From Candidatus Peregrinibacteria bacterium (lineage in GTDB: Bacteria > Patescibacteriota > Gracilibacteria > UBA1369), in assembly GCA_003153355.1 (NCBI GenBank), contig PLYH01000003.1:38325-102324 (forward strand): a DNA stretch of 64,000 nt. Direction: 5' to 3'. Shown here piece after piece: positions 1-64,000 of this stretch. The notes under the pieces are model-generated. The model ran no database searches and was not told where the DNA came from. It saw nothing but the letters and a program-made list of their open reading frames with translations. The position numbers and the translations under genes were made by a program. The first letter of the stretch is position 1. The number at the start of each line of letters is the position of its first letter.

Positions 1-144
1 TCACCCTTAAATACGAAAGAAATTCGGATACACTTCTGGCCATGAAAGACGGAAAAACCACAGCGTTTTAAAGTGCGTTGTATTTTAACGCTCTTTATTT
101 TATAATTCCTCTGATCTCCTTTTATTTTTTTATTTTTCTTTCAC

Positions 145-441
145 ATGAAAAGCAAAATGCTTATCGCAGGAGTGGCAGCTATGTCTGTCATCGCTCTTTT
201 CGGTTGCCAACAACAGCAACCAGCACCGTCAACCACAACAACAGGAAACCAGCCACAGACGGAAACATCTTCAGCTTCGTTAACAATCTCCGCTCCGACA
301 CAGGAGTCAAGCGCAGCAAGTTTGAGCATTACGGCTCCAAGTCAGCAAACAGGAGCTATGCTCCAGGGAAATATGCTTCAAATTGCGGGCAAAAAAGCGG
401 CGATTGATAATACAACCGCTAAAAAAGCTGCTGGTAATTAA
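145..441 (+). CDS. small lipoprotein (98 aa) with S/T/Q-rich mature region
   Basis: Signal peptide ending in lipobox (VIALFG|C). Internal imperfect repeat SSASLTISAPTQE / SSAASLSITAPSQQ. Overlapping ORFs 78..407(+), 141..329(-) and 307..699(-) show no comparable signals. Confidence 0.55.
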   Translation: MKSKMLIAGVAAMSVIALFGCQQQQPAPSTTTTGNQPQTETSSASLTISAPTQESSAASLSITAPSQQTGAMLQGNMLQIAGKKAAIDNTTAKKAAGN

Positions 442-471
442 TACTACTTCGGCTACAGCTATTAAATAAAT

Positions 472-723
472 ATGAATAAAACACTCGTGAACAAAATAGG
501 ATTTGTTTTGATCATGGGCCTGATGCTGGCAGGTTGCCAGGCTGAAAATTCGAATAACACGAACGTTCAGCCGGCAGCCTCCACTCAGGAGGTTCATAAT
601 GTCCCAAACACTCCTTACATCAAAGGACCAAGCAGTCCGCCGAGCGTAAAAGGCCCTAATCAGCCTTTGCCAACAGAAGGCGGAAGTGTGACGATGCAAA
701 GCGGTGCAATGACGTCAAAGTAA
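472..723 (+). CDS. small lipoprotein (83 aa)
   Basis: MNKTLVNKIGFVLIMGLMLAG|C lipobox. The N-terminus is clearly paralogous to the next gene. The mature part is P/S/N-rich. Confidence 0.6.
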   Translation: MNKTLVNKIGFVLIMGLMLAGCQAENSNNTNVQPAASTQEVHNVPNTPYIKGPSSPPSVKGPNQPLPTEGGSVTMQSGAMTSK

Positions 724-734
724 TATTTTAAATC

Positions 735-959
735 ATGAATCGATCTTTACTGAATAAAATAGGATTGGTGTTCTTGATGAGTCTCATTTTGACGGGTTGT
801 CAGACTCAACAAAATACTCAGGGGCAGCCTGCGGATCAAAATGTCAACAATATTTCAAACTCCCCTTCGGGCTCCGATGGTGGAATTCCGTCATTGACTC
901 AACAAGATCAGCCTCAGGCAATCACGGAAACCGAGCAGCAAAAGTTTACTTTGAACTAG
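735..959 (+). CDS. small lipoprotein (74 aa)
   Basis: MNRSLLNKIGLVFLMSLILTG|C lipobox. Paralog of 472..723. The mature part is Q/N/S-rich. Confidence 0.6.
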   Translation: MNRSLLNKIGLVFLMSLILTGCQTQQNTQGQPADQNVNNISNSPSGSDGGIPSLTQQDQPQAITETEQQKFTLN

Positions 960-1005
960 CAAAAGTTTTTGATAGACTCTATCCAACTTCTTGAGTCTTT
1001 TCTTT

Positions 1006-2202
1006 ATGGACGTCTACCAACAATCGCTGGAACTTCATGAAAAAAATCATGGAAAGCTGGCGGTCCAGTCCAAAGTTCCTTTGGCGAACCGTGAGGATTT
1101 GAGTTTAGCGTATACGCCCGGCGTCGCGGAACCATGCCGTAAAATCGCCCAAAATCCTGATGATGTTTATAAATATACGATGAAATCCAATACCGTGGCG
1201 GTGATTACCGACGGCTCAGCAGTCTTGGGATTGGGAAACATCGGAGCTGCAGCCGGTCTGCCGGTGATGGAAGGAAAATGTCTTTTGTTTAAACAGTTCG
1301 GAGGCGTTGATGCTTTCCCGATCTGCATCAAGACGCAGGACGTTGATGAGATCGTGAATATCGTAAAAAATATCGCTGTCGGGTTCGGAGGGATTAATCT
1401 TGAGGATATTTCTGCCCCGCGCTGTTTTGAAATTGAAGAACGATTAAAAAAAGAACTGGATATTCCGGTGTTTCATGATGATCAGCACGGCACCGCGATC
1501 GTGGTGCTGGCGGGCGTCATTAATGCGATTAAACTGGCCGGGAAAAAACTGAGCGACATGAAGATCGTGATGTCGGGAAGCGGAGCCGCGGGCATTGCCA
1601 CCGCAAAACTGTTATTGAATTACGGAGCAAAGAATTTGATTTTGTGCGACCGCACTGGCGCGATCTATAAAACGCGCGGCGATCTGGACGGCCCCGCCAG
1701 CTCGGCGATGGCACGTCACCTTAGTTCCGGCCACGCGCCGAAATATCTGATCGCAATCATGTCCAATCCGAATGAAGAAAAAGGACCACTCGATGACATC
1801 ATCAAAGGTGCGGATATGTTCATCGGTGTTTCCAGCGGCGGACTTTTGACTGCGGACATGGTCAAAACGATGGCTCCAAAGGCCATTGTTTTTGGCATGG
1901 CCAATCCCACTCCTGAAATCATGCCGGATGTCGCCCACGCCGCGGGCGCGTTCATCGTGGGCACGGGCCGGTCGGATTTCCCAAATCAAATCAATAACGT
2001 TCTGGCTTTCCCCGGAATTTTCCGCGGCGTTCTTGACGTCCGCGCTCCGCAGATTACGGAAGAAATGAAACTTGCCGCGGCAGAAGCTTTGGCGGCGCTT
2101 GTAAAAAATCCCACCGTCGATAAAATTGTTCCCGGAGTTTTTGATCCGGGCGTGGCTGACGCTGTGGCGGAAGCCGTGAAGAAATGCGCGGCAAAAGTTT
2201 AG
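1006..2202 (+). CDS. NAD(P)-dependent malic enzyme, short form without PTA domain
   Basis: Motifs LAYTPGVAEPC, GSAVLGLGNIG, GINLEDISAP, FHDDQHGTAIV and the Rossmann motif SGSGAAGIA. About 400 aa. The ORF opens at TTG 991; the first ATG is at 1006. Confidence 0.9.
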   Translation: MDVYQQSLELHEKNHGKLAVQSKVPLANREDLSLAYTPGVAEPCRKIAQNPDDVYKYTMKSNTVAVITDGSAVLGLGNIGAAAGLPVMEGKCLLFKQFGGVDAFPICIKTQDVDEIVNIVKNIAVGFGGINLEDISAPRCFEIEERLKKELDIPVFHDDQHGTAIVVLAGVINAIKLAGKKLSDMKIVMSGSGAAGIATAKLLLNYGAKNLILCDRTGAIYKTRGDLDGPASSAMARHLSSGHAPKYLIAIMSNPNEEKGPLDDIIKGADMFIGVSSGGLLTADMVKTMAPKAIVFGMANPTPEIMPDVAHAAGAFIVGTGRSDFPNQINNVLAFPGIFRGVLDVRAPQITEEMKLAAAEALAALVKNPTVDKIVPGVFDPGVADAVAEAVKKCAAKV

Positions 2203-5200
2203 GGGTTCGCGAGTGAAGTTTCGATCTTTGCAGACAGCGACCGGATTTCCATCAAGATATCCTGCATATCTTTTGGCAGAAGGGTGGTCTTTGGGCGAAA
2301 CTCGTCCTTTCCGTCAAACGCTAACGCGATTTTATCTTCAAGGTCCGTAAGGAGTCTCTGAATTCCTTCCGCTTCTTCAGGTTTTCTGAACCAAAGATCG
2401 TCCAGGGCGGTGCGGAATCCTTCGATATTCACACGGGCACGGTCTCTATTTTCGAACGACGGATTGGAATAATTAATAAGCAATAATTCTCTCCAATAAT
2501 ATTCCAGTTTTTTTGCCTGACGGACATCATATTCATAGATGAAAAGCTGTTCGCGGGTCCGGTTTTCTCCTGACTGCTGTTCTTTGGTCATACCGCAGGC
2601 CGTGACGAGATTTTCCATCAGGCGCATCAGTTTCTGGAATTTGAAATAGGCCGGCGTAAAACTTGTCTCCTGGCAGCGCTTTATAAACGGATTGCTTTCT
2701 AAAAATGCGGTGAAGTGTGTACTTTCTTTTGGAGTAACCCGGATTTCCAGTTTTATTGCCGGACCGGCTGTATTTTGCGCTCCGCTAATTGTTTCAAGCA
2801 TATTAAGGACGCGCGTATATTGGTTGATGTAGTGCTGTTCCAGTTCCGCCAGTTCATCAGGCGTAAGATTGTTGGCCAGAATTTTCTCTTCGATTTTTTC
2901 AAGTTTCGTCGTTTCTTCAACCCAGTCCAGCGTGACACCACTGTTTTTCAATTTTCCGCTTTGCATCGCCACTCTTGAATCCTTGCTGAACTCTCCGATC
3001 TGTTTTCGCAAAGCATAAAGATCGACTGTCTCGGCCGTGATCTCATCAATATAATTCTTCATGATCGTGTCCATGGTATTGGTCATGCGGACAAGCGTTT
3101 CGTAAGACGCTCCACGGAGAATGGCATGAGAACGGCGCTCGGTGAGACACTTTTCCTGGTACGCGCGGAAATTACTGATATTGCCATGCATGATGATTAA
3201 TTTTTCCTTTAATTCTTCAACTCCCGCATACTTTTCTTCCTTGGATCTGCCGGGATTTGCCATGGCTTCCGCCATAACTTCATTCACGGGCCTGAGTCTT
3301 TCGATAAAATAATGAAGGCGCTTGCGAAGTTCGGCGGCCTGTTCTTCATATTTTTCAAATTCAGGGAGCACGTCCTTTTTGGTGACTTCAGGTTTAAATG
3401 CTTTTACGAGCTGATACACGGTCGTACTGAGATCATCGATCAACAGATTGATGAAGTCATGGATGTCGTAACTCAACGTACCGATCGTTACCTGGGCGAG
3501 ATCCTGGTTTTCTTCGTTAACGGGAATATTGTGAAGATGGGTTGCCCGAAGAGCGGGCCGGGTTTCATTGAGTCCGGCATTCAGCACCATGGCGCTCCCC
3601 CAGTAAGCCTCTTTCAGTTTTTCGTTGGCGAGATCGTCCGGTAATTCAACGGTGACCGGAATCTCGATATCATTTTCAAGAACTTCACTTGTTTTTTCAA
3701 TGACGCTCCTTACGATCCCATGAACGTCCTGAAAGCGGAATGGCGTGCTTTGTTCGTCATAATCAATACCAAGACCTTCGGACCCTTCATTCCTCTCAGG
3801 GAAAAAAGGTTGAGGTACCTGGCTGGTATCAACTTCAACGTTAAAGTCGATGCCCAAGTCGGTATCCCCTTCCATTTCATGCGTTCCGTTCAATGCGTTC
3901 GCATTCGTTTCATTGTCATGTTCAAGTTTGTCGGCAAGAATGTTGAACCTTGTGGAAAGGTCTTCAACTTCCCTCAAAATAAACGGAGCCGGGAAAAGCA
4001 TGCGGTGAGGATAGACGATATGTTTTCCGGTCGGAGTTTGCTGTACCTCGTGCATGCTCCAAACCCATTCCAAATAGGACAAAATGGTGCTGATCTGTTT
4101 TAACAAGCGCTTGTAATCATGCTTCAGATCTTCGTCCTTGATGCTTTCAACCGTTTCAACGAACAACGGATATGACGCTATTCTCCTTTTGCGGACCTGC
4201 ATGTGGTTTTCCAACACCATCAATTTCGGGAAAGTGTCCATGTATTTTTTGGAAAAATCTTTGATGAGCGTGCGTTTATCATCCAGTTCTCCCTGAATGC
4301 GCATCTCTTTTTCATTTTCGGTTTCGTCCACGGGCTTTCTGATATTGCCAAGCTTGAATCCGCCGAATCTTATGAACATCTCTTCAGTGCTTTGAATGAA
4401 TGTTCCAAGTTTTACGATTTCGTCCATATAGTCCAGTCCTTGTCTCTGGCCTTCTTTTTGAAAAGAGACTCTGCGGAAGGGCTCCACGGCCGTTAAGGCA
4501 TCGACGACACCCGACAAATCGGCAAAACTGGCGTTGCCATTTTTTTTGCCGGTTTTTTTTCCTTCATTTATTTTCTGAATACATTTACGGATTTCACTCA
4601 ATGCCTGAATGAATTTCGCTTTTTCTTCATCGCGTAAATCAAGCGCTTTAAAATAGACGCCCAGCAGTTCGCGGGTCTCCTGCGGAGAAGCTCCTCCGAC
4701 GAGGGCGAGGAAGAGATCCTTTGGCAATTGTTCCTTTAAAATTACCATGAAGTTCTGATCGAACGTTTTTTCATCGGGCTTACCCATTCCTACAATGATT
4801 TTCAGTCTGCCCAACTGCCTGACCGCTTTCGTCAGTTGAACCAGCTGAGGCGTTTGCAAACGGCCGAGTTCGCGACCGCGGAACCGTTTCGTCTCTTCGT
4901 AGAGCGCGTCCATGAGCTTGATCAAATTGGAAAAAGACAGGTTGCGATCCTGTTTCACTTCCTCTTCCAGCAGCGCAATCTTATCCATTTTCAAAGCAAT
5001 CGCTTTGACGATCTGGAAAAAATATCCCATGCCTTCGTAGCTTTGAGATTCCTTTGAATTTAATCTGCTGAGCCAATCCTGATAGACCGCCAAGTCAACG
5101 GCATCCATATCAGGTTTGAGCAATGCTCCGATGTCGACTGCGATTTCCGGCGCATTCTGATCATCCTGACTTCTGATTTCTTTTGAATCGTTCATGATTA

Positions 5201-5288
5201 TGGGAATGGTGTAAAATTTTGACGAGTTTTGGAGTAAGGCCAGATATTTTAACATTTTTATTAAATATGTCAATTCTTTTCCTGGCAC
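2199..5288 (-). CDS. large hypothetical protein (ORF 1029 aa; probable ATG start at 5195)
   Basis: Long uninterrupted ORF with no signal peptide or TM segment and charged, helix-like composition. I recognise no family motif. Antisense ORFs inside it are short. Confidence 0.7.
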   Translation of the reverse strand: MPGKELTYLIKMLKYLALLQNSSKFYTIPIIMNDSKEIRSQDDQNAPEIAVDIGALLKPDMDAVDLAVYQDWLSRLNSKESQSYEGMGYFFQIVKAIALKMDKIALLEEEVKQDRNLSFSNLIKLMDALYEETKRFRGRELGRLQTPQLVQLTKAVRQLGRLKIIVGMGKPDEKTFDQNFMVILKEQLPKDLFLALVGGASPQETRELLGVYFKALDLRDEEKAKFIQALSEIRKCIQKINEGKKTGKKNGNASFADLSGVVDALTAVEPFRRVSFQKEGQRQGLDYMDEIVKLGTFIQSTEEMFIRFGGFKLGNIRKPVDETENEKEMRIQGELDDKRTLIKDFSKKYMDTFPKLMVLENHMQVRKRRIASYPLFVETVESIKDEDLKHDYKRLLKQISTILSYLEWVWSMHEVQQTPTGKHIVYPHRMLFPAPFILREVEDLSTRFNILADKLEHDNETNANALNGTHEMEGDTDLGIDFNVEVDTSQVPQPFFPERNEGSEGLGIDYDEQSTPFRFQDVHGIVRSVIEKTSEVLENDIEIPVTVELPDDLANEKLKEAYWGSAMVLNAGLNETRPALRATHLHNIPVNEENQDLAQVTIGTLSYDIHDFINLLIDDLSTTVYQLVKAFKPEVTKKDVLPEFEKYEEQAAELRKRLHYFIERLRPVNEVMAEAMANPGRSKEEKYAGVEELKEKLIIMHGNISNFRAYQEKCLTERRSHAILRGASYETLVRMTNTMDTIMKNYIDEITAETVDLYALRKQIGEFSKDSRVAMQSGKLKNSGVTLDWVEETTKLEKIEEKILANNLTPDELAELEQHYINQYTRVLNMLETISGAQNTAGPAIKLEIRVTPKESTHFTAFLESNPFIKRCQETSFTPAYFKFQKLMRLMENLVTACGMTKEQQSGENRTREQLFIYEYDVRQAKKLEYYWRELLLINYSNPSFENRDRARVNIEGFRTALDDLWFRKPEEAEGIQRLLTDLEDKIALAFDGKDEFRPKTTLLPKDMQDILMEIRSLSAKIETSLANP

Positions 5289-5339
5289 TGTGATGCTTCC
5301 ATGTTAATATAAGCAAGTCTTTTTTCGGGTATTACACTT

Positions 5340-6035
5340 ATGAGTTCCCTGTTTATTGTTGCCCATCGAGGCGGAAAAGGCCCCCATGAAGAAAATACGC
5401 TGGATGCGCTGAAATATGGCTTAAAGCAATGCGGAAATGCCGTCGAAATGGATGTTCGTTTCGATCATCTGCGCAGACGTTTTTACCTGGAGCACGATTT
5501 TCTTCATTCATTGAGGAAAAACGCCAACGTTATTGATAAAGTCGTTCCTTTTTTGCCAACGAAGGCCACGCTTTTTGTTGAGCTTAAAACGCTTTACTGG
5601 CTGCGCAGGCGCTATGCGGTCAGATTTTTGAAAGTGATTGAACAGTTTGCCCTGGATAAGCGTGCGATCATCATGTCATTTAATCCATTTGTGCTGACGC
5701 AGCTCAGGAACCGCGCGCCGTATTTGCATGTAGGCTTTTTGATCAACAGCCGGTTCTGGGGATTCGTGATGAGGCACTGGCTTTATTGGCTTTTTAAGCC
5801 GAATTATTTAATGCTCAACCGTCATTTCTTTAAAAAACCTGCGTTTTTACACTTGATGCTAGATTTTGCCAAAGAACATAACATCAAAGTTCTGACTTTT
5901 ACTGCCAACAGCCCGGAAGATTGGTATAATGCGCTCAAGTATAAAATGGACGGGGTGATTACGGATTATCCAAAAGAAGCTTGTGAAATTTTGACCAAAC
6001 ACACCGGGGTCGCCCAAGGTACTCATACCCGTTAA
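5340..6035 (+). CDS. glycerophosphodiester phosphodiesterase (GDPD) family protein
   Basis: N-terminal IVAHRGG...ENT...A...VEMDVRF pattern typical of the GDPD catalytic core. C-terminal DGVITDYP. Confidence 0.75.
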   Translation: MSSLFIVAHRGGKGPHEENTLDALKYGLKQCGNAVEMDVRFDHLRRRFYLEHDFLHSLRKNANVIDKVVPFLPTKATLFVELKTLYWLRRRYAVRFLKVIEQFALDKRAIIMSFNPFVLTQLRNRAPYLHVGFLINSRFWGFVMRHWLYWLFKPNYLMLNRHFFKKPAFLHLMLDFAKEHNIKVLTFTANSPEDWYNALKYKMDGVITDYPKEACEILTKHTGVAQGTHTR

Positions 6036-6047
6036 CCGATTTGATCT

Positions 6048-6806
6048 ATGTCAGGACATTCCAAATGGCATTCGATTAAGCATAAAAAAGCAGCTACGGA
6101 TGCTAAGAAGGGGAAAATATTTACGAAACATGCCAAACTGGTAGCGATTGCAGCCCGGGGCGGCGGCGATCCGGACGAGAATCCGGCTTTGCGTTTAGCG
6201 ATCGATAATGCGCGCGCGGAAAACATGCCAAGAGAAAACATTGAACGCGCCATTAAAAAAGGCACAGGCGAAGCCAAGGGCGCTGCGGTGATGGAAGAGA
6301 TTTTTTATGAAGGGTTTGGGCCGGGCGGCGCGGCTTTGTACATTGAAACCCTCACCGATAACCGCAACCGGACTTTGACGAACGTGAAGCATGTCTTTAC
6401 CAAGAACGGCGGCAATTTTGGATCCGCGGGCACGGTGGGATATTTGTTTAAGAAAAAGGGAGTGATGAACATTAAGATTTCCGAAGCCGGAAAAAGTGTG
6501 GACGACATTGAACTCGCGGCCATTGATGCCGGCGCGGAAGACGTTATCAGCGATGGTGAAACGATGACGATTTATACCGAACCGACCGCTGTGATGAAAG
6601 CGAAAGCGGCACTTGAGGCTTCAGGCGTAAAAGTGTCATCAGCTTCGCAAACTTATGTCCCGCAAACCAGCGTTCAAATTTCCGATGCCGAAGTCGCGAA
6701 ACAACTGCTGAAACTCATTGAACTCATCGAAGAAGACGAAGACGTTTCCGAAGTGTTCAGCAACTTTGATATTGCCGAGGAGATTCTGGATAAACTTGGA
6801 GACTAA
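6048..6806 (+). CDS. yebC: YebC/PmpR family transcriptional regulator
   Basis: MSGHSKWHSIKHKKAATDAKKGKIFTK...NMPRENIERAIKKGTGE is the canonical YebC N-terminus. Length 252 aa. Confidence 0.92.
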   Translation: MSGHSKWHSIKHKKAATDAKKGKIFTKHAKLVAIAARGGGDPDENPALRLAIDNARAENMPRENIERAIKKGTGEAKGAAVMEEIFYEGFGPGGAALYIETLTDNRNRTLTNVKHVFTKNGGNFGSAGTVGYLFKKKGVMNIKISEAGKSVDDIELAAIDAGAEDVISDGETMTIYTEPTAVMKAKAALEASGVKVSSASQTYVPQTSVQISDAEVAKQLLKLIELIEEDEDVSEVFSNFDIAEEILDKLGD

Positions 6807-8335
6807 TCCTCGAACTTATAGGTGACGCTGTCGTCGAGTTTGAAGATGTCCGCATTCGCGTCTCCGCTTACCGCCTTGCGCATGATGACGTCGGTGAAAC
6901 TTGCATCATTTGTAGCGGTCGCATCGGGGCCCCCGAGACCCGTTGCTCCCTCGCTCCGCTTCGCTTCGCCCTCGCGCCGTGCGCTCGGTGTGGATTTCTG
7001 AACTTCGGTTTTTGGATTCGGTTTTGCGGTATGTTTTTCGGTGACGGTTTTTTCGGGTTTTGGGTCCGTCGTTTTTTCTACCGGTTTGGCGTCGAGCTTG
7101 GGGATGAACATTTTTTCGATCATGGCCTTGGCGTCGATTGGAGTTTGCACGGAGGTTTCCATTGTTTGCTCGTCGTGGTCTTTGGGGAGTCTGGCCTGCT
7201 GGTAGGCGCGGATTTTTTCAATAACCATCTGTTCGATGCCTGCCAGGTCGTCGCTTTTGATTTTGAATCCTGCTGCGCGGACATGGCCTCCGCCGCCGAA
7301 CATTTCGGCGATCATGCTGGCGTCGATTGAAGGGTTCAGGGTGCGGACGCTTCCGCCGATGTAGCCATCGCTGCGGTGTTTTAAAATCAGGACGACTTCC
7401 GTGCCTGGAGCGTTGGTCATGAGTTCATCGATGATGCCGCCGGTTTCATCTTCGCGCGCGCCGGTTTCCTGAAAATCTTTGCGGCTGATAGTGGCCCACA
7501 CGAAATGGTTTTTGTTATCGACCTTGATGTTGCTTAAAATGCGGCCCCACAAACGCAGCATGGAGAGGCGCTTGGTTTTGAAAACGTGCTGGATAATTTC
7601 CTGCTGGCGCGCGCCGTATTTGACCAGATGAGCGGCCGCGGCAAACGAACGGGGCGTGGTGTTGGCGTTCTGAAAACTTCCGGTATCCGTGATGATTCCG
7701 GCAAGAAGCAGTGTGGCAATATCTTCATCCATTAATTTTACGCCGGTCTTATCTTCCATTTCTTCGATGAGCGGCACCAGAATTTCTGTTGTTGCCGAAG
7801 CCATAATATCAACGTAATTGATTTTTCCGAACTGGCCGTTCGACGCGTGATGATCAATGTTGATGACGGGAATCTGCGTGAAAAGTTCGGTGTTGTCTTC
7901 GTAAAATCTTCCGAGCTGTAAAAGGTCGGCTGTATCAACAGTAATGATAAGATCGTACTTGCTCGGGCCGTGGCTGAACGAAACTTCTTCAGCTGAAAAC
8001 TGGCCTTTCTTCGCGGTTATAATGATGTTCACCTTATTCGGTTCGATTTTAGTGCGGATGGTGTCGATCCTGTTTTTTTCGCAGTCCAAAGTAACGATAA
8101 AATCGTTGCCCGGCGCAAATTCATGGTTGATGACGTTCGTGGTCGGAAGAAACTGAAATGAATCGGGAACGGGCTCGGCGCAGACGACCGTTACATTCTT
8201 ATTGAGCTTTTTAAAGGCCAGATAGAGCGCCAAGGAACTGCCGAGTGAATCACCGTCGACCGGCGCGGAAGGCATCAATAAAATATTGTTGCTCCTTTGA
8301 ATAACTTCGATAATTTGTTGGCGGATTTTTTCCAT
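6803..8335 (-). CDS. DHH/DHHA1 phosphoesterase (NrnA-like) with long C-terminal extension
   Basis: DGDSLGS, INIDHHASN (DHH) and GGGGHVRAAG (DHHA1 GGGH) motifs. A roughly 140-aa K/P/T/E-rich tail follows the catalytic core. Confidence 0.8.
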   Translation of the reverse strand: MEKIRQQIIEVIQRSNNILLMPSAPVDGDSLGSSLALYLAFKKLNKNVTVVCAEPVPDSFQFLPTTNVINHEFAPGNDFIVTLDCEKNRIDTIRTKIEPNKVNIIITAKKGQFSAEEVSFSHGPSKYDLIITVDTADLLQLGRFYEDNTELFTQIPVINIDHHASNGQFGKINYVDIMASATTEILVPLIEEMEDKTGVKLMDEDIATLLLAGIITDTGSFQNANTTPRSFAAAAHLVKYGARQQEIIQHVFKTKRLSMLRLWGRILSNIKVDNKNHFVWATISRKDFQETGAREDETGGIIDELMTNAPGTEVVLILKHRSDGYIGGSVRTLNPSIDASMIAEMFGGGGHVRAAGFKIKSDDLAGIEQMVIEKIRAYQQARLPKDHDEQTMETSVQTPIDAKAMIEKMFIPKLDAKPVEKTTDPKPEKTVTEKHTAKPNPKTEVQKSTPSARREGEAKRSEGATGLGGPDATATNDASFTDVIMRKAVSGDANADIFKLDDSVTYKFED

Positions 8336-8551
8336 AAGGTCCCTTATTTGGATTCAGAAATATCTGTAAATTATACGATATTTTTGCCATTTGGTCAATC
8401 TTCTTCGGGCAACGTTCTGCGAAGGCACAACTTTAGCAAAGGGCTCCAAGCGGTGCAAGGAGAAAAGCTTTTGAGAAATTGACGCGGCGGATGTTGCCGG
8501 GGCCAGTTCTTTTGCAGTAAGGTAAAAAAGTGAACATCTAAAATTTCAGCG

Positions 8552-9592
8552 ATGAAGACACCACAAAAAGCGACTTCAAATAATATTCGTAAAGCCGCAA
8601 AAATTCTTGCTGCGGGCGGGTTGGTGGCTTTTCCCACGGAAACGGTTTATGGGCTTGGGGCGAACGCTTTAAACGCGCAGGCAGTGGATAAAATTTTTAA
8701 GGCGAAAGGCAGGCCGTCCGATAATCCTCTGATCGTTCATATTGCAAATCAGCGTGAATTGAAAATGGTCGCGCGCGATGTTCCCGAAGTCGCGCGGAAA
8801 CTGATGAAAAAATTCTGGCCCGGACCTCTGACGTTTGTTCTTCAAAAAACTGCAGCCGTTCCGGATAATGTCACCGCCGGCGGAAAAACCGTTGCCGTGC
8901 GCATGCCGAAAAATAAGATCGCACTGGCTTTGATCAAAGCCGTCGGATGTCCGGTTGCCGCGCCTTCGGCAAATCTCGCGGGCAAACCAAGTCCGACTTC
9001 AGCGGAACATGTGTCTGAAGATTTAGACGGAAAAGTGGATATGATTCTGGACGGCGGAAAAACTTTTCACGGTCTGGAATCTACGGTCATCGATGTCACG
9101 CGCAAAAAAATTGAGATTTTGCGGAGCGGAGCAATTACCGCAGAGATGCTGGCAAAAGTGCTTGGCTACAAGCCGAAAATCGTTACCAACAAAACTGGCG
9201 CAAAAGGCAAAGTCCGTTCGCCGGGAATGAAATACAAACATTACGCGCCGAGTGTTCCGCTTTTTTTGATCGGAATTTCTGATGAAAAAAAAATGGTGCG
9301 CCTGTTGCAAAAAGAGCTGGTCGTTTTGACGAAGAAAAAAATGAGGGTCGGTGTTTTGTGCGTCAAAGAGCATGCGTCATTTTATGCGGCGGCAAAATAT
9401 CCGTCGATGAAAAAAATCGTGACATGCGGTTCGCTCAAAAAACCTAAAAAATTCGCGCAGGAACTTTATAATGCGCTTCGGAAATTCAGCAAAAAAAATG
9501 TCGATCTTATTCTTGCGGAAAACATCGGCAAAGAAGGCATTGCGCACGCCGCTTATGACCGTTTAAGCCGCGCCGCGACAAAAATTCTTTAA
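8552..9592 (+). CDS. tsaC: L-threonylcarbamoyladenylate synthase (Sua5/YwlC type)
   Basis: GGLVAFPTETVYGLGANA and KGRPSDNPLIVH (YrdC domain), plus a roughly 130-aa Sua5 C-terminal domain. Confidence 0.9.
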   Translation: MKTPQKATSNNIRKAAKILAAGGLVAFPTETVYGLGANALNAQAVDKIFKAKGRPSDNPLIVHIANQRELKMVARDVPEVARKLMKKFWPGPLTFVLQKTAAVPDNVTAGGKTVAVRMPKNKIALALIKAVGCPVAAPSANLAGKPSPTSAEHVSEDLDGKVDMILDGGKTFHGLESTVIDVTRKKIEILRSGAITAEMLAKVLGYKPKIVTNKTGAKGKVRSPGMKYKHYAPSVPLFLIGISDEKKMVRLLQKELVVLTKKKMRVGVLCVKEHASFYAAAKYPSMKKIVTCGSLKKPKKFAQELYNALRKFSKKNVDLILAENIGKEGIAHAAYDRLSRAATKIL

Positions 9593-11289
9593 ACGTTCGA
9601 AGGCCTGAAATCAACCGCACGGAACTGGATCTGGTGGCGGCCTTTCCATTCATTGCGGTCGAGATAGCAGACGATATCCACGCTCGGACTTTGGGCTATC
9701 TGATCTGCAAACTCTCCCAATTTATAGGCGATGGTCGAGAATTTTTTGAAACCTGTCTGCGCCAAAAAAGAAAGGTGATTGCTTTCTTTTCCGACACGTC
9801 TGAGAAAATTATATTTGGCATTTTTCACTAAAAACAACGGCTGTTCGTTGCCGACGCCGAAAGGCTCCATCTGGTCCATGAATTTCATGAGGCTTTCATT
9901 GATGTCATCCGCCTGTATTTCGCAGTCGATGTTCAAAATCGGGTTCGCGTCTTTATCTTTCATAAAATGCGTTTCAGCATACTGTTCCATGTTGCGGACA
10001 AAATCCTCAAGACGGTCTTTGCGGATGTTGAAACCGGCAGCCTGGGCATGCCCGCCGAAGTGTTCAAGATAATCGCGGTTCGCGGTGAGCGCTTCCACGA
10101 CGTTAAAAGTTGCGGGGCAACGCGCCGATGCCACGAGATAGTCGCCGAAGTCCTGAAGAATCATGGCCGGTACGCCGTATTTTTCGGAAATTTTTCCGGC
10201 GATGAGACCAAGAATTCCCACGTGCCAATCCGGACTCCAGGCCACGAAAATTTTGTCGGAACGGCGGCCGGTGTATTGAGTTTCGGCTTCCAGCATGGCT
10301 TTTATGACCATCTGCTGGCGGCTCTGGTTCAGTTTTTCCAAATGTTCCGCGAGTTGTTTCCCTTTTTCTCCGTCTTCGCTCAGTAAAAGCTGAAGCGCAT
10401 AATAAGGATGATCGATGCGGCCGGCGGCGTTGATGCGCGGGCCGATTTTAAAACCGATCGTTCCGATATTGAGTTTTTCTTCGGGCAGAATGCCTGCCTG
10501 ATCTTTTAAATGCTGCAGTCCGCTCCAACGGGTATTTTTCAAAGCTTCCAGTCCGTATTTTACGATGATGCGGTTTTCGTCGCGGATCGGTCCGATGTCC
10601 GCTACAGTTCCAAGACTTGCCAGATCCAATAAAGCGTACAGATACTCTTCGCGTTCTCCTCCTTTAAAATTATCGGTGATGAGGGCTGACGCTAATTTAT
10701 AAGCCACGCCCGCACCAGTCAAACCCTTAAAGGGATATTCACAACCGGGCTGCATCGTATGCAAAATGGCGAAAGCTTTATCGGGCATTTCTTCTGGAAT
10801 GGTGTGATGATCGGTGACAATCACTTCCAGTCCATAGTTGTGGGCAAGTTCGATCTGGCTTTTGCAGGAAATACCGCAGTCCACAGTGATAGCCAGATTC
10901 ACTCCCAGTTTAATGAACTCTTCAATAAAAGCATTGCTCAATCCGTAACCGTCTTTGACGCGGTGGGGCAAACGGTAAGAAACTCTTCCACCCATGATTT
11001 TAAGCGTATTATAAAGAATGGCCGTGCCGCTAATGCCGTCAACGTCATAATCGCCGAAAATCATAATTTTTTCCTGACCGTGCACGGCTTTTTTAATCCG
11101 GGCCACCGCTTTATCCATATCCTTCATCAGGAACGGATTGTGAAAACCTTTTTTATAGTTCGGATATAAATAAGACTGAATCTGTTCCTGTTCAGTGATT
11201 CCCCTGTTGGCGAGGAGTTTTTCAGTGATGCCAAGATTGGGATCCTGGTTTTTTATCTGCCAATCTTTGTTGAGGACCGACATGGTCAT
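9589..11289 (-). CDS. recJ: single-stranded-DNA-specific exonuclease RecJ
   Basis: GDYDVDGISG, VTDHH and GGHAQAAG motifs in the canonical order. Length 566 aa. Confidence 0.92.
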   Translation of the reverse strand: MTMSVLNKDWQIKNQDPNLGITEKLLANRGITEQEQIQSYLYPNYKKGFHNPFLMKDMDKAVARIKKAVHGQEKIMIFGDYDVDGISGTAILYNTLKIMGGRVSYRLPHRVKDGYGLSNAFIEEFIKLGVNLAITVDCGISCKSQIELAHNYGLEVIVTDHHTIPEEMPDKAFAILHTMQPGCEYPFKGLTGAGVAYKLASALITDNFKGGEREEYLYALLDLASLGTVADIGPIRDENRIIVKYGLEALKNTRWSGLQHLKDQAGILPEEKLNIGTIGFKIGPRINAAGRIDHPYYALQLLLSEDGEKGKQLAEHLEKLNQSRQQMVIKAMLEAETQYTGRRSDKIFVAWSPDWHVGILGLIAGKISEKYGVPAMILQDFGDYLVASARCPATFNVVEALTANRDYLEHFGGHAQAAGFNIRKDRLEDFVRNMEQYAETHFMKDKDANPILNIDCEIQADDINESLMKFMDQMEPFGVGNEQPLFLVKNAKYNFLRRVGKESNHLSFLAQTGFKKFSTIAYKLGEFADQIAQSPSVDIVCYLDRNEWKGRHQIQFRAVDFRPSNV

Positions 11290-12257
11290 TGTGGATTAGG
11301 GATGAGTGCTGTGGGTTGTTTTTGCGCCTGCAGAAATGCTTCAATATCTTCACCTTTCAGCCAGTGGACATCCTGATAATGTCTAAACCACGTTAACTGT
11401 CTTTTGGCATAATTGCGAGTATTTTTTTTGATTTCTTCCACGGCTTCTTCCAGCGTGCAGTTCCCCCTGACATAATTGATGATTTCCTGATAGCCGATCG
11501 AACTCATGGCGGGAATTTTTTCATCAAACCCTTTCATCAATAATGTTTTCACTTCGTTGACCAGACCGCGGTGGACGAGTTCATCGACCCGCCCGTTGAT
11601 GCGTTCATACAAGGTTTCGCGCGGCCATTCGATGCCGACGGAAAAAACTTCAAACAAAGGTTCGGCCTTTTCATCGACCTTGGGAGTGTTGCCCGCGATG
11701 TTGATTTCCAGCGCGCGGATAACGTAGCGCACGTTATTGGGATGAATGCGCGCCGCTGCTTCCGGATCTTTTTCCTGAAGAATTTTGAAGAGCTGATTGG
11801 CTCCGTACTGTTCATAATATTTCTGGAGCTGGAAGCGAAGGTCGTGCTGCGGCGGCACGCGAGGAATCTGATAATTCTGAAGAATGGTATTGAGGTACAG
11901 GCCGGTGCCTCCCGTTAAAATCGGCAGATGACGACGGCGCAGGATCTCTTCGATGGCTTTCATGGCCATGCGCTTGAAATCAGATACGGTAAACTCCTGA
12001 TTGGGCTCGAGTTCGTTCAAAAGATGGTGCGGAGTACCTTCCTGCTGAGCAGGCATTATTTTGTCCGTACCGATGTCCATGTACTTATAAATCTGGCGCG
12101 AGTCCGCGGAAATAATCTCGCCGCCGAACATTTTTGCTACGCAAAGACTCAGTGCGGTTTTCCCCGATGCCGTAGCACCCAAAATCACGACCAGCGGTTT
12201 TTTCCCTTCGGCAGAAGTCCGGTCGATAAATTCGTTGAGTTGTTGGAAAATTTCCAT
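11286..12257 (-). CDS. miaA: tRNA dimethylallyltransferase
   Basis: P-loop GATASGKTALS, SADSRQIYKYMDIGTDK and GGTGLY motifs. ATGA overlap with recJ. Confidence 0.93.
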   Translation of the reverse strand: MEIFQQLNEFIDRTSAEGKKPLVVILGATASGKTALSLCVAKMFGGEIISADSRQIYKYMDIGTDKIMPAQQEGTPHHLLNELEPNQEFTVSDFKRMAMKAIEEILRRRHLPILTGGTGLYLNTILQNYQIPRVPPQHDLRFQLQKYYEQYGANQLFKILQEKDPEAAARIHPNNVRYVIRALEINIAGNTPKVDEKAEPLFEVFSVGIEWPRETLYERINGRVDELVHRGLVNEVKTLLMKGFDEKIPAMSSIGYQEIINYVRGNCTLEEAVEEIKKNTRNYAKRQLTWFRHYQDVHWLKGEDIEAFLQAQKQPTALIPNPQ

Positions 12258-12353
12258 AATGGCTTCAAGGATGTAAAGTCCTCTGGCACCCCTTTGATAG
12301 CAATTGAGTCTATCGCTAAGTTTATGGTTAAGGCAAGAGCTTGTTAATTAATA

Positions 12354-12382
12354 TTGACGTTAGCCTAAGCTTGGGCTAAATT
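12354..12382 (+). promoter_or_regulatory. putative sigma70-type promoter of the rplJL operon
   Basis: TTGACG (12354-12359), a 17-nt spacer, then TAAATT (12377-12382). Confidence 0.35.
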
Positions 12383-12389
12383 AGACCAG

Positions 12390-12530
12390 TCATAGACAGC
12401 AGGTGTCCTTGCGAAAGCGAGGTTTAAAACCCGCCGAGACGCACAATCAGCATCAAGAAGCCGTTTTACGGCGATTGAAGTATGGTAAGCGCTCAACTGT
12501 CTATGGAAGTTGAGTTTTTTATTTTATTTT
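12390..12530 (+). promoter_or_regulatory. putative ribosomal protein L10 leader with attenuator hairpin
   Basis: Long-range 9-bp pairing between CATAGACAG (12391-12399) and CTGTCTATG (12497-12505) encloses a structured GC-rich segment. An overlapping small hairpin, CTCAAC (12492-12497) with GTTGAG (12509-12514), is followed by TTTTTTATTTT. It lies directly 5' of rplJ. Confidence 0.4.
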
Positions 12531-12542
12531 TTTAACCACCCT

Positions 12543-13085
12543 ATGGCAGTTACAAAAGCTCAAAAAGGAGAGATCCTGAAGCAGCTGGAGGACCACTTTG
12601 CCAAGGCGAAAGCAATTTATTTTGCTCAGAACAAGGGCCTTCAAGTAAAAAAGGTCACTGATCTGCGCAAAAAGCTTCATAAGGAAGGCATCGACCTCGT
12701 TGTTGCCAAAAAAACCCTCATGAAACTCGCAGCCAAGAAGAACAATCTTCCCGATCTCAACGATGAGATGATGGAAGGTGCAATTGCTGCAGCTTTCAGC
12801 TACAAAGATGTCGTCATGCCGGCAAAACTTCTGTACGAATTCTCCAAGGAGAACGAAAATCTCCAACTGCTCGGCGGCGTTGTAGAAGGTAAACTTCTCA
12901 ACAAATCCGAAGCAAAACAGCTCGCAACGCTCCCATCAAGAGAGGAACTCCTGGCGAAGTTGGTCGGCAGCATGAAATCTCCGATCTCCGGTTTCCATGG
13001 CGTACTTTCTGGTGTACTCCGCAAGCTTGTCTATGGCCTTAAAGCGGTCCACGACAAAAAAGCAGCAGCAGGTCCGGCCGCATAA
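12543..13085 (+). CDS. rplJ: 50S ribosomal protein L10
   Basis: MAVTKAQKGEILKQLEDHF... is a typical L10 N-terminus, followed by rplL. The ORF-track start at 12510 (TTG) lies inside the leader hairpin, so ATG 12543 is preferred. Confidence 0.93.
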   Translation: MAVTKAQKGEILKQLEDHFAKAKAIYFAQNKGLQVKKVTDLRKKLHKEGIDLVVAKKTLMKLAAKKNNLPDLNDEMMEGAIAAAFSYKDVVMPAKLLYEFSKENENLQLLGGVVEGKLLNKSEAKQLATLPSREELLAKLVGSMKSPISGFHGVLSGVLRKLVYGLKAVHDKKAAAGPAA

Positions 13086-13142
13086 TGCGGTTTCAATCGT
13101 TCAAAGTATTTTTTATTTCTCATTTCTTAACTCTATATTCAC

Positions 13143-13538
13143 ATGTCAGACGCAAATCTCAGCAAGGATGCTCAATCTATCCTTGAAATGGTCGAAAAAC
13201 TTTCTGTTCTCGATCTCGCAAACCTCGTAAAAGCAATGGAAGAAAAATTCGGCGTTAGCGCAGCAGCTCCTATGATGATGGCTTCAGCTGGCGGTGCCGC
13301 TGCAGGTGCAGCTGCTGCTGACGAATCAGCTACAGTCACTGTTACTCTCCTTGACGGTGGAGCTCAAAAAATTAACGTGATCAAGGCTGTCCGTGAAGCT
13401 ACAGGACTTGGTCTTAAAGAAGCTAAAGACCTCGTTGACGGTGCTCCAAAGCCAGTGAAGGAAGGTATTCCACGCGATGAAGCTGCTAAACTCAAGACAG
13501 CTCTTGAAGCTGCAGGCGCAAAGGTTGAAGTTAAGTAA
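13143..13538 (+). CDS. rplL: 50S ribosomal protein L7/L12
   Basis: Ala-rich hinge, then a C-terminal domain [33 protein letters not shown]...AAGAKVEVK. Confidence 0.95.
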
Positions 13539-13564
13539 TTCCTTTGTTCTCAAACTGAAGTTCA

Positions 13565-13596
13565 AAAAGACCTCCATTTCCGGAGGTCTTTTTTGT
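13565..13596 (+). terminator. rho-independent terminator after rplL
   Basis: 8-bp stem AGACCTCC / GGAGGTCT with a 6-nt loop, followed by TTTTTTG. Confidence 0.8.
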
Positions 13597-13660
13597 TTAG
13601 AAATTTTTTAATTTTTTTTTAGAATTCGGTCATGAGTTTTTGATATAAAGAAATTCTCGG

Positions 13661-14191
13661 ATGTTTATCAATACGTTTATGAATCAAAAATTTTCCCTTC
13701 GGAAAATCGGCCCGAAAGAAGCTCCACAGTTTTTTCAGTTACGTCTTTTGGCGCTTAAAACAGACCCGAATGCATTTGTCGCCATTCTGGAAGAGGAAGA
13801 GCAATTATCGCCTGCCGACGTTGAAAATTATCTTCGGAAAAATTACGTAATCGGCGCGTTTACCCAAAACAATCAGCTGCTCGGAACTTTAGTGTACATG
13901 GAACAGGAACGTCAAAAATTCAAACACATCGGCATTCTTGGAGGGATGTATGTTCATCCGGAGTTCCGCGGATGCGGGATCGGGAAAAAACTTCTTGCTT
14001 CAATGCTGCAAAATCTTCAAAAAATCGGGCATCTTTATTCACTGCAGCTAAAAGTCGTGACTGATAATCTTCCCGCCATCAGACTTTATGAATCTGCAGG
14101 ATTTTCGATCTGGGCAACGGAAAAAAACGCACTTCTTCACGGTGGGAATTTCTTTGATCAGCACCATATGGCGCTTCAATTCTTCCCCTAA
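13661..14191 (+). CDS. GNAT family N-acetyltransferase
   Basis: Acetyl-CoA motif A, RGCGIGKKLL. About 170 aa. C-terminal YESAGF. Confidence 0.8.
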   Translation: MFINTFMNQKFSLRKIGPKEAPQFFQLRLLALKTDPNAFVAILEEEEQLSPADVENYLRKNYVIGAFTQNNQLLGTLVYMEQERQKFKHIGILGGMYVHPEFRGCGIGKKLLASMLQNLQKIGHLYSLQLKVVTDNLPAIRLYESAGFSIWATEKNALLHGGNFFDQHHMALQFFP

Positions 14192-14288
14192 AGGCTCTTA
14201 AAACGCCCTTGTTTTACACACTCAGCGCCAGCACAGCCGGACGCATCCGCACTCTCCTGTGCTCGGCCTTTACTAAAAACCGAAAATT

Positions 14289-14297
14289 TGGTAAAAT
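14289..14297 (+). promoter_or_regulatory. putative extended -10 element (TGGTAAAAT) upstream of the pilus operon
   Basis: TGnTAAAAT lies 36 nt before ATG 14333. The same motif type recurs before other operons in this window. Confidence 0.3.
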
Positions 14298-14332
14298 AAT
14301 GAGATAAATTTAAAAATAAAAACAAACACACT

Positions 14333-15991
14333 ATGGCAGATCCTATCAAACTCGATGATTCGGGAAATACTTCCGGCTCATCGCCAAAAATCAATCTCGG
14401 TTCGCCTTCCATCGATAACGGCGGAAGCATGGGCAATATTTTTACCCAGAACCAAGCCAAAAAGGACGATTCAAAAATGATCTCTTCGATCATTTCGCAA
14501 AAGGAAGTTGCGCAAAAAACAAAATCGATCCTCGGTCCCGCTCCAACGCTGGAAAAAACAATCGAGCAGGAAAAAGAGGCTTCACTCAAACGCAAACTTC
14601 GCTTTTATCAGTTTGTTTTCCTGGTGCTCTTCGTTGCATGCGCCGCGATGTCGTTTTATTTTTATTCGGAACTTTCTCCGGATTTTACACTGCTGGGCGC
14701 CAACACGACTCAGCGGTTATCCGACACCAATGACAATCTCCGCCAGGTCCAGACTCAGGTGAGCAAAGACCAATATCTGGCCGCACAGCTTCAACTCAAC
14801 GAATTCAGTTATGAAGCCGACCGGTTTTTCAGCAGCGTTCAGAAAGTGAACGATCCGACGATCAATTCGTTCGATAAACGGACAATTTTCGCGGACCTCG
14901 ATGAATCGCAAAAAGCTCTGCCGGTGTTGCTCGGCAATGTGCGAGACCTTTTGAGCAAAGACATCATTGCACAAACCTATCCGACAGAAAAAGAACCCCA
15001 GCTCGACCAGAACGTGATACTCCAAAACGCTCAAACCGATTTACGAAACGCTTTAAGCGATGAAAAGAAAAAATACGGGCAGAATCCGACCAATGCCCAG
15101 GATATTCAGGATGTAAAATTGATCGATAATGCCATGAAACTTGTCGGCAACATCAACCTGCAGAACGTCCTTCAGGCAACCTCTTCCGACGCTTTACAGA
15201 CACAGTTAAACGATTATGTTCAAAATCCGGATCCTCAAAAATTACAGGCGCTTCAGGATGCGATCGGAAAAATTCTTTCTTCAACCAAAAGCGATCTGGC
15301 GACGATAGCGAACATCAAACAAAGCCGCATTCAGTGGTCAACGATCATCAGCCAAATTAAAGAGGTTACGCTGACGATTGATCCGAATTTTGACCAGCAG
15401 CAATTGTATGATGCGCTGGGAGGAGTCGTCTATACCGGCTACGAATTTGACTCCAACAGCAATAAGATCGTTCTTTCCGGAACAACCAAAACGCTCGACG
15501 GTTCCAATTTTACATTGATGAGTAACCTGATCGATCGTCTGGAAAGCTCGCCATATTTCCAGTCTGTTGATATGCGTTCATTTTCCAAGAGCAAGCCCGC
15601 ATCGGGTTCAGGTTCGGGATACCTGGCAAACTTCAAGATTGATCTGAGTCTGGAACCTCAGGGCACTTCAAATACAAACAACGCTCCGGTAAGCCTTCAA
15701 AATACTTCATCCGCTGCTCAGACCGGAACAAAGCGAACAACAGGCACAGATACTTCAACTCAACAATCAACAGTCGCTCCCGGAGCAGTGACATCGAGCG
15801 AGCAAAGTACATTGAACGGAGCAGCAATCCAGCCTTCTTCCGTGTCGTCTGGAGGATCCGCATCGGCACCGGTCTCGCCAGCTGCACCGACATCAACTGC
15901 GGCTGCGGCTTCGTCTGCTTCCTCACAGCAAACATCTGACTCAGGCGCGTCATCCTCAGTACCTGCGGGGACTCAACAAGTTTCTTCTTAA
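14333..15991 (+). CDS. bitopic membrane protein, possible PilN-like pilus assembly component, with S/T/A/Q-rich tail
   Basis: First gene of the pilB-pilC-pilin operon. Roughly 95-aa cytoplasmic N-terminus, a single TM (FYQFVFLVLFVACAAMSFYFY), then a coiled-coil-like ectodomain. The last roughly 120 aa are low complexity. Confidence 0.4.
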   Translation: MADPIKLDDSGNTSGSSPKINLGSPSIDNGGSMGNIFTQNQAKKDDSKMISSIISQKEVAQKTKSILGPAPTLEKTIEQEKEASLKRKLRFYQFVFLVLFVACAAMSFYFYSELSPDFTLLGANTTQRLSDTNDNLRQVQTQVSKDQYLAAQLQLNEFSYEADRFFSSVQKVNDPTINSFDKRTIFADLDESQKALPVLLGNVRDLLSKDIIAQTYPTEKEPQLDQNVILQNAQTDLRNALSDEKKKYGQNPTNAQDIQDVKLIDNAMKLVGNINLQNVLQATSSDALQTQLNDYVQNPDPQKLQALQDAIGKILSSTKSDLATIANIKQSRIQWSTIISQIKEVTLTIDPNFDQQQLYDALGGVVYTGYEFDSNSNKIVLSGTTKTLDGSNFTLMSNLIDRLESSPYFQSVDMRSFSKSKPASGSGSGYLANFKIDLSLEPQGTSNTNNAPVSLQNTSSAAQTGTKRTTGTDTSTQQSTVAPGAVTSSEQSTLNGAAIQPSSVSSGGSASAPVSPAAPTSTAAAASSASSQQTSDSGASSSVPAGTQQVSS

Positions 15992-16009
15992 TTCAATCAG
16001 CATAAAACT

Positions 16010-16693
16010 ATGGCAACAGCTACCCTCCTCAAACGCAATTACGCCAAAAGCATCCGTACGTATATGATGCTCATTCTGGTTACGGCTGCCGTCGGTCTTT
16101 ATTACGGCTATACGCAGTACACGAAACTTTCCGCGGCCCAGGACGCTCTTTCGAAAGAACAGAGCCAAATTACGGATCTGCAAAGTACCGAATCACAAGC
16201 CAGCGCTGATTACACGACTTTAAAGCAGGATTTTGATCAAAAATATTCGGGTATTCTGGATTCGCTCCAGGCCGTTTATCCGCTTCAGGAAAATTATACG
16301 GACCTCACCCGTCTTTTTGATCAGTTTTTCCAAACAAACAATACTTCTTATAATCCTGTTTTTCTGAGCGACCTGAAGTTCGGGGAGCCGCGTTATGACG
16401 CGGCTGTGGATTATGCAGTTCTCCCGGTCACCATGACCATCTCCGGCACTGAAGATAATTTCATGAAATTTCTGCAGTTTGTGGAAAACTCCGGCGTTCT
16501 CGCCGATAAAACACGTTTGATGGATGTCCGTTCCATCAGCATTAACTTTACTTCAAATGCTTCAACGGTTTCACAGAACACCATTCCGGGACAGACTCCG
16601 GCAACGGCCACGCAGCCGATGATCAATGTTTCGGTCGGTCTGAACGCTTACTTCCAGAAACCTTTCCTTCAAACTACTCCGAAGACCTCTTAG
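16010..16693 (+). CDS. bitopic membrane protein, possible PilO-like pilus assembly component
   Basis: One N-terminal TM (MMLILVTAAVGLYYGY) followed by a coiled-coil segment. Operon position is immediately upstream of pilB. Confidence 0.35.
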   Translation: MATATLLKRNYAKSIRTYMMLILVTAAVGLYYGYTQYTKLSAAQDALSKEQSQITDLQSTESQASADYTTLKQDFDQKYSGILDSLQAVYPLQENYTDLTRLFDQFFQTNNTSYNPVFLSDLKFGEPRYDAAVDYAVLPVTMTISGTEDNFMKFLQFVENSGVLADKTRLMDVRSISINFTSNASTVSQNTIPGQTPATATQPMINVSVGLNAYFQKPFLQTTPKTS

Positions 16694-16726
16694 TAAACCC
16701 TCAACGGCGCAAGTTCCTCATTTCTT

Positions 16727-17983
16727 ATGGCTGATCAACAGAAATTACAACTCCTTCAAGACGCGATTTTAGCGGGAAATATTCCGCAGCTCGTTTTGAA
16801 CATGATCAGTTATGCTTTGGAACTCCGTGCTTCAGATATTCACGTTGAGCCCGAACAAAATACGATCCGCATCCGCTACCGCGTTGACGGCGTGCTCCGT
16901 CAGATCGTCGAATATCCGCACAATATTCACCCGGCCGTTGTTTCGCGCATTAAGATTATGTCGAACATGAAGATTGATGAACAACGCGTTCCGCAGGACG
17001 GAAGATGTGAAGTAACGACCAAAGACGCACGGGAAATGGATCTGCGCGTTTCAACGCTTCCCACTATTAATGGAGAAAAGATCGTGATGCGTATCCAGGA
17101 CCGCTCAAGAAAAATTCCGGATCTGAGCGAACTCGGCATGCAGGGTAACAGTCTGAAGTTTTTTAAAGAAGCTCTGGAACTGCCGAACGGCATTATTTTA
17201 ACTACCGGTCCAACGGGTTCAGGAAAAACCACCACGATGTATTCGGCACTGGACACTTTGAACCGCATTGAAGTGAACATTCTAACAATTGAAGATCCGG
17301 TGGAAATCCAGATGGACGGTTTGAATCAGAGTCAGGTTCATCCGGACATTGATTATACCTTTGCCAACGGCTTACGTACGGCTTTGCGTCAGGATCCGAA
17401 CATCATCATGGTCGGAGAAATCCGCGACAAGGAAACCATTGATATCGCGATTGAAGCTTCATTGACGGGTCATCTGGTGCTTTCAACCATTCATACGAAC
17501 AGCGCGGTCGAAACCTTAACGCGTATTGATAACATGGGCGTTCAGCCTTTTTTGATGGTTGAGACGATTGAATTGATCATCGCTCAGCGTCTTGTCCGCA
17601 AACTCTGCGACAATTGCAAAATTCCTCAAGACAACGTTCATCCCGACATCATGGCGCTGGTGCAGAAAGCGCTCGAAAATCTTCATTCCACCGATGAAAT
17701 CGGACCGGAAGAGCTCAAGGCCATGAAATTTTATAAAGCCGTGGGCTGTGAACAGTGCGATAAAATCGGTTACCGCGGACGTCTCGGTCTTTATGAAATT
17801 ATGCGCATGAACAATGAAATCCGCAGACTCATCCTTGCCCGCGCTTCTTCCATCGACATTGAAAAAGCCGCACTCAAAAACGGCATGGTCAATCTTGAAC
17901 AGGCCGGAATCATCAAAGCTTTAAAAGGTGAAACGAGTCTGGACGAAGTATACCGCGTCGCAAAACGCATGGAAGAATATTAA
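16727..17983 (+). CDS. pilB: type IV pilus assembly ATPase (GspE/PilB family, short form)
   Basis: Walker A GPTGSGKTTT, Asp box and Walker B (IMVGEIRD), His box (TGHLVLSTIHTN), and the tetracysteine motif CDNC...CEQC typical of GspE/PilB. At 418 aa it lacks the long N-terminal domain. Confidence 0.9.
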   Translation: MADQQKLQLLQDAILAGNIPQLVLNMISYALELRASDIHVEPEQNTIRIRYRVDGVLRQIVEYPHNIHPAVVSRIKIMSNMKIDEQRVPQDGRCEVTTKDAREMDLRVSTLPTINGEKIVMRIQDRSRKIPDLSELGMQGNSLKFFKEALELPNGIILTTGPTGSGKTTTMYSALDTLNRIEVNILTIEDPVEIQMDGLNQSQVHPDIDYTFANGLRTALRQDPNIIMVGEIRDKETIDIAIEASLTGHLVLSTIHTNSAVETLTRIDNMGVQPFLMVETIELIIAQRLVRKLCDNCKIPQDNVHPDIMALVQKALENLHSTDEIGPEELKAMKFYKAVGCEQCDKIGYRGRLGLYEIMRMNNEIRRLILARASSIDIEKAALKNGMVNLEQAGIIKALKGETSLDEVYRVAKRMEEY

Positions 17984-18010
17984 AAATTACGAATTACTAA
18001 TTCAAAGGAT

Positions 18011-19297
18011 ATGCCAGAAAAACAAGCCCAGGGCTTTGGACAAGCAGACAAAGGTCAAACCTTTACCATCAACGGACAGAACGCCGAAGCCGGTTCCGAG
18101 CAGGAAGGTAAACAGATCGTGCTGAATATTGCCCAGACCAGCGGCGGCAAAGTTTTGCTCAGACAAAAAGCCAGCTACGTAAAGTATTCCGGCAATGTTC
18201 TTGTAGATACGTACCGCCGCATAAACGATTTTTTCATTGATCATTCCAGCGTAAAAATCCGCGACAAAGCCACATTTTTCCGTCTGCTGGCCGTGATGAT
18301 TAATTCCGGATTACCTTTGATCAGGTCTTTGCGGACTTTGGCGGTCCAGCAGGCAAAAAGCCCTAAACTTGCGCGCACGCTGTATGAAATGGCCACGGCG
18401 ATCGAAGCCGGAAAAAGCCTTTCAGAAGCCATGTCCGGCTATCCCGAAATTTTCAATGAAGCGCAGGTCGGTATGATCCACGCGGGTGAAGCTTCCGGAC
18501 AATTGAACAAAACCTTACGCGAACTTGCGGAAAGCGTTGAAAAAACAGCAAGTATAACATCAAAAATCCGCGGTGCACTTATTTATCCGGCAGCCATTCT
18601 TGTGCTGCTCGTCATCGTTATTTTTGTGATGATGATTGCGGTTATTCCTCAAATGACCAAACTTTTTGCCCAGACCGGACACGATTTACCTCTGCCGACG
18701 CAAATTCTGATCGCAGTGAGCAATTTCTGTTCCACATACTGGCCGATCGTCCTTTTAGTTTCTACCGCGCTTGTGGTGGGAACCGTTCTCTGGATCCACA
18801 CCCGCACGGGGAAATATATGTGGGATTACATGCTTATTAAACTGCCGATTTTCGGTCAGCTGATTCAAAAAGCCACGCTTTCAAGATTTTCACGCTCGCT
18901 GAGCAGCCTTATGAGCAGCGGCGTTCCTATTATTAAAGCCATCGAAATCACGGCAAATGCCGTAGGCAATGAAGTGTATAAAAGACGCCTGGTTTTAACA
19001 GCAGAAGATATGCGCCGCGGTATTCCGATGGCGGAAAATATGGCTGAAAGTAAACTTTTCCCGACGATGCTCGTAAACATGATCGAAGTCGGCGAACAGA
19101 CCGCCCAGCTGGAAAGCGTCACTTTAAAAGTCGCGGAATTTTACGATGAAGAGGTGGATACGGTCGTAGCAGCCCTGACCAAAGTTATGGAACCCCTTAT
19201 TATAGTTGTCATTGGTATTACGGTAGGCGGGATGGTCGCAGCGATCATGCTTCCGATCATTGAACTTACCAATATTACGGGCGGATTTACTTCATAG
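18011..19297 (+). CDS. pilC: type IV pilus platform protein (GspF/PilC family)
   Basis: Duplicated T2SS-F domains (GEASGQLNKTL... and IEVGEQTAQLESV...) and three hydrophobic TM blocks. Confidence 0.9.
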   Translation: MPEKQAQGFGQADKGQTFTINGQNAEAGSEQEGKQIVLNIAQTSGGKVLLRQKASYVKYSGNVLVDTYRRINDFFIDHSSVKIRDKATFFRLLAVMINSGLPLIRSLRTLAVQQAKSPKLARTLYEMATAIEAGKSLSEAMSGYPEIFNEAQVGMIHAGEASGQLNKTLRELAESVEKTASITSKIRGALIYPAAILVLLVIVIFVMMIAVIPQMTKLFAQTGHDLPLPTQILIAVSNFCSTYWPIVLLVSTALVVGTVLWIHTRTGKYMWDYMLIKLPIFGQLIQKATLSRFSRSLSSLMSSGVPIIKAIEITANAVGNEVYKRRLVLTAEDMRRGIPMAENMAESKLFPTMLVNMIEVGEQTAQLESVTLKVAEFYDEEVDTVVAALTKVMEPLIIVVIGITVGGMVAAIMLPIIELTNITGGFTS

Positions 19298-19311
19298 TTT
19301 CGCTGAGACAC

Positions 19312-19341
19312 TTGATTTTTGAGCCTAAAACATGGTATAGT
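19312..19341 (+). promoter_or_regulatory. putative strong promoter of the pilin gene
   Basis: TTGATT (19312-19317), an 18-nt spacer including TG, then TATAGT (19336-19341). Extended -10 TGGTATAGT. Located in the 100-nt gap after pilC. Confidence 0.5.
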
Positions 19342-19396
19342 ATATGGAAAGAAGAGAAATTTAATTTTACAAATAATAAATATTAACCCAAAAAAA

Positions 19397-19915
19397 ATGA
19401 CAAATCCTCACTCCCTGAAAGGTTTTACCCTCATTGAACTTTTGATCGTTATTACGATCATCGGTATCTTGGCTGTTGCGCTTTTACCATCGGTACTCGG
19501 AGCTCCGGCACGCGCCCGTGATGCTGCACGCAAGGCTGATTTGAATAACATTATTGCGGGACTTGAAACCTACGACAGTGACCACCAAGGTTATCCAGCT
19601 GCTGTTAGCCCAACTGGAGATTGCGTACAGGATATGGCAGGTATTGCAAATTATTTCCAAGGCGGAAAAGCACCGGTTGATCCTCAAGGTAAAGGTCTTA
19701 AAACATGTACAGGAGCACCTTTAACTGGCAGTTATGTTTATTGCCAACTTTCAGGCAATCCGGCAAATTATGTCATTATTGCACAAATGGAAGTTCAGGG
19801 AGATGCGAACAGCACTACTCTTGCAGCACCTTTATCTTGCAGCTCTACTGGAACAGCTCCGGCATTGGTTACTCCAACTTCTGCTGCTCCTTGGTATTAT
19901 ATTTTAACGAAGTAA
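19397..19915 (+). CDS. type IV pilin (prepilin with class III signal peptide)
   Basis: MTNPHSLKG|FTLIELLIVITIIGILA is the canonical G|F(T)LIE cleavage/methylation motif with Glu+5. Cys residues lie in the C-terminal half. The ORF-track start 19319 lies upstream of the predicted promoter. Confidence 0.85.
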   Translation: MTNPHSLKGFTLIELLIVITIIGILAVALLPSVLGAPARARDAARKADLNNIIAGLETYDSDHQGYPAAVSPTGDCVQDMAGIANYFQGGKAPVDPQGKGLKTCTGAPLTGSYVYCQLSGNPANYVIIAQMEVQGDANSTTLAAPLSCSSTGTAPALVTPTSAAPWYYILTK

Positions 19916-19932
19916 TTCTTCCTTCGATTCCT

Positions 19933-19961
19933 AAAGCCCCGCATTCGGCGGGGCTTTTTTG
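19933..19961 (+). terminator. rho-independent terminator after the pilin gene
   Basis: GCCCCGC / GCGGGGC stem, ATTCG loop, then TTTTTT. Confidence 0.8.
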
Positions 19962-19966
19962 TTGTC

Positions 19967-20275
19967 TCAGTTTTCGAGTTTGGTGATGCGCTGTTCGTGG
20001 TTTTGCAATTTGGTATTTATCGGCTTTAGATAGTCAAAAATTTGACTGAAAAGCTTGTCATGTCCTTCAAGTTTTTCATCAATGTGACTAAAACGCTTTC
20101 TCACTTCCGCCTGAAAAACTGCGGCATCACCGGCAAGCTGGTCGATCATATTTCCGACCTCCAGACTCATTAAAACGAATCGTTCATCGATTTGCTCGAA
20201 GCGCTTGTCGATCATTTTGAATTTCGGATCAAGAGCTTCAACGATTTGCTGGAGATCTTTTTTTGTTAATGTCAT
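19967..20275 (-). CDS. hypothetical coiled-coil protein (102 aa)
   Basis: Clean ORF with heptad-like charged composition. I recognise no family. Confidence 0.45.
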   Translation of the reverse strand: MTLTKKDLQQIVEALDPKFKMIDKRFEQIDERFVLMSLEVGNMIDQLAGDAAVFQAEVRKRFSHIDEKLEGHDKLFSQIFDYLKPINTKLQNHEQRITKLEN

Positions 20276-20571
20276 AAATTCTATTCAATGATTATTACTG
20301 CCATTAAAACAAAAGAAAATGAAGGGTTTTTAAACTGAATCTTAAGTTTTCTTAAAATTCCGGGATGAGTTTTCAAAATAAACTTTTTTTCATGGGACTC
20401 AAGGTTTCTTTTGGAAAAAGTTTTGACGGTTTTGGTGTTCATGGAGTGATCTTTTTTGGGTCAAAAAATGTAGCCAAAAAACTATTTTATAAGCTGTCAA
20501 TTTGAACTTGACCGAAATAGAGGTTTTTTGATCTGCTGGCCGCTTTTTCGATCCTAAAAAATGTGTTTTTC

Positions 20572-20580
20572 TGCTAAAAT
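20572..20580 (+). promoter_or_regulatory. putative extended -10 element (TGCTAAAAT) upstream of the giant gene
   Basis: TGnTAAAAT lies 29 nt before ATG 20609, at the end of a 333-nt intergenic region. Confidence 0.3.
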
Positions 20581-20608
20581 ATAAAGAAATAAAAACAAAA
20601 CCTACGAG

Positions 20609-23600
20609 ATGCAAACTTTTCGATCACAATACAAAAATTTCCAACGGAATATTGCGGGATTTCTCATCTTCAGTTTGGGAGTGCAAATGCTCCAGATTCC
20701 GATCGTGAACGCGGCGCCTTTTGTGTTCCCGACGAGTCTTGAGCAACAGGCAAACACCGGTTCAAACACCGTTGCAGAAAATAACTGGGGAGTTGTCGCA
20801 ATTTTGGTTGAGAGCAGTCTGCTGACCGATACGACAAATTATCCGGGAATGATTTCGAGTTATGCTTCTGACCTGAAAGCGCAATCACTGAGCGACCGCA
20901 TCCAGCGTTATGCGATCGACGTACAGAGTTCGCAGGAGTACACCAAGTCGCTCATCATCAAGGTTGATAAAAATGAAAAAGTTGACCAGGTCGCCGCGGC
21001 TTTGGAAAAACTTTATCAGGAAGGAGACGGCACTCCGAATGAAATCACGAAACTTTCCGGAGTTGTTATCATCGGCGATGTGCCTTTGCCGGTGGTAAAC
21101 AAAAAAGGCAACCACTTTGTGAGTCTTTTCCCGTACACGAATTTTGTTGATAAAGCATATATTTTCAATGCGACCTCCGGCGAATACGAACCGAATCCGG
21201 ATCTTAAGTTTCCAAAACAGGACGTTTGGGACGGCGTCATCAAACCACCGGTTGCAGATGATACTGCGGGCGACGACGGACGCCAGCTGCTCGCAAGTTA
21301 TTTTGACAAGAATCATCTTTTCCATTTGGGCCGTCCGGATTTTGCCCAGTTCGACAAGAAATCGCTCGTTGCCGATCTCTACAACGAGTTCAAGGGCATG
21401 AACACTTCGTCCTACGCAAGTTACCTGCGCTATCTGGCGCACTGGGAAGATTTTTCCTATCTGCGTTACAGCAAAACTCTGGCTCTCCAGTTTTACCAGG
21501 AGGTTCAGAGTCAGCTCAAGGACCAGGGTTTGACTGACCAGCAGCTTCAGCCGAAATCCACCTGTGACCCTCAGTGCGTGATTCAGAAAAATTCACGCAA
21601 TTCGGATTTTGACGGCGACGGCTACAGCAACGGTTACGAACTTGAAGTGGGAACAAAACTGGCCGATGGCACAAATCAGCCGACGGATCCGAACAGTCCC
21701 GACAGCGTTCCTCTGGATTTAACGGCATTCCCTCCAAAACTCCGGACCGATCCGGATCCAAAAACTTATAAATCCACGGATGACGGCAGCCACCTTGATC
21801 GCCCAGATCCTCCTCCGGGAAGTTCAAGCGTGGAAGATTCTTTTAAAACTCTTCCGGATGTTCAAAGCAAACAGATCATCACTAATTTCATAGACCAGTA
21901 TTCCCAGCTTTTTGATAAATTCCTCGGTGTCGTCAATGACTGGACCGATAATACGGGGAGGTATAAATCCAGCTACCTTGATGGAGGCGGAATAAATCAA
22001 AGTGATGTGAACAGTCTGTCTTCGCTCATCGGCATCAAGGACGATTACACTTCGCATTATCTGCGCATGGTCAATGATACGGTCGAACAGAAAATCGACG
22101 CGGTCATTGAAGGCGCCGTTTCGAACATCGGATATACCTTCAACAGTGTTCCGGAAGGAACGCAGCTGTTCTTTAATTTTACGCTTGGTTCCGGAAGTAC
22201 CGCTTCGCTTGCTCCCGGCATGAATTTAAGGATCAGCGATAATGCGGGCGGAAGTTCAGTCGTGACCGTGACTTCAATCGTAAATTCTTCCAGCTTCATC
22301 GTTCAGCAGGTGGTCGGACCGATCGCCAAAGGCGCGAATGTGGTGATCGTTAATCCCGGCGCAAGATTGTACGGGCAGGTTCAAATGCTGAAAGGCGCCA
22401 AAATTACCGGAACTTTGACGTACAGCAGCGACAATTCGGTTCACAATCTTACCGAAGCGGACTTTTTAAATTTCTCAACGCACACGCTCGGTTTTTGGGA
22501 CAGTCTTTTCATTAATGGAAGCGCGATCGCTTCGAGCTTTCCGGCAAGTCTGGGCAGTTTGTTCAATCCGGCGTCGAGCATTGCCAGCTGCATGCTCTAC
22601 CGCGGCTCCAACGACAACACCGGGAAAAATTCGGTGATGGTTCAGGCGGTACGCACGCTTGATCCTAAAACGGCAGGCAAACCCGGCGATAACACGGCCT
22701 ATGCTGAATGTTACGGGAATAATATTCTCCATCCTGAACGCTGTTTCCCGGTTGCGGCACAGTCGCCGATTTTCGACATCAACGGAACCAAAGCAATAAC
22801 ACCAGGCACGGTTTCGGATGCTGCCACCGATTACCGCTCGTGTTTTGATTTCAAAGAAAAAACCCGTTTCCAGGATTACGTTAATGAAGTGAACAATTAT
22901 ATCAGCCAGCTTGACGGAGCCGACAATGAACAGGCCAAGTCAGCGATTGCTTTACCGGGATCTCCATACCGTCCTGCGGATCAGATCAATTTGTATAACG
23001 CAGACGGCATCACCATTACTCTCGCCGATATTCTTAATTCTTTCGGACGCGGCGACGGTAAAGACAATGACGGCGACGGCGTGATTGATAACGCCGCGGA
23101 AAGCAGTACTACTTACGGCATCCCGGTCAACGACTGGCAAAGGATCGGTCAGACTTTGCTCCAAAAGAGCCAGAGTTATTTGTTTAACGGCACTCCGGAA
23201 CCTTTCGCAGGCGTAAAAAGTTTATCGCTTCAGGTTGATCCGGCTGCAGCCACGGATTCCAGTTCAAATAATGTGTATCTGGACAGTATCACCTATCATA
23301 AAGATCCGACCAACCAGACGATTGCCGATCAGTTGAAAGCCGGCGGTTACGCCAATTCGATGCCGATCGATAATCCTCGTTATGTGACGTTCCAGGATAA
23401 AAGCACGGATAAAACTTACCGTAAAGTTGTTTATCCGGATGTTTTCCAGGCTACATCGTACGATGATTTTGTGAACCAGCTGAAAGCGAAAGAAACTGAA
23501 ATTCAGAATATTGCCAATGCCAGCGGAATTTCCGTGAACATGAGCGGACAGCTGACCGGGCTTGTCAACGGCAGCCAAGATATCTTTACGAGTCCGAACG

Positions 23601-26600
23601 ATACCGCACTTACCATTGCAGGTTCGGCTGATCTTACCGATTCGTTCGCATGGAGAGACATGAATATCGATACAAAACATGCGTACGCTCTTTCCCATTA
23701 TTTATCCAATCTTGCGAGCTACAATCCTTATGCGGCTCCTGTTCCTTCCGGTTATGAAACAACCTACATCGTCAGCAAACCCGCTGAAGATCCGGTGACG
23801 AAACAAACGTCGGACGCGCTGGTGATGCGCTTTAACGGAAACTATCCGCAAAGCGAAGTTGATCCCGATTTCCAGGCGGGACAAAATCCTCCGACAACTC
23901 CGATAACGGGGCCCGGGGGCGGCGCTCCTTCAAACTCTTCCGGCGATTTTGGAAGTTTCTGCGGACAGTCCGGACCGAGCGTGATTATTTTTTCCTGGTT
24001 CTGCGCGATTACCGACTGGGTGAAACAAACAGCCAAACTCATGAGCGCAACGGTTTCGTTGCAGCCCGCTTGTACGATTCCTACCAGTTCCCTGAATGAT
24101 GCCCTTCCGGCTCCTTTACCATCAAATGATTTGGGCACAGGACCGAACGGCGAAGTGCAACCCGGCGGAACCGGAGGTCCGGACAAGACGACGAAATTTT
24201 TAATCAGCGCGAGTAAGGACGCCTTGAAAACGGGCTCCTCGGATACTCTTATTATTAATATTGAAGGAGTTTCCGGATCGAACGTTGTACAAACCGGCGA
24301 CAGCAAAACTCTTGTGGATTTGAATATTTCTCAAGTAAACGGCAAAGATATTGCAGTTCCGATTTCCACGCATCCGGCCCAGCTCCACAACGGAACCGCA
24401 AACATTACGCTGGAGTCAACCAGTGACGAAGGCGTGTTTACGGTCAAAGGCATCAGTCCTTCAACACCTTCGCTTGGTTCGAATACCTTAAGCATCGCTT
24501 CGACGAAAGGGTACATCAGCATTCTGACCTACACCAAAAACGGCAGTTTAAATCTGGGGCAGATTACCGGCGCAGGATTTATTATTAAAAATAAAGACGA
24601 TAAAATCGTTGCCGACGTTGACGGAACCACGGGCATGGTGACCATCACCGATTCCGGTTATCAGCTTATTGCGCTGCCTTCAAAAGCCGATAAGGCTGCG
24701 CGTCTTGGAGTGCAGGAAAAAGCGACCGGGACAGTTATTGCCAGCGTATTTTTCGTGGTGGATAAAACAAAGCCGGTGGTCCTTGATGACGAGACCATGG
24801 ACTATTTCGCAAAGTATAAAGATCTGACCGGCGTACATGTCCAGGATCTGAACATTGCCGATCCATACAGCGTTGAAACTGTCGGTGCGGACAATGTTTC
24901 AAATCCGAGCGGCGCTTATATTTACCTGAACCAGGGCACGAATAAAAAGAAAATCGGCATTGTGGATACGATGGGAAATATTTTCATCGATCCGTCGCTG
25001 GGCTTTCAAATGAAACCGGCCGCGACAAGTTCCAGCCCGGTGGTTTTCCAAATCACTGACGGAAGCGGCAAAGAACTTTTCAACGTTTATCTTGCGGCGA
25101 AATATCCGAAGATTCAGATTCTTGCGCCTTCCGGCGATTTCCAGGATTTCAATCTGATCGCTTTTGAAAACAACATGAAAGCAGCCGGCATGAGCACTAT
25201 TTCTCAGGGTGTCGGTTCGATGCTCAGCGGAAAACTTTTAGGTTATCTCGATTCGACCGTCGCTACGACCGCGCATGCGCAAGACGTTTCTTCCACCCAG
25301 AATTTTTCATCATCGCAGCAGGTCAAACATCAGATTCCTGATACGGATAACGACGGCCTGAACAACATGGATGAAATTATCTTGGGAACGGCTTACAAAA
25401 ATCCCGACACGAACGGTAACGGAACCAAAGACGGTCAGGATATTTTAAAAGGCATTGATCCGATCAAGCCCGGCAACGTTCCGATTTTTTCAGACATCAA
25501 TCCGTCAAGCGAGGGCTTTGCAGACATTATGAAATTGTACCGACGCGGCATATTACATGGTTATCCTGACGGTACGTTCAGACCCGATCGCGCGATCAGC
25601 CGCGAAGAGTTCACGAAGTTTGATCTCGGCAGCATTTGTATTCTCTGCGCGCACTTTAATGATGCGATCAAAAAAGCCGTGGACCTGATTTATCATCAGA
25701 GTCCGTTCCCTGATAAAAACATCACGTCTTCACTTCTGTACTGCGTGGAAGAGTCCAAGAACCGCAGTCTTATCAGCGGATACCAGGCCGGTCCGCAGAA
25801 AGGTTATTTTATTCCTCAGGCGAACATCACCCACGCAGAAGCCACAAAAGATCTTCTGGAAACGGCGCGGCAGCAAAATAATACTTCAATAAAATTTGTC
25901 GATCCTTCGGTGGGCGCAGGAAAACCGTGGTTCTATACATACGTTCTCACCGCGCAGCAGGAAAAACTTTTCCCGCCGGGAAGATTTTCGCAGCTCGACA
26001 CCATGGATCCGCAATCTTTCAAAGCGTGGTTCGACAATGAACTCAACAATCAGAACAGCACGTTCGTTGCGTGGCTTTACGCGGACATAACGCGTACGGA
26101 ATTCGCCATGATGACGTCGCGTCTTATTGATAAGGCCGACTGTTATCTGGACGATCAGGACGGCGACGGACTTCCTGATAATTATGAAAAATATGTTTTC
26201 GGAACAGATCCGACCAATCCTGATACTGATAAAGGCGGTGTGGATGACGGCACTGAAGTCGCAAACGGCATGAATCCCCTTGATCCTTCCGACGACGCAA
26301 AACTTCTGGACAGCGACGGTGACGGACTTTCCGATTACGATGAAATTCATGTGTATCATACCGATCCGCATAAAGCCGATACGGACGGTGGCGGCATTGA
26401 TGACGGCACTGAAGTGAAGAACGGAACAAATCCTCTGGATCCTAAGGACGATCATCTGTTTGACGGCGATCACGACGGCATGCCGGATGAATGGGAATTG
26501 AAAAACGGATTGAATCCGCATGATGCTTCGGACGCAAATAAAGATCCTGACGGAGACGGTCTTACGAATCTTCAGGAATATCAACACGGTACCGATCCGC

Positions 26601-29600
26601 ACAATCCTGATACGGACGGCGGCGGCGTGAATGACGGCGATGAAGTTCTGCGCGGCACCGATCCTTTGAATAAAGCTGATGATCACAAAATTTTGAAGGG
26701 CGATGAAGGCGGTTACATTGTCGGCGATAAAGTTTTCGACAATTATGTCTATGGCACTCCGAGCGATTCCGCGACCGTAGGCTCTGAAAGTTTGGATTAT
26801 ATTGATGACATTCCTGCAGACGGACAAACCAGTCTGGTCGTCCGCGCGGAAGTTAAGAACGGTAACGGAGATACTGATAAGACCACGGACGGAGAAACAA
26901 TGGAGTTCAAAACTTCCGAAAACAATACCGGACCTTACGCCGTTCTTAACCCGACGGCCGTAAAGGTGAAACAAGGCATCGCCGAAACGAACATTCAAGC
27001 AACGACTTTGGCCGGTGAATATATCGTTACGGCGGATCTTAAAGGTTTGCCTGTTCCCGCTGATGACCATTCGGTCTTTGTGACGCCGCTTGATCCTGCA
27101 AAAATCGTTATGGACGCGGACTCCCACACGCTCAAAAACGGCGGGCTTTCCAATACGATCATTCACGCCAAGCTTGAGGATGTGAACGGAAATTTAGCGA
27201 ATAATAATTCTTACCGCGCTTCATTTACGGTCGACGGTCCTGGAACTCTTGATGCTTCCAAAGATGAAGATCCGGCGACAGACGGAATTCAGATGACGAG
27301 CGTCACAGGAACGTATGATCTTATGCTCACAACAACAGCAGACCCCGGAGCCATTAAAATTCATGCGACCTATCTTCCGGACACCAGCCTGCTTGACGAC
27401 AGCGGAAGCACTCAACAGTCCGACACCCAACAGGCTGCCGCTTCAAGCGTCACGGGCGATATGACGATCCAGTCGCGCAGTGATTTGAAACTCCTCGTGA
27501 ATGCCGACAAATCCAGCATTCCTTCTGACTTCACCACAACGGACGTCCTTAATGTAAGCATTGTCGACGGCAGTAATAATCTGGTCAGCGACTTTGACGG
27601 GACGGCCAAATTCAACCTGGATAACACCTCACTCGGACAGCTTACCGCCGGTGCGGAGCAGGATGTTAAGAGCGGCATCAGTAAAGCGATCTTCCAGTCT
27701 TCAAATCATTCCGGAAGTGAAAATATTACGGTGACGGTCGCAGGATTTGATCCGGCAACGACCACCATCAAGACACTGCCGAAAGCAGCGAAAAAAATTA
27801 CCCTGGAAACTCCGCGCGCGACGATTGAAAACAATACCAGCTCTACGGCGGACATCGTCGCAAAGCTTTACGATACCGACGATAACTTTGCCTCCAACGA
27901 TTCTTCAACCTTCGTTACATTTAACCTCACGGACGATACGAAAGCTTACGGAACGTTTGACGGATCGACAACGGTTCAGGCGCAAAACGGCATCGCGAAA
28001 ATTACGATCCGAGGAACTTCGCAAAGCGGACCGCTCAACGTGGTGGCCAAAGGCACGAATCTTGTTACCGCTTCTGCGAGCCTTGAATCCGTCCAGCTTT
28101 TCCGCTCACAGGATCTTAAGAATGCATCGCCGCGCACACTTTTTGCGGCGCTCCTGGGAAGTGATTACGGAAATGTTTTTGATGAAAACTATTTTGGAGG
28201 TTGGTTTGTATTCAGCGGGACCACCGAAAGCGCCGTTTCATTATTGAGTGCGCCGAAGCCGAATTTACAACTCGCCAATGTTGACGCAAACGGCAAGGTT
28301 ACTGTTTTTGATACGAACTCTCTGGATTCGCGCGTGATTCCAGGCAATGCTCCGAACCTGCCGACACGCGTTGTTTTGACGAACCCGGACAGTTCCGAAG
28401 ATTTAGCCGAAGTATTTACCGTCTACAAACCTACATCGCAAACCAAAGCAACGATTCTTGATGCGAGCGGACAAGTTGATCCGACACAGGAAGGCATTTA
28501 TGTTCAAAGCATCGCAAAAAACACCGACTACTCAATCCAGCAAGTTTCTGATGGCGTAGCCATTTTGAAAAAAGGCAACGAAGCGGTCCATGTTTATAAC
28601 TCCGGTTCGATCAAGATTGTGGACAACAGTTTCCAGCTGCAGCTGGTTCAAAGCGATACGCAGCAATTTTTGACATTCAAAGTGACGGACAATTCCGAAG
28701 ATGTCGCCCAACTCACTGCAGTCGCAAATTTAAGTAATGATGTCGGACTCCTTGGTACGGACTTCAATTTTAACGGCACGGCAAGTTTAAAGAGCGGAAC
28801 CTATTTCCACATGCTCTCGGACAAAGACCAGTACCGCGGACAAGTGACGTTCTCCGGAGATTCTTCGGCCAACCCGCGCGGAATGGCTCTGACGGATATG
28901 ACCCAGAACATGCCAAAATCCCAGGCTCCGGGTTTCAGTTATATTTCTCTGGAAGCAAGTCCGGAGCAGGCCGGTATCGGCTACACCGGAGACAGTAAAT
29001 TTATGCTGCTTTTTGCGGCGGGAAATTCCGCTGGCGAATCCACTATGCCGTACTCTTCGGAAATCGGCGTGGTGCTTGGCGATCCGACGGTCCGTCTCAA
29101 TAATAAAATCAATGTTTCAAAAACCGGCTACACCAAAGATGTCGGTCAGGAAATTTATTTCGGCAGCGAAAATATTCAGGACATTACCCCGATGGATTAC
29201 AACGGTGACGGACTCACGGATCTGCTCGTCGCTTATACGGACGGAAGAGTCAGGCTGCTCCAGAATAACAAAGCCAATCCGCGTTTTGTAGATAAAGGAA
29301 TTCTGCTGGATTTTCCGAACGGCATCATCAGCATGACGACGGGTGACTTCAATCATGACGGACTGCAGGATCTGGTCGTCGCGACGAAGGACAGCTGTCG
29401 ACAGGGCGAAGTATGTATCAACGAATATGAAAATCATCACGGAAATTTTGTTTTGAAATATCTGCCGCTCCAGCCGTTCACGGATAAAAACCAAATTTCC
29501 ATGATACGTTCTGCAGACCTGAACGGAGACGGATATGATGATCTGATAACTTCGGATGATACGGGAGCGATCCGCGCGTTCTACAACAAGCACGGCGAAT

Positions 29601-32600
29601 TTGATACGAACGGCCAGTTTATCGGATCACTCGGACTTCATATTGATAACACCAAAAATCTGAAGACAGAAGTTCTGGTCGCCTACGACGGCATGCCCGT
29701 GAACGATCCGAATAAAACTGACGATGATCAATATTTTGTTGATCTTCAAGTCACCAAAAATCAATCCGATCTTACCGCTGCCGACAAAGCGAATCTGGGA
29801 ACCGACAGCAACGGAAATTCTCAGATTTTAAGTCCAGGCGACGCTGCCGGCCTTGCCGGGCTTCAAGGCGGTCCAGCGAAGATCACGCTGCCTCCTGCAA
29901 CCGTTCAGGTGCCCGAACCTTTTGTTTATCTTGATGCCGATCTTGATGTTTCCCATTCGCTCATCACTTCGGAAAAACGCGCAAAAGACGCAACAGAGCC
30001 TTACAATGTTCTGGCCGACAATGATACGGTCCAGTACAGCGTTATATTAAAAAATACTTCATCGCATGATCTGAACAATTTCATGTTCAGCGATATTGCT
30101 CCATCGAACATGACGCTGGACCAGACGACGATGCAATGCAGCGATTGCGGAAAATCAGACAATCTGAAATTTGATGCCACCGGCGAAAGCATGCGTCCTT
30201 ATATCGTTTCAGGATTTTCAATCCCTGCAGGTCAGACCAGAACATTTACCTACAGCGGAGTTGTGGGCAGCACGCCTCGCGTAAAAATCTTTACCGGCAA
30301 AAATCTGACGAAGAGTTTGCCAAGCAATGCGTTGCCGATGATCGGCGCTTCACCGGACAGAAATACCAGCGGACGCATGACCTACTATTATGCGACGTCC
30401 GTTGATCCTGTAACGCAATACGTCAATTACAGTTCCTTCACGACTCCTCCGTCTTCGCCGGCGCCGATCACTCCAGGCAATCCGCAGTTCCCGAATTTCC
30501 CAACCAGCAACGGCGACCTGGGATCAGTAAACAGCGACGGCGTTCCGAACAGCGTTGCCGGGTTTGAACAAGGCTTGATGAATAACGACAGTGACGGCGA
30601 CGGTTTGCCGAATCTTTATGATGATTTGAACGGAGGTTTAAATTCCATCGCAAACGCGACCCAAGGAATTCTTGCAGCATTATCCTGTTCTCAAGGATGT
30701 ATCCCGATGCCGCTTAACTTCGCGTTCCTGGCGCCGGGAGTCATTAATGCGCTTGGCATTCCTGTGGGTTTTGATCCCGGAACACCCATTTTCTGCTGGG
30801 GCGTACCTCCGCTGCTCTTTATCGGCGCGGGACCGATTTGTTACGGCTCATTAGCCGGAAGACTTTATCTGTCACCAACTTTAACGGCGAGTCTTGGCAT
30901 GGGAATCTGTCTCGGTCCATATCTGGCCGGACAATGTTTTGCCTTTAAATTACCGATCGACATGATTCCGTCAGGAATATGCGATGCCATCCAGTCGGGC
31001 ATTGATAATGCGATGTCATCTGCCAGCAGTGCCATTAATTCAGCCGGCAATTCAGGCATGATTCAAAGCGGCCAAAGCGCGGATTCAACCGGGCGAAGTA
31101 CCACAGGAGGCATGTCCGGCAGCACCAATTTAGGTAATTATTCTTACAGTGCAAGCGTGGGAACGAACTTTAGGATACCCAGCTTCCCCGCGGTTATTAC
31201 GAAGTGGCTTGAAGATCAGTCCAGTGAAATCGTGAATAAACTCACCGATCTTCCTGATTTCTATTTCATTTATCCGGATGTGAATTCAATCGCCGGAGCT
31301 TTTGTACCTCAAAAAGGCGCCAACCAGGGCGGCGGACAACCTCAGGCCGGTGTCCTGCAGTCACTGAATCCTACCGGACCAAGTCAGGGCGGCAATCAGG
31401 TTCCGAGTTTCAGTTCAAATCCGCTCGCGAGTGACCCGGCCAAGAGCGTCTTCAGAACCGTGCTCTCATCTCCGAGTAAAATTTTGAGTTATCTGAACAG
31501 CATTCCGCTCATTCAAATTCAGTCGCAGGAAGTGGCCATTAAGATTCCTGCTTTAACCGCGGCGGAAATCGCCAAACTGAAAGCTGATGCGCAGCAGTGG
31601 GTTGAAGATGAACGCAATGAAGTGAACCGCGCACTGCAGGTATGGAGTTGCGGTTATGAGCAGCTTGATCAAAACTGGACGCCTCAAAAATCCGGAACAA
31701 ACGGAACTCCAGGCGCTTCGGCTTCTCCATATCAAACGATGTGCGACAAACTGATCGTGGATATGAGCGCGCTTCGCAACAGCGTTGAAAAAAATCTTGA
31801 TGCTTTGCAAAAATATCTGGAACTTCCGCGCAAGATTCTGGCATGGAAAAATATCGCCGCGAAATATTTGTACCAGATCATCTGTTATCTGGATACAATC
31901 ATGCAGTACACCGGCGGTTATATCAAAAAACAAACCGTGCGCGTGCTGACGTGGATCGGCATGATCAAGAAAATCCGGCAGCTGCTGGAAACCTGGAAGC
32001 TGATCATCAGTCTTATCGTGGATTATCAGGCATCGTGTGACCGCTGCAGTTCATCGCGCTTTACGTTGCTTCAGCTGATTTTGCAGCTGTTTGCCGCCAT
32101 ACCGTCGCCGCCGATCATACCGTTCCCCAAACTGCCGGATATTTATCTGGACGTTTCTCAAATTCAAATCGGTCTGCATATTTTGTGGCCTGACATCAAA
32201 TTTATTCCGGAACGGATTCTGCTTCCAAAGATTCCGCGGATCACTTTGCCGGATCTTCCGACGCTTACGTTGCATCTGCCGGCAATTCCGATTCTTCCAG
32301 ATCCGCCTAATCTGCCGGAACTTCCTGATCTTCCGCCGTTACCGCTTCCGACCCTGCCGGATATTCCTCCTGCGCCCGCTGTTCCCGGACTTCCGGATCA
32401 AATCAAAGCGGTGATCGAAATTTTGAAAACTATCATTAAAATTATTTGTCTGATCCGCAAAGGTTTGATTCCGATTCCGGAATTGAATCTTAAATCTCAG
32501 ATTGAACAGCTAACCGAGCGTCCGCTTACTCCGCTTATTCCGCTGGATCTTGCGGCAATGCTGCAAATTCCGCCGATCAAATATCAGTACGTCGACCATA

Positions 32601-35600
32601 TAGAAATCAAAGCGATTTTAAATCTGCAGCTGGATTTCAGTCCTGTTTACGACTTTGTTCAGGGCATCGCCAACGTGTGGAACAATCTTTCGACGGATCT
32701 TGTGGAGAAACTGAACAAGTCGCTGCAAGATGCCGCTGCCGCTGCAAGTTCGGTCACTTCCGCTGCTACGGCGGGCGGAAATGCCGTGACCGGAGGCGGA
32801 GGAAATATTAACGTCGGAGGCAAATCCAGTGCAGTAATGCAATTACTCGCCCAGGTTCAATCGGCACAAACACAAGCAGGTCAAACGACCATCAGCCAGG
32901 ATGAAATTACCAAACTGTTCGCCGATAATTCACAGGCGCTTGTTGATGTGGCAAGCCTGGACGTTAACAAAGTTCCTCCGGCAAACCTCAACAAAATGCT
33001 CGCGGATCTTGAGAAGAACGATCCGATGCTCGGACATTATTTAGCCGAGTATCAACAGGCCGGAAAAGATCTTCAAAAGACCGTGGCCCAGTATGCCCAG
33101 CAAAATACGACGATTCAAAAAGATATTCATTTGGCCGCAACACAGCGTTATTTGAGCAAAGATGATCCTCTGCTCAACCAGCCGATCGACCAGATCAAGG
33201 CACGCATTTCGACTGAAGATAAACCTGAATATGACGGCCAGAAACAAGTTGCCCAGCTGCGCGATGCACTCATCGCATACACCGACGACAGCAGCCATCT
33301 GATGGATCAATTGGGAAATACTTCCGATCTGAATCAGACCGTAAGCATTCTCGCCCAGGCTCACAGTCTCAATGATTATCTGCCTCAGCCGGGACAGGAC
33401 AACAGCGGACCATTTTATGCTTCAGCTGCACAGAGTGATACAGCTGCGAACACTCCGGCTGTTGCAATGGCGAGTCTCGTGAACGATACGTTCCAGTCTT
33501 TTGCTGACGGCGTGAAGAAAGATTTAAATGATGAGCTGCCTTTGCTTGCTGATTCAGGTTTGCCTCCGGTTCCAACGACACCTGGTTCAAACGGACTTAC
33601 CGAACAGCCGAAAGGCATTTATATCTACAATGCTGATCTGGGCGTCAACGAGCGCCTGATTGAATACACTGACGAGGCCGATAGTCCGTCTCAACTTTTA
33701 TTCATGGATGTTTATAACAACGGCGTACAGGATGCCATCTACAGTTTTGGCGGAAATATTTACATGAAAGAAAACTATAACGCTCCGCGTACGAAAGTTT
33801 ATTACGGCGGAGTTCCGCAAACAAAAAATCTCATCGACTTAATTCCGGCAGCGCCGTCAGTGAACAGCTTCGTTTCAAATTATGTTAATAACAAGAGCGT
33901 TGATCTGAGCTGGAAAGCTCCGACCCAAAGCGATGTTTCCGGATACCAGATTATTTACAAACTGATGCCGGATGCTTTTGTGGAGAACATCAGTCCGATC
34001 ACTCACAAAATTGCCGTGATCGTTCAAGCAGCGGCTGCCACAGCAACACCTGCAACAGTTGTCGTGAACCAGGGAACGTATATGCTTGACGGCCAGAGTC
34101 CTCCAGATAACAAAGCGCCGTCGGGATCTTCCATTAATACGCAGGCAGGCAGTCAGATCACTCTTGATTACGGAGCTTCAGGAAAAATTACCGTTCCTGA
34201 AAATACGACTGTAAAAATTCCGGATATCACTTCTCCATATAACACTGCGCAAGACGTCAACGGAGATTTGTACTTTGACGGCACCAAGCGCACGATTGTT
34301 GTTCCAAACGCCAGCGGATTCAGCGTAACTCCAGGTGAAATCATTCACACCCTTAATCCTGCCAAGTTTACACTCAACGTGGCGGGTACTGCACAAGGGG
34401 AATACGATCTGCCGGTGAACACAGAATTTACCATTCCGACAGATATTCAAGATGCCATAAGCGTTTCTGTTTCTGACGGCGACATTGAAGTGATCGATCC
34501 TCAAACCATCGTCCAGCATCAAAAACTCATGAGCGGCCTGATGCTTGATTTTGATACGCCGATTACATCCGAAGGTGGCAGCGCGCGCGTCATGTTCGGC
34601 GACGGATCTTACGATTATATTGCCCAGGGCGAAGATCTGATGCTCAAGAAACTTGATACGCCGGATAAACCACAAGTTCATCTGGATATCACCAACGGTT
34701 TCTATTATGCGAAAATTCAATCGTTCGACCACCTGGGTTCATTAAGCACAAGCTCGGAAATGCAGCTGCTGGCTCCGTCGATCTGCGCCGATAAAGAACC
34801 GCCACTTCCGAACGGCGGACCTTCAGACCGCACAACGTACATCTTCAAGGCTCTGACGATCGATGCTTCAAAATCTTTTGATACCAACGGCAAAATTATT
34901 TCCTACTACATTGATACTGATCCGACCACAGACAGCGATCACGACGGCGATCCGACGGATGATAAGAATGTGTGCCACGACGCCGATGTAAACACCGACA
35001 CCGACGGTGACGGGATTCCGAACAATGATTGCAGCGATCCGGTCTTTAAACTCGGTCCGTATCAGGATCTTAATGACCGCAAAGTAGTGCTCAACGTGGT
35101 TGATGAATCTTTGAACCGGTCCCAGCAGCCGATCACCATTCATGTGGTGGTTCCGGGAATTTCACTTGATCAGGATGCCGCAACTTCAGGTGTGGCATCG
35201 GGCAATCTTGATGTCCAGGAAAGCGATATTCCGGTCGGCCTGATCCGTGACCGAGGCGGTGTTCTTACTCCGATTGCGACGAAGAGCGCCAATGACAAAG
35301 GCAAATATTTCACCGACGATCAGGGGAAATTTAAAGTCGGCGATATGAATTTGACCGACACGATCGTGATTAAAAACAGCAAAGGCGACATCATCGGTGA
35401 AATCGATCCGAAAACCGGCCGCATCATTTTGAAAGATCCTAATTACGAAATCGATGTTCTTCCGGCTGAAGCGCCGCTGCTGCCGACACGCGTAGTGGTC
35501 AAACAAAAGAGCGACGGAACAATTATTACCGCTCTCTTCCTGGTTCCGGATGTTAATACTGATACGACCATTGATGATCCAAACTTACCGTACAACAAAA

Positions 35601-37438
35601 ATACCACCGCCTTGTTTAAAGGCGCCCATATTAAAGATGATAATGGTTTTGACCAGTTCCAATTCAATAAGATCCCGACTAATGATCCAAGCTTCCCGGG
35701 TGGAACAGAAATTATTGATACAACAACTAAACAGAGAGCAGCTGTTCTTGATACCGGCGGCAATTTCTATCCTTATGACAGCCATTTGAGCCTTCAGCTT
35801 CAAGATACTTCCGACTTGAGTGATCCGCTCGTTATCGAAATACTTTATACAAAAGATGCTTCAACGCCTCCGGCAATTATCGGCGAGTTCAATATTGCCG
35901 TTCACAGCAATAAAGGCGTACAGATTTTATCTTCGGATAAATTCCAGACGTACACGGCACAAAATTCCCAACCGCTGCCTCAGCCGCCGAAGGTGCAGAC
36001 GATAGCGCCGGTTCCTGCGCTGCCTCAGCCGGCTCCGTTTAATGACGTGAACCCGACTACTCCGGATTACCAAAGCATCTTAAATCTTTACCAGAGACAT
36101 GTCCTTGATGATCTGCTGGGATCATCGGCCAATAAAGCTGCATTCGGCCCTGATGTTCCTCTGCTCCGTTCTGAATTTGCGGACATCATGCTGAAAATTT
36201 TCTGTATCGTTCCGAGAACGGAAGCTTACCAGTCGCCTCCTGCATTTACCGATATTCCATATGTTCAGGGAAACTTGCCTTGGTATTATGCCGTGACAAA
36301 AGAAGCTTATTTCCGCGGATTTATTACAGGATATAAAGCTGAAATTGATCCTACCACCGGTAAAACACCGTTCAAACCTGATGCAAATATCAGCAGAGCG
36401 GAAGCTGTCAAAATCATTCTTGAAGCTTTGCAGAAACAGGGCGTGATTGATATGGGACAAGTTCCGGTCGTTGCTCCTTACTATGCTCCGTATATCCAGA
36501 TTGCCCAGGATCTTACGCCTTACCTTAAAGAAAAGAGCCTTGTCAGCCAGCCTTATATTATTACGGCGGACGAAGCAACGAAGCCTGATGAGATTCTTAC
36601 AAGAAGCGAATTTATCGCCATGGCGGACCGTGTCCTCAAAGCTTACGACTGTTATACGGGCGGCAGCTCTTTCATCAACAGCATAACGCCGAATGTCGGA
36701 CCAAGTTCCGGCGGAACTGCAGTTACCATCAGCGGCGCTAATTTTTCACCGAATTCCACACTGACTTTCAACGGCGTTCCTGCCGATAATGTAAAAATTA
36801 TAAACTCAACAACAATCCAGGCTGATTCTCCTGCTCAATCCGGCCCCGGACCTGCGGATGTCGTTGTCACCAATCCAAATTCTGCGTCAACGGTGTTAAA
36901 AAATGGTTTCACGTATCAAGGTTGCAGTCCAAAAGTGAGCAGTATAACTCCGAATTCCGGACCGATGCCGGGAGGTACCGTCATAACCGTTAAGGGCTCC
37001 TGTTTCAATGATCAAACGGCACTTGATCTTCAATCAAAAGGTAATGGCTTACCTGCTCATGTGACGAAAGTTGTTGTTTTGAACAGTACGACGATCGTCG
37101 CAGAAACACCGCCTGATGTCACAGCTGGTCCGGCTGATCTGATTGCTACAAATCCTAACTTCCCGCCAGATACGTTTAACAATGGTTACACCTATACAAC
37201 ACCTCCGGCTGAAAATAATGTTGATCCTCGGCAAAACCTTGGCGAAGGCATCTATGTCATACAGCCGCAATGTAATGTATGTCCTTGTCCTTCAACCATC
37301 GATCACACCGCGGACATTATTCCAGGCGACAAACTTTTTGCGGTAATTTCCAATGACGACAATTCTCAAATCTTCAGCAAGAGTAACGTCGTTGAAATTA
37401 CCGCCATTCCCGAAACCCCTCCAGTAACCGCCGAATAA
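20609..37438 (+). CDS. giant secreted, SLH-anchored multidomain surface protein (5,609 aa)
   Basis: A single uninterrupted 16,830-nt ORF. Sec signal peptide (h-region [22 protein letters not shown]|AP). The modular content is listed as sub-features below. All antisense ORFs are short or repeat-driven. Confidence 0.92.
25485..26130 (+). other. first SLH (S-layer homology) triplet inside the giant protein
   Basis: [42 protein letters not shown] is a textbook SLH motif. Two further degenerate copies follow (FPDKNITSS...ISGY...ITHAEA and FVDPSVG...ITRTEFA). Confidence 0.7.
26150..26685 (+). repeat. array of thrombospondin type 3-like Ca-binding repeats (three roughly 60-aa super-repeats)
   Basis: Recurrent DxDGDGLxDxxE and TDPxxxDTDGGGxxDGxEVxxGTNPLDPxDD units. 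The similarity is also visible at DNA level. Confidence 0.8.
26800..28080 (+). other. four consecutive bacterial Ig-like (invasin/Big_1-type) domains
   Basis: Four roughly 95-aa units. Each starts with an ADG/SSxAD-type strand (for example [20 protein letters not shown]) and ends with a G.A...I.A......I.V.A pattern. Confidence 0.55.
29180..29600 (+). other. FG-GAP/VCBS-type repeats
   Basis: [38 protein letters not shown] and [23 protein letters not shown]. Confidence 0.7.
29995..30270 (+). other. DUF11-like (conserved repeat) beta-sandwich domain
   Basis: [32 protein letters not shown]...[15 protein letters not shown] resembles the DUF11 repeats of the gene at 61573..64000. Confidence 0.5.
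30668..31010 (+). other. Cys/Gly/Pro-rich hydrophobic module of unknown type
   Basis: [108 protein letters not shown]. Eight Cys in about 115 aa and almost no charged residues. Confidence 0.6.
31850..32590 (+). other. amphipathic/hydrophobic helices flanking a Leu-Pro repeat tract
   Basis: [14 protein letters not shown]...[11 protein letters not shown]...[13 protein letters not shown] comes first. A roughly 100-aa tract of (I/L)P-x-(L/I)P repeats follows ([59 protein letters not shown]). It ends with [18 protein letters not shown]. Confidence 0.6.
33846..34030 (+). other. possible fibronectin type III-like segment
   Basis: The pattern [24 protein letters not shown] is typical of FN3 strands B-C. 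Only part of the domain is recognisable. Confidence 0.35.
34780..35150 (+). other. PKD-like domain interrupted by TSP3-like Asp-rich loops
   Basis: [24 protein letters not shown]...[11 protein letters not shown]...[11 protein letters not shown]...[24 protein letters not shown]. Confidence 0.45.
36038..36650 (+). other. second SLH triplet inside the giant protein
   Basis: [23 protein letters not shown]...[10 protein letters not shown]; [30 protein letters not shown]...[11 protein letters not shown]; and a third copy ending [14 protein letters not shown]. Confidence 0.7.
36672..37200 (+). other. two IPT/TIG domains
   Basis: [34 protein letters not shown]...[11 protein letters not shown]...[10 protein letters not shown] and [21 protein letters not shown]...[11 protein letters not shown]...[10 protein letters not shown]. 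Confidence 0.75.
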
Positions 37439-37450
37439 TTCCGCAAAATA

Positions 37451-37459
37451 TGCTATAAT
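37451..37459 (+). promoter_or_regulatory. perfect extended -10 element (TGCTATAAT) 8 nt before the first cassette gene
   Basis: TGCTATAAT at 37451-37459 and ATG at 37468. No SD lies between them. It sits in the 29-nt gap after the giant gene stop. Confidence 0.4.
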
Positions 37460-37467
37460 AAAAAGAT

Positions 37468-38085
37468 ATGAAAAAGCTGATCCCACAATTCAAATTTAAG
37501 CCTCTCACCATGACGGTGATCCTGGCTATGGTGCTGTTTTTCGGAAACTCGCTCCGTCCGACCGAGGCTCAGGTTGCCGCACCTCCGGTTCCATATCCTG
37601 TTGCTCCGGCGGTTGGCGATACAACCGCAGCAAACAACGCCTGCGCTCCGGCAATGGCTGATTTTTCATCAAAACTGCTTGCTGATTTCCGGACATTTTT
37701 GGATACGAATTTCCAGAATAAAGCATCCACCTCGTCGTTGCTTGGAGTTGCCATGGCCAAATACACCCAGATGCGCGATCAACTCTATACGGCCTGGGGC
37801 CAATACTTTCCGAATCAGGGCGTTCCACTCGCCACCAGCGGCGTTCAGCCGGGACAATGTTTACAGATTGTGAACCAGACTCTTTCCGATGCCCAGATTC
37901 TTTTAAGAGACCACGCAGTTCGGACTTCGGGTGTGAAAAAATCCACGGCGCTGCTGGAAAAATATCAGCAGATTAACGCCGAGCTCGCCAATTTATACCA
38001 ACAGTTTGTTTATATGCAGGGATATTTGAATAGTTTTTCCAATAAACTGCCCTGCTACGTCAAAAAGAATTGCGTCAAAGGTTAA
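37468..38085 (+). CDS. secreted protein of unknown family (205 aa), cassette gene 1
   Basis: Signal peptide (TMTVILAMVLFFG...TEA|Q), helical Q/L-rich body, C-terminal CYVKKNC. Confidence 0.7.
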   Translation: MKKLIPQFKFKPLTMTVILAMVLFFGNSLRPTEAQVAAPPVPYPVAPAVGDTTAANNACAPAMADFSSKLLADFRTFLDTNFQNKASTSSLLGVAMAKYTQMRDQLYTAWGQYFPNQGVPLATSGVQPGQCLQIVNQTLSDAQILLRDHAVRTSGVKKSTALLEKYQQINAELANLYQQFVYMQGYLNSFSNKLPCYVKKNCVKG

Positions 38086-38086
38086 T

Positions 38087-38929
38087 ATGAAAAAATATCT
38101 TCCTACAATCAGTCTGTTTGTTCTGGGAATACTCCTCGTCTCGATGAGTGCGATGGTGTTTACCTCTAAAGCACAACAAGCGAATCTGAAAAACCCCTAT
38201 GATTCAGGAACTTTAGGCGTGGACGATATTATCGATACCTATAACAACAACATCAACAAGGCGTTCAACAACTACATCAAACTGATGATGACGAATATGC
38301 AGACGAATCCCGATGATCCGAACGGCAAGCCTTTTCATGCCGACGGAACTCCATTCAGTGTTTCCGACTGCTTTAACAGTCCTCAGAACTACAGCACGTT
38401 TTGCGTGGCCGCTAATTTGCTGGGAGGCAATTCGGATGATTGCCCAGCTGTAACGAAGGATAAAACGACTCCGCTTTCCGAAGGCATGGACGCCTTCTGC
38501 CAACTCGGCGGTAATGCTCTGCCTTTGCAGGGATATATGAATTTCATCGCGGCTTTAAAAAAGCGCACACAAAATATTTTCGATACGCAGGCTGATCAGC
38601 AGTGCTTTATTTCAAAGGTTCCGGTCGCCGGTCCGGTTGTCGGAAAATCTTTGTGTTCCACATCAGCATTTTTTGGTTCAATTCCTCTCATCAATCAAAT
38701 CGTAAAAAGAAAAACCGATATCAATCAGGCCATGGATACTGCAAAAAAAGCTCTGGACCAGACTCTTTCCGCGTATGATCAATTGAAAATCGCATGGCCC
38801 ATTCATTTGAAGTACATAAAAATTTATGCCGATCTGGAAAAATACCGCGACAAGATTGTGGACATCCGCCACCAGACGGACATCTTCCCGAAGAAATTTA
38901 TCGATCTTACCACCACGGCCTGCACCTAA
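38087..38929 (+). CDS. secreted Cys-rich protein of unknown family (280 aa), cassette gene 2
   Basis: Signal peptide (ISLFVLGILLVSMSAMVFTSKA|Q), 8 Cys in the mature part, ends ...TTTACT. The start is 2 nt after the previous stop. Confidence 0.7.
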   Translation: MKKYLPTISLFVLGILLVSMSAMVFTSKAQQANLKNPYDSGTLGVDDIIDTYNNNINKAFNNYIKLMMTNMQTNPDDPNGKPFHADGTPFSVSDCFNSPQNYSTFCVAANLLGGNSDDCPAVTKDKTTPLSEGMDAFCQLGGNALPLQGYMNFIAALKKRTQNIFDTQADQQCFISKVPVAGPVVGKSLCSTSAFFGSIPLINQIVKRKTDINQAMDTAKKALDQTLSAYDQLKIAWPIHLKYIKIYADLEKYRDKIVDIRHQTDIFPKKFIDLTTTACT

Positions 38930-38933
38930 ACCT

Positions 38934-40775
38934 ATGATGAAAAAATTTCTCTACACGATAGGCTTTCTGATGTTTTCCTCTGCACTGTTCAGTCCACTGA
39001 TCAGCGGTACGGCTTTGGGCCAAAGTACGGGAAATGCCGGGAAGGGTGTCGTTGATAATTCCACCTGGGTTGCACCGGCCCTCCAGCTTAATATTCCCGA
39101 TAAAGACTGGTCGGCAACTTTCGGTGAAACCGATCCGACACAGGTCGGGCAGGATCTTTATACAATGGTTTACAACAAAATGAACGTTGCTCCGTCTCAA
39201 AAGGCTTTTAAAGACACGACCGGCGCTTATGGAGCGACGCAGTCTGACATGGTGCGGCTTCTGAATAATGATTTTAGTCCGATTCTGGCCAAAAGTCCTT
39301 ATCTGACCCAGGCTCAGGCCATCAAAAAAATGCAGGAAATTCAGCAGCACTATCAGCAGGACATGGCTGTGCAGTCCGTTCAGGCCGATATTGATGCCGA
39401 AGTCACTCCCAATGAAATTTTCGAGAACGGCGATACGTCCGATTCGGGTTTTGATCTGATTAACGATCTCAATAATATTGAAAATATTCTTTTCAAAAAA
39501 ATGGACCCGATCGATGTCGGCGGGAATTTCAACGGCAGCTCCAGCGGCGGCAGCGGAACAACCGGCGGCGGTGCGAACAATTCAAGCACAAACGGCCCGG
39601 CCTCGACCTCTTCCGGATCTACGTCTGGCGGCGGCACCACCACCGGTTCAACATCAAGTCCTCTGACCGGGAGCGGAAGTCAGCAAGTGACCGGCACTCA
39701 ACCCGGTGGAACTCAGGAAGTTTCAACTTCCGGAATAGGACCCGCACCAAGTGCAGCCGATAATCCAAATATCTGTTTCGGCAACCAGCAGCTTAATCAA
39801 GCTCTTGATGCTTTTAACACTCAGCAGTCTTCTGATCCCCGTTTTAAAGAAACGCCGACGGTAACTCCGCCAGCGCCGGCGCCTGCGCCTGCACCGGCAC
39901 CATCGCCGTCACCATCACCAAGTCCGGGTCCATCACCGTCACCGACTCCTTCACCAAGTCCGAGTCCGACGCCACAACCTGCTCCTACTCCGCCTCCTCC
40001 ATTTACCTATAATCCCCCATCTACTCCGGCGGTTCAACCGGCCCCTGCAGCCAACTGGCTGCAAGCGCCTCCTTGCGGCCAGGTCATGTGCATACAGGTA
40101 AATTTTGTTATGACAACCGCTTCGGCCTACACCGATTCGGACAACTGCATCGCCTGCCATATTGAAAAAATCAACGAAAAACTCAAAGCGACCATTAACC
40201 ACAGTCTGATTCCCGGCAAAGCAACGGGAAATCTGATCGAACCCGGAATCTGTAAATCAGCTACCGCAGATCTGATCGGATCACTGAATATGCGTTTCTT
40301 TGCGATTTCCAAACCTGTAAAAACGCCGATCAACGATGATCTCATTTACGGCACCAACACCGTCGATGAATGGAATAAATTCCTCACGACCTATAAACCT
40401 TTCCCTTTTTACTCGATGAATGTTCCTGATCCAAAGAACAAAACCCAGGATACATTCATTCCAACGGTTCCGGACAGTGCGGCGAAAGCGGCCGTTATGT
40501 ATTCAACTCCTGACACCACTCTTGGACAAATCAGTGCCGGCATCCAACAGCAGATTACGGCTACGGCGAATCATGTCGCACAGGCGGCCACGGTTTATGA
40601 CGCTTCGATCAAAACGGATTCCGACAGCAGTTTCCTCCAGTCCATCCAGAAGGAACTTGACCAAATGAACTACTACTTTGACAGTTTCCAGAATATTCTC
40701 GCAAGCATTAACTCGACCTCCAGCGATAACCCCGGAGCCTGCCAAACCCTTGCCACTAAAAATGATTGCTCATAA
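38934..40775 (+). CDS. secreted protein of unknown family with G/S/T-rich and Pro-rich linkers (613 aa from ATG 38934), cassette gene 3
   Basis: MMKKFLYTIGFLMFSSALFSPLISGTALG|Q signal peptide begins at 38934. The ORF-track start 38826 overlaps the previous gene and encodes an R/T-rich non-signal stretch. C-terminal ACQTLATKNDCS. Confidence 0.7.
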   Translation: MMKKFLYTIGFLMFSSALFSPLISGTALGQSTGNAGKGVVDNSTWVAPALQLNIPDKDWSATFGETDPTQVGQDLYTMVYNKMNVAPSQKAFKDTTGAYGATQSDMVRLLNNDFSPILAKSPYLTQAQAIKKMQEIQQHYQQDMAVQSVQADIDAEVTPNEIFENGDTSDSGFDLINDLNNIENILFKKMDPIDVGGNFNGSSSGGSGTTGGGANNSSTNGPASTSSGSTSGGGTTTGSTSSPLTGSGSQQVTGTQPGGTQEVSTSGIGPAPSAADNPNICFGNQQLNQALDAFNTQQSSDPRFKETPTVTPPAPAPAPAPAPSPSPSPSPGPSPSPTPSPSPSPTPQPAPTPPPPFTYNPPSTPAVQPAPAANWLQAPPCGQVMCIQVNFVMTTASAYTDSDNCIACHIEKINEKLKATINHSLIPGKATGNLIEPGICKSATADLIGSLNMRFFAISKPVKTPINDDLIYGTNTVDEWNKFLTTYKPFPFYSMNVPDPKNKTQDTFIPTVPDSAAKAAVMYSTPDTTLGQISAGIQQQITATANHVAQAATVYDASIKTDSDSSFLQSIQKELDQMNYYFDSFQNILASINSTSSDNPGACQTLATKNDCS

Positions 40776-40778
40776 TAT

Positions 40779-41861
40779 ATGAAACACTTACGAAACCTTA
40801 CAATTGGGATGATGATTGCGGTCATGACAGTGACCCAGGTAGCTTTTGCCCAAACCGGAGATGCTTCCGGCAACGGCGGCGCAGTCGTTTGCCGCAACGG
40901 CGCCAGAGATTATGGCACTTTCCTTTCCTCGGTCATCAGCTACAACGGCTTTACCGAGTACTGGAAAGACATTATCGTCCGCTATAATCACAATATGTGT
41001 CTGTTTCTGGACATTGATAATCTTCTGAACCGGATTGATAAAACGCGTCAGCAGATCCGCAATGCCTTTTATACCTGCGACGCCAGCGCTCCGAAACTGC
41101 GTACTTTATATTATCAGCTTGAGGCCGAGCTTTTCTTTTTGCGCGATTATGTGGATTTTGATGATGACGGCAACATTATTTTCAAATCGCAAAACGTTAT
41201 CACGTCGGATTTCACCGATTACACCGTCAGTAAGATGAATTTCTTTTCCCCGGCAGATGCGCAAACTCTTTTGCAGACGCTCTTTGGCAAATATAACGCA
41301 AAAAAGGATGCGTACTTGAATTGCGCTGATCCGACGTGGGGCAATTTGATCCAGAAATGGAATGAGTTCAAGTCATCACTTGGCGGATTCACCGCGATTC
41401 AAGATGCCGCCGAAACGATCAGTAAACGCTGGGACGATGCGGTCAATACGCCTTTCAAGCGCACAGGAGGTTTGTTCGGAGGATTGCTCGATACCAAAAT
41501 CAACGGGCTTGATCCTGCAACGGCCTGGGGCGACATTTCCGCTGAACTCCAGAGAAATGCCATTTCTACGGTCCCGGTTTCTTCGGGTCAGATTGCAGCA
41601 GCAACTCAACAGGGCACATTAGGTTTTTCTTACGATAAATTTTTGCAAACTGCGGCTTCAGACGCCAGTCTTCATGATCAGGAACTTGAACGCACCCAAT
41701 TTTTAGCTCAGTACGGTCAAACTTACCAGCAAAGCTCCGCCAATATCGCACAAGCGATCATCGACAAAGTGAATGCCCTTGATACATCAATCCAGGCTAC
41801 TTTCCCATTAATTACTCAAACTTCCCAATGCGCCAAAACTGTTAACGGCAGGGTTTGCTAG
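40779..41861 (+). CDS. secreted protein of unknown family (360 aa), cassette gene 4
   Basis: Signal peptide (LTIGMMIAVMTVTQVAFA|Q), helical body, C-terminal QCAKTVNGRVC. The start is 3 nt after the previous stop. Confidence 0.7.
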   Translation: MKHLRNLTIGMMIAVMTVTQVAFAQTGDASGNGGAVVCRNGARDYGTFLSSVISYNGFTEYWKDIIVRYNHNMCLFLDIDNLLNRIDKTRQQIRNAFYTCDASAPKLRTLYYQLEAELFFLRDYVDFDDDGNIIFKSQNVITSDFTDYTVSKMNFFSPADAQTLLQTLFGKYNAKKDAYLNCADPTWGNLIQKWNEFKSSLGGFTAIQDAAETISKRWDDAVNTPFKRTGGLFGGLLDTKINGLDPATAWGDISAELQRNAISTVPVSSGQIAAATQQGTLGFSYDKFLQTAASDASLHDQELERTQFLAQYGQTYQQSSANIAQAIIDKVNALDTSIQATFPLITQTSQCAKTVNGRVC

Positions 41862-41885
41862 CAATTTTCATTTTCAGAGAGATTA

Positions 41886-41920
41886 AAAAAATCCCCAACG
41901 CAACGGTTGGGGATTTTTTG
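41886..41920 (+). terminator. rho-independent terminator closing the giant-gene/cassette unit
   Basis: 9-bp stem ATCCCCAAC / GTTGGGGAT followed by TTTTTTG. Confidence 0.8.
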
Positions 41921-42003
41921 TGCTTTTCTAGGGCCATAGGTGAGGTTTCTTCTGGAGCATTGATGTATAGCTCCATAGTTCCGCAATCGGAACGGCTGAA
42001 TCA

Positions 42004-42195
42004 TCAGCGGAGAACGAATGAGAAGATGGTTCCTTTGGTTCGTTCTTTTAATTGAGTCTTCTCTTTATTGTTAATGGAAACATGAGACCTTCCTTCCATT
42101 ATTTCAATAATCTCGGCGTTCGAAGTCCGGCAGTACATGCAGTTCGGACGTCTGCTGGAGATTGAGATACCGCAATTTGTGCAGTTAAATATCAT
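42004..42195 (-). CDS. small zinc-ribbon protein (63 aa)
   Basis: CxxC-x10-CxxC (CTNCGISISSRRPNCMYC) near the N-terminus. The start is 9 nt downstream of the HTH gene on the same strand. A competing 66-aa ORF on the + strand has no features. Confidence 0.4.
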   Translation of the reverse strand: MIFNCTNCGISISSRRPNCMYCRTSNAEIIEIMEGRSHVSINNKEKTQLKERTKGTIFSFVLR

Positions 42196-42204
42196 GTGAG
42201 ATTG

Positions 42205-42669
42205 CTAGTCGAGGATGTAATGATCCATTTCGTCGGTGCGACTTTGATTAGGGGTTCCTTGTTGTTCTTTTTTTTTGCTTATAATAGATGGAACGAAACT
42301 TTCTTTTTCAGGTTCTGGAATGGTTTCTTCTGCCTCCAGGAGATTTTCATCTGTCACTCCGGCTTCCTTTACCTTTTTTGATCCTTTCTTTGGTATCTTT
42401 GATGATTTTAATTCGGTTGGTGGTGCCAAGTGATTCTTGTCCGGTGCGTTTGGCATATCTGCTTCCTTAGGAGTAGTCCTATTCGACTTACTCACAGCAG
42501 CAGCCTCCTGCTCGTCCAGGAATTTGTTGACGTCACTTTCGCGAATTCTGTATACCCTTCCAAGCCTGCTTGCCCTCAATTTGCCTTGTTTTATAAACTT
42601 CAAGACAGTGAAGGGGTGTACCTGCAGAATTTGTGCAACTTGGTCAGGTGTAAGGATCTTTTCGTCCAT
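42205..42669 (-). CDS. excisionase-family (MerR-like) helix-turn-helix DNA-binding protein with K/E-rich tail
   Basis: ILTPDQVAQILQVHPFTVLKFIKQGKLRASRLGRVYRIRESDVNKFL matches the excisionase-type HTH pattern (...L.V...TV...I..G.L.A...GR.YRI...D...FL). Confidence 0.75.
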   Translation of the reverse strand: MDEKILTPDQVAQILQVHPFTVLKFIKQGKLRASRLGRVYRIRESDVNKFLDEQEAAAVSKSNRTTPKEADMPNAPDKNHLAPPTELKSSKIPKKGSKKVKEAGVTDENLLEAEETIPEPEKESFVPSIISKKKEQQGTPNQSRTDEMDHYILD

Positions 42670-42838
42670 TTCTTTAAACTTTAAATAAGGTTTTTTTGAT
42701 TTTTTATACCTTATCTAAGTTTAGCATATTTTCAAACAACGAACAATGATGTATACCTCTGTTTATTTATTTTTATCTATCGGGAATGTTATATCATAAA
42801 AAAGAACACTTTTCAATAATTCTAGCAACTTCATTTTA

Positions 42839-42858
42839 TTCTATTAAATTCTATTAAA
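42839..42858. repeat. tandem direct repeat 2 x TTCTATTAAA
   Basis: Read directly from the sequence, within the AT-rich spacer 42670-43100. Confidence 0.9.
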
Positions 42859-42917
42859 CTTTATCTAAACATGTTTTAAACATTGCTAAATTCTCTATTT
42901 TATTATACTTTATTAAA

Positions 42918-42937
42918 TTTTAGGCAATTTTAGGCAA
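42918..42937. repeat. tandem direct repeat 2 x TTTTAGGCAA
   Basis: Read directly from the sequence. A related ATTTAGGCAAAAA occurs at 60103-60115 next to another predicted promoter. Confidence 0.9.
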
Positions 42938-43103
42938 TTTAATTAAATCTTTTATGAGTTTTTCGTAAAATCGTCAACTTTGCACCGCAAAAGACTGTTC
43001 AAAACTTTTCCTGTCAATTTTTGAAAATTTTTGTCCGATTTTTGTTGTTCTACAGCGATAAATCCGTCTTCACCTTAAAATTTGACGTTAAAATGGGAGA
43101 AAT

Positions 43104-43135
43104 TACAAAAAAGGCCGATGAGTACCATCGGCCTG
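43104..43135 (-). terminator. rho-independent terminator of the lipoprotein gene 43153..43518
   Basis: GGCCGATG / CATCGGCC stem with a 5-nt loop. There is a T-run on the minus strand (A-run 43106-43112 on plus). Confidence 0.7.
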
Positions 43136-43152
43136 ATAAAATCGACGATTAC

Positions 43153-43518
43153 TTATTTTTGTTCCTCTTTTTCAAGACACTGTAAGAGCTTTTTACTGCA
43201 TTGATAATCTAGAGCAGGCATATATGCTATAAGACCTCTGTCAAATTCTTGTCTGGATTTGTCTCCTTTATCCGAATCCAACCCTATTTTCATTGATAGG
43301 AGGCGACTTTCCTCTGTACATTGTCTTACTTCGGGAGTTTGGACACATTCATCATGGACAGCATCTCCAACACGTTCAGTAATTTGGTGAATTTTATCAG
43401 TTGCTTCTATAAATTCCGAATCAGCGTACTGAGTGGGAACTTTTGGTTCCTGAGAACAACCATTTATTCCTGAAACTAAACCAGCAATGACTATTGCTTT
43501 AGAAAGAGAGTTGTTCAT
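43153..43518 (-). CDS. lipoprotein (121 aa) with four additional Cys
   Basis: MNNSLSKAIVIAGLVSGING|C lipobox. Confidence 0.6.
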   Translation of the reverse strand: MNNSLSKAIVIAGLVSGINGCSQEPKVPTQYADSEFIEATDKIHQITERVGDAVHDECVQTPEVRQCTEESRLLSMKIGLDSDKGDKSRQEFDRGLIAYMPALDYQCSKKLLQCLEKEEQK

Positions 43519-43625
43519 ATATTTAGAACTTAATTAATGGAGCTTATTTATATCATATTTTATCAATTTTGTCAAGTCTTCCGTATCAATAATCCATTCA
43601 ATGATGAGCGAATCCAATAACAAAC

Positions 43626-44903
43626 CTAAATTTGCTTGAGGATATTGCGGATATTTTCAATGAGAGCCTGATCTTCCATTTTTTGGGCTAAATCCAGCAT
43701 TTTGCGATAGTCGTTGCGATGTGACCGCATGACTGAAAGTTCTCTTAATCCGGCAACACGCGCCTGGATCTCGTTGTACTCTTTGCCGTAGGTGGCTTTG
43801 ACCATTTGCTGGTTGCCGGTTCGCAAAAATATTTCCCGGGCTTTTAACCAGGAGTTATTATTATAGAAAAAGAGACCTTCCTGTTCGTCTACATATTTTT
43901 TGAGAGTCTGGTCATCGCTCAGTTCTGCGTAATAGCGGGCTTTGCGGAAATCACGCTTCTTGCTGTAATAAATGGTGGCATTATTAAGGATATTTGCCTC
44001 GAGTTTCCGGTCTTCATCGGTATCGATGCCGGCTGTCTTCAAAAAGAAAAGGGCCGTTTCGTAATCATTATCTTTCATGACCGACAGGGCGACATTGTGA
44101 TAACCGATTTTTAAATTTTTGGTGACGAGTTCACGTTCGGAAGATAGGTTGTTCGCCAGTTGAGCCGCTTTCAAAAATTCCCGGGGCTGCAGCTTGATCT
44201 GCTTATCCCGGAAGTCGGATACATCGAGCAGGTTGGTTGAGATCAGTTCCACGATGGGCAGCAGCTGCAAATACTCCTTATAATTGGCAAAACCGCCGGC
44301 TGTGGCTTCAATATCGATGCCTTTAAAGTGCAGACAGACGTGCTGCGGCAGCATTTTGATCTGAAGATCTTTGATGTCGTACTTCAGGGAAAACAGGAAG
44401 GTGTAGAAGGTCACGATCTGGTTGCAGTCGCCGATCATTTTCTGGTTTTTTTCAAGATTGACGAGGAGTTTTCCGAAAGAAGCCCCTTCAAGATATTGGA
44501 ATCGCCCGGCTTCGGGGCGCAAAAAAAGCATCATCGCGACCAGAAAACGCAGTTTTTCATTATCAGCAGGTACTTCCGGGCTGGAAAGCCCCAAATCCTT
44601 AAGATTCTGGTTTATGGCAGCAGCATCTATGTTTTGCTGAGCGGCAAATTCCAAAAAAATCCGGCCGATCTCCTGGCTGTTTCTGTACATTCTTTTGCGG
44701 TTGGAACGCGTGAGGTATTTGTAGCCTTTAAATCTGGCTTCAAGCCATAGATCCAGAATAACGAGGTTTGCTTCCATCATATCCTCGATTTTCCGCTGGG
44801 CTTCAAAAATTCCAAGGAAGGCGACCTTTTTTAAAATTTTGTCGATCCGCTTCTCCAGTTTGTCCGCGTACCGCGAGAAGGGGTTCCAAACAGGCTTGAG
44901 CAT
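43626..44903 (-). CDS. hypothetical protein; possible transglutaminase-like Cys-His-Asp core plus C-terminal TPR-like helical repeats
   Basis: GDC(160)NQIVTFYTFLF...QH(188)VCLHFKGID(197)IEAT has the order and spacing reminiscent of transglutaminase-like cysteine peptidases. The C-terminal half has repeated A..YY / A...F helical-hairpin patterns. The start codon overlaps the uvrA stop (TAATG). Confidence 0.3.
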   Translation of the reverse strand: MLKPVWNPFSRYADKLEKRIDKILKKVAFLGIFEAQRKIEDMMEANLVILDLWLEARFKGYKYLTRSNRKRMYRNSQEIGRIFLEFAAQQNIDAAAINQNLKDLGLSSPEVPADNEKLRFLVAMMLFLRPEAGRFQYLEGASFGKLLVNLEKNQKMIGDCNQIVTFYTFLFSLKYDIKDLQIKMLPQHVCLHFKGIDIEATAGGFANYKEYLQLLPIVELISTNLLDVSDFRDKQIKLQPREFLKAAQLANNLSSERELVTKNLKIGYHNVALSVMKDNDYETALFFLKTAGIDTDEDRKLEANILNNATIYYSKKRDFRKARYYAELSDDQTLKKYVDEQEGLFFYNNNSWLKAREIFLRTGNQQMVKATYGKEYNEIQARVAGLRELSVMRSHRNDYRKMLDLAQKMEDQALIENIRNILKQI

Positions 44904-47800
44904 TATTTGGTTTTCATGGTTTTTTTAAGCCAGAGACCGGTGTAGGAGTTTTTCACTTTGGCAACCTCTTCAGGGGTGCCCACGGCAACAATTTCGCCGC
45001 CGCCTTCACCGCCGTCCGGACCGAGGTCAATAATGTAGTCCACGGATTTAATGACATCAAGGTTGTGCTCAATGGTAAGCACTGTGTTGCCTTTTTCCAC
45101 GAGTTTTTGGAGCACACCGAGAAGTTTTTCGACATCGGCAAAGTGCAGACCTGTGGTCGGTTCGTCCAAAACATAGAGTGTCTGGCCGGTTGAACGCTTG
45201 GAAAGTTCTGTAGCGAGTTTAATACGCTGGGCTTCACCTCCTGAAAGTGTTGTTGCTGACTGGCCCAAGCTGACGTAGGAAAGGCCTACTTCGTATAATG
45301 TCTCAAGTTTGATCTTAATATTCGGGATGTTCGTGAAAAATTCCAAAGCCTCGGCGATGGTCATATCCAGAACGTCAGCGATGTTTTTGCCGCGGTAGGT
45401 AATTTCCAAAGCTTCTCTATTATAGCGCCGGCCCTTACAAACTTCGCAGGGCACGTAGATATCAGGTAAAAAGTGCATTTCGATCTTCTTGATGCCGTCG
45501 CCGGCACAGGCTTCGCAACGCCCTCCTTTGACATTGAAGCTGAAACGGCCGCTTTTATAGCCTCTGAGTTTGGCTTCGGGTGTTCCTGCGAAAAGATCAC
45601 GGATGTCCGTAAAAACACCGGTATATGTGGCCGGGTTTGAACGCGGCGTTCTGCCGATCGGAGACTGGTCGATATTGATGATTTTATCAAGATGCTCAAT
45701 GCCTTCGATGCTTTCATGTTTTCCCGGATGATTTTTTGTACCGTAAATGGCATGAGAAACTCTTTTGACGAGAATATCGTTAATAAGGGTGGATTTTCCG
45801 GAACCGGAAACTCCCGTCACGCCGACAAATGTTCCGAGAGGAAAACTCACGGAAACTTTTTTAAGATTATGTTCAGACGCATTGATGATTTTGATTTCGT
45901 GGCCATTGCCCTTGCGACGCTTTTTTGGCACAGGAACCATCTTTTTCCCGCTCAGGTACTGGCCGGTGATGGAGTTCGGGTTCTTCATGATTTCGGCAGG
46001 AGTTCCTGCCGCAACCACACGCCCGCCGTCTTTGCCTGCTCCGGGGCCGATGTCTAAAATGTAGTCGGATGAAAGCATCGTATCCACGTCATGTTCAACC
46101 ACAATGACCGTGTTGCCGAGATCGCGGAGCTGTATAAGCGTATTAATGAGTTTGGCGTTATCGTTCTGGTGCAAACCAATGGAAGGTTCATCCAACACGT
46201 ACACGACGCCGGAAAGTCTTGAGCCGATTTGCGTGGCCAGACGAATACGCTGTGCTTCGCCGCCGGATAAAGTATTCGCCGCGCGGTCCAGTGTTAAATA
46301 GGAAAGCCCCACATCCTGCAGAAAGCGCAGGCGGTTGCAGATTTCCTTTAAAATAAGCCGCGCGATCTGTTCTTCCATGTCGCTTAATTTCAGGCTGTTG
46401 AAGAAATCGATGGCGCGTTTGGCAGAAAATTCAGTGACTTCAATAATATTCTTATCTTCAATGCGGACAGCCAATGCTTCGGGACGCAAACGGTTGCCGT
46501 TACAGGCCGGGCATTTCAAAATGCGCATGAATTTTTCGATCTTTTTGCGGATATAATCTGAATCTGTTTCCAGATAGCGGCGTTCAAGATTCGGAATAAC
46601 TCCTTCAAAGGTTGTGCTGTAATTGCCGCTAAAGCCGGCTTCACGGTCCTCTTTTCCTACTTTGACGCTGTATTTGGTGTCGCTTGTTCCATAGAGCACA
46701 ATCGTGAGTGCTTCCTTGCTCAATTTTTTCACCGGGTCGCTCATGCTGAAGCCGCTTGCTTTGGCGACTTGTTCAAGAATGCGGTTATACCAGGTTAAAT
46801 GCGAAGTCGTGGCGGACCAAGGCATGATCGCGCCTTCGCCAAGGGTTAAACTTTCGTTGGGGATGACGAGTTTGGGGTCGATTTCTAGTTTGGTGCCAAG
46901 GCCGTGACAGACCGGGCATGCGCCGTGCGGACTGTTAAAAGAGAAACTGCGCGGGCTGATTTCCGGAATGCTGATGCCGCAGTTAATGCAGGCAAAATGT
47001 TCCGAGAAAATTTCGTCTTTGCCGGTATCCACATCGTTGATGACCATAATCCCCTCGCCAAATTTGAGGGCGGTTTCAATGGAATCCGCCAGACGGGTGC
47101 GGTCAGGATTCGGGAGTTCGATCTCATCGCCGGAAGAAAGTTTCTGCACTTTCTTTTTGAAATCTTTGACCACGAGACGGTCAACGACGATTTCGATGGT
47201 ATGTTTCTTGTTTTCGTCGAGTTCCGGAATGTTCAAAATGCTCATGATTTCCCCATCAACGCGGACGCGGACAAATCCGTCTTTTTTGATCTTTTCAAAA
47301 ACTTTCACGTGACTGCCTTTGCGGTCGCGGATGACCGGAGACATCAGCATGATCTTTCTGCCTTCAGGCATGGTTCCGACGTTGTCCACAATCTGGCTGG
47401 CGGTTTGCCGGCTGATTTTTTTGCCGCATTTCGGACAATAAGGATGTCCGACTTTGGCAAACATCAAACGTAAGTAATCGTAAATTTCCGTCACGGTTCC
47501 CACGGTTGAACGCGGGTTGCGGCTGGCGGTTTTCTGATCGATGGAAATGGCTGGAGAAAGCCCGTCGATGGAATCGACATCAGGTTTTTCCATCAATTGC
47601 AAAAACTGGCGGGCGTAGGTGGAAAGACTTTCCACATAGCGGCGCTGGCCTTCGGCATAAATGGTATCAAACGCGAGCGATGATTTTCCGGAACCGGAAA
47701 GTCCGGTCATAACGGTAAGCTGCCCTCTTGGAATTTCCACATTGATGTTTTTGAGATTGTGGATGCGGGCTCCTTTGACTACGATTTGTTCAGCGGACAT
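44903..47800 (-). CDS. uvrA: excinuclease ABC subunit A
   Basis: Two ABC ATPase modules ([14 protein letters not shown] and [13 protein letters not shown]), LSGGEAQR signatures and zinc-finger CxxC pairs. Length 965 aa. Confidence 0.97.
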
Positions 47801-47899
47801 AACAAAAAATTACTTTTTAAAATAAAGTTAGTATTTCACCCTAGAGTACCACGCTAGCACAGTTTTTGCCGACTAGCAAGGGTCTGGGAGAAACTGTGT

Positions 47900-47956
47900 A
47901 CAAAAAAGTGGCGGGATAAAATGGCTGCAATATAATAGAGCCTAATCCCGCCACGC
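47900..47956 (-). terminator. terminator-like hairpin downstream of the PrsW gene
   Basis: 10-bp perfect stem GTGGCGGGAT (47908-47917) / ATCCCGCCAC (47945-47954) with a large loop. A T-run follows on the minus strand. Confidence 0.55.
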
Positions 47957-47994
47957 CGTAATTTACCAAACGATAAAATTTTTGCAAGGATTTT

Positions 47995-48870
47995 TTATGA
48001 GCTCGGCTGAGCTGACTCTGCAGCCGGCTCTTCCAATAAAAGTCCGTAGGTTTTGTGATCCTCCTTTTTTTCCAAAAGATAGTTCAGGAGAATGTAGCCG
48101 CCGGTTAAATAGGGAACGATCAGGAAGGTCCAGTTCATTTCCAGGAAAATATTGAAGAGCGCATGAAGGCCGATGGCGATTAAAAGCCCCTGCGCGATTT
48201 TTTCCTGCTTAAAGCTGATCTCTTTTTTGAAGGGAAGCATTGCAGCTATTTTGTTGAAAATCGGCCAGCGGTTCTTGAGATTCTGGTCCTGAAGAATTGG
48301 ACCCGCAAAATGAGCGAGACCGTAATAATAGCCCAGCATGCCTGAAAACATGATGTGAGCGAAGGTTGAAAAGAGCGAACGGAAAACGAAAGGATAGAGA
48401 ATATTTTCCGGACCGCGATCTGCCATAATGTTGTAGAAATAGATAATGTTTTCCACAAACGCAAAGCCAAGGGCTGCCGTAATAAACATTTCAATTGCAT
48501 CGTCGATGGATGTGATGTTTTCTTCGGCGCCGCTCATGCGGACCGCCATAAATTTGGTGACCTCTTCGATCACGCCCACGATCAAAAAAGTAAAAAGCAC
48601 ATCCAGCGGAACCGCCGTGATGTTGCTGAAACCGATAAAATCGTCTTTAAACTGGTTGGTATAGGCAAAAGCGTTCAGCCACGGAAAAAATTGCCAGAGA
48701 TATTTATATGCCAAAAGCGGAGCCACGAAGACCGCGCCGCCTATAAAAATCCGCAGGGACATACTTTTTTTATGGACCTGTTTTTTATAAAAAATGTACC
48801 CCCAGGCTGCAGCCGGGACAATAGAAAGCAGCAAGGCGAGTCCTGATTTGAGTATCTCTTCTGGCATCAT
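47995..48870 (-). CDS. PrsW family intramembrane metalloprotease
   Basis: Polytopic membrane protein with EEVTKF (E-E-x-x-K) and H..F.. (FAHIMFSG, LHALFN) motifs characteristic of PrsW. Confidence 0.75.
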   Translation of the reverse strand: MMPEEILKSGLALLLSIVPAAAWGYIFYKKQVHKKSMSLRIFIGGAVFVAPLLAYKYLWQFFPWLNAFAYTNQFKDDFIGFSNITAVPLDVLFTFLIVGVIEEVTKFMAVRMSGAEENITSIDDAIEMFITAALGFAFVENIIYFYNIMADRGPENILYPFVFRSLFSTFAHIMFSGMLGYYYGLAHFAGPILQDQNLKNRWPIFNKIAAMLPFKKEISFKQEKIAQGLLIAIGLHALFNIFLEMNWTFLIVPYLTGGYILLNYLLEKKEDHKTYGLLLEEPAAESAQPSS

Positions 48871-48905
48871 AAGCTGATTTTGTTTTTATTTTGGGCTTCA
48901 TGTTA

Positions 48906-49592
48906 TTATAACATATTTTTGATGATTTTTCCATAGAGCTCGGCTTTGGATTTTGTCAGACTGTGGCCGGCCATTTTTGGCATATCGATAAGGATATTCG
49001 TTCCTCCCTTCATAATGGGCTCGTAGGTTTCGGCCGAGGTTTGTGTTGATAAACGGACCTGCAGTTCATTGCTCAAAAGTTTCTTCGCATCAGGAGGCAC
49101 GATGCTGTCTTTTGCGGTTCCGATGGTCAGGATCTTTGATGAAGGAAGATCCCTCAGCGCATCTTCACATTCCTGGGCGATACGGAAGCGTTCGCGGTAA
49201 TGTTTGAAAAAAAGAAAATGGGCAATTTTTGCAGGTTTTACTTCAACATCCGAACGCAGCGGACCGTCGATGAGCACGAGTTTAAAAATATCCAAAAGCC
49301 GCCTGCGGCAGGCAATAATCAACGCGATGAGCGCGCCATAACTGTGACCGATGAGCAGCACATTTTCAGAAGGTATGGCATCGAGCTCTTTGGAAACATT
49401 AGCAATAATCGTTTCAGGATCCTCAAGAGCTTTGTTCCACGGAGTTCCTGAAATAATGCGGCTGGAATTGAGCTGGAGATGCTTATCGAGATCGGCTTTG
49501 AGTTCTCCGATTCCTTTATCGCCGAATCCTGTGACAATGGCGAGATCCAGCGGCTTACTGCTTAGCTGTTCGTAATTATGCGGTCGGTTCAT
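48906..49592 (-). CDS. alpha/beta hydrolase fold protein
   Basis: Nucleophile elbow GHSYGA. About 228 aa. No further assignment. Confidence 0.55.
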   Translation of the reverse strand: MNRPHNYEQLSSKPLDLAIVTGFGDKGIGELKADLDKHLQLNSSRIISGTPWNKALEDPETIIANVSKELDAIPSENVLLIGHSYGALIALIIACRRRLLDIFKLVLIDGPLRSDVEVKPAKIAHFLFFKHYRERFRIAQECEDALRDLPSSKILTIGTAKDSIVPPDAKKLLSNELQVRLSTQTSAETYEPIMKGGTNILIDMPKMAGHSLTKSKAELYGKIIKNML

Positions 49593-50769
49593 GAATGATT
49601 CCTTGGCTTACTTCTAAATATTTACCGGGTCTTACGTTGAGATTGCGGTGGGTTCTCATTGGGCCGCCGGTGGCCGCTTCGTCATTAAGATGCGTGGTAG
49701 TGATAATGGTCTGATGGCCTTCAATGGCTTGCAGAAGGAGATTCTGGCGTTTGGGATCGAGTTCGGAAAAAACATCGTCAAGCAAGAGGATAGGTTTCTG
49801 ATTGCTGCGTTCTTCAAAGAATTTGAGTTCAATCAGTTTGAGCGCAAGGAGCAGCGAACGGTATTCGCCGCGCGATGCGCAAGCCGCAAGGTTCAGTCCG
49901 TCAAAGCTGAAATTCAGATCGTCGCGGTGCGGGCCGATGGTCGTGACCAAAGCCTGGAGATCGCGCGGGCGGGTGCGGTCGAGCTGTTCGCTAAAGTGCG
50001 CGCGCCAATTTTGGAGCGACAGCTCTTCGGGGTTTTCAATATCGTGAAGTGTGTGATGATAGATGATTTTTACATTTTCATCCCCTTCGGAAATTTTTTG
50101 GTACGTTGAGGCGAGCTGGTTTTGAAAATACTGAATTGTTTGCGCGCGTTCGAACATCAAATAACTGCCGTGTTCAACGAGCTGTTCGTCCCAGACATCT
50201 AATTCGCCCGGAGTCGCACGCTGGTCTTTGATGGCATGCAGCAGGGCGTTTCTTTGTTTTAGAACTTTCAGATAGGAACGGAGTGAGCTGAAATATTTAC
50301 GGTTCACCTGAACGCTGATGACATTAAGATACGCGCGGCGCAAATCCGGTCCAAGATAAAGCATGTTCAAATCTTCAGGATGAAAAAAAACGACCTGACA
50401 GTTGCCGATAAAATTGGCGGCGCCGGTTTTTACCTGATTTTTCTTGAAAGATTTTTGCGGATTGGGCGGCTTCCCCAAAAAGGCTTCCAGTTCAAGGGAT
50501 TGTGGACTTTCAGACCGCGCCTCTTCGTCCGCATCTTCTTCAAAAATTCCTTTCACGCGGGCGTATTCATATTCCCAGCCGATCATGTCCTGCTGTTTGG
50601 TGGTGCGGAAAGATTTGGTGAGCGCGAGCAGGTAAATGGATTCCAGAATGTTGGTTTTTCCCTGCGCGTTCGGACCCACGATGTAGGTCATCGGCTCCTG
50701 CGGATCAAAGCTGAGTTCCAGATTTTTATAATTGCGGAACTGTTCGAGAATGAGTTTCTGTAAGCGCAT
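49576..50769 (-). CDS. recF: DNA replication and repair protein RecF
   Basis: LILEQFRNYKNLELSF...GPNAQGKTNILESIYLLA (Walker A) and LLLDDVFSELD (Walker B). Confidence 0.9.
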   Translation of the reverse strand: MRLQKLILEQFRNYKNLELSFDPQEPMTYIVGPNAQGKTNILESIYLLALTKSFRTTKQQDMIGWEYEYARVKGIFEEDADEEARSESPQSLELEAFLGKPPNPQKSFKKNQVKTGAANFIGNCQVVFFHPEDLNMLYLGPDLRRAYLNVISVQVNRKYFSSLRSYLKVLKQRNALLHAIKDQRATPGELDVWDEQLVEHGSYLMFERAQTIQYFQNQLASTYQKISEGDENVKIIYHHTLHDIENPEELSLQNWRAHFSEQLDRTRPRDLQALVTTIGPHRDDLNFSFDGLNLAACASRGEYRSLLLALKLIELKFFEERSNQKPILLLDDVFSELDPKRQNLLLQAIEGHQTIITTTHLNDEAATGGPMRTHRNLNVRPGKYLEVSQGIIHEPTA

Positions 50770-50823
50770 GAAATTGCTCTGAATGTGACTACAGAGTAGC
50801 GTAATTTTGAAGCTTTGCTCAAG

Positions 50824-51642
50824 CTATAATCCTAAGGCCTGCTCAAGGCTTTTATAGAATTTCTGTTTGGCATCGATGACTGCATTGATGCCGTTATAAA
50901 TACCTTCTTTAAAGCTGGTGCGCGTTGACACATACTGGCTGAGCGCTGCAGCTAAATCAGTCGCATGAGATTTGGTGTCGTGCTGAATATGGTCATCCAA
51001 ATATTGACGAACGCCCATGACTTTCGCGCGAACTTTTTCGATCATTTCTGCGGGAATTTCGTTTTCCTGAATCGTGAAAATTTCAGGGAAAATTTTATCC
51101 CTGCCTTCGGCGATTTTTCTGAACTCCATGGGAATCGAAAATTCCAAAGCAAAAATAACAGCGGCGATTTTGACATAATTCCTTTCTTCGATCAGGGCTT
51201 TTATGGCTTCGCAATAATCCTTAGTCCCCTTCAATGGTTCGGCGGTTTTGAGTTCATCTTCGGTAATACCCAGGGCTGTATAAAAATCTTTCCGCCACGT
51301 TTCGTGCGCCTGGTCAGGGTGTTTTTGACCGTGAGCGTCGATGCCCATTTCATCGTTCAAATTGGCCTGGAGTACTGCGGCGAGCTTTTTGTCGTTTGCT
51401 TTCGTTGCTGTTGCAATTCCGGCCGTGAGGAGTTCTTCAAAACTTTGCGCTGCCAGATTTCTTTGTAGGGCAAATTCGCGAAACTGTTCTTTGGTTACCG
51501 ATCCGTTTGCGATGGCCTCAAGTACTTTAGTTTTTCCGACAATTTCTTTGGCGGCATGACCTCCAAGCTGGTAGACAATACTGAGCTCCTGAGAAATTTC
51601 TTCCGTGGATGTTTCAGCGGTTTTTGCTCTTTCCAGTGCCAT
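50824..51642 (-). CDS. heme-oxygenase-like fold protein (CADD/PqqC/TenA-like putative di-iron enzyme)
   Basis: NLNDEMG...H..QAHETWRKDFYTALGITEDEL parallels the NLMDEENG...H..LW..F..ALG.T.EEL segment of Chlamydia CADD as I recall it. The protein is all-helical and 272 aa. Confidence 0.45.
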   Translation of the reverse strand: MALERAKTAETSTEEISQELSIVYQLGGHAAKEIVGKTKVLEAIANGSVTKEQFREFALQRNLAAQSFEELLTAGIATATKANDKKLAAVLQANLNDEMGIDAHGQKHPDQAHETWRKDFYTALGITEDELKTAEPLKGTKDYCEAIKALIEERNYVKIAAVIFALEFSIPMEFRKIAEGRDKIFPEIFTIQENEIPAEMIEKVRAKVMGVRQYLDDHIQHDTKSHATDLAAALSQYVSTRTSFKEGIYNGINAVIDAKQKFYKSLEQALGL

Positions 51643-51785
51643 TTTTTAGAGTTAATTTGCGTTTAAGGTATAACAATTTCTCGAGTACATGTCAACGTTT
51701 TGACTGAGGACGCGTTTGTCCGCTAAGATGCTTTCTGTTGCGCTGTGCGCTCAGAAATTTCCAATTTTGTTATTCATTCATATTT

Positions 51786-53588
51786 ATGTCAAAGAAAGAA
51801 CGCGTTGAAGTCGTAAAAAACGAGGACGAAGAGCTTCATGGCATGCGCCATTCCTGCGCACACATGCTGGCTCAGGCGGTTTTGGAAATGTTTCCCGAAG
51901 CTAAACTGGGCATCGGTCCGACCATTGAAAACGGCTTTTATTATGATTTTGAACTTCCGAGGACTTTGATTCCGGAAGATCTGGATATTCTGCAGAAAAA
52001 AATGGAGCATATCGCCAAGCAGCGTCAAACCTTTGTGCGCCGCGACGAACCGGTTGATGCGGCGATTGAACTTTATAAAAAAAGCGGACAGCTTTTTAAG
52101 ATGGAGATTGCCAGTGATCTTAAAGATGAAGGAGAAACAACTGTTTCGTTTTATGAGAACAGACTGCCTTCCGGTGAACTGAAGTTCGTGGATTTGTGCC
52201 GCGGCGGTCACAGTGAAAATACGGGAAAAACCGGCGCGTTCAAATTAAATAAAATCGCGGGAGCGTACTGGCGCGGCGATGAAAAACGTCCAATGCTGCA
52301 ACGCATTTATGGACTTTGCTTCGCGCAAAAAACCGAACTCGACGCCTACTTGAAAATGCTTGAGGAAGCCAAAAAACGTGATCACCGCAAAATCGGCCAG
52401 GAACTTGAGCTGTTTACGTTTCATGAAAACGTCGGTCCGGGTTTGCCATTATGGCTGCCGAACGGAACGGTGCTCATTGAAGAACTGGAAAAACTGGCGA
52501 AAGAGACTGAGTTTCACGCGGGGTACGTGCGCGTGCGAACACCGGCAATCACGAAAGGCATTTTGTATCATACTTCCGGACATCTTCCGTATTATAAAGC
52601 TTCGATGTACGCGCCGATGATGATCGACGGCGAGGAGTATTATTTGAAACCCATGAACTGTCCGCATCATCATATGTGTTATGCGGCGCATCCGAAGAGC
52701 TACCGCGATTTACCTTTGCGTTATGCGGAATACGGCACATGCTACCGCTATGAAGATTCAGGCGCTCTGTTCGGCTTGATGCGCGTCCGCAGCATGCAGA
52801 TGAACGATGCTCACATTTACTGCACCGAAGAACAGTTTGAACAGGAGTTTATTTCCGTCGTGGAAATGTATCTGAAATATTTCAAACTTTTTGGGATCGA
52901 AAAATATGTCATGCGTCTTTCGCTCCACGATCCCGCTGAACTCGGCAAAAAATATGTGAACGAACCTGAACTGTGGATTAAAACCGAAGAGATGGTGCGC
53001 AATGCCATGAAAAAAGCCGGCGTTCCGACGGTTGAAGTACCAAACGAAGCGGCTTTCTATGGTCCAAAAATCGACGTTGAAGTCTGGAGTGCGATCGGCC
53101 GCGAGTTTACATTGGCAACCAATCAGATCGACTTTGCGGTGCCAAAAAGATTCGGATTAACCTATGCGGATGCAGACGGAAAAGACAAAACTCCTTTATG
53201 CATTCACCGCGCGCCACTGGGAACGCATGAACGTTTTATCGGCTTCCTGATTGAGCATTTCGGCGGTAATTTCCCGACATGGATGGCTCCGGTACAGGTA
53301 AAAGTTCTGCCGGTTTCCGATAAATTCAACGAATACGCGCAGGAAGTCGCGACGGAATTATTCAATAAAGGCGTGAGAGTAAAAGTGGATGACAGCAACG
53401 AAAGTCTTGGTAAAAAAATCCGCGCTGCGGAAATGTTAAAGACTCCTTACATGCTTATCGTCGGCGAAAAAGAGGTTGCTGAAAATAAAGTGAGCGTGCG
53501 CAACCGCAAAACCAAAGAACAAACTCCGATGGGCGTGGATGAGTTTGCGGTAAGTTTGTTTGAGGAAATTAAGGAACGGAAGCTGTAA
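51786..53588 (+). CDS. thrS: threonine--tRNA ligase (lacks N-terminal TGS domain)
   Basis: RHSCAHML editing-domain motif about 20 aa from the start, YWRGDEKRPMLQRIYG, class II motifs (KPMNCPHH, FGLMRVRSMQMNDAHIY, GPKID) and an anticodon-binding domain. ATG 51786 is preferred over the ORF-track start 51738. Confidence 0.95.
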   Translation: MSKKERVEVVKNEDEELHGMRHSCAHMLAQAVLEMFPEAKLGIGPTIENGFYYDFELPRTLIPEDLDILQKKMEHIAKQRQTFVRRDEPVDAAIELYKKSGQLFKMEIASDLKDEGETTVSFYENRLPSGELKFVDLCRGGHSENTGKTGAFKLNKIAGAYWRGDEKRPMLQRIYGLCFAQKTELDAYLKMLEEAKKRDHRKIGQELELFTFHENVGPGLPLWLPNGTVLIEELEKLAKETEFHAGYVRVRTPAITKGILYHTSGHLPYYKASMYAPMMIDGEEYYLKPMNCPHHHMCYAAHPKSYRDLPLRYAEYGTCYRYEDSGALFGLMRVRSMQMNDAHIYCTEEQFEQEFISVVEMYLKYFKLFGIEKYVMRLSLHDPAELGKKYVNEPELWIKTEEMVRNAMKKAGVPTVEVPNEAAFYGPKIDVEVWSAIGREFTLATNQIDFAVPKRFGLTYADADGKDKTPLCIHRAPLGTHERFIGFLIEHFGGNFPTWMAPVQVKVLPVSDKFNEYAQEVATELFNKGVRVKVDDSNESLGKKIRAAEMLKTPYMLIVGEKEVAENKVSVRNRKTKEQTPMGVDEFAVSLFEEIKERKL

Positions 53589-53604
53589 AAATTTCAGATA
53601 AGGA

Positions 53605-53646
53605 AAAGGCCCTCCTCCGCTTGAACGCAGAGTGAGGGCCTTTTGG
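53605..53646 (+). terminator. terminator hairpin after thrS
   Basis: GGCCCTC (53608-53614) / GAGGGCC (53634-53640) stem followed by TTTT. Confidence 0.6.
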
Positions 53647-53841
53647 GTTCCGTTGCAACCGTTACAGTCATATCGAGAGGTGGTAGCGCATACCATCTTG
53701 AGATCGTAGCGCCGCTGCACGCCGGTCGGCAGCTGGATTCGTGACGCGCGCTGTTTCAAAGAAACCGTGAGGTTTCGATGAAGTGGCACGAGACGAATGG
53801 AGGGCAATTATTTTTAAGGAAGTTCGACCATCAAATTCACT

Positions 53842-54243
53842 TCAACGGGAATGCATGCTCTCCACGGGGCAGAGCATGTTCCGGACCGACTGCGGGCTTC
53901 GTTCCAACAGGGCGAAAACCTGTGCAGACTGAAGCTGTTCGGGAAGCGCCGGACGAAGCTTCGCAAGTTCCCTGCGGATCTCGCGGAGCTTGTCGAGGCA
54001 CTGGTTGCTCCGCGTGTAGTCCACGAAGAGCACGGTAAGAGAGAACAGGTACTCTGGCCCTTCCGTGAGCGGGCCGGGCTTGGCCATGACGGTCTTGAAC
54101 CTGGAATCTTCATGATTCTTCTTTGCCTGAGCGAGAAACTCGCGAAGCGCGGGAATGCGCTCGCGCGGGTACATGGAGAACTCCGCTGCCTGCTGCCAGA
54201 CTACACCGAGAATTGGAAGCTTGGGGCTTTTCGTGTTCATGGT
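53842..54243 (-). CDS. hypothetical protein (133 aa) in GC-rich island
   Basis: ATG 54243 is preceded by AAGGAG at about 8-nt spacing. GC3-rich codons. The ORF-track start 54384 adds an unlikely extension. Confidence 0.5.
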   Translation of the reverse strand, partial: TMNTKSPKLPILGVVWQQAAEFSMYPRERIPALREFLAQAKKNHEDSRFKTVMAKPGPLTEGPEYLFSLTVLFVDYTRSNQCLDKLREIRRELAKLRPALPEQLQSAQVFALLERSPQSVRNMLCPVESMHSR

Positions 54244-54783
54244 CTTCGTGCTCCTTCTTGGTTCGGTCGTTTGGTGAAATCTGAGTTGATGAATATTGGA
54301 ATGGTCGAAACCACACCCGGACGGAGACACGACAGTGACGGTCGCCTCCCTGTCCGGATGTGGTTTTGATTTTCGAATTTTCAAGGAACAAATTGAACGC
54401 GTTCAATAACCTCTTGGCTTCGAGAGGTTAGATTTTGCATCTGCAATTATTTCTAGAACCTCTTGGGCGGTATGCGGAGTGTAATGACGCAAAGCACATC
54501 AAAACAGATGACCTGGCTGTTCCAAATCATCATTTGAGAGGTGAATTTGTTGAGAGTTTGCGACATTGCAGAACGATAAGAGATTGTTTTGAAAAAATTT
54601 ATGTGGTTGAAGGATAACTGAAGCGGGCGGCGATTCGAGACAACTCTGTGAAGAGTGTCCGAATCGCGCGCCCGCAAGTCCATAACAGGATGGGGTACGA
54701 CTGCGCAGCTTTATAGCGGCGACCGACGAGACACGCGGTGGTCCTGTGGAGTTCCTAAGAAATCTATGTATCCGCTGAAGCAT

Positions 54784-55182
54784 TCAGTCTTCTTCGGCAG
54801 CTTCGGTCTTGTTGAGCGCATCATTGCGGATCTTACGAACGATCGGAAGGTGATTTGCCTTCTTCTTTTCGGCGATCCTGAGGATGAGCTGCTTGAGTGC
54901 CTCCATGCGCTCCGTGCGCATGCTGATCTGGGAGCCCGAGCCTCCCTCGTACTCGTGGAGGAGACGGACGGTCGCAAACAGGCGATCGTCGAGCTCATCA
55001 TCGGTCCAATCCGCGTCATCGATGATCGTGTAGTACTGTCCCTTCATCTGCGCAGCCTTCGTTTTGATAGACTGACGCATCCTTCGCACGTATTCGGACG
55101 AGAGCTTGATGCCCAGGTCTTCAGCGGCTTCGACTTCAGCCGGAACGAAGAGTGTGTCTACTGATGATGCACGCTTTCCCAT
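54784..55182 (-). CDS. hypothetical acidic protein (132 aa) in GC-rich island
   Basis: The ATG is preceded by AAAAGGAAG. GC3-rich codons. I recognise no family. Confidence 0.5.
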   Translation of the reverse strand: MGKRASSVDTLFVPAEVEAAEDLGIKLSSEYVRRMRQSIKTKAAQMKGQYYTIIDDADWTDDELDDRLFATVRLLHEYEGGSGSQISMRTERMEALKQLILRIAEKKKANHLPIVRKIRNDALNKTEAAEED

Positions 55183-55542
55183 CGCACTTCCTTTTCTGCT
55201 CTTGAGAGCGGTCAGCTGGGTTTCTTAGGTGTCAACCACACCCCTGATTTGTTCGCACCAACGTGATGCGAACAGGAAAAGGGTGTAATAAACGTTGAAT
55301 TGTGAAGGATCGGGTGTGCAATACTGAAAGAAGCCCCTTGCATGTGCGGAGAGGCTTCTTGGTAAGTTTCAATATTTTCTGAAAACGTTACGCTGACCTC
55401 TCGACACAAAACTTCGGGTTAAGCACACAGAGCTTAATCCAAGAGCATGTCATGACAAGGTTGTGGCGAGAAATTGTTTTCATAAATTGGAGATATTTGG
55501 CGTCAGTTTAGAAAATTTTCTTTCCACTGTCAATATCCAGGA

Positions 55543-64000: not shown

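What the first reader, a model, noticed from the sequence alone, without database searches (positions are those of the whole stretch)
14333..41920. Pilus operon, giant SLH-anchored gene and four-gene secreted cassette form one 27-kb same-strand block: candidate cell-contact apparatus
All of these lie on the + strand within 27 kb:
- The pilus assembly genes and the pilin.
- A 5,609-codon surface-protein gene, after one small opposite-strand ORF.
- Four signal-peptide genes separated by 2-29 nt, closed by a single strong terminator at 41886-41920.
I cannot assign the core of the giant protein or the cassette proteins to any named family. In small-genome, host-dependent bacteria, pili and giant surface proteins are the expected contact machinery; that is general knowledge. 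That these three units work together is my inference from adjacency and orientation only.
Basis: inference. Interest (0 to 1): 0.8.

Follow-up and report, generated by a model that had tools for sequence, protein, structure and literature searches.

The report
Pilus operon beside giant surface-protein operon
In a small-genome Peregrinibacteria bacterium, a type IV pilus operon sits next to a five-gene operon for a 5,609-residue wall-anchored surface protein and four secreted partners; this arrangement holds across the lineage and is a good but untested candidate for host-contact machinery.

Summary
On the + strand, 14333-41919 holds a pilus operon (PilN-like, PilO-like, PilB, PilC, pilin), a 5,609-codon gene, and four signal-peptide genes (gaps 29, 1, 4 and 3 nt) closed by a 14-bp-stem terminator.

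It is not one unit. A strong bidirectional terminator (19933-19957) follows the pilin, and 55 of 64 relatives have a similar hairpin there.

Relatives are Peregrinibacteria/Peribacteria MAGs (151 species-level genomes matched). The giant is followed by c1-c2-c3-c4 in every locus where the contig allows a check (34/34, 34/34, 32/32, 26/27). The pilus genes lie upstream in 40 of 43 loci.

Flanking housekeeping genes are about as syntenic (L7/L12|pilN-like 25/34; pilin|giant 55/66). Adjacency of pilus and giant is therefore weak evidence of shared function.

The giant has a Sec signal peptide, one internal SLH domain, a C-proximal SLH array, TSP3, Ig-like, FG-GAP and TIG domains. Its central module defines a family of at least 424 clusters, nearly all in 3,000-6,000-residue proteins. 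The module and all four cassette proteins match no Pfam or NCBIfam family, no PDB sequence and, for the module, no PDB fold.

Best reading: an SLH-anchored giant adhesin-like complex beside the pilus locus. Contact function is inferred only.

The parts
14333..15991 (+). PilN-like bitopic membrane protein (552 aa). It has one transmembrane segment at aa 94-112 and a Ser/Thr/Ala-rich tail. It has no PilM actin-like domain.
   Evidence: Weak PF05137 PilN hit at aa 378-438 (20.6 bits, below the 22.8 cut-off). Hydrophobicity scan. Always directly followed by the next gene in relatives, 34/34.
16010..16693 (+). PilO-like protein (227 aa), assigned by position and topology only.
   Evidence: No family above threshold. 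The junction with pilB is intact in 43 of 43 relatives.
16727..17983 (+). PilB-type assembly ATPase (418 aa). It lacks the N-terminal roughly 180 residues of canonical PilB.
   Evidence: PF00437 at E 6.6e-130. TIGR02538 at 510 bits, matching profile positions 180-563, below the equivalog cut-off of 675.
18011..19297 (+). PilC/GspF platform protein (428 aa).
   Evidence: PF00482, two copies, E 1.9e-53. TIGR02120 at E 2.6e-91.
19397..19915 (+). Major type IV pilin. The ORF opens at the TTG at 19319, but the likely start is the ATG at 19397, giving MTNPHSLKG|FTLIELL.
   Evidence: PF07963 N_methyl at E 7.6e-8 and TIGR02532. Sequence read.
19933..19957 (.). Bidirectional intrinsic terminator between the pilin (+) and the 102-aa ORF (-). 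It marks the end of the pilus transcription unit.
   Evidence: Hairpin of 10 pairs with 7 G-C pairs, an A run before it and a T run after it. A comparable hairpin lies 40-60 nt after the pilin stop in 55 of 64 relatives.
19967..20275 (-). Small coiled-coil ORF (102 aa) on the opposite strand. It is conserved only in the closest relatives.
   Evidence: tblastn hits at 34-43% identity in L005-L008 only. Translation.
20609..37438 (+). Giant Sec-exported surface protein (5,609 aa, 40 Cys, acidic). It is the first gene of a five-gene operon.
   Evidence: ORF. N-terminal signal peptide read from the sequence. Whole-length architecture is shared with the 150 listed representative proteins.
20780..21508 (+). 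Conserved N-terminal alpha/beta domain (aa 58-300), with no family.
   Evidence: Alignment A1, 51% mean column identity. AF2 model pLDDT 75. No significant Foldseek hit; the best is caspase-3 at E 0.019.
25487..25612 (+). Internal SLH domain (aa 1627-1668).
   Evidence: PF00395 at E 1.2e-15 and 7.1e-14 when scanned in a segment. PDB 8BZ2 SLH at E 1.7e-4.
26141..26638 (+). TSP3-type calcium-binding repeats (about aa 1845-2010).
   Evidence: PF18884, 5 stretches, E 2.7e-26.
26804..28075 (+). Four Ig-like domains (about aa 2066-2489) of the Invasin_D3/Big_1 and GH2_C5 types.
   Evidence: PF09134 and PF18565 hits.
29195..29413 (+). FG-GAP/VCBS repeats (aa 2863-2935), probably part of a beta-propeller.
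   Evidence: PF13517 at E 4.6e-13 and PF01839 at 1.1e-12.
30596..32788 (+). Central family-defining module (aa 3330-4060). In order it holds a Cys/Gly/Pro-rich hydrophobic part, long helices, a C-x2-C motif and an invariant Pro-rich [10 protein letters not shown] segment.
   Evidence: 424 representative clusters at E<=1e-3 and 263 at <=1e-30, nearly all 3,000-6,000 aa. Alignment A3 has 41 invariant columns, 8 of them Cys. No PDB sequence or fold match. AF2 model is poor, pLDDT 54.
36035..36628 (+). C-proximal SLH-type array (about aa 5143-5340), the presumed cell-wall anchor.
   Evidence: PF00395 at 26.4 bits for aa 5237-5266. A profile of aa 5178-5330 hits SLH modules 6CWC (E 2.3e-5, chain residues 36-145) and 3PYW. 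The same profile pulled unrelated SLH proteins from metagenomes (L118 onward).
36671..37228 (+). Two IPT/TIG Ig-like domains (aa 5355-5540).
   Evidence: PF01833, two stretches, E 2.1e-22.
37468..38085 (+). c1: secreted 205-aa protein with 4 Cys and a C-terminal C-x5-C motif. It is a distant paralog of c2.
   Evidence: Signal peptide read from the sequence. No family. hhalign of c1 against c2 gives 88.8% probability, E 2.5e-6. It follows the giant in 34 of 34 loci.
38087..38929 (+). c2: secreted 280-aa protein with 7 Cys.
   Evidence: The c1|c2 junction is intact in 34 of 34 loci.
38934..40775 (+). c3: secreted 613-aa protein with a Gly/Ser/Thr-rich and then Pro/Ser/Thr-rich linker and 8 Cys.
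   Evidence: Public gene call of 613 aa. The c2|c3 junction is intact in 32 of 32 loci.
40779..41861 (+). c4: secreted 360-aa protein with 6 invariant Cys.
   Evidence: 30 homologous clusters, all unnamed or labelled Patescibacteria. Alignment A5. No PDB relative. The c3|c4 junction is intact in 26 of 27 loci; the exception is a c3 split by a frameshift.
41886..41919 (+). Intrinsic terminator closing the giant-cassette operon.
   Evidence: Stem of 14 pairs, loop of 6, followed by a T run.

Best explanation
Two adjacent + strand transcription units are conserved throughout the Peregrinibacteria/Peribacteria.

Unit 1 (14333-19957) is a monoderm-style type IV pilus operon. It encodes a PilN-like protein, a PilO-like protein, the PilB ATPase, the PilC platform and the major pilin, and it ends at a conserved terminator.

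Unit 2 (about 20330-41919) is a five-gene operon.

- All five products are exported by Sec.
- The 5,609-residue product is held on the cell wall by its C-proximal SLH array, with a second internal SLH domain.
- It projects a long acidic, calcium-binding stalk made of TSP3 repeats, Ig-like and TIG domains and an FG-GAP propeller, capped by a conserved N-terminal alpha/beta domain.
- The four small cysteine-bearing proteins c1-c4 have no anchor of their own. They most likely assemble on the giant protein to form a surface fibril complex. The invariant central module is the best candidate docking site.
- The likely use is adhesion to another cell or surface, in the same process as the pilus.

Shown: gene content, export signals, SLH and adhesin-type domains, operon structure, lineage-wide co-occurrence of the giant with c1-c4, and frequent adjacency to the pilus operon.

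Inferred: assembly of c1-c4 on the giant, the docking role of the central module, the contact function, and cooperation with the pilus.
For: - Pilus gene identities.
- A terminator after the pilin in the window and in 55 of 64 relatives.
- Gaps of 1-29 nt and a single terminator for the giant plus c1-c4.
- Sec-type N-termini on all five products.
- SLH, TSP3, Ig-like, FG-GAP and TIG domains. The C-proximal region is confirmed as SLH against solved SLH modules.
- c1-c4 have no anchor domain and no family. They carry conserved cysteines.
- giant|c1|c2|c3|c4 is intact in 34/34, 34/34, 32/32 and 26/27 loci, down to about 22-35% identity.
- All four c4 homologs looked up lie in the same cassette next to a giant gene.
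- pilB and pilC lie upstream of the giant in 40 of 43 loci, and a pilin lies within 2.5 kb in 60 of 65.
- The central module is the most conserved part of the protein.
- Precedent: giant genes preceded by T2SS/T4P-like loci in Omnitrophota (10.1101/2023.11.21.568195). Large extracellular proteins and type IV pili were noted in Peribacteria (PMC4736985).
Against: - There are no expression, localisation or interaction data.
- The pilus and giant units are separated by a conserved terminator. In this window they are also separated by an opposite-strand gene.
- The pilin|giant junction (55/66) is no better conserved than L7/L12|pilN-like (25/34) or MiaA|L10 (12/16). The downstream housekeeping genes are equally syntenic. 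Adjacency may therefore simply reflect slow genome rearrangement.
- No structure could be obtained for the central module (pLDDT 54). Its docking role is a guess.
- hhalign found no relation between the cassette proteins and any part of the giant.
Confidence: 0.5

Rival explanations
1. The two units are independent neighbours. The pilus operon and the giant-cassette operon each do their own job, and they sit side by side only because gene order in this lineage is very stable.
For: - A conserved terminator lies between them.
- Junction conservation for pilin|giant (55/66) and pilC|pilin (38/54) is similar to that of the junctions with ribosomal and tRNA-modification genes (25/34 and 12/16).
- Downstream, HTH_17, UvrA and, where the loci reach that far, PrsW, RecF and ThrRS are also conserved.
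- Toxin-antitoxin-like and mobile-element-like genes insert freely between pilC, the pilin and the giant.
Against: - Both units encode envelope structures typically used for contact.
- The same pairing of a T2SS/T4P-like locus with a giant gene arose in unrelated Omnitrophota.
- When the region is rearranged, a pilin gene usually still lies next to the giant (L029, L037, L081).
Confidence: 0.3
2. The giant and c1-c4 are structural envelope components, such as an S-layer-associated scaffold or wall organiser, rather than a contact device.
For: - SLH domains are typical of S-layer and S-layer-associated proteins.
- The operon appears single-copy and is found across the lineage, and its central module is strongly conserved, as expected for a housekeeping structure.
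- Other SLH and DUF11 envelope genes lie in the same window.
Against: - A 5,609-residue protein with FG-GAP, TSP3, invasin-type Ig and TIG domains looks like a fibrillar adhesin, not a lattice subunit.
- The cassette proteins diverge fast. They are 22-35% identical in loci where UvrA is 73-76% identical. This fits exposed, interaction-driven proteins.
Confidence: 0.1
3. The Pil machinery acts as a type II secretion-like pseudopilus that pushes the giant and the cassette proteins through the wall or S-layer.
For: - PilB and PilC score nearly as well against GspE and GspF models.
- No PilT gene is present in the window.
- This was proposed for the Omnitrophota giant-gene loci.
Against: - All five proteins have ordinary Sec signal peptides.
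- No secretin or outer-membrane component is present.
- The pilin gene is a typical major pilin with its own terminator.
- No evidence bears on this directly.
Confidence: 0.05
4. c1-c4 are released effectors or toxins delivered to a host, and the giant is only their co-expressed adhesin.
For: They are secreted, have no anchor, evolve fast and are cysteine-stabilised.
Against: - They have no enzymatic or toxin signature in Pfam or NCBIfam and no PDB relative.
- Order and number are strictly fixed, with no gain, loss or shuffling, in 26-34 of the loci that could be checked. This is unlike effector arsenals.
Confidence: 0.05

Closest known systems
Giant genes preceded by type II secretion / type IV pilus-like loci in Omnitrophota (West-Roberts et al., bioRxiv 10.1101/2023.11.21.568195)
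   Same: An ultra-small, probably host-dependent bacterium carries a GspE/GspF/pilin-type locus immediately upstream of its giant surface-protein gene. The arrangement is conserved across the lineage, and the giant carries attachment-type domains.
   Different: - The phylum is different.
- The gene here is 16.8 kb, not 25 kb or more.
- Pfam detects no SecA DEAD-helicase domain and no multiple transmembrane regions.
- The pilus locus here has 5 genes, not more than 10.
- The invariant four-gene secreted cassette and the central module have no counterpart described there.
Fibrillar adhesins of monoderm bacteria (stalk of Ig-like repeats, adhesive domain and wall anchor; Monzon and Bateman, PMC9210967)
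   Same: A Sec signal peptide, Ig-like/TIG/TSP3 stalk elements, a wall anchor, very large size and fast sequence divergence.
   Different: - The anchor is SLH, not LPXTG-sortase.
- About half of the protein, including aa 300-1600 and the 730-residue central module, has no known domain.
- It comes with four dedicated secreted partners.
SLH-anchored scaffold proteins such as the cellulosome anchoring scaffoldins of Clostridium thermocellum (named from my own knowledge, not tested here)
   Same: A C-proximal SLH array anchors a very large modular protein, which in turn docks separately secreted partner proteins.
   Different: No cohesin or dockerin domains were detected. Docking of c1-c4 is only inferred.
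Type IV pilus tip or accessory adhesins (PilY1/PilC1 class; named from my own knowledge)
   Same: A large propeller-containing, calcium-binding protein is encoded next to pilus genes.
   Different: - The giant has its own Sec signal and SLH wall anchors.
- No minor pilin genes accompany it.
- No PilY1 family hit was found.
Large extracellular, strain-variable proteins and type IV pili noted in Ca. Peribacter riflensis (PMC4736985)
   Same: Same lineage and the same general inference of attachment to other cells.
   Different: In the passages I read, that paper does not describe this conserved locus, the central module or the four-gene cassette.

Membership tests
Type IV pilus / type IV filament assembly system | PilB/GspE-family assembly ATPase | tested here: met
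   PF00437 at E 6.6e-130. TIGR02538 scores 510 bits, below the equivalog cut-off because the N-terminal domain is missing.
Type IV pilus / type IV filament assembly system | PilC/GspF polytopic platform protein | tested here: met
   PF00482, two copies, E 1.9e-53.
Type IV pilus / type IV filament assembly system | Pilin with a class III signal peptide (G|F-x-x-x-E) | tested here: met
   PF07963 and TIGR02532 hits. The motif KG|FTLIELL is read in the sequence.
Type IV pilus / type IV filament assembly system | PilM/PilN/PilO alignment subcomplex | tested here: inconclusive
   The PilN hit is 20.6 bits against a cut-off of 22.8. No PilM domain was found. The PilO assignment rests on position and topology only.
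Type IV pilus / type IV filament assembly system | Prepilin peptidase (PilD) and retraction ATPase (PilT) | tested here: not met
   Neither was found among the window's ORFs of 150 aa or more scanned against Pfam. They may lie elsewhere in the genome, which could not be searched.
SLH-anchored cell-wall protein | SLH domain(s) above the family threshold | tested here: met
   PF00395 scores 57.7 bits at aa 1627-1668 and 26.4 bits at aa 5237-5266.
SLH-anchored cell-wall protein | A tandem SLH array homologous to solved SLH trimodules | tested here: met
   The profile of aa 5178-5330 hits 6CWC (SpaA SLH, chain residues 36-145) at E 2.3e-5 and 3PYW (Sap) at E 3.2e-5.
SLH-anchored cell-wall protein | Pyruvylated secondary cell-wall polymer and CsaB in the organism | not testable with these tools
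   The whole genome is not available.
Fibrillar adhesin | A stalk of repeated Ig-like or other rod-forming domains, plus an anchor | tested here: met
   Invasin_D3, GH2_C5-type Ig, TIG and TSP3 domains, with SLH as the anchor.
Fibrillar adhesin | An identifiable adhesive domain or demonstrated binding | tested here: inconclusive
   FG-GAP repeats are present. The N-terminal domain has no fold match. Binding was not tested.
Omnitrophota-type giant gene loci | Gene of 25 kb or more with SecA DEAD-helicase-like domains and transmembrane regions | tested here: not met
   The gene is 16.8 kb. There is no such Pfam hit, and the only hydrophobic segment is the signal peptide.
Omnitrophota-type giant gene loci | A T2SS/T4P-like locus conserved immediately upstream | tested here: met
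   pilB and pilC lie upstream of the giant in 40 of 43 loci.
T1SS-exported RTX giant adhesins (LapA/SiiE type) | C-terminal secretion signal, RTX repeats and adjacent ABC/MFP/TolC genes | tested here: not met
   The protein has an N-terminal Sec signal and no RTX family hit. The neighbours are pilus genes and secreted proteins of no known family.
Sortase-anchored surface protein | C-terminal LPXTG motif followed by a hydrophobic tail | tested here: not met
   The C-terminus reads ...[14 protein letters not shown], with no LPXTG and no hydrophobic tail.

The most novel reading that the evidence does not exclude
The invariant central module of the giant protein and the four secreted cassette proteins together form a previously undescribed extracellular machine. 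One possibility is a wall-anchored device that engages or opens the host envelope once pilus retraction has pulled the cells together. That would make it the feeding or contact organelle of Peregrinibacteria. The features that fit a machine core rather than a passive stalk are the Cys/Gly/Pro-rich hydrophobic segment, the long amphipathic helices and the invariant proline-rich stretch.
Probability: 0.1. Interest if true: 0.85.

Novelty: new variant of a known kind. Interest (0 to 1): 0.5.

Why it matters
How ultra-small, host-dependent CPR bacteria recognise and hold on to their hosts is largely unknown outside Saccharibacteria. No cultured Peregrinibacteria representative came up in my literature searches.

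This locus gives a concrete target that holds across the lineage:

- one giant SLH-anchored protein family with a unique central module (at least 424 clusters at 50% identity);
- four uncharacterised secreted protein families that always travel with it;
- a position next to the pilus genes.

If the complex mediates contact, its variable segments would be candidates for host specificity. Its invariant module would be a handle for antibodies, cryo-ET labelling or genetics. If instead it is just an envelope scaffold next to a pilus operon, it is an ordinary case of conserved synteny.

Tried and rejected
1. **The search for homologous proteins with the central module.** It gave 8,000 word-sharing candidates and no hit. 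With the N-terminal domain it returned only short fragments of 216-417 aa. No full-length giant was returned by either search. I therefore could not fetch both flanks of a giant gene in a single look-up, and took the upstream and downstream context from two separate scans.
2. **AlphaFold2 of the central module.** With 15 sequences it gave pLDDT 54 and pTM 0.34. Foldseek against the PDB gave nothing below E 1. No fold assignment was possible.
3. **N-terminal domain model.** pLDDT was 75. The best Foldseek hit was caspase-3 at E 0.019, which is not significant. The candidate catalytic His of the 'WHG' motif is Asp in this window. I rejected a gingipain- or caspase-like protease reading.
5. **Paralogy among c1-c4 and with parts of the giant.** Only c1 against c2 is supported.
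6. **Profiles of c1, c2, c3, c4 and the module against PDB sequences.** There were no hits.
7. **Rfam scan for a riboswitch ahead of the giant gene.** Nothing was found. The sub-threshold hits all fall on the terminator hairpin.
8. **The idea that the pilin is tied more tightly to the giant than to pilC.** The counts are 55/66 against 38/54. The difference is modest and partly follows from how I defined the pilin, so I do not claim it.
9. **T1SS-RTX adhesin, sortase-anchored adhesin and PilY1-type tip adhesin.** Each was considered and rejected on a defining feature.

Full report
**1. What is in the sequence**

The ORF map confirms every element of the finding.

- Five + strand genes occupy 14333-19915. 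Pfam and NCBIfam identify the third as a PilB/GspE-type ATPase (PF00437, E 6.6e-130) and the fourth as a PilC/GspF platform (PF00482, two copies, 1.9e-53). The fifth is a prepilin (PF07963, 7.6e-8; motif KG|FTLIELL).
- The first gene is a bitopic protein with only a sub-threshold PilN hit. The second has no family. I call them PilN-like and PilO-like from position and topology.
- PilB lacks the N-terminal third of canonical PilB. No PilD, PilT or secretin gene is in the window.
- A 102-aa coiled-coil ORF lies on the opposite strand at 19967-20275.
- The 5,609-codon gene runs 20609-37438.
- Four genes follow at 37468, 38087, 38934 and 40779, with gaps of 29, 1, 4 and 3 nt. A hairpin with a 14-pair stem and a T run lies at 41886-41919.
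- All five products begin with a standard Sec-type signal: a basic n-region, a hydrophobic core, and an Ala-x-Ala-like site followed by Gln or Ala.

**2.

A 10-pair, 7-GC hairpin at 19933-19957, flanked by an A run and a T run, sits 18 nt after the pilin stop codon. It is a bidirectional terminator for the convergent pilin gene and 102-aa ORF. The only sub-threshold Rfam matches in this interval are to terminator hairpins of unrelated sRNAs. The 27-kb block is therefore at least two transcription units. The first is the pilus operon. The second is a five-gene operon of the giant plus the cassette.

**3. The giant protein**

Pfam finds the following:

- an SLH domain at aa 1627-1668;
- five TSP3 calcium-binding repeats at about aa 1845-2010;
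- four Ig-like domains (Invasin_D3 and GH2_C5 types) at aa 2066-2489;
- FG-GAP repeats at aa 2863-2935;
- a second SLH match at aa 5237-5266;
- two TIG domains at aa 5355-5540.

A profile of aa 5178-5330, built from 15 family members, hits the solved SLH modules of Paenibacillus alvei SpaA (6CWC, E 2.3e-5, covering chain residues 36-145) and Bacillus anthracis Sap (3PYW). 'SLH-anchored' is therefore supported, and the main anchor lies near the C-terminus.

About half of the protein has no known domain. That half includes aa 58-300, aa 300-1600 and the central module. The protein has no internal transmembrane segment, no LPXTG motif and no RTX repeats.

**4. The central module**

An exhaustive HMMER search with aa 3301-4100 found 424 representative clusters (50% identity level) at E<=1e-3, and 263 at E<=1e-30. 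Nearly all are proteins of 3,000-6,000 residues.

BLAST of the whole giant against the 150 listed proteins shows that the full architecture is shared. The conserved stretches are the N-terminal domain, aa 1600-2000, aa 2300-4000 and aa 4700-5300. Poorly conserved stretches lie near aa 500-700, 1100-1300, 1500-1600, 4500-4650 and 5400-5500.

A 38-sequence alignment of aa 3330-4060 has 41 invariant columns. They include eight cysteines, a C-x2-C motif and an invariant proline-rich run ([16 protein letters not shown]).

The module has no relative among PDB sequences, either as a single sequence or as a profile. The AlphaFold2 model is poor (pLDDT 54) and Foldseek finds nothing. The N-terminal domain models as an alpha/beta fold (pLDDT 75) without a significant structural neighbour.

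**5. The cassette**

- None of c1-c4 matches Pfam or NCBIfam.
- Profiles of all four, each built from 21-27 orthologs, find nothing in the PDB.
- c1 and c2 are distant paralogs (hhalign 88.8%, E 2.5e-6). No cassette protein is related to any part of the giant.
- Each keeps conserved cysteines. c4 has six invariant ones, and c1 has a C-terminal C-x5-C. c3 has a long Gly/Ser/Thr-rich and then Pro/Ser/Thr-rich linker.
- None has an anchor domain.

**6. Who has it**

- c4 has 30 homologous clusters. The only source names given are 'Patescibacteria group bacterium'.
- A scan of one genome per GTDB species with the N-terminal domain found 151 matching stretches. The 80 loci kept are all from MAGs labelled Peregrinibacteria, Peribacteria, Gracilibacteria, Patescibacteria, Altimarinota or simply 'bacterium', several on contigs of 1.3-1.5 Mb.
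- The window's c4 protein is encoded on four contigs, two of them longer than 1 Mb, with the longest on record at 1.03 Mb.
- The organism is a Peregrinibacteria-type CPR bacterium that uses the standard genetic code.

**7.

*Downstream.* A metagenome scan with the C-proximal SLH region returned 33 true relatives. Iterated HMMs built from c1-c4 find c1, c2, c3 and c4 in that order directly after the giant in every one of them, as far as each contig reaches. With the three distinct loci reached through c4 homologs (L001, L003, L004), the junction counts are:

| Junction | Intact / checkable |
|---|---|
| giant\|c1 | 34/34 |
| c1\|c2 | 34/34 |
| c2\|c3 | 32/32 |
| c3\|c4 | 26/27 |

The one exception is a c3 split by a frameshift. 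No stray copy of any cassette gene occurs in the other 126 loci held at that point. This holds down to about 22-35% identity for the cassette proteins, in loci where UvrA is 73-76% identical.

*Upstream.* pilB and pilC lie within 8-10 kb upstream of the giant in 40 of 43 loci. A pilin lies within 2.5 kb in 60 of 65.

**8. How much the synteny is worth**

The same loci also conserve the flanking housekeeping genes: RecJ-MiaA-L10-L7/L12 upstream, and HTH_17, UvrA, PrsW, RecF and ThrRS downstream. Junction by junction:

| Junction | Intact / checkable |
|---|---|
| pilN-like\|pilO-like | 34/34 |
| pilO-like\|pilB | 43/43 |
| pilB\|pilC | 46/46 |
| pilC\|pilin | 38/54 |
| pilin\|giant | 55/66 |
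| L7/L12\|pilN-like | 25/34 |
| MiaA\|L10 | 12/16 |
| c4\|HTH_17 | 21/21 |
| HTH_17\|UvrA | 15/18 |

The pilus-giant junction is thus about as stable as the junctions with ribosomal-protein and tRNA-modification genes. The breaks that do occur are inversions (L037) or insertions of PIN-type, AbiE-like or other small genes, either between pilC and the pilin or between the pilin and the giant. A terminator-like hairpin lies 40-60 nt after the pilin stop codon in 55 of 64 relatives.

In short, the giant-cassette operon is an obligate unit. Its adjacency to the pilus operon is ancestral and common, but it is not demonstrably under selection.

**9. Most likely mechanism**

Shown:

- a type IV pilus operon of the kind found in monoderm bacteria;
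- next to it, a five-gene operon for Sec-exported proteins;
- the largest product carries SLH anchors and adhesin-type modules;
- its four partners are anchorless, cysteine-stabilised, fast-evolving and always co-inherited in fixed order.

Inferred:

- The giant is fixed to the wall polymer by its C-proximal SLH array and extends outward.
- c1-c4 assemble on it. The invariant central module is the obvious candidate platform.
- The complex mediates adhesion, plausibly together with the pilus.

I put this at about 0.5. Independent neighbours is the main rival at about 0.3. Lesser rivals are an envelope scaffold, T2SS-like export by the Pil proteins, and released effectors.

**10. Comparison with what is known**

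- The closest described arrangement is in Omnitrophota. [quoted passage not shown] The present locus differs in phylum, gene size, domain content and the fixed four-gene cassette.
- The Peribacteria genome paper noted large, strain-variable extracellular proteins and type IV pili, and suggested attachment. It did not describe this locus in the passages read (PMC4736985).
- Vampirococcus, in the sister lineage, likewise combines pili with giant membrane proteins (10.1101/2020.11.10.374967).
- The giant meets the operational features of a fibrillar adhesin (stalk plus anchor), but its adhesive domain is unidentified. It fails the defining features of RTX/T1SS adhesins, sortase substrates and Omnitrophota-type giants.

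**11. Verdict**

- The solid new facts are these: a lineage-wide five-gene operon, a large uncharacterised giant-protein family defined by a unique central module, and four uncharacterised secreted families tied to it.
- The 'single 27-kb apparatus' reading overstates the evidence.
- I rate it a new variant of a known kind (giant surface protein beside a pilus/T2SS-like locus in an ultra-small bacterium), with interest about 0.5.
- The most novel reading not excluded is that the module and the cassette form a new extracellular contact or feeding machine. I give this about 0.1.

Noticed in passing
window 42205-42669 (-): A small HTH_17 (PF12728) DNA-binding protein gene converges on the cassette terminator. 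It occupies this position in 21 of 21 relatives that reach far enough. It may be a regulator of the operon, or it may only be part of the general synteny.
   Followed up: partly
window 19933-20275: The terminator after the pilin is bidirectional and also serves a 102-aa coiled-coil ORF on the - strand. That ORF is conserved only in the four closest relatives, at 34-43% identity. L009 has a different repeat-rich coiled-coil ORF at the same place.
   Followed up: partly
window 58004-63993 (-): A second envelope gene cluster lies here. It holds two SLH proteins (332 and 347 aa, the latter with three SLH repeats), a 463-aa signal-peptide protein of no known family, and an 806-aa protein with four DUF11 domains that runs close to the window end.
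   Followed up: no
window 37468-38929: c1 and c2 are distant paralogs (hhalign probability 88.8%, E 2.5e-6 over 150 columns). Part of the cassette therefore arose by tandem duplication.
   Followed up: yes
L009, L057, L068 and L070, between the pilin or pilC and the giant gene: The intervals around the pilin gene are insertion hot spots in relatives. L009 carries repeated PIN-like genes. L068 and L070 carry a shared pair of conserved small genes that I took to be AbiE-like. L042 and L048 carry unrelated signal-peptide proteins of 490-730 aa.
   Followed up: partly
window 42001-44000: GC drops to 0.37, against 0.44-0.50 for the block, just downstream of the cassette. The region holds the HTH_17 gene, a 121-aa Cys-containing protein with a possible lipoprotein signal (43153-43518, -), and a 425-aa protein of no known family. 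That last protein is conserved only in close relatives.
   Followed up: no
window 21053-21061 (giant aa 149-151): The nearly universal 'WHG' motif of the N-terminal domain reads 'WDG' in this window. The His is therefore not essential, which argues against a catalytic role for it.
   Followed up: partly
window 2199-5288 (-) and 55543-57705 (-): Two further large ORFs (1,029 and 720 aa) have no Pfam match.
   Followed up: no
tool behaviour: the search for homologous proteins returned no full-length giant protein, even for the window's own sequence. It returned only fragments of 417 aa or less. Absence of hits from that tool should not be read as absence of homologs for very long proteins.
   Followed up: yes

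Follow-up and report, generated by a model that had tools for sequence, protein, structure and literature searches.

In Omnitrophota, giant genes adjoin T2SS/T4P-like loci and encode proteins of more than 30,000 aa with numerous transmembrane regions and with DEAD helicase domains resembling SecA (bioRxiv 10.1101/2023.11.21.568195). Peribacter riflensis and Vampirococcus lugosii, which belong to the same broad lineage as the bacterium studied here, encode large exported Cys-containing proteins (up to 3,861 and 4,163 aa) alongside type IV pili, and these giant surface proteins, with FG-GAP/integrin, DUF11 and fibronectin-type domains, have been proposed to act in host attachment (PMC4736985, PMC8080830). 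Saccharibacteria use pili and then close-range adhesins; their PilX2 is described as a minor pilin, and PilY1, a related case, as a pilus-tip protein (PMC11623550). In fibrillar adhesins, CLIPPER is a stalk domain (PMC12617251).

The gene described here, which we call the giant, lies in a window of 64,000 nucleotides (the whole stretch of DNA analysed) from a Candidatus Peregrinibacteria bacterium (Table 1). Like the Omnitrophota giants, its product is a very large, mostly unannotatable envelope protein of an ultra-small host-dependent bacterium, and is encoded beside a conserved T2SS/T4P-like cluster with small class-III-signal genes (bioRxiv 10.1101/2023.11.21.568195). However, the Omnitrophota proteins belong to another phylum, whereas ours, at 5.6k aa, has a signal peptide only and is predicted to be SLH-anchored; as far as tested, the two have no family-specific domains in common. 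Neither the Peribacter nor the Vampirococcus paper defines the giant family, the core of its members, the four partner genes or the linkage to a pilin gene (PMC4736985, PMC8080830). With PilY1/PilC and the Saccharibacterial PilX2 the giant shares the arrangement of a calcium-binding, beta-propeller-containing protein adjoining pilin genes, and such a protein might bring about attachment in concert with pilus retraction (PMC11623550). It differs from them in having a Sec rather than a prepilin signal, in being five times larger and in that its SLH domains are predicted to keep it at the wall; no match to the PilY1/PilC family was found with Pfam or NCBIfam. PilY1 is about 1,100 aa long and is encoded among minor pilins. 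Fibrillar or repeat adhesins with CLIPPER/Ig stalks resemble the giant in their signal peptide, Ig-like stalk modules, calcium-binding repeats, wall-anchoring module and putative binding region (PMC12617251). These adhesins consist mainly of long near-identical repeat arrays and evolve quickly, whereas the giant is essentially non-repetitive, colinear over a deep lineage and composed mostly of unique domains. LapA, SiiE and Bap are adhesins of this type. Finally, SLH triplet modules are shared with SLH-anchored wall proteins of monoderm bacteria (e.g. PDB 8bz2/8bys), but it is unusual for a single chain to have two triplets separated by about 3,500 aa, and the remainder of the giant is unrelated to those proteins.

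Table 1. Features of the giant gene and its surroundings, in window positions.
Feature	Position	Strand	Basis
PilN-like (552 aa) and PilO-like (227 aa) bitopic proteins	14333..16693	+	weak PilN match
PilB-type assembly ATPase and PilC platform protein	16727..19297	+	T2SSE E 7e-130, T2SSF E 2e-53; TIGR02538, GspF
Type IV pilin, KG/FTLIELLIV	19319..19915	+	N_methyl; GspG/PilA/TIGR02532
Terminator-like hairpin after pilin gene	19933..19957	+	10 pairs, 7 G-C
Giant gene, 5,609 aa	20609..37438	+	single ATG-to-stop ORF, 5,609 codons
Predicted Sec-type signal peptide, aa 1-35, cleavage VNA/A	20609..20713	+	leader features
N-terminal alpha/beta domain, aa 60-300	20786..21508	+	among most conserved blocks of giant
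82-aa insertion, aa 506-588, unique to this genome	22124..22372	+	median homologue: 17 aa here
Confidently modelled region, aa ~586-1036	22364..23716	+	AF2 and conservation
Repeat 'X' tandem pair 1, aa 1321-1509	24569..25135	+	hhalign probability 99.9% vs pair 3
SLH triplet 1, aa ~1610-1830	25436..26098	+	Pfam SLH 57 bits (aa 1627-1668); PDB 8bz2/8bys SLH
TSP3 calcium-binding array, aa ~1840-2030	26126..26698	+	Pfam TSP3_bac x4, E 1e-17; DNA repeats D1/D2
About four Ig-like domains, aa ~2085-2500	26861..28108	+	Pfam; internal BLAST repeats
Repeat 'X' tandem pair 2, aa 2551-2767	28259..28909	+	hhalign probability 97-98%
FG-GAP (integrin-like) blades, aa ~2850-3010	29156..29638	+	Pfam FG-GAP (aa 2863-2935), FG-GAP_3
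DUF11/CLIPPER-like Ig domain, weak, aa ~3105-3260	29921..30388	+	TIGR01451 E 5e-4
Family-exclusive core, aa 3330-4030	30596..32698	+	conservation, phmmer, AF2, hydropathy
Variable Gln/Ala-rich helical region, aa 4031-4330	32699..33598	+	AF2 helices; low conservation
Isolated FG-GAP-like loop and weak FN3, aa ~4340-4500	33626..34108	+	hhalign, Pfam
Repeat 'X' tandem pair 3, aa 4916-5111	35354..35941	+	hhalign 99.9% vs pair 1
SLH triplet 2, aa ~5136-5350	36014..36658	+	weak Pfam SLH (aa 5239-5266); hhalign to triplet 1
Two IPT/TIG domains	36671..37198	+	Pfam TIG x2, E 6e-21; first aa 5355-5436
Conserved C-terminal tail, aa 5540-5609	37226..37435	+	invariant CxxCPC
d1, secreted, 205 aa, co-operonic	37468..38085	+	start 30 nt past giant stop
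d2, secreted, 280 aa, co-operonic	38087..38929	+	orthologues compared
d3, secreted, 612 aa	38937..40775	+	Gly/Ser/Thr- and Pro-rich linkers
d4, secreted, 360 aa, last gene of operon	40779..41861	+	hairpin downstream
Terminator-like hairpin, 14-pair stem, end of giant-d1-d4 operon	41886..41919	+	

The giant gene, which takes up 1.6% of its 1,034,403-bp contig, is confirmed as real and intact, and not an assembly artefact. About 110 full-length colinear orthologues (4.7-6.2k aa, 27-69% identity) were found across more than 100 independent assemblies. Several of the contigs concerned reach megabase scale, and four of these are titled 'chromosome'. Of 80 species-level loci, 75 have an uninterrupted reading frame; the family uses the standard genetic code. 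Among 101 sequences, 346 positions, including nearly all cysteines, are at least 90% conserved, and the giant keeps 333 of them. No tandem DNA repeats were found within the ORF, and the only DNA repeats are TSP3 units of 70-76% identity. The idea that the ORF is an assembly artefact or a pseudogene has nothing in its favour except the unusual length; the orthologues, the open frames, the conserved residues and the lack of tandem or long DNA repeats argue against it, and leave it next to no probability. The earlier note had described an intact, Sec-exported giant surface protein; the ORF and signal peptide are as described, and we saw no sign of collapse or frameshift. Orthologues, conserved positions and open frames also support the view that the gene is under selection. 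The label 'mosaic' that the note attached to the protein is misleading, since the whole architecture is colinear and conserved throughout the Peregrinibacteria lineage. The sequences point instead to one conserved orthologous scaffold with few lineage-specific additions (82 aa inserted at aa 506-588, the two TIG domains, and TSP3 arrays that vary), and to a predicted cell-envelope protein family conserved across that lineage.

Export is predicted to follow the Sec route. The leader has a basic n-region and an h-region (aa 15-33, Kyte-Doolittle 1.94) that is the sole TM-like segment of the protein; the prepilin motif (G/F..E5) is absent from it, and homologues carry the same kind of leader, likewise without that motif. 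SLH triplet 2 is homologous to triplet 1 (hhalign probability 99.4%, E 4e-21), and the presence of both predicts that the giant is anchored to the cell wall. In characterised bacteria, SLH triplets bind a pyruvylated secondary cell-wall polymer, by which the protein is held on the wall, and a polysaccharide pyruvyl transferase gene lies directly upstream of one distant relative. Since SLH triplets are the standard anchors of S-layers, and the homologues appear in databases under the name 'S-layer homology domain-containing protein', the giant might be the S-layer itself or a major component of its lattice. We consider this decidedly improbable: with a mass of about 600 kDa and dozens of dissimilar domains, the giant looks nothing like the S-layer proteins that form lattices, a search of its domains identified none for self-assembly, and other, smaller SLH proteins in the window are better candidates.

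The giant is flanked by two sets of genes, the adjacent type IV pilus operon and four co-operonic secreted proteins, both of which the earlier note had missed. The pilin gene, whose true start is probably the ATG at 19397, immediately precedes the giant, in the same orientation, in all 47 species loci; PilB and PilC are present in 44 of these, and the PilN-like and PilO-like genes are upstream in 42-43. The hairpin behind the pilin gene makes joint transcription of the giant and the pilus genes improbable. Downstream, the gaps from the giant through d4 are 30 nt, 1 nt, an overlap and 3 nt; the overlap becomes a gap of about 7 nt if d3 begins at its likely start (38937) rather than at that of the listed ORF (38826). 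Orthologues of d1-d4 lie beside giant homologues at 28-45% identity; beside the most distant relatives, too, there are still four secreted genes. Orthologues of d1 were found at L001 and L004, and its signal peptide and a Cys close to its terminus recur in most or all of six genomes; d2 is still detectable at the distant loci L086 and L087; d3 has about 26 homologues, all unnamed, several of which share contigs with giants. The giant and d1-d4 thus have the features of a terminator-bounded operon, whose conserved partners bear predicted signal peptides and are without assigned function. The deep-branching short relatives at L086 and L087 keep the four partners and have no pilus genes nearby, and the pilus link therefore appears to be clade-specific and not intrinsic.

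Near-universal adjacency to genes for pilin, PilB, PilC and PilN/O-like proteins, conservation as strong as is typical of machine parts and not of adhesins, two wall anchors, and a pilus cluster with no secretin gene could together suggest that the giant and d1-d4 form a collar for pilus exit, embedded in the wall and S-layer and replacing a secretin in a cell without an outer membrane. This is possible but unlikely, as no ring-forming or secretin-like domain was found in the giant, its operon is separate from that of the pilus, and the distant relatives retain the giant and partners without adjacent pilus genes. We know of no need for a collar-type part in monoderm type IV pili.

We favour, with about even confidence, the reading that the giant is a wall-anchored host-contact platform working with the type IV pilus. 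Exported by Sec and lacking any internal transmembrane helix, the protein would be fixed on the cell wall by its two SLH triplets. Its own operon, located just downstream of the major type IV pilin gene, would yield it together with the secreted partners d1-d4, and the giant, probably with these docked, would form a fixed, load-bearing structure on the cell surface. The pilus would catch a host cell and draw it inward, and close-range attachment might then proceed through the FG-GAP blades, the Ig and 'X' beta modules and the calcium-binding TSP3 arrays, while the N-terminal domain and the hydrophobic Leu/Pro core may serve a further function common to the whole lineage. The adhesion-type modules present (FG-GAP, Ig, TIG, TSP3 and DUF11/CLIPPER) are consistent with this proposal. 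The pili and adhesins of Saccharibacteria, the giant surface proteins of Vampirococcus and Peribacter and the giant genes of Omnitrophota described above serve as precedents. Against it, conservation this strong and so few repeats are unusual in an adhesin; adhesins that recognise hosts tend to change quickly. About 70% of its length has no Pfam, PDB or fold match, and the best-conserved blocks fall within the portion without recognisable function, so adhesion may be secondary. The probable lack of co-transcription with the pilus genes and the clade-specific nature of the pilus link also weigh against it.

Recognised domains cover about 29% of the giant, in line with the earlier note, which could name no motif for more than half of the length, and ordinary adhesin repeats do not account for the unassigned regions. 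Ten of the twelve modules that it listed are supported. Pfam or NCBIfam matches recover the SLH triplets (the second by hhalign), TSP3, Ig, FG-GAP and both TIG domains, and the Leu/Pro core, helical region and Cys tail are all seen. DUF11 (Pfam aa 3137-3219, E 0.014; homologues carry PF01345) and FN3 (Pfam aa 4426-4452, E 0.006) are detected weakly, and domain searches gave no match for a PKD-like piece. The suggested gingipain/C25 fold found no match in Pfam at E<=10 or in a PDB profile search; Foldseek returned it only at E 0.34-1.3, with a probability of <=0.77, and gave generic flavodoxin-like folds as well. The domain concerned (aa 60-300), which has the conserved motif [10 protein letters not shown]...PYT[DN]F...VW[HD]GVI..PP...YFDKNH, contains no conserved Cys, and the family's conserved His208 is Asp here. 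These weak Foldseek matches, together with the link of Omnitrophota giant genes to cell-wall degradation (bioRxiv 10.1101/2023.11.21.568195), could be taken to indicate that the giant is secreted as a degradative enzyme or as the carrier of a toxin (cell-wall hydrolase, protease such as a gingipain-like one, or polymorphic toxin). Such a role is highly improbable given the residues just mentioned; moreover, domain searches at E<=10 recovered no catalytic family, the C-terminus is invariant and not polymorphic, and Glyco_hydro2_C5, matched twice in the Ig-like region together with Invasin_D3 (aa 2166-2388), is merely an Ig-like accessory domain.

The region at aa ~586-1036 is modelled with AF2 block-mean pLDDT mostly of 61-94, with two low-confidence dips, and has four invariant cysteines (Cys661, 701, 712 and 745); Foldseek against PDB and BFVD gave no meaningful match, and no known fold was recognised. 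Repeat 'X', without a match in Pfam or PDB, is a new family-specific beta repeat of about 95 aa that occurs as three tandem pairs. The FG-GAP blades at aa ~2850-3010 have three DxDxDG calcium loops whose Asp residues are invariant.

The core is among the two or three best-conserved blocks of the giant and is unique to its family: an exhaustive phmmer search gave 423 clusters, all of giants or giant fragments. It has no Pfam match, and its AF2 model (pLDDT about 50) matches no fold. It comprises an uncharged, Gly/Pro/Cys-rich hydrophobic stretch (aa 3340-3460), long helices, and an invariant (LPx)n proline tract at aa 3870-3930. The core might belong to a feeding device that engages the host membrane, perturbing or entering the host envelope as a route for nutrients or DNA, with the stretch of about 110 aa, the helices and the rigid (LPx)n tract as its parts. 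This stretch is the longest nearly charge-free hydrophobic one and has five invariant Cys, the AF2 helices after it reach 73 residues, the core is exclusive and well conserved, and the lineage lacks many biosynthetic pathways (PMC4736985). Even so, we regard the proposal as improbable: no segment of TM-helix grade was found, the low-confidence model of the core shows no similarity to fusion or pore-forming folds, and the hydrophobic stretch may be no more than the buried interior of a folded protein.

Beyond the core, the isolated loop within aa ~4340-4500 matches FG-GAP blades with an hhalign probability of 42%. The TIG position is variable (conservation 0.01-0.46), most relatives having TSP3 arrays there. 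No paralogue of the C-terminal tail was found within the window; in the tail itself, C5555, C5558, P5559 and C5560 are invariant.

The gene at the centre of this analysis is a single ORF of 5,609 codons, running from ATG to stop. The proposal in the earlier note that this ORF is intact is borne out by its composition and by its relatives. GC content within the gene (0.44-0.50) resembles that of the flanks (about 0.46-0.47), so there is no compositional break. No tandem arrays were found in the gene by TRF, and repetition at the DNA level is confined to three TSP3 units with 70-76% identity; repeat collapse is therefore not a concern. The contig carrying the gene is 1,034,403 bp long. Searching with aa 1-5000 gave no fewer than 156 homologues. 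About 110 are full-length and colinear (4.7-6.2k aa, 27-69% identity), and their sources label these as proteins with SLH domains from Peregrinibacteria, Gracilibacteria or Patescibacteria. Colinearity extends along nearly the whole length in a BLAST-based profile and in a 101-sequence MAFFT alignment, where 346 positions (23 Cys) are at least 90% conserved; the protein studied here keeps 333 of the 346. Among 80 species-representative loci, with up to 3,650 codons of available sequence each, 75 keep an open frame throughout that sequence. In-frame TGA is absent from 78 of the 80, so the standard genetic code applies, and code-25 recoding was rejected. Each of 94 species-level genomes has one such locus. 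The huge protein is thus a member of one orthologous family, which is under strong constraint over its whole sequence. One family locus (L071) lies in a MAG labelled Nitrospirota; since its pilB-pilC-pilin-giant order is that of the Peregrinibacteria loci, the contig is probably mis-binned.

The giant protein carries a Sec export signal. Its sole TM-grade hydrophobic segment is aa 15-33, with VNA/A next (the slash marks the cleavage site), and homologues have equivalent Sec-type leaders in which the prepilin motif is absent. It also has the three-SLH-repeat module of SLH-anchored wall proteins, and has it twice: the second triplet, SLH-2, is weak in Pfam and is homologous to the first, SLH-1, in register over 125 columns (hhalign 99.4%, E 4e-21). 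No gene for a CsaB-type pyruvyl transferase (pyruvylated secondary cell-wall polymer) was found within the 64-kb window. Immediately upstream of a distant relative, at locus L086, there is a PS_pyruv_trans gene (CsaB-like polysaccharide pyruvyl transferase), which fits SLH-polymer anchoring.

The other recognised modules are of adhesion and calcium-binding types. Of the domains listed in the earlier note, the signal peptide, SLH, TSP3, Ig-like, FG-GAP and two TIG domains were confirmed by leader analysis or by Pfam and NCBIfam; DUF11, FN3 and the second SLH triplet gave weak matches to these profiles, the last being supported by the hhalign comparison as well, and no PKD domain was found. The DxDxDG calcium loops of the integrin-like FG-GAP region are invariant (D2863/D2867/D2871, D2913/D2917/D2921, D2970/N2972/D2974). 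Only three or four blades are recognisable, compared with seven in a complete propeller, and 1,400 aa further on there is one more FG-GAP-like loop (probability 42%). The TIG pair is a lineage-specific addition, its position being occupied by TSP3 arrays in most relatives. A candidate isopeptide Lys/Asp/Asn triad in the DUF11-like domain was dropped, because 92% of the family has Asp in place of its Asn3240. Together, the recognised modules account for about 29% of the sequence, in agreement with the earlier statement that more than half of the protein has no nameable motif. Beyond them, nothing was found by Pfam and NCBIfam on the whole protein or by Pfam on seven unassigned segments (E ≤ 10), and phmmer of aa 1-5000 against PDB sequences gave SLH matches only.

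Features of the giant-protein locus and of other genes in the window (nucleotide positions unless marked aa, which are residues of the giant protein)
Feature	Position	Strand	Details
Two ORFs	2199-5288; 43626-44903	-	1,029 aa; 425 aa; no Pfam match
Pilus genes	upstream of giant gene	+	PilN-like, PilO-like, PilB-type ATPase, PilC, type IV pilin, in that order
Pilin ORF	19319-19915	+	listed from TTG 19319
Hairpin	19933-19957		strong; 3' of pilin gene
Antisense ORF	19967-20275	-	102 aa, coiled-coil-like
Giant gene	20609..37438	+	5,609 aa
Insert	22124-22372 (aa 506-588)	+	82 aa, beta-rich; only in this genome, missing even in 69%-identical relative
'X' repeat	aa 1321-1509, 2551-2767, 4916-5111		tandem pairs of a ~95-aa beta repeat; self-comparison, probability 97-99.9%
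SLH-1	aa 1627-1668		Pfam SLH, 57 bits; PDB SLH chains 8bz2/8bys
TSP3			four units; Pfam/NCBIfam
Ig-like			Glyco_hydro2_C5 (two) and Invasin_D3; Pfam/NCBIfam
FG-GAP, FG-GAP_3	aa 2863-2935		Pfam/NCBIfam
DUF11, fn3			weak matches; Pfam/NCBIfam
TIG			two domains; Pfam/NCBIfam
Core element 1			~110-aa, almost charge-free, Gly/Pro/Cys-rich hydrophobic stretch
Core element 2			long helices, predicted (AF2)
Core element 3			invariant (LPx)n proline tract
Genes d1-d4	37468..41861	+	secreted proteins
Hairpin	41886-41919		14-pair; closes giant-d1-d4 unit
HTH_17 gene	42205-42669	-	
Second surface-protein cluster	55543-63993	-	includes unknown 720-aa and 463-aa proteins; also a protein (≥806 aa) bearing four strong DUF11/CLIPPER domains, nearly to window end
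Paralogous SLH proteins	58004-59002; 59014-60057	-	332 aa; 347 aa with three SLH stretches

The best-conserved blocks are the N-terminal alpha/beta domain (aa ~100-300), the FG-GAP blades, aa 3800-4000, aa 4700-5100, SLH-2 and the CxxCPC tail. The block at aa 3800-4000 belongs to a Leu/Pro core and has a mean identity of 57% across the family. When the core (aa 3330-4030) was searched exhaustively with phmmer through 1.84 billion representatives, 423 clusters were recovered, essentially all of them giants of 3.4-6.1k aa or their fragments, so the core is exclusive to the giant family. The N-terminal domain alone, as a word-seeded query, returned only four fragments and told little. Elsewhere in the window, neither the core nor the N-terminal domain nor the Cys tail has a paralogue, and the 'X' repeat, which is new, has no relatives in Pfam or by profile search of PDB. 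The structural check suggested in the earlier note, AlphaFold followed by Foldseek, was run for aa 37-1200 and aa 3290-4420 and yielded moderate models with no significant fold match. With 15-row alignments, AF2 gave mean pLDDT values of 60 and 50, respectively; block means at aa ~586-1036 are mostly 61-94, with two low-confidence dips. Foldseek found nothing significant against PDB for either model (best E 0.078), nor any meaningful match for the N-terminal model in BFVD, where the sole hit had an rmsd of 40 Å. For structural study, the analysis yields domains without a known relative: the N-terminal one, the region at aa 586-1036, the 'X' repeat and the core. As to the insert at aa 506-588, the closest relatives (63-69% identity) run directly from ...IEG.. 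to ...MLKGA..., and this segment may be a domain acquired recently, or an element that confers specificity.

A faint resemblance of the N-terminal region to gingipain/C25-like folds, tentatively raised in the earlier note, is not supported by the sequence evidence. There is no Pfam match to Peptidase C25 (gingipain) or clan CD profiles at E ≤ 10, and a profile of the N-terminal domain found nothing among PDB sequences. No Cys, catalytic or otherwise, is conserved in aa 60-300, and the family's conserved His208 is Asp in the protein from this window. Foldseek did return Kgp/RgpB, only at E 0.34-1.3 (probability ≤0.77, TM about 0.2) and among generic flavodoxin-like folds, from a domain whose pLDDT reaches 71-87 only in its first part (aa ~57-156). 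The protein was also considered as a polymorphic toxin or contact-dependent inhibition effector, and this is disfavoured: in place of a variable C-terminal toxin domain followed by an immunity gene, the C-terminal tail is invariant and the downstream genes encode conserved secreted proteins.

The giant gene lies behind a set of pilus genes. The 198-aa pilin is a canonical type IV pilin (KG/FTLIELLIV); a start at ATG 19397 would give a normal short prepilin leader (MTNPHSLKG/FTLIELLIV). We surveyed 47 species loci whose upstream sequence spans at least 6.5 kb, and a same-strand pilin homologue is found upstream of the giant gene in all 47. Of these loci, 44 have PilB and PilC, 43 the PilO-like gene and 42 the PilN-like gene. 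We rejected the possibility that the giant is itself a modular pilin or minor pilin, since it lacks the class III signal (G/F-x-x-x-E): the leaders of the giant and of d1-d4, the four secreted-protein genes that follow it, are Sec-type with AxA-like cleavage sites, and the class III signal occurs only in the upstream pilin. Neither Pfam nor NCBIfam matches the PilY1/PilC C-terminal propeller family in the giant, whose propeller-type repeats are FG-GAP. Direct tests thus disfavour readings of the giant as an enzyme, a toxin, a pilin or an artefact. The gene in the pilin-giant gap (694 nt here) differs between loci, encoding 41 aa in L001 and 222 aa in L004, so the antisense ORF found there in this genome may not be a conserved gene.

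Downstream, 30 nt separate the giant gene from d1 and 1 nt separates d1 from d2; d2 and d3 overlap, or are ~7 nt apart if d3 begins at its likely start, 38937, and d4 follows d3 after 3 nt. These short gaps, and the hairpins after the pilin gene and d4, indicate that the giant gene and d1-d4 form a 21.3-kb operon beside the pilus operon. The same gene order and orthologous neighbours are found beside homologues at 45%, 33% and 28% identity. All four partners encode signal-peptide proteins with no family match. No paralogy among them was detected by hhalign, BLAST against the giant reached at best E 0.18, and a search with d3 recovered only unnamed, lineage-restricted homologues and low-complexity noise. 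We compared d1-d4 across six genomes (that of the window, L001, L002, L004 and the deep-branching L086 and L087), in most of which a Cys lies within the last 1-6 residues (e.g. ...TTTACT, ...KNDCS, ...NGRVC); L086 departs from this pattern in d1, d2 and d4, and L087 in d2. As the number of highly conserved Cys in the giant is odd, these near-terminal Cys may serve intermolecular disulfide tethering. The L086 and L087 giants (3.2k + 0.7k aa and 4.1k aa) are without the X1-SLH1-TSP3-Ig block, and these loci have no pilus genes nearby and retain four secreted genes downstream. The giant and d1-d4 are thus the ancient unit, and the placement behind a pilin is a trait of the main clade. Across the family these four secreted proteins always come after the giant, and within the main clade the pilin gene always precedes it. 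At L086 (6628-10040), the N-terminal domain is in a separate 726-aa ORF overlapping the main 3,175-aa ORF, reflecting either a frameshift or a true split. Beyond d4, GC falls to 0.37 at 42001-44000, a segment with the HTH_17 gene and small ORFs. An HTH_17 gene has the same position in L001, L002, L004 and L087, and may therefore regulate the operon.

Members of the Peregrinibacteria and related lineages are abundant and ultra-small, have not been cultured, and are thought to live at the expense of other cells. We rate the giant as an envelope protein of such an ultra-small host-dependent bacterium, and its modules, secreted partners and conserved pilus-gene neighbourhood lead us to infer a wall-anchored host-contact platform that would act after pilus-mediated capture. 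This reading follows the two-step capture model proposed for Saccharibacteria (PMC11623550) and what has been proposed in general for the giant surface proteins of related lineages (PMC4736985, PMC8080830). Given the unusual conservation and the unexplained core, there is room for three other readings, namely a pilus-exit collar, a device that engages the host envelope, or an S-layer role, though for S-layer or stalk components the proteins of the second surface cluster are better candidates. A more elaborate version, which we consider improbable, is a hitherto undescribed, Peregrinibacteria-specific, contact-dependent host-interaction machine made of the giant and its four partners. The pilus would reel in the host, and the core would then bridge or breach the host envelope for nutrient or DNA uptake, by means of a hydrophobic segment that is uncharged, rich in Gly/Pro and braced by disulfides, together with its very long helices and invariant (LPx)n rod; the near-terminal Cys conserved in most d1-d4 orthologues would tether these proteins covalently to unpaired invariant Cys residues of the giant. 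Known systems offer partial parallels. Giant genes beside T2SS/T4P-like loci have been described for Omnitrophota (bioRxiv 10.1101/2023.11.21.568195), and our giant shares such a conserved neighbouring locus. Unlike those proteins, which exceed 30,000 aa and have many TM regions and a SecA DEAD helicase domain, it is 5,609 aa long, has a single hydrophobic segment, at the N-terminus, and gives no helicase match. Repeat (fibrillar) adhesins have long tandem stalk arrays, whereas the giant has no TRF arrays and only about four Ig domains, three pairs of 'X' and four TSP3 units. In one survey the Peregrinibacteria phylum ranked with those bacterial phyla that are richest in proteins >5,000 aa, none of them functionally assigned (PMC11573180), and the searchable literature gave us no account of the family studied here, of its core, the 'X' repeat or the four partners, or of its link to the pilin. 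The giant, d1-d4 and the pilus operon jointly take up about 2.7% of a 1-Mb contig, and this cluster offers a specific candidate, open to testing, for the apparatus of host contact in Peregrinibacteria. A gene pair similar to the paralogous SLH genes of the second cluster is located inside the pilus cluster of L001.

Follow-up and report, generated by a model that had tools for sequence, protein, structure and literature searches.

The core of a giant protein encoded by a Candidatus Peregrinibacteria bacterium is an unassigned, genuinely unusual module without a described relative. It is encoded by nucleotides 30668 to 32590 of the window, by which we mean the whole stretch of 64,000 nucleotides that was analyzed, and had been singled out in an earlier note made from the sequence alone. 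The interpretation given there is supported for an unassigned module that lacks classical transmembrane (TM) character and contains a Leu-Pro zipper, and it is not supported for a fusion-loop-type module 1. We read the core as the extracellular, probably disulfide-stabilized central hub, composed of two domains, of a pilus-linked surface apparatus, and we give this reading as a whole slightly less than an even chance. Its structural part is fairly well supported, while the function is one that we infer.

Architecture of the giant protein

The core corresponds to aa 3354 to 3994 of the giant protein, in frame with its open reading frame (ORF) (Table 1), and the odd composition reported for it is real, comprising a charge-poor Cys/Gly/Pro module and a Leu-Pro tract with a period of 3. 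The N terminus of the protein reads as a Sec-type signal peptide, ordinary in kind and without a prepilin leader and N-methylation motif, and no LPXTG motif is found at the C terminus. SLH modules at approximately aa 1620 to 1850 and 5165 to 5345, TSP3 repeats, Big/Invasin domains, FG-GAP repeats, and C-terminal IPT/TIG domains form an architecture that is common to 113 full-length homologues, with SLH, TSP3, FG-GAP, and TIG domains flanking the core on either side. By the SLH criterion, the protein belongs with the SLH-anchored cell surface proteins (PF00395 match at aa 1627 to 1668, E value of 1.4e-15; weaker SLH match near aa 5240). The C-terminal SLH module is present in 100 of the 113 full-length homologues. 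An N-proximal block of SLH and TSP3 was detected in 67 of the 113, many of these matches mapping to the C-terminal module, so that a true N-proximal copy is rarer than this figure. An arrangement with the core at an apex between two SLH anchors was rejected as not general on these counts.

Besides the signal peptide and an Ala/Thr/Val stretch at aa 4468 to 4486, hydrophobic peaks occur in the protein only within the core. The earlier note knew of no described domain of such composition, and library searches bear this out. The core had no significant profile match in Pfam (to an E value of 10), NCBIfam, or PHROGs and no match to PDB sequences by profile, and Foldseek searches with a model of the whole core found no match in the PDB (best E value, 2.8) or BFVD (best E value, 0.04; TM score below 0.12). 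No known pore, fusion, or anchor module, which the note had allowed for, was matched in the libraries or by Foldseek: fold similarity to fusion proteins (classes I to III and fusexins) was absent from the PDB and BFVD searches, and no fold or sequence similarity to pore-forming toxins (ClyA/Xax-type alpha-PFT and beta-PFT) was seen. The names of public homologues (for example, "TIGR01451 family repeat protein" and "fimbrial isopeptide formation D2") cover the flanking domains only.

Table 1. Features of the giant gene, its core, and its neighborhood (window coordinates)
Feature	Coordinates	Strand	Details
Type IV pilus-like genes upstream	14333..19915	+	PilN-like (weak match), 227-aa membrane protein, T2SSE ATPase, T2SSF/PilC, prepilin
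Prepilin gene	19319-19915	+	Only gene among those with prepilin leader and N-methylation motif
Giant ORF, 5609 aa	20609..37438	+	Single ORF
Module 1 (aa 3360-3458), charge-poor, Cys/Gly/Pro-rich predicted beta domain	30686..30982	+	AF2, composition, Cys invariance
Ser/Gly/Thr-rich linker (aa 3459-3519)	30983..31165	+	pLDDT 26-40, low column conservation
Conserved segment (aa 3520-3562)	31166..31294	+	NxRIPGFPS...W..Q..E...K..DLPDxYxIYPD motif block, one helix; pLDDT 66-75
Indel-rich variable loop (aa 3563-3617)	31295..31459	+	Gap fraction to 0.9, pLDDT <50
Helical part of module 2 (aa 3622-3813)	31472..32047	+	AF2 pLDDT 80-89
Hydrophobic helix and Pro cluster (aa 3817-3843)	32057..32137	+	Kyte-Doolittle peak 1.58
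Amphipathic beta hairpin (aa 3844-3869)	32138..32215	+	AF2 strands 517-542, pLDDT 71-81
Leu-Pro tract (aa 3870-3928)	32216..32392	+	Spacing statistics, conservation, covariation
Amphipathic helix (aa 3929-3952)	32393..32464	+	Conserved Lys stripe, invariant Cys3947, hydrophobic moment 0.47
C-terminal part of module 2 (aa 3953-4043)	32465..32737	+	AF2 pLDDT 73-86 for strand and helix
Four secreted-protein genes downstream	37468..41861	+	205 aa, 280 aa, ~611 aa (Met at 38940), 360 aa

Conservation and distribution of the core

A profile search with the core retrieved 505 protein clusters at E values below 1e-3 and 322 at E values below 1e-30, with E values reaching 1e-268. Nearly all of these clusters lie within proteins of 3500 to 6000 aa, the proteins come almost entirely from Peregrinibacteria, Peribacteria, and Gracilibacteria, and a genome scan found a relative encoded in 134 GTDB species genomes. 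Counts of the distribution were taken from an exhaustive HMM search and the genome scan; a word-indexed protein search, with the whole core or with a profile free of the Pro tract, returned three fragments each, and its index seems to miss giant proteins.

The core therefore defines a family, and the refuting condition set in the earlier note, lack of conservation in homologous giant proteins, clearly fails, as it is the best-conserved part of the protein, especially in aa 3801 to 4000. Identity within the core is 30 to 80% across a bacterial class, core positions 481 to 700 are free of gaps in 46 sequences, and there are invariant Cys, Pro, Trp, and Asp positions. Eight Cys are invariant beyond the Cys3681/Cys3712 pair described below, and the modal Cys count of the core is odd (11); these residues could also bind metal instead of forming disulfides. 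Conservation at this level suits a lipid-directed module, as in viral fusion peptides, as well as it suits an internal hub. No viral relatives of the core were found in IMG/VR, and a phage origin was rejected on this result and the lack of a PHROG match.

Module 1, a charge-poor, predicted beta domain

The sequence quoted for module 1 in the earlier note is present, with seven Cys in aa 3354 to 3467 (Cys 3360, 3364, 3396, 3411, 3434, 3443, and 3458) and not the eight counted there. A check of their conservation found Cys 3360, 3364, 3434, 3443, and 3458 (C9, C13, C83, C92, and C107 of the construct) to be invariant in the family. Residues 3360 to 3458 are 56% hydrophobic, 28% Gly plus Pro, 11% aromatic, and 4% charged, a composition that would also suit contact with lipid. 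Nowhere else in the protein do 99-aa segments with five or fewer charged residues occur (42 starts, aa 3330 to 3393), the median segment of this length having 18, and across 178 homologues the medians for module 1 are 4% charged residues, 14% Pro, and 14% Gly. Aromatic positions are conserved at F46 and Y93 and in the motifs FGWG and WPPSPYQ.

Modeled alone (nucleotides 30662 to 31009) by AF2 with 62 homologues, module 1 gave a confident prediction (pLDDT, 81.2; pTM, 0.66) of a compact domain, mostly strands with two short helices. Covariation within the module was about twice the expectation (23 pairs versus about 11), while pairs joining modules 1 and 2 were not enriched (61 versus 84 expected). 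An autonomous compact beta-rich domain with a predicted new fold is fairly well supported by these data, and its model had no fold neighbor in the PDB by Foldseek (best E value, 1.1). The characterization of module 1 as "re-entrant or fusion-loop-type" is not supported, given the compact model and the failure of Foldseek to find any fusion protein or pore. An internal sortase-like signal, in which YLSPTLT precedes a hydrophobic stretch and a Lys, was also rejected, since it has no Gly at position 5 and lies in the middle of the chain; the segment is also predicted to form beta strands with invariant Cys.

Between the modules, the linker at aa 3459 to 3519 is predicted to be disordered. The conserved segment that follows has invariant F199, W206, E213, K217, and P229 (core numbering), and the variable loop carries a Gln/Gly/Pro-rich insertion that is specific to close relatives of the giant protein.

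Module 2 and the Leu-Pro tract

The helical part of module 2 is modeled as a strand (aa 3635 to 3648) and three helices (aa 3651 to 3678, 3709 to 3737, and 3739 to 3811). Heptad periodicity runs throughout aa 3622 to 3813, with a period of 3.50 that is coherent over core positions 382 to 484; a TGG at aa 3768 to 3770 is conserved, and an SCDxC at aa 3809 to 3813 is invariant. Cys3681 and Cys3712 (core C354 and C385) occur together, as both were present in 149 of 178 sequences and both absent in 23, with 6 discordant (phi, 0.87), and this covariation suggests a disulfide and hence an extracytoplasmic location. Helix 412 to 484 is continuous in the AF2 model, whereas covarying pairs with i + j of approximately 888 indicate a hairpin at the TGG or an antiparallel dimer, and the two disagree.

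The helix at aa 3817 to 3843 has low AF2 confidence and covaries with helix C and the Pro tract. In the beta hairpin, D517, D521, G528, and P534 (core numbering) are invariant and the periodicity is approximately 2.25; it covaries with strand 308 to 321 (6 pairs versus 0.9 expected) and strand 670 to 682 (4 versus 0.9). C-terminal to the amphipathic helix, a Pro-rich loop is followed by a strand (aa 3997 to 4009) and a helix (aa 4011 to 4043). Since this strand and helix are modeled and covary with the hairpin and strand 308 to 321, the conserved unit appears to extend about 150 nucleotides past the end given in the earlier note.

The Leu-Pro tract itself has a Pro at every third residue with Leu or Ile one position ahead. 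There are 29 Pro in aa 3830 to 3932, the Pro-Pro spacing of 3 occurs 17 times versus 7.7 expected (z, 4.5; 0 of 2000 shuffles), and [ILV]P dipeptides number 20 versus 10.4 expected (0 of 2000 shuffles). The Pro columns are at least 90% conserved, the hydrophobic period is 2.95 to 3.0, and the tract lies inside the most conserved 200 aa of the protein. AF2 models it as neither helix nor strand, yet with a pLDDT of approximately 76, and a polyproline-II (PPII) conformation is presumed. Covariation, noisy with only about 157 effective sequences, placed 6 to 7 of the 15 strongest pairs between the tract and the helices, where about 1 was expected; the top helix-tract pairs are 399-548, 452-547, 405-568, 403-548, 425-580, and 440-586 (core numbering), and helix A and the tract share 11 pairs versus 4.2 expected. 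Contacts between the helices and the tract are the probable basis of this signal. The hydrophobic and amphipathic helices reported to flank the tract are present, and the description of a Leu-Pro zipper between amphipathic helices fits the period, the conserved Pro columns, and the helix-tract covariation.

The AF2 model of the whole core was of moderate quality (mean pLDDT, 63.5; pTM, 0.40). The coherent 3.5-residue periodicity had first suggested an alpha/PPII hairpin stalk, 15 nm long and hydrophobic at its tip. It was dropped because the helix-tract pairs form a parallel series, the helix folds back at the TGG, and the hairpin pairs with strands 308 to 321 and 670 to 682, patterns that favor a compact domain over a stalk. 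Module 2 is fairly well supported as an alpha/beta domain with the tract probably lying against heptad-patterned helices.

Location relative to the membrane

The earlier note described module 1 as unlike a classical TM helix, and a Hessa-scale scan covering all core elements of 178 homologues agrees: median insertion free energies ranged from +5.8 to +21 kcal/mol, with a minimum of +1.3 kcal/mol, and no 19-aa segment had a value of 0 or below. Summed by hand on the same scale, aa 3817 to 3843 gave approximately +7.5 kcal/mol (family median, +9.1) and aa 3929 to 3952 approximately +7.7 kcal/mol (family median, +7.4; minimum, 1.6). A cytoplasmic loop would be net positive and free of disulfides; the median net charge across the 178 homologues is -3 for the Pro tract and -2 for the hairpin, and the adjacent helices carry the covarying Cys pair. 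These features of the sequence support a core located outside the cytoplasm and without a classical TM helix.

Gene neighborhood

The giant gene lies between type IV pilus-like genes and four genes for secreted proteins, all on the same strand (Table 1). In 14 of the 20 standard-code loci with visible upstream DNA, PilC and/or pilin genes immediately precede the giant gene on the same strand, and all four downstream genes follow the giant gene in the same order in 53 to 59 of 80 related loci. The synteny of PilC, pilin, giant gene, and four secreted proteins holds across divergent genomes; it is not proof of a physical association with the pilus. Each of the four downstream proteins ends in a Cys or a Cys-x6-9-Cys loop, a feature common to all four accessory families, and the modal Cys count of the 280-aa family is odd (3). 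They belong to no known family, PHROGs included, and their N termini are ordinary and signal peptide-like, without a prepilin leader; a Pfam scan of 88 accessory-protein homologues likewise gave no consistent family. Homology of the accessory proteins to the core was rejected, with hhalign probabilities below 1%. The 205-aa and 280-aa families have a weak link to each other (hhalign, 46%), the sole such link among the accessory proteins.

Discussion

The data presented here are consistent with a core that is the family-defining center of a giant Sec-exported, SLH-anchored surface protein of ultra-small candidate phyla radiation (CPR) bacteria of the Peregrinibacteria/Gracilibacteria class. It would lie outside the cytoplasm without spanning the membrane, its two domains folding independently of each other on either side of a disordered Ser/Gly linker. 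Of these, domain 1 (about 100 aa) would be a compact beta-rich fold with almost no charged residues and five invariant Cys. In domain 2 (about 420 to 520 aa), of alpha/beta type, heptad-patterned helices would be bundled, with the period-3 Leu-Pro tract, conserved in length and position and presumably in PPII conformation, strapped along them like a zipper, and the beta hairpin would join strands from earlier and later in the chain. On this reading, the hydrophobicity of the core serves intramolecular packing, and it may serve protein-protein docking as well. We propose the core as the assembly hub of a type IV pilus-linked surface apparatus, at which the giant protein would oligomerize and/or bind the four coencoded secreted Cys-tail proteins, with the greasy domain 1 buried in the hub complex.

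The core may instead be the working end of a device that acts on the host membrane, an explanation that we consider unlikely. Pilus retraction would draw the host close, and the beta domain would insert together with the hydrophobic helix, hairpin, and amphipathic helix, the result being anchoring, permeabilization, or fusion; a switch of the long helix from hairpin to extended form at the conserved TGG might assist. Module 1 could suit such a role through its exceptional and conserved lack of charge and high hydrophobicity; however, it is modeled as a closed compact domain and not as a loop. A broad hydrophobic face on the amphipathic helix and the amphipathic character of the beta hairpin would also fit, but the hydrophobic elements of module 2 covary within the domain and so look core forming, and no segment has TM-like hydrophobicity. 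High conservation is typical of lipid-directed fusion peptides, and the disagreement between the continuous AF2 helix and the covarying fold-back is compatible with two conformations; nevertheless, the core has no structural likeness to a fusion protein or pore-forming toxin in the PDB or BFVD, no relatives in viral contigs, and a position in the middle of the chain instead of at a free end. Linkage of the gene to type IV pilus genes also fits, and passages of two reports infer a host-dependent or predatory life for the lineage and propose giant surface proteins for host contact (PMC8080830, PMC4736985). A wider version, in which the core, the four Cys-tail proteins, and the type IV pilus genes constitute an unrecognized CPR surface machine whose membrane-active, switchable center engages the host membrane after pilus contact, seems to us somewhat less probable again.

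Slightly below this in probability is the idea that module 1 binds a glycan or cell wall (in the wall or capsule of a host or in the envelope of the cell itself) and that module 2 is a structural spacer. A small autonomous domain with a flexible linker in an adhesin-like protein would suit this role, and the aromatic, Gly/Pro-rich, and charge-poor composition, the five invariant Cys, and the conserved aromatic positions count in its favor; module 1 would then resemble small Cys-rich carbohydrate-binding modules (CBMs). Its aliphatic content, however, is far above that of known CBMs, and the searches turned up no CBM, hevein, or lectin with a similar sequence or fold. Binders of host glycans usually evolve fast, whereas module 1 is conserved across the whole class, and the even stronger conservation of module 2 would be left unexplained.

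It is improbable that the core anchors the protein by its middle, in or on the cell's own cytoplasmic membrane, as a hairpin or monotopically, with the Pro tract as a wall-spanning rod. The candidate segments (aa 3394 to 3412, 3817 to 3837, and 3931 to 3952) coincide with the hydrophobic peaks noted above and Arg and Lys flank the two helices; yet predicted insertion free energies are above zero throughout the 178 homologues, the putative TM helices contain conserved Lys, Glu, and Gln and several Pro, and the connecting loop carries a net negative charge. An outside location is indicated by the covarying Cys pair and by the extracellular-type domains that flank the region, and the conserved SLH anchor follows about 1100 aa later in the chain than the core. 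Gram-positive surface proteins are known to have Pro-rich segments that span the wall, and the tract has a weak NCBIfam match to one surface protein region (see below), but its length and sequence are fixed and it seems to pack on helices, in contrast to wall spacers. Low-complexity drift or an artifactual ORF, by which the core would be a compositionally biased linker without specific function, has next to no probability, and drift is refuted: the composition is biased and aa 3459 to 3519 and 3563 to 3617 are really variable and predicted to be disordered, but the E values, the identity across a bacterial class, the ungapped and invariant positions, the rank of the core as the most conserved part of the protein, and the confident AF2 model of module 1 all speak against it.

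Large or giant extracellular proteins have been reported in Peribacteria, Vampirococcus (Absconditabacteria), and Gracilibacteria; passages of these reports describe proteins of thousands of residues with a signal peptide and integrin/FG-GAP, DUF11, PKD/Ig, and S-layer-type domains, and propose a role in cell attachment (PMC4736985, PMC8080830, PMC6851277). On this description, they are of the same lineage and the same kind as the protein studied here. The passages retrieved by keyword from the three reports are generic and make no mention of a central domain, a Pro tract, four accessory genes, or a pilus linkage (PMC4736985, PMC8080830, PMC6851277). A large part of bacterial diversity belongs to the CPR (Patescibacteria), whose means of attaching to hosts and exploiting them are poorly understood; no cultured model of Peregrinibacteria or Gracilibacteria came up in the part of the literature searched. 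This work adds a domain pair that is conserved across a bacterial class and has no known sequence or fold relative, and a conserved cluster of pilus ATPase, PilC, pilin, giant protein, and four secreted proteins. It also yields testable predictions: the disulfide pattern, the helix-PPII packing, the hairpin versus extended helix, and the docking of the accessory proteins. Were the core an assembly hub or host contact element, it would provide a molecular handle on episymbiosis in Peregrinibacteria and Gracilibacteria, and the range of known structures would gain a new fold as well as a long, conserved zipper of PPII on helix. A membrane-active core would represent a new class of bacterial membrane insertion or fusion device with a new fold, and even a merely structural body domain would be a useful family marker for annotation.

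The Leu-Pro tract calls to mind several known systems. In the stalk of antigen I/II (SpaP/SspB) of oral streptococci, an alpha-helical A region pairs with a PPII P region. Like the giant protein, antigen I/II is an adhesin-like surface protein of monoderm bacteria in which a heptad helix is followed later in the chain by a tract with Pro at every third position. However, there is no sequence, Pfam, or NCBIfam relation to the core and no Foldseek match, and the giant protein is without the A repeats, V domain, P repeats, isopeptide C-domains, and LPXTG of antigen I/II. Antigen I/II forms a 50-nm two-stranded rod from tandem repeats, whereas the core tract is a single nonrepeated, strongly conserved unit that appears to wrap a folded-back helical bundle including a beta sheet. 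The same packing principle is seen in the PP fold, in which Pro at positions i, i+3, and i+6 of a PPII helix interdigitate with the hydrophobic face of an alpha-helix; that fold is a 36-residue hormone without homology to the core, in which the tract has about 60 residues within a domain of more than 400. The only library match of the tract was NCBIfam NF038253, the XPZ region of the group B streptococcal beta C protein (Bac), at an E value of 0.048, far below the cutoff. Both are in surface proteins and have Pro at every third position, but XPZ alternates charged residues, whereas in the core tract the partners are Leu or Ile and every column is conserved; the match is compositional and not evidence of homology.

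For module 1, the nearest comparison is with fungal hydrophobins and bacterial chaplins, which are soluble only by burying or assembling their hydrophobic surface. These are likewise secreted, Cys containing, very hydrophobic, and no longer than about 100 aa, although no sequence or fold match to module 1 was found. Hydrophobins have eight Cys in the pattern C-CC-C-C-CC-C, whereas module 1 has C-x3-4-C ... C-x8-C ... C, with no CC pairs, and is embedded in a giant protein.

Composition and setting of the core

The region at 30668-32590 is in frame with an uninterrupted open reading frame (20609-37438, forward strand; 5,609 aa), the giant protein, of which it forms aa 3354-3994. An earlier note had described this core as a Cys/Gly/Pro-rich module (module 1) followed by a Leu-Pro tract (within module 2), and that description is accurate; module 1 is indeed Cys-rich, with a count of 7 rather than 8, and the region itself stands, with the conserved unit extending to about nt 32737 instead of ending at 32590. 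Residues 3360-3458 are 56% hydrophobic, 28% Gly plus Pro, and 4% charged, and module 1 lies within the sole region of the giant protein with five or fewer charged residues per 99-aa window (median window, 18). Module 1 has a median of 4% charged residues across 178 homologues, and since this lack of charge is conserved, it is a selected property. A compact, charge-poor module 1 must bury its surface, the candidates being a protein interface or lipid. One homologue subgroup has an additional insert, PIPYPPP(L/I)GNC, ahead of the third invariant Cys of module 1, and another has a C-x4-5-C-Y mini-loop in place of a WPPSPYQ motif; both are lineage-specific variants of the charge-free module 1. In aa 3830-3932, a Pro-Pro spacing of 3 occurs 17 times (7.7 expected; reached by 0 of 2,000 shuffles), and [ILV]P dipeptides are doubled (20 versus 10.4 expected).

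The N terminus of the giant protein, in which basic residues are followed by [19 protein letters not shown] and then VNA-AP, reads as a putative Sec signal peptide, and a Pfam scan finds domains of extracellular type flanking the core on either side. Across 113 full-length homologues, the N-terminal domain is conserved; an SLH and TSP3 block, present in some, comes next, then Big domains, FG-GAP repeats, a DUF11-like domain, module 1, and module 2, followed by about 1,000 aa of further domains and, close to the C terminus, an SLH module (100/113). In the protein studied here, SLH modules occur twice, at about aa 1620-1850 and about aa 5165-5345 (window, about 25450-26150 and 36100-36650). The C-terminal one is nearly universal among the full-length homologues; the N-proximal SLH and TSP3 block, detected in 67/113 with many matches mapping to the C-terminal module, looks like an insertion. 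The N-terminal domain (aa 40-330; window 20609-21500), kept in 106/113 at about 40 to 46% identity, is without a Pfam match, and a motif of the [11 protein letters not shown] type within it may resemble gingipain/C25-like folds. The C-terminal tail (about aa 5500-5609; window 37100-37435) contains a CNVCPCP motif; only about 54 of 151 homologues retain this tail, and aa 5401-5500, just before it, are aligned in very few.

Features of the core, the giant protein, and the neighbouring genes
Feature	Position	Details	Source
Module 1	aa 3360-3458 (30686-30982)	Short strands	Whole-core AlphaFold2
Disordered stretches	Core 124-199, 236-292		Whole-core AlphaFold2
Well-predicted helices	Core 324-351, 382-410, 412-484	pLDDT 80-89	Whole-core AlphaFold2
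β hairpin	Core 517-542		Whole-core AlphaFold2
Pro tract		Non-helix, non-strand; pLDDT ~76	Whole-core AlphaFold2
Amphipathic helix	Core 603-623		Whole-core AlphaFold2
Last strand and helix of core	C-terminal to core 603-623 helix		Whole-core AlphaFold2
SLH domain	aa 1627-1668		Pfam
Second SLH domain	Near aa 5240	Weaker match	Pfam
Bacterial TSP3 repeats	Near aa 1900	n = 4	Pfam
Big/Invasin domains	aa 2166-2388		Pfam
FG-GAP repeats	aa 2863-2935		Pfam
IPT/TIG domains	Near C terminus of giant protein		Pfam
Type IV pilus-like set	14333-19915, directly upstream of giant gene	Weak PilN-like, 227-aa membrane protein, T2SSE ATPase, PilC, prepilin	
Four consecutive signal-peptide protein genes (accessory genes)	37468-41861, downstream of giant gene	205 aa, 280 aa, ~611 aa, 360 aa	

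Known relatives and conservation

The core matched nothing in Pfam (up to an E value of 10), NCBIfam, or PHROGs, and its profile matched nothing below an E value of 0.03 among PDB sequences. Foldseek found no fold neighbour of the whole-core model in the PDB (best E value, 2.8) or BFVD (best E value, 0.04; TM score, <0.12), nor of the module 1 model in the PDB (best E value, 1.1; TM score up to 0.31), and the claim that the core corresponds to no described domain holds across these resources. Full-length homologues take their public names from flanking domains only. The nearest known principle is the packing of an α-helix against a PPII helix, seen in the stalk of antigen I/II and in the pancreatic-polypeptide fold; family membership is excluded because neither sequence nor fold searches gave a match and the domains that would define it are lacking. 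These lineages have been described as encoding "large extracellular" or "giant" proteins that carry integrin, DUF11, and S-layer domains (PMC4736985, PMC8080830, PMC6851277), and we found no description of this core in the accessible text of the literature on their giant surface proteins. Giant CPR surface proteins are an already known kind; what is new here is the conserved core together with a conserved accessory gene set.

A word-indexed protein search returned only three fragments, all from Patescibacteria, with 34 to 43% identity over the whole core. When the core profile was scored against 1.84 billion representative proteins, 505 clusters were matched at an E value of ≤1e-3 and 322 at ≤1e-30, nearly all of proteins of 3,500 to 6,000 aa with the core at about 55 to 65% of their length. 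When a single genome was scanned for each GTDB species, relatives turned up in 134 genomes, UGA-recoded Gracilibacteria among them; the 80 loci kept are labelled almost without exception Peregrinibacteria, Peribacteria, Gracilibacteria, or "Patescibacteria group," the closest being on a Peregrinibacteria chromosome (78% identity), and no relative was found in IMG/VR viral contigs. On the ENA contig L001 (1.8x coverage), which carries P0001, the homologous giant gene is broken into many short called genes, probably by sequencing frameshifts, and therefore fragment-sized database "homologues" can be pieces of giant genes.

Core positions 481-700 are gap-free in a 46-sequence alignment and include invariant residues of Cys, Pro, Trp, Asp, and Gly. 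In a comparison with 151 homologues, the most conserved 200 residues of the giant protein are aa 3801-4000 (Pro tract and amphipathic helix), with 49% and 43% identity per 100-aa bin and alignment in about 148 of the 151. The proposition that the core is not conserved in homologous giant proteins decisively fails on the 505 clusters and on this stretch, and drift is refuted by family-wide conservation of the profile, the alignment, and the invariant positions.

Predicted location, structure, and covariation

All core elements of 178 homologues were scanned in 19-residue windows with the Hessa biological hydrophobicity scale, and no window in any element reached 0 kcal/mol (minimum, +1.3; medians, +5.8 to +21); these positive insertion free energies throughout bear out the view that the sequence is unlike a classical TM helix. 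Conserved stripes of Lys, Glu, and Gln run along the candidate "TM" helices, which also contain several Pro residues, and the elements between these helices have a net negative charge. A check of Cys conservation, suggested in the earlier note, found that Cys354 and Cys385 (core numbering; aa 3681 and 3712) tend to be present or absent together (both in 149, neither in 23, discordant in 6; phi, 0.87) and that eight further core Cys residues are invariant. Judged from sequence, this pattern is best explained by disulfides, so that the core would be extracytoplasmic.

The AlphaFold2 model of the whole core (717 aa, 27 homologues) is moderate (mean pLDDT, 63.5). Modelled alone with 62 trimmed homologues, module 1 is confidently predicted as a compact, β-rich domain (pLDDT, 81.2; pTM, 0.66), in place of the re-entrant or fusion-loop-type sequence once suggested. 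The helices have an alignment-averaged hydrophobicity period of 3.50, against 2.95 to 3.0 for the Pro tract and about 2.25 for the hairpin. Mean-field direct-coupling analysis of 178 cores (about 157 effective sequences) recovered Cys354-Cys385, the positive control, at rank 8, and 6 to 7 of the top 15 covarying pairs join a helix to the Pro tract (about 1 expected). Pairs also exceed expectation for helix A with the Pro tract (11 versus 4.2), helices B and C with i+j of ~888 (9 versus 3.5), strand 308-321 with the hairpin (6 versus 0.9) and with the last helix (5 versus 1.1), and the hairpin with strand 670-682 (4 versus 0.9). Module 1 has 23 internal pairs (about 11 expected), and pairs between modules 1 and 2 are not enriched (61 versus 84 expected). 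We read module 1 as an independent domain tethered by a flexible linker and module 2 as one integrated α/β domain with the Leu-Pro tract strapped onto its helices; the Leu-Pro zipper between amphipathic helices proposed previously fits the period-3 tract and the helix-tract covariation. AlphaFold2 draws core 412-484 (window 31823-32041) as one continuous 73-residue helix, with which the covarying pairs 436-452 and 419-470 (i+j, ~888) conflict; such pairs imply either that the chain folds back on itself at the conserved TGG or that an antiparallel dimer forms. Over 103 residues of the helical region, the heptad phase stays coherent.

Genomic context and interpretation

PilC and/or pilin lie directly upstream of the giant gene in 14 of the 20 standard-code loci with upstream DNA visible, and all four accessory genes follow it 3', in conserved order, in 53 to 59 of 80 related loci. 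The accessory proteins belong to no Pfam, NCBIfam, or PHROG family; a C-terminal Cys is present in all four, and in three of them it closes a Lys-rich Cys-x6-9-Cys loop. By sequence comparison, the 205-aa family and the 280-aa family could be distant paralogues (hhalign, 46%); an odd Cys count (3) is typical of the latter.

There is good support for the core being two new domains, extracellular and stabilised by Cys residues, that define a family of giant surface proteins in CPR bacteria of the Gracilibacteria class, and for its hydrophobicity being largely structural. The unusual core noted earlier is confirmed, and its interpretation holds up in part, as undescribed and non-TM, the fusion-loop-type reading of module 1 finding no support. 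A module active on host membranes would suit the composition of the core, but its domains look closed, its hydrophobic elements are packed internally, and no fold similarity to membrane-active proteins was seen in the PDB or BFVD; this reading is unlikely. That module 1 binds glycans is more doubtful still, and an anchor in the cell's own membrane is poorly supported. The favoured reading of the role is that the two domains would serve for assembly or docking, as the hub of a surface apparatus linked to the pilus and including the four accessory proteins. The functional role of the core is now precisely testable.

Many genomes keep their PilC and pilin genes in synteny with the giant gene. In the window, the PilN-like protein has a long Ser/Thr/Ala-rich tail, and PilM, PilD, and PilT were not identified among the ORFs scanned. 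The 690-bp gap between the pilin and giant genes holds, on the opposite strand, a 102-aa coiled-coil-like ORF (19967-20275, reverse) with only weak DUF1664/EzrA-like matches; this ORF may lie at the border between two transcription units. The window as a whole contains no tRNA gene, and large reverse-strand ORFs at 2199-5288, 55543-57705, and 43626-44903 (1,029, 720, and 425 aa) are without a Pfam match at E values up to 1e-5. GC content falls to 0.37 at 42000-44000 (about 0.47 elsewhere); 42205-42669 (reverse) encodes a 154-aa HTH_17 (excisionase/MerR-like) protein whose long tail is acidic/Lys-rich, and the small ORFs of this region have no assigned function. A further surface-type protein of 806 aa, with four DUF11 repeats, is encoded at 61573-63993 (reverse).

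Follow-up and report, generated by a model that had tools for sequence, protein, structure and literature searches.

Directly downstream of a gene for a giant surface protein, the 64,000-nucleotide stretch of Candidatus Peregrinibacteria DNA analyzed here (the window) carries four genes, g1 to g4, which raise the question of what their products are and why each ends in a cysteine-containing tail. The tail cysteines are conserved and, in divergent lineages, are lost in matched inter-protein pairs, which suggests that the four proteins lock into one disulfide-stapled surface complex.

Organization and family identity of the cassette

The four-gene cassette was confirmed, the coordinates, lengths, and spacers of the original prediction being exact (Table 1). 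The spacers are 1, 4, and 3 nt, and in some relatives the genes overlap. The longest ORF of g3 would start at 38826; the N-termini of orthologues (MKKxLYxIGF) support a start at 38934 instead. Strong terminators flank the five genes from the giant gene to g4, whereas a scan of positions 37300–41861 yielded weak 5–6-bp terminator-like matches only, which shuffled sequence gives at least as often. Because the gaps between the genes are also tight, the giant gene and g1–g4 appear to be co-transcribed as one unit, and the four genes are probably translationally coupled with the giant gene.

Table 1. Positions of the cassette genes, their segments, and neighboring features in the window.
Feature	Position	Strand	Description
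Type IV pilus operon	14333-19915		upstream of giant gene
Strong terminator-like hairpin	19933..19957	+	3' of pilin gene; divides pilus operon from giant-gene operon
Giant surface protein gene	20609..37438	+	5609 aa; first gene of operon
g1	37468..38085	+	205 aa; signal peptide 37468-37569; amphipathic C-terminal helix ~37936-38046
g1 tail Cys	C196 (38053-38055), C202 (38071-38073)	+
g2	38087..38929	+	280 aa; signal peptide 38087-38173; long helix aa 198-266 (38678-38884)
g2 tail	C279 (38921-38923)	+	conserved FPxKFIDxTTTxC; lone penultimate Cys
g3	38934..40775	+	613 aa; signal peptide 38934-39020; N-terminal domain
g3 linker	~aa 230-375		Pro/Ser/Gly-rich
g3 Cys-rich C-terminal domain	C381, C386, C405-x2-C408-H409, C440
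g3 amphipathic helix	~40605-40730	+
g3 tail Cys	C603 (40740-40742), C612 (40767-40769)	+
g4	40779..41861	+	360 aa; signal peptide 40779-40850; amphipathic C-terminal helix ~41712-41816
g4 N-domain	aa ~60-190		helical, confident
g4 tail Cys	C351 (41829-41831), C360 (41856-41858)	+
Intrinsic-terminator-like hairpin	41886..41919	+	14-bp stem, then T-rich tract; ends giant+g1-g4 unit
HTH_17 protein gene	42205..42669	-	small, DNA-binding (excisionase/MerR-like); convergent with g4

All four products are predicted to be Sec-exported proteins. Judged by rule, each signal peptide has a basic n-region, a hydrophobic core of 13–18 residues, and a small-x-small site, with Gln following the cleavage site (TEA↓Q, SKA↓Q, ALG↓Q, and AFA↓Q), and the tail sequences originally quoted are exact. 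Prepilin signals are absent, as had been stated: N_methyl/TIGR02532 match the neighboring pilin alone. The helical segment expected ahead of each tail was borne out by AlphaFold2 models of g2 and g4 and by hydrophobic periodicity in the four families, where the strongest 3.5-residue (heptad-like) signal falls within the ~35 residues immediately preceding the tail. The g2 model contains a single 69-residue helix (residues 198–266, pLDDT 80), and the g4 model a helix at 285–356 of low confidence.

Profile and structure searches upheld the view that these are orphan proteins. Zero matches to Pfam, NCBIfam, PHROGs, PADLOC, or PDB (PDB profile searches included) were obtained for g1–g4, and Foldseek searches with the two AlphaFold models matched no known fold. 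The proteins are specific to Peregrinibacteria/Peribacteria; the g4 family comprises 271 clusters at 50% identity, and its named members are all Peregrinibacteria or "Gracilibacteria." The suggested distant paralogy was not supported. All-versus-all HHalign comparison after removal of the signal peptides gave at best a probability of 25%, for g1–g2 over 68 helical columns, and at most 12% for the remaining pairs. These weak matches all align C-terminal helices, BLASTP among the four gave no match, and g2 and g4 differ in their predicted secondary-structure layout. A very remote common origin of the C-terminal helix-plus-tail module is conceivable.

Conservation and co-variation of the terminal cysteines

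Cysteine makes up 0.81% of the residues of the window's proteins, and 5 of the 32 other proteins have any cysteine among their last 20 residues; the Cys tails of g1–g4 exceed chance. In orthologues at 24–66% identity, the terminal cysteines are invariant, as they are in the 16 genomes carrying the full canonical cassette. The invariant cysteines number four in g1 (59, 131, 196, and 202), three in g2 (95, 106, and 279), eight in g3 (281, 381, 386, 405, 408, 440, 603, and 612), and six in g4 (38, 74, 100, 182, 351, and 360). For g2, every orthologue that allowed a count over its complete mature sequence has an odd total.

Among divergent lineages, the six tail cysteines of g1, g3, and g4 disappear solely as inter-protein pairs, namely g1 C196 with g3 C612, g1 C202 with g4 C360, and g3 C603 with g4 C351. 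Locus L028 lacks only the first pair and keeps g1 C202, g3 C603, g4 C351, and g4 C360; L032, L033, and L034 keep, of the six, only g1 C202 and g4 C360; L037 keeps only g3 C603 and g4 C351; and L029 and L036 keep none. Every internal cysteine is retained in these loci, as are those of g2, whose penultimate cysteine is never lost, even where the other tail cysteines have all gone. Summed over g1, g3, and g4, the tail cysteines are always even in number (6, 4, 2, 2, or 0), though a single protein may carry one. The six sites allow 15 perfect matchings, and exactly one of them, the inter-protein ring, has zero discordance over the five observed configurations, in a sample of 10 non-canonical loci that represent perhaps four to six independent loss events. 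In the g4 tree, L034 stands apart from L032 and L033.

The original prediction had likened the tails to the disulfide loop of pilins. Independent intrachain loops of this kind would stabilize or protect each C-terminus, and the four proteins would not need to touch; the canonical tails of g1, g3, and g4 have two cysteines 5–8 residues apart, a spacing typical of small loops, and there is a type IV pilus operon upstream. We nevertheless consider such loops unlikely, given that g1, g3, and g4 carry a single tail cysteine in several lineages, always in two proteins together and always matched in another cassette protein. The inter-protein matching has 0 discordances; the all-intrachain one has 8, the highest value, which it shares with seven other pairings. 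Moreover, C351 is lost alone, with the terminal C360 kept, in 31 of 141 g4-family members, g2 never has a second tail cysteine, and the proteins lack a prepilin signal. In the same 141 members, neither C74 nor C182 is ever lost without the other, the pattern expected from an intrachain pair, which provides a control. The same loss patterns would be possible if ancestral intrachain loops had later undergone orphan-to-orphan rescue, but rescue would still require adjacent tails. In lineages that have lost tail cysteines, the conserved cysteines of the giant protein are invariant except for the pair 3681/3712, which is missing or displaced in some; loss of the tail cysteines is thus not a global loss of disulfides.

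The partial losses also bear on the idea that the tails are a common tag recognized by a single enzyme of processing, oxidation, or attachment (e.g., for covalent anchoring to the wall or the giant protein), the proteins being co-regulated but separate cargo or effectors. Such a tag would fit the layout common to all four proteins, that is, signal peptide, helical body, aromatic-Pro or Pro turn, and Cys tail, yet loss of the enzyme predicts an all-or-none outcome, whereas three different partial, pair-respecting patterns are seen and the g2 cysteine persists after all others are lost. In known C-terminal sorting signals, a motif, transmembrane helix, and basic tail are all required; the cassette tails are too short for these and lack such a motif. 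No conserved enzyme gene adjoins the cassette in the loci whose neighbors were compared, and we judge a shared tag distinctly improbable. Of the earlier interpretation, then, the orphan secreted proteins, the conserved terminal cysteines, and the docking idea (right in direction) stand; the intrachain loop, the paralogy, and the oxidation signal do not, a signal for a single enzyme failing to explain pair-specific losses.

A proposed accessory module of the giant protein

We infer, with moderate confidence, that g1–g4 form one hetero-oligomer closed by interchain disulfides and serving as an accessory module to the giant adhesin. The proteins would assemble via the amphipathic helix that ends each chain, and a parallel arrangement would gather the C-terminal tails at one end. 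In the canonical state, which includes the window, three interchain disulfides (g1 C196–g3 C612, g1 C202–g4 C360, and g3 C603–g4 C351) would form a ring closing the tails of g1, g3, and g4. The g2 C279 would link to a partner outside the ring; candidates are a second g2 or a giant-protein cysteine, such as those of the conserved, invariant C-terminal CxxCPC motif (aa 5555/5558/5560). The giant protein in the window has 40 cysteines, an even count that by itself does not call for one extra partner.

The tails might also meet in a hetero-complex in which the cysteine pairs bridge a metal ion or cluster, or another cofactor, rather than forming disulfides. Inter-protein co-occurrence marks functional pairs and leaves the chemistry unspecified, seven clustered thiols would be a plausible metal site, organisms of this kind are anaerobic fermenters, and a search of the window found no Dsb/VKOR-type oxidoreductase gene. 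Metal bridging is nonetheless improbable in our view: the losses are strictly in twos and any one pair may persist alone (L032–L034 and L037), so that three independent two-cysteine links fit better than a shared site with 3–4 ligands, and the tails have no conserved His, Asp, or Glu. Disulfide chemistry is also consistent with Anantharaman et al. 2016 (PMC4736985), who report one disulfide-formation protein in Peribacter genomes and many large Cys-rich extracellular proteins in Peribacteria.

The biological role proposed for the complex is based on gene linkage. More than 30 Peregrinibacteria loci, with identities as low as about 24%, keep the order giant-g1-g2-g3-g4-HTH_17. Wherever the flank is long enough, remote g4 relatives included, the giant gene lies directly 5' of the cassette, and the HTH_17 gene adjoins the cassette in nearly every locus showing that flank, though genes farther downstream vary (UvrA, CHASE2 cyclase, or MscS). 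The five-gene unit is thus strictly conserved, and the HTH_17 protein is a candidate regulator. The giant protein combines an N-terminal signal/anchor with SLH, TSP3, Big/Invasin, FG-GAP, and TIG domains and a Cys-rich conserved core (~aa 3360–3947); this SLH-anchored, adhesin-like protein is presumed, by analogy with other CPR bacteria, to mediate attachment to other cells. The g1–g4 complex would be a fixed-stoichiometry accessory module, such as a stalk, cap, or anchor, of this protein.

The succession of pilus operon, giant FG-GAP (β-propeller) protein, and four small proteins could also be read as a pilus tip, with g1–g4 as highly diverged paralogues or minor type IV pilus subunits in a tip or priming complex like that of minor pilins and PilY1, the giant protein acting as PilY1. 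According to bioRxiv 10.1101/2023.11.21.568195, Omnitrophota giant genes likewise have T2SS/T4P-like loci ahead of them, and the weak HHalign matches among g1–g4 do coincide in the C-terminal helices. This reading appears very unlikely, however, since the signal peptides are ordinary rather than class III, zero of the four proteins match N_methyl or other pilin models, the HHalign probabilities do not exceed 25%, and a strong terminator lies between the pilus operon and the giant gene.

Comparison with known systems

The proposed complex resembles the disulfide rings of fibrinogen (the Aα/Bβ/γ coiled coil), where three different chains each contribute two close cysteines at the end of a helical bundle; the ring topology of the co-variation map in g1, g3, and g4 is identical. 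There is no similarity in sequence or fold, the spacing is Cx5-8C in the cassette and Cx3C in fibrinogen, and the cassette ring would be at the C-terminal end only, with a fourth chain, g2, carrying a single cysteine. The cassette is, moreover, bacterial (CPR), and its bonds are inferred rather than observed. In laminin, extracellular α, β, and γ chains form a heteromeric parallel coiled coil with a β–γ interchain disulfide near the C-termini, and the N-terminal domains vary by chain. The cassette complex may be likened, by analogy only, to such a coiled coil stapled near its C-termini, laminin being eukaryotic, unrelated in sequence, and built on far longer coiled coils.

With the type IV pilin D-region, the cassette proteins share two near-C-terminal cysteines on a small exported protein and the proximity of pilus genes. 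In pilins, however, the signal is of class III, the α1 helix is hydrophobic, and the loop is intrachain, whereas the cassette proteins have ordinary signals and their cysteines co-vary between, not within, proteins. The locus also resembles Omnitrophota/CPR giant loci, where, according to parts of West-Roberts et al. 2023 (preprint), Moreira et al. 2021 (PMC8080830), and PMC4736985, ultrasmall, probably host-dependent bacteria encode a giant multidomain surface protein beside a T2SS/T4P-like locus; those parts describe neither a conserved four-gene secreted cassette 3' of the giant gene nor inter-protein cysteine co-variation.

In the parallel four-helix bundle of SNARE/syntaxin proteins, several proteins each give one long C-terminal helix, an architectural analogy only, as SNARE bundles are cytosolic and without disulfides. 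The top Foldseek matches of the g2 model were Sso2 and syntaxins, at non-significant scores (E about 1, TM below 0.2).

Gene layout and conservation of the cassette

The genome behind the window is ~1–1.5 Mb in size, belongs to the Peregrinibacteria/Peribacteria (Patescibacteria), and uses the standard genetic code. Four genes for secreted proteins (g1–g4) follow directly on the gene for a 5609-aa surface protein, here called the giant protein, and their coordinates, lengths, and intergenic gaps agree exactly with the original prediction. A terminator scan of the cassette (37300–41861) gave only weak matches, and the next strong terminator lies downstream of g4; hence, the giant gene and g1–g4 apparently form a single transcription unit. 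The control region of this 21-kb operon presumably lies within the 690-nt noncoding gap (19916–20608) between the pilin terminator and the giant gene, which holds only a weak promoter-like site (20329–20358) and has no Rfam match. Rfam and tRNA scans of the whole window likewise gave no matches. Adjacency of a pilus operon and the giant gene was seen in this window alone, with a terminator in between; according to a preprint, an analogous pilus-type arrangement occurs with giant genes of Omnitrophota (bioRxiv 10.1101/2023.11.21.568195).

Features between the type IV pilus operon and the convergent HTH_17 gene (window coordinates)
Feature	Position	Strand	Length	Remarks
PilM/N-like gene	14333–15991			type IV pilus operon, upstream of the giant gene
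227-aa gene			227 aa	type IV pilus operon, between the PilM/N-like and T2SSE genes
T2SSE ATPase gene	16727–17983			type IV pilus operon
T2SSF platform gene	18011–19297			type IV pilus operon
Prepilin gene	19319–19915			last gene of the type IV pilus operon; matches N_methyl and TIGR02532
Terminator-like hairpin, strong	19933–19957			closes the type IV pilus operon
Giant gene	20609–37438		5609 aa	SLH, TSP3, Big/Invasin, FG-GAP, and TIG domains
g1	37468–38085		205 aa
g2	38087–38929		280 aa	1 nt after g1
g3	38934–40775		613 aa	4 nt after g2
g4	40779–41861		360 aa	3 nt after g3
Terminator, strong	41886–41919			downstream of g4
HTH_17 gene	42205–42669	−		small, excisionase/MerR-like, convergent to g4; uvrA follows on the same (opposite) strand

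The order g1-g2-g3-g4 is constant in all loci, and a giant gene (~4800–6000 aa) stands immediately upstream of g1 in every locus with enough upstream DNA. The convergent HTH_17 gene comes next in nearly every locus showing that flank, including the window and the relatives' loci L002–L004 and L028–L037, and it stays in place when the genes farther out vary (uvrA, a CHASE2 guanylate cyclase, or an MscS channel). It looks like a conserved partner and may regulate the giant-gene operon. The copy in the window (154 aa, compared with 56–105 aa elsewhere) has a charged C-terminal extension of unusual length. When 1.84 billion cluster representatives were searched by profile, 271 clusters fell into the g4 family at E ≤ 1e-3 and 137 at E ≤ 1e-30, nearly all of them full-length (340–430 aa); those bearing a name are all Peregrinibacteria, “Gracilibacteria,” or unclassified Patescibacteria. 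In one metagenome-assembled genome, STL-PAT5 (L023), both the giant gene and the cassette seem to be broken into short ORFs by pseudogenization or assembly errors.

Four orphan families with conserved cysteine tails

The N termini of g1–g4 are ordinary Sec signals with A-x-A-type cleavage sites, assigned by the −3/−1 rule only, and both the Gln following each predicted site and the four cysteine-containing tails are as originally described. Type IV pilins and pseudopilins carry a class III signal (G↓F-x-x-x-E, followed by a hydrophobic α1 helix), which g1–g4 lack; unlike the neighboring prepilin gene, none of the four matches N_methyl or TIGR02532, in keeping with the earlier remark that they have no prepilin signal. 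All four are built alike: behind the signal peptide comes a helical body, followed by a terminal amphipathic helix and then a Pro turn (aromatic-Pro in g2 and g4) before the Cys tail. Within the analyzed C-terminal region, 3.5-residue periodicity peaks in the amphipathic helix, and the tails of g1 (Cx5C), g3 (Cx8C), and g4 (Cx8C) each come straight after the segment where heptad-like periodicity is most pronounced. The proteins end 0 to 3 residues past the last Cys. They lack a hydrophobic helix at the C terminus as well as LPXTG and PEP motifs, and none carries a C-terminal sorting signal of the LPXTG/sortase, PEP-CTERM, MYXO-CTERM, or GlyGly-CTERM type, in which a signature motif precedes a transmembrane helix and a basic tail.

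Cysteine is scarce in the window (0.81% of residues), and only 5 of 32 other window proteins have one within their last 20 residues. Orthologues of all four genes came from 22 genome loci, together with several assembly contigs, and in these sequences, which are 24–66% identical to those of the window, every tail Cys is invariant, as had been anticipated: C196 and C202 in g1, C279 in g2, C603 and C612 in g3, and C351 and C360 in g4. Given this conservation, the tails are not a product of chance. Internal invariant cysteines are C59 and C131 in g1; C95 and C106 in g2; C281, C381, C386, C405, C408, and C440 in g3; and C38, C74, C100, and C182 in g4. The total number of Cys in g2 is odd (3, 5, or 7) in every orthologue with a countable full mature sequence, the two seeming exceptions being N-terminally truncated.

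Residues 405–409 of g3 (“DNCIACH,” window 40146–40160) formally constitute a CXXCH heme c motif. C405 and C408 are invariant; H409 is nearly so, being Thr in L002 and L003. As the His is not invariant, heme binding seems unlikely, and g3 has no cytochrome match in Pfam. The CxxC may form a structural disulfide, or it may be redox-active and take part in making the tail disulfides. In the genome Dive96_bin3.358 (L003/L020, 8460–10001), g3 is split into an ORF with the N-terminal domain and linker (279 aa) and one with the Cys-rich C-terminal domain (211–229 aa), which suggests that the halves are separable modules, or else a frameshift.

Searches of Pfam-A, NCBIfam, PHROGs, and PADLOC returned subthreshold noise only for g1–g4, in line with their earlier designation as orphans, and profiles from the four family alignments had no match among PDB sequences. 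AlphaFold2 models based on the family alignments had a mean pLDDT of 60 for g4, with a confident helical domain at residues ~60–190 and a low-confidence terminal helix of 72 residues, and of 80 for g2, where a 69-residue helix (198–266) leads into the tail. Foldseek comparison of both models with the PDB and BFVD gave a best E value of ~0.5. Neither these comparisons nor the PDB profile searches revealed homology to fibrinogen chains. The three-helix-bundle fold and family profile of VirB5/CagL, helical minor pilus proteins from type IV secretion systems, were not recovered either, there being no Pfam match and a Foldseek result for g2 against CagL of E = 6.4 (TM 0.13).

Distant paralogy among the four proteins, which had also been proposed, found no support. 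BLASTP of all against all gave no matches. HHalign scored g1–g2 at 85% with signal peptides included and at 25%, over 68 helical columns, once these were removed, which identifies the higher value as a signal-peptide artifact; all other pairs stayed at or below 12%. Similarity of g1–g4 to the giant protein was not detected by hmmsearch, and a likeness of g3 to the giant core around CxQxxCI was apparent only and was not borne out. The cassette is made up of four new lineage-specific protein families; our literature search found no description of it.

Co-variation of the tail cysteines

Loss of Cys was scored in 141 sequences of the g4 family. C74 and C182 are lost jointly in 16 of these, usually with a replacement pair elsewhere (P0202, P0221, and other family members), which looks like the mark of an intrachain disulfide that has apparently been relocated. 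This pair serves as an internal control, indicating that paired loss marks bonded cysteines in the g4 family. The two tail cysteines follow another pattern: C351 is absent with the terminal C360 kept in 31 of 141 sequences, C360 alone is absent in two, and both are absent in five.

The genomic neighborhoods of the g4 tail variants were fetched and the tails of the partner proteins aligned, giving 10 noncanonical loci on which the co-variation is based. A metagenome scan for more loci added a single 1.8-kb contig, L035, compatible with the pattern that lacks tail cysteines.

Presence (+) and absence (−) of tail cysteines in canonical and variant loci
Locus	g1 C196	g1 C202	g3 C603	g3 C612	g4 C351	g4 C360	g2 C279
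Canonical (window and 15 other genomes with all four tails)	+	+	+	+	+	+	+
L028	−	+	+	−	+	+	+
L032, L033, L034	−	+	−	−	−	+	+
L037	−	−	+	−	+	−	+
L029, L036 (and partial L035)	−	−	−	−	−	−	+

Three inter-protein pairs are never discordant, namely g1 C196/g3 C612, g1 C202/g4 C360, and g3 C603/g4 C351. Among the 15 perfect matchings of the six sites, the resulting inter-protein ring alone has zero discordances, the next best having four. The all-intrachain matching, corresponding to the C-terminal disulfide loop (D-region) of type IV pilins, has eight, the highest value (tied with seven other matchings), and the within-protein tail pairs of g1, g3, and g4 are discordant in two to three of the six configuration rows compared. 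On this evidence, which is indirect, the pilin-like loop of the original prediction appears to be wrong, g1, g3, and g4 not seeming to form one. The alternative suggestion of a docking signal pointed in the right direction. Overall, the original prediction was right about orphan families, conserved tails, and docking, and its paralogy is unsupported.

In the g4 tree, L034 is placed apart from L032/L033, the clade without tail cysteines sits beside the L034 clade, and there are further isolated branches without C351; this placement argues for several independent losses, perhaps four to six, rather than one. The internal cysteines of g1–g4 are all kept in every variant locus, as are the conserved giant cysteines save the giant's own pair 3681/3712 in some, so loss of the tail cysteines does not reflect a general abandonment of disulfides. 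None of the giant cysteines co-varies with those of the tails; only the pair 3681/3712 varies, and some lineages lack it or have it displaced.

A highly conserved core of the giant protein (aa 3360–3947) is rich in Gly, Pro, and Cys, with invariant Cys at 3434, 3443, 3458, 3759, 3810, 3813, and 3947; the protein also has a Pro-rich “LPxxP” repeat stretch (aa ~3860–3930) and a conserved “(I/Y)(F/Y)SKSN” ending. No lineage departs from its C-terminal CxxCPC (5555/5558/5560), and the last ~2250 aa contain an odd number (15) of universally invariant cysteines.

A putative disulfide-linked complex

The co-variation makes it probable that the tails of g1, g3, and g4 lie side by side in one hetero-oligomer. 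Since all tails are C-terminal and directly follow amphipathic helices, parallel packing of these helices would be the most likely. Chemically simplest would be three interchain disulfides, g1 C196–g3 C612, g1 C202–g4 C360, and g3 C603–g4 C351, and we lean slightly toward this specific ring. One may suppose instead that g1, g3, and g4 ancestrally had intrachain loops and that the variants arose when orphaned cysteines paired with one another; this scenario also needs adjacent tails, which makes the hetero-complex the more robust of the two conclusions. Paired tail cysteines may also bridge a metal rather than form disulfides. A search of the main window ORFs of at least 120 aa for DsbA, VKOR, or thioredoxin-like genes came up empty. 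Because C279 of g2 persists where all other tail cysteines are gone, its partner would lie outside the disulfide ring, candidates being a second g2 or the CxxCPC of the giant protein.

In fibrinogen, disulfide rings delimit a three-chain coiled coil (PMC5741905). Such a ring involves three chains, each with two close cysteines at the end of a helical bundle, a description that also fits g1, g3, and g4 by analogy, not homology. The proposed ring would have the same topology, deduced here from phylogenetic co-occurrence. Disulfide locking of the proposed kind has eukaryotic analogues; in bacteria, we came across no precedent.

A large fraction of bacterial diversity belongs to the CPR/Patescibacteria, most of which are believed to live on other cells, attached to them. 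To our knowledge, next to nothing has been learned about the molecules that build the surfaces by which they attach. The five-gene unit, a giant adhesin with four secreted subunits, is strictly conserved across a class-level lineage, and this gene linkage suggests that the complex would be a stoichiometric accessory module of the SLH-anchored giant protein. Giant surface proteins of CPR presumably serve to attach the bacteria to other cells, as stated in two papers (PMC4736985, PMC8080830). A tentative and rather doubtful extension is that g1–g4 form a new surface-organelle component, a parallel hetero-tetrameric helical bundle with a fibrinogen-type ring of three disulfides, in which C279 of g2 tethers the bundle covalently to the giant protein or joins two bundles, the whole constituting a host-attachment apparatus of Peregrinibacteria. 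If so, genomes alone would have revealed the quaternary disulfide map of a complex nobody has seen.

Comparative genomics alone yields a specific, testable quaternary prediction, comprising three named interchain Cys pairs and one free linker Cys. If it holds, bacteria would offer an unusual example of a hetero-oligomer locked by disulfides in the manner of fibrinogen or laminin, and the complex could be used for antibodies and pull-downs and as a cryo-ET landmark on the giant proteins of uncultivated bacteria. Should the prediction be wrong, what stays is a clearly bounded group of four new protein families associated with giant adhesins.

Elsewhere in the window, a gene at 43153–43518 (−) encodes a 121-aa putative lipoprotein with a lipobox-like GINGC, five Cys, and a Cx6C tail of its own (YQCSKKLLQCLEKEEQK). 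It sits in an AT-rich stretch at 42–44 kb (GC 0.37, compared with ~0.47 elsewhere), is missing from related loci such as L004, and may be a recent insertion. Pfam gave no match at E ≤ 0.001 for two large ORFs, 2199–5288 (−) (1029 aa) and 55543–57705 (−) (720 aa). A second surface-gene cluster, 58004–63993 (−), encodes two SLH-domain proteins (58004–59002 and 59014–60057), a 463-aa secreted orphan (60185–61576), and, near the window end, a DUF11-repeat protein (61573–63993), which agrees with the surface-rich proteome described for Peribacteria.
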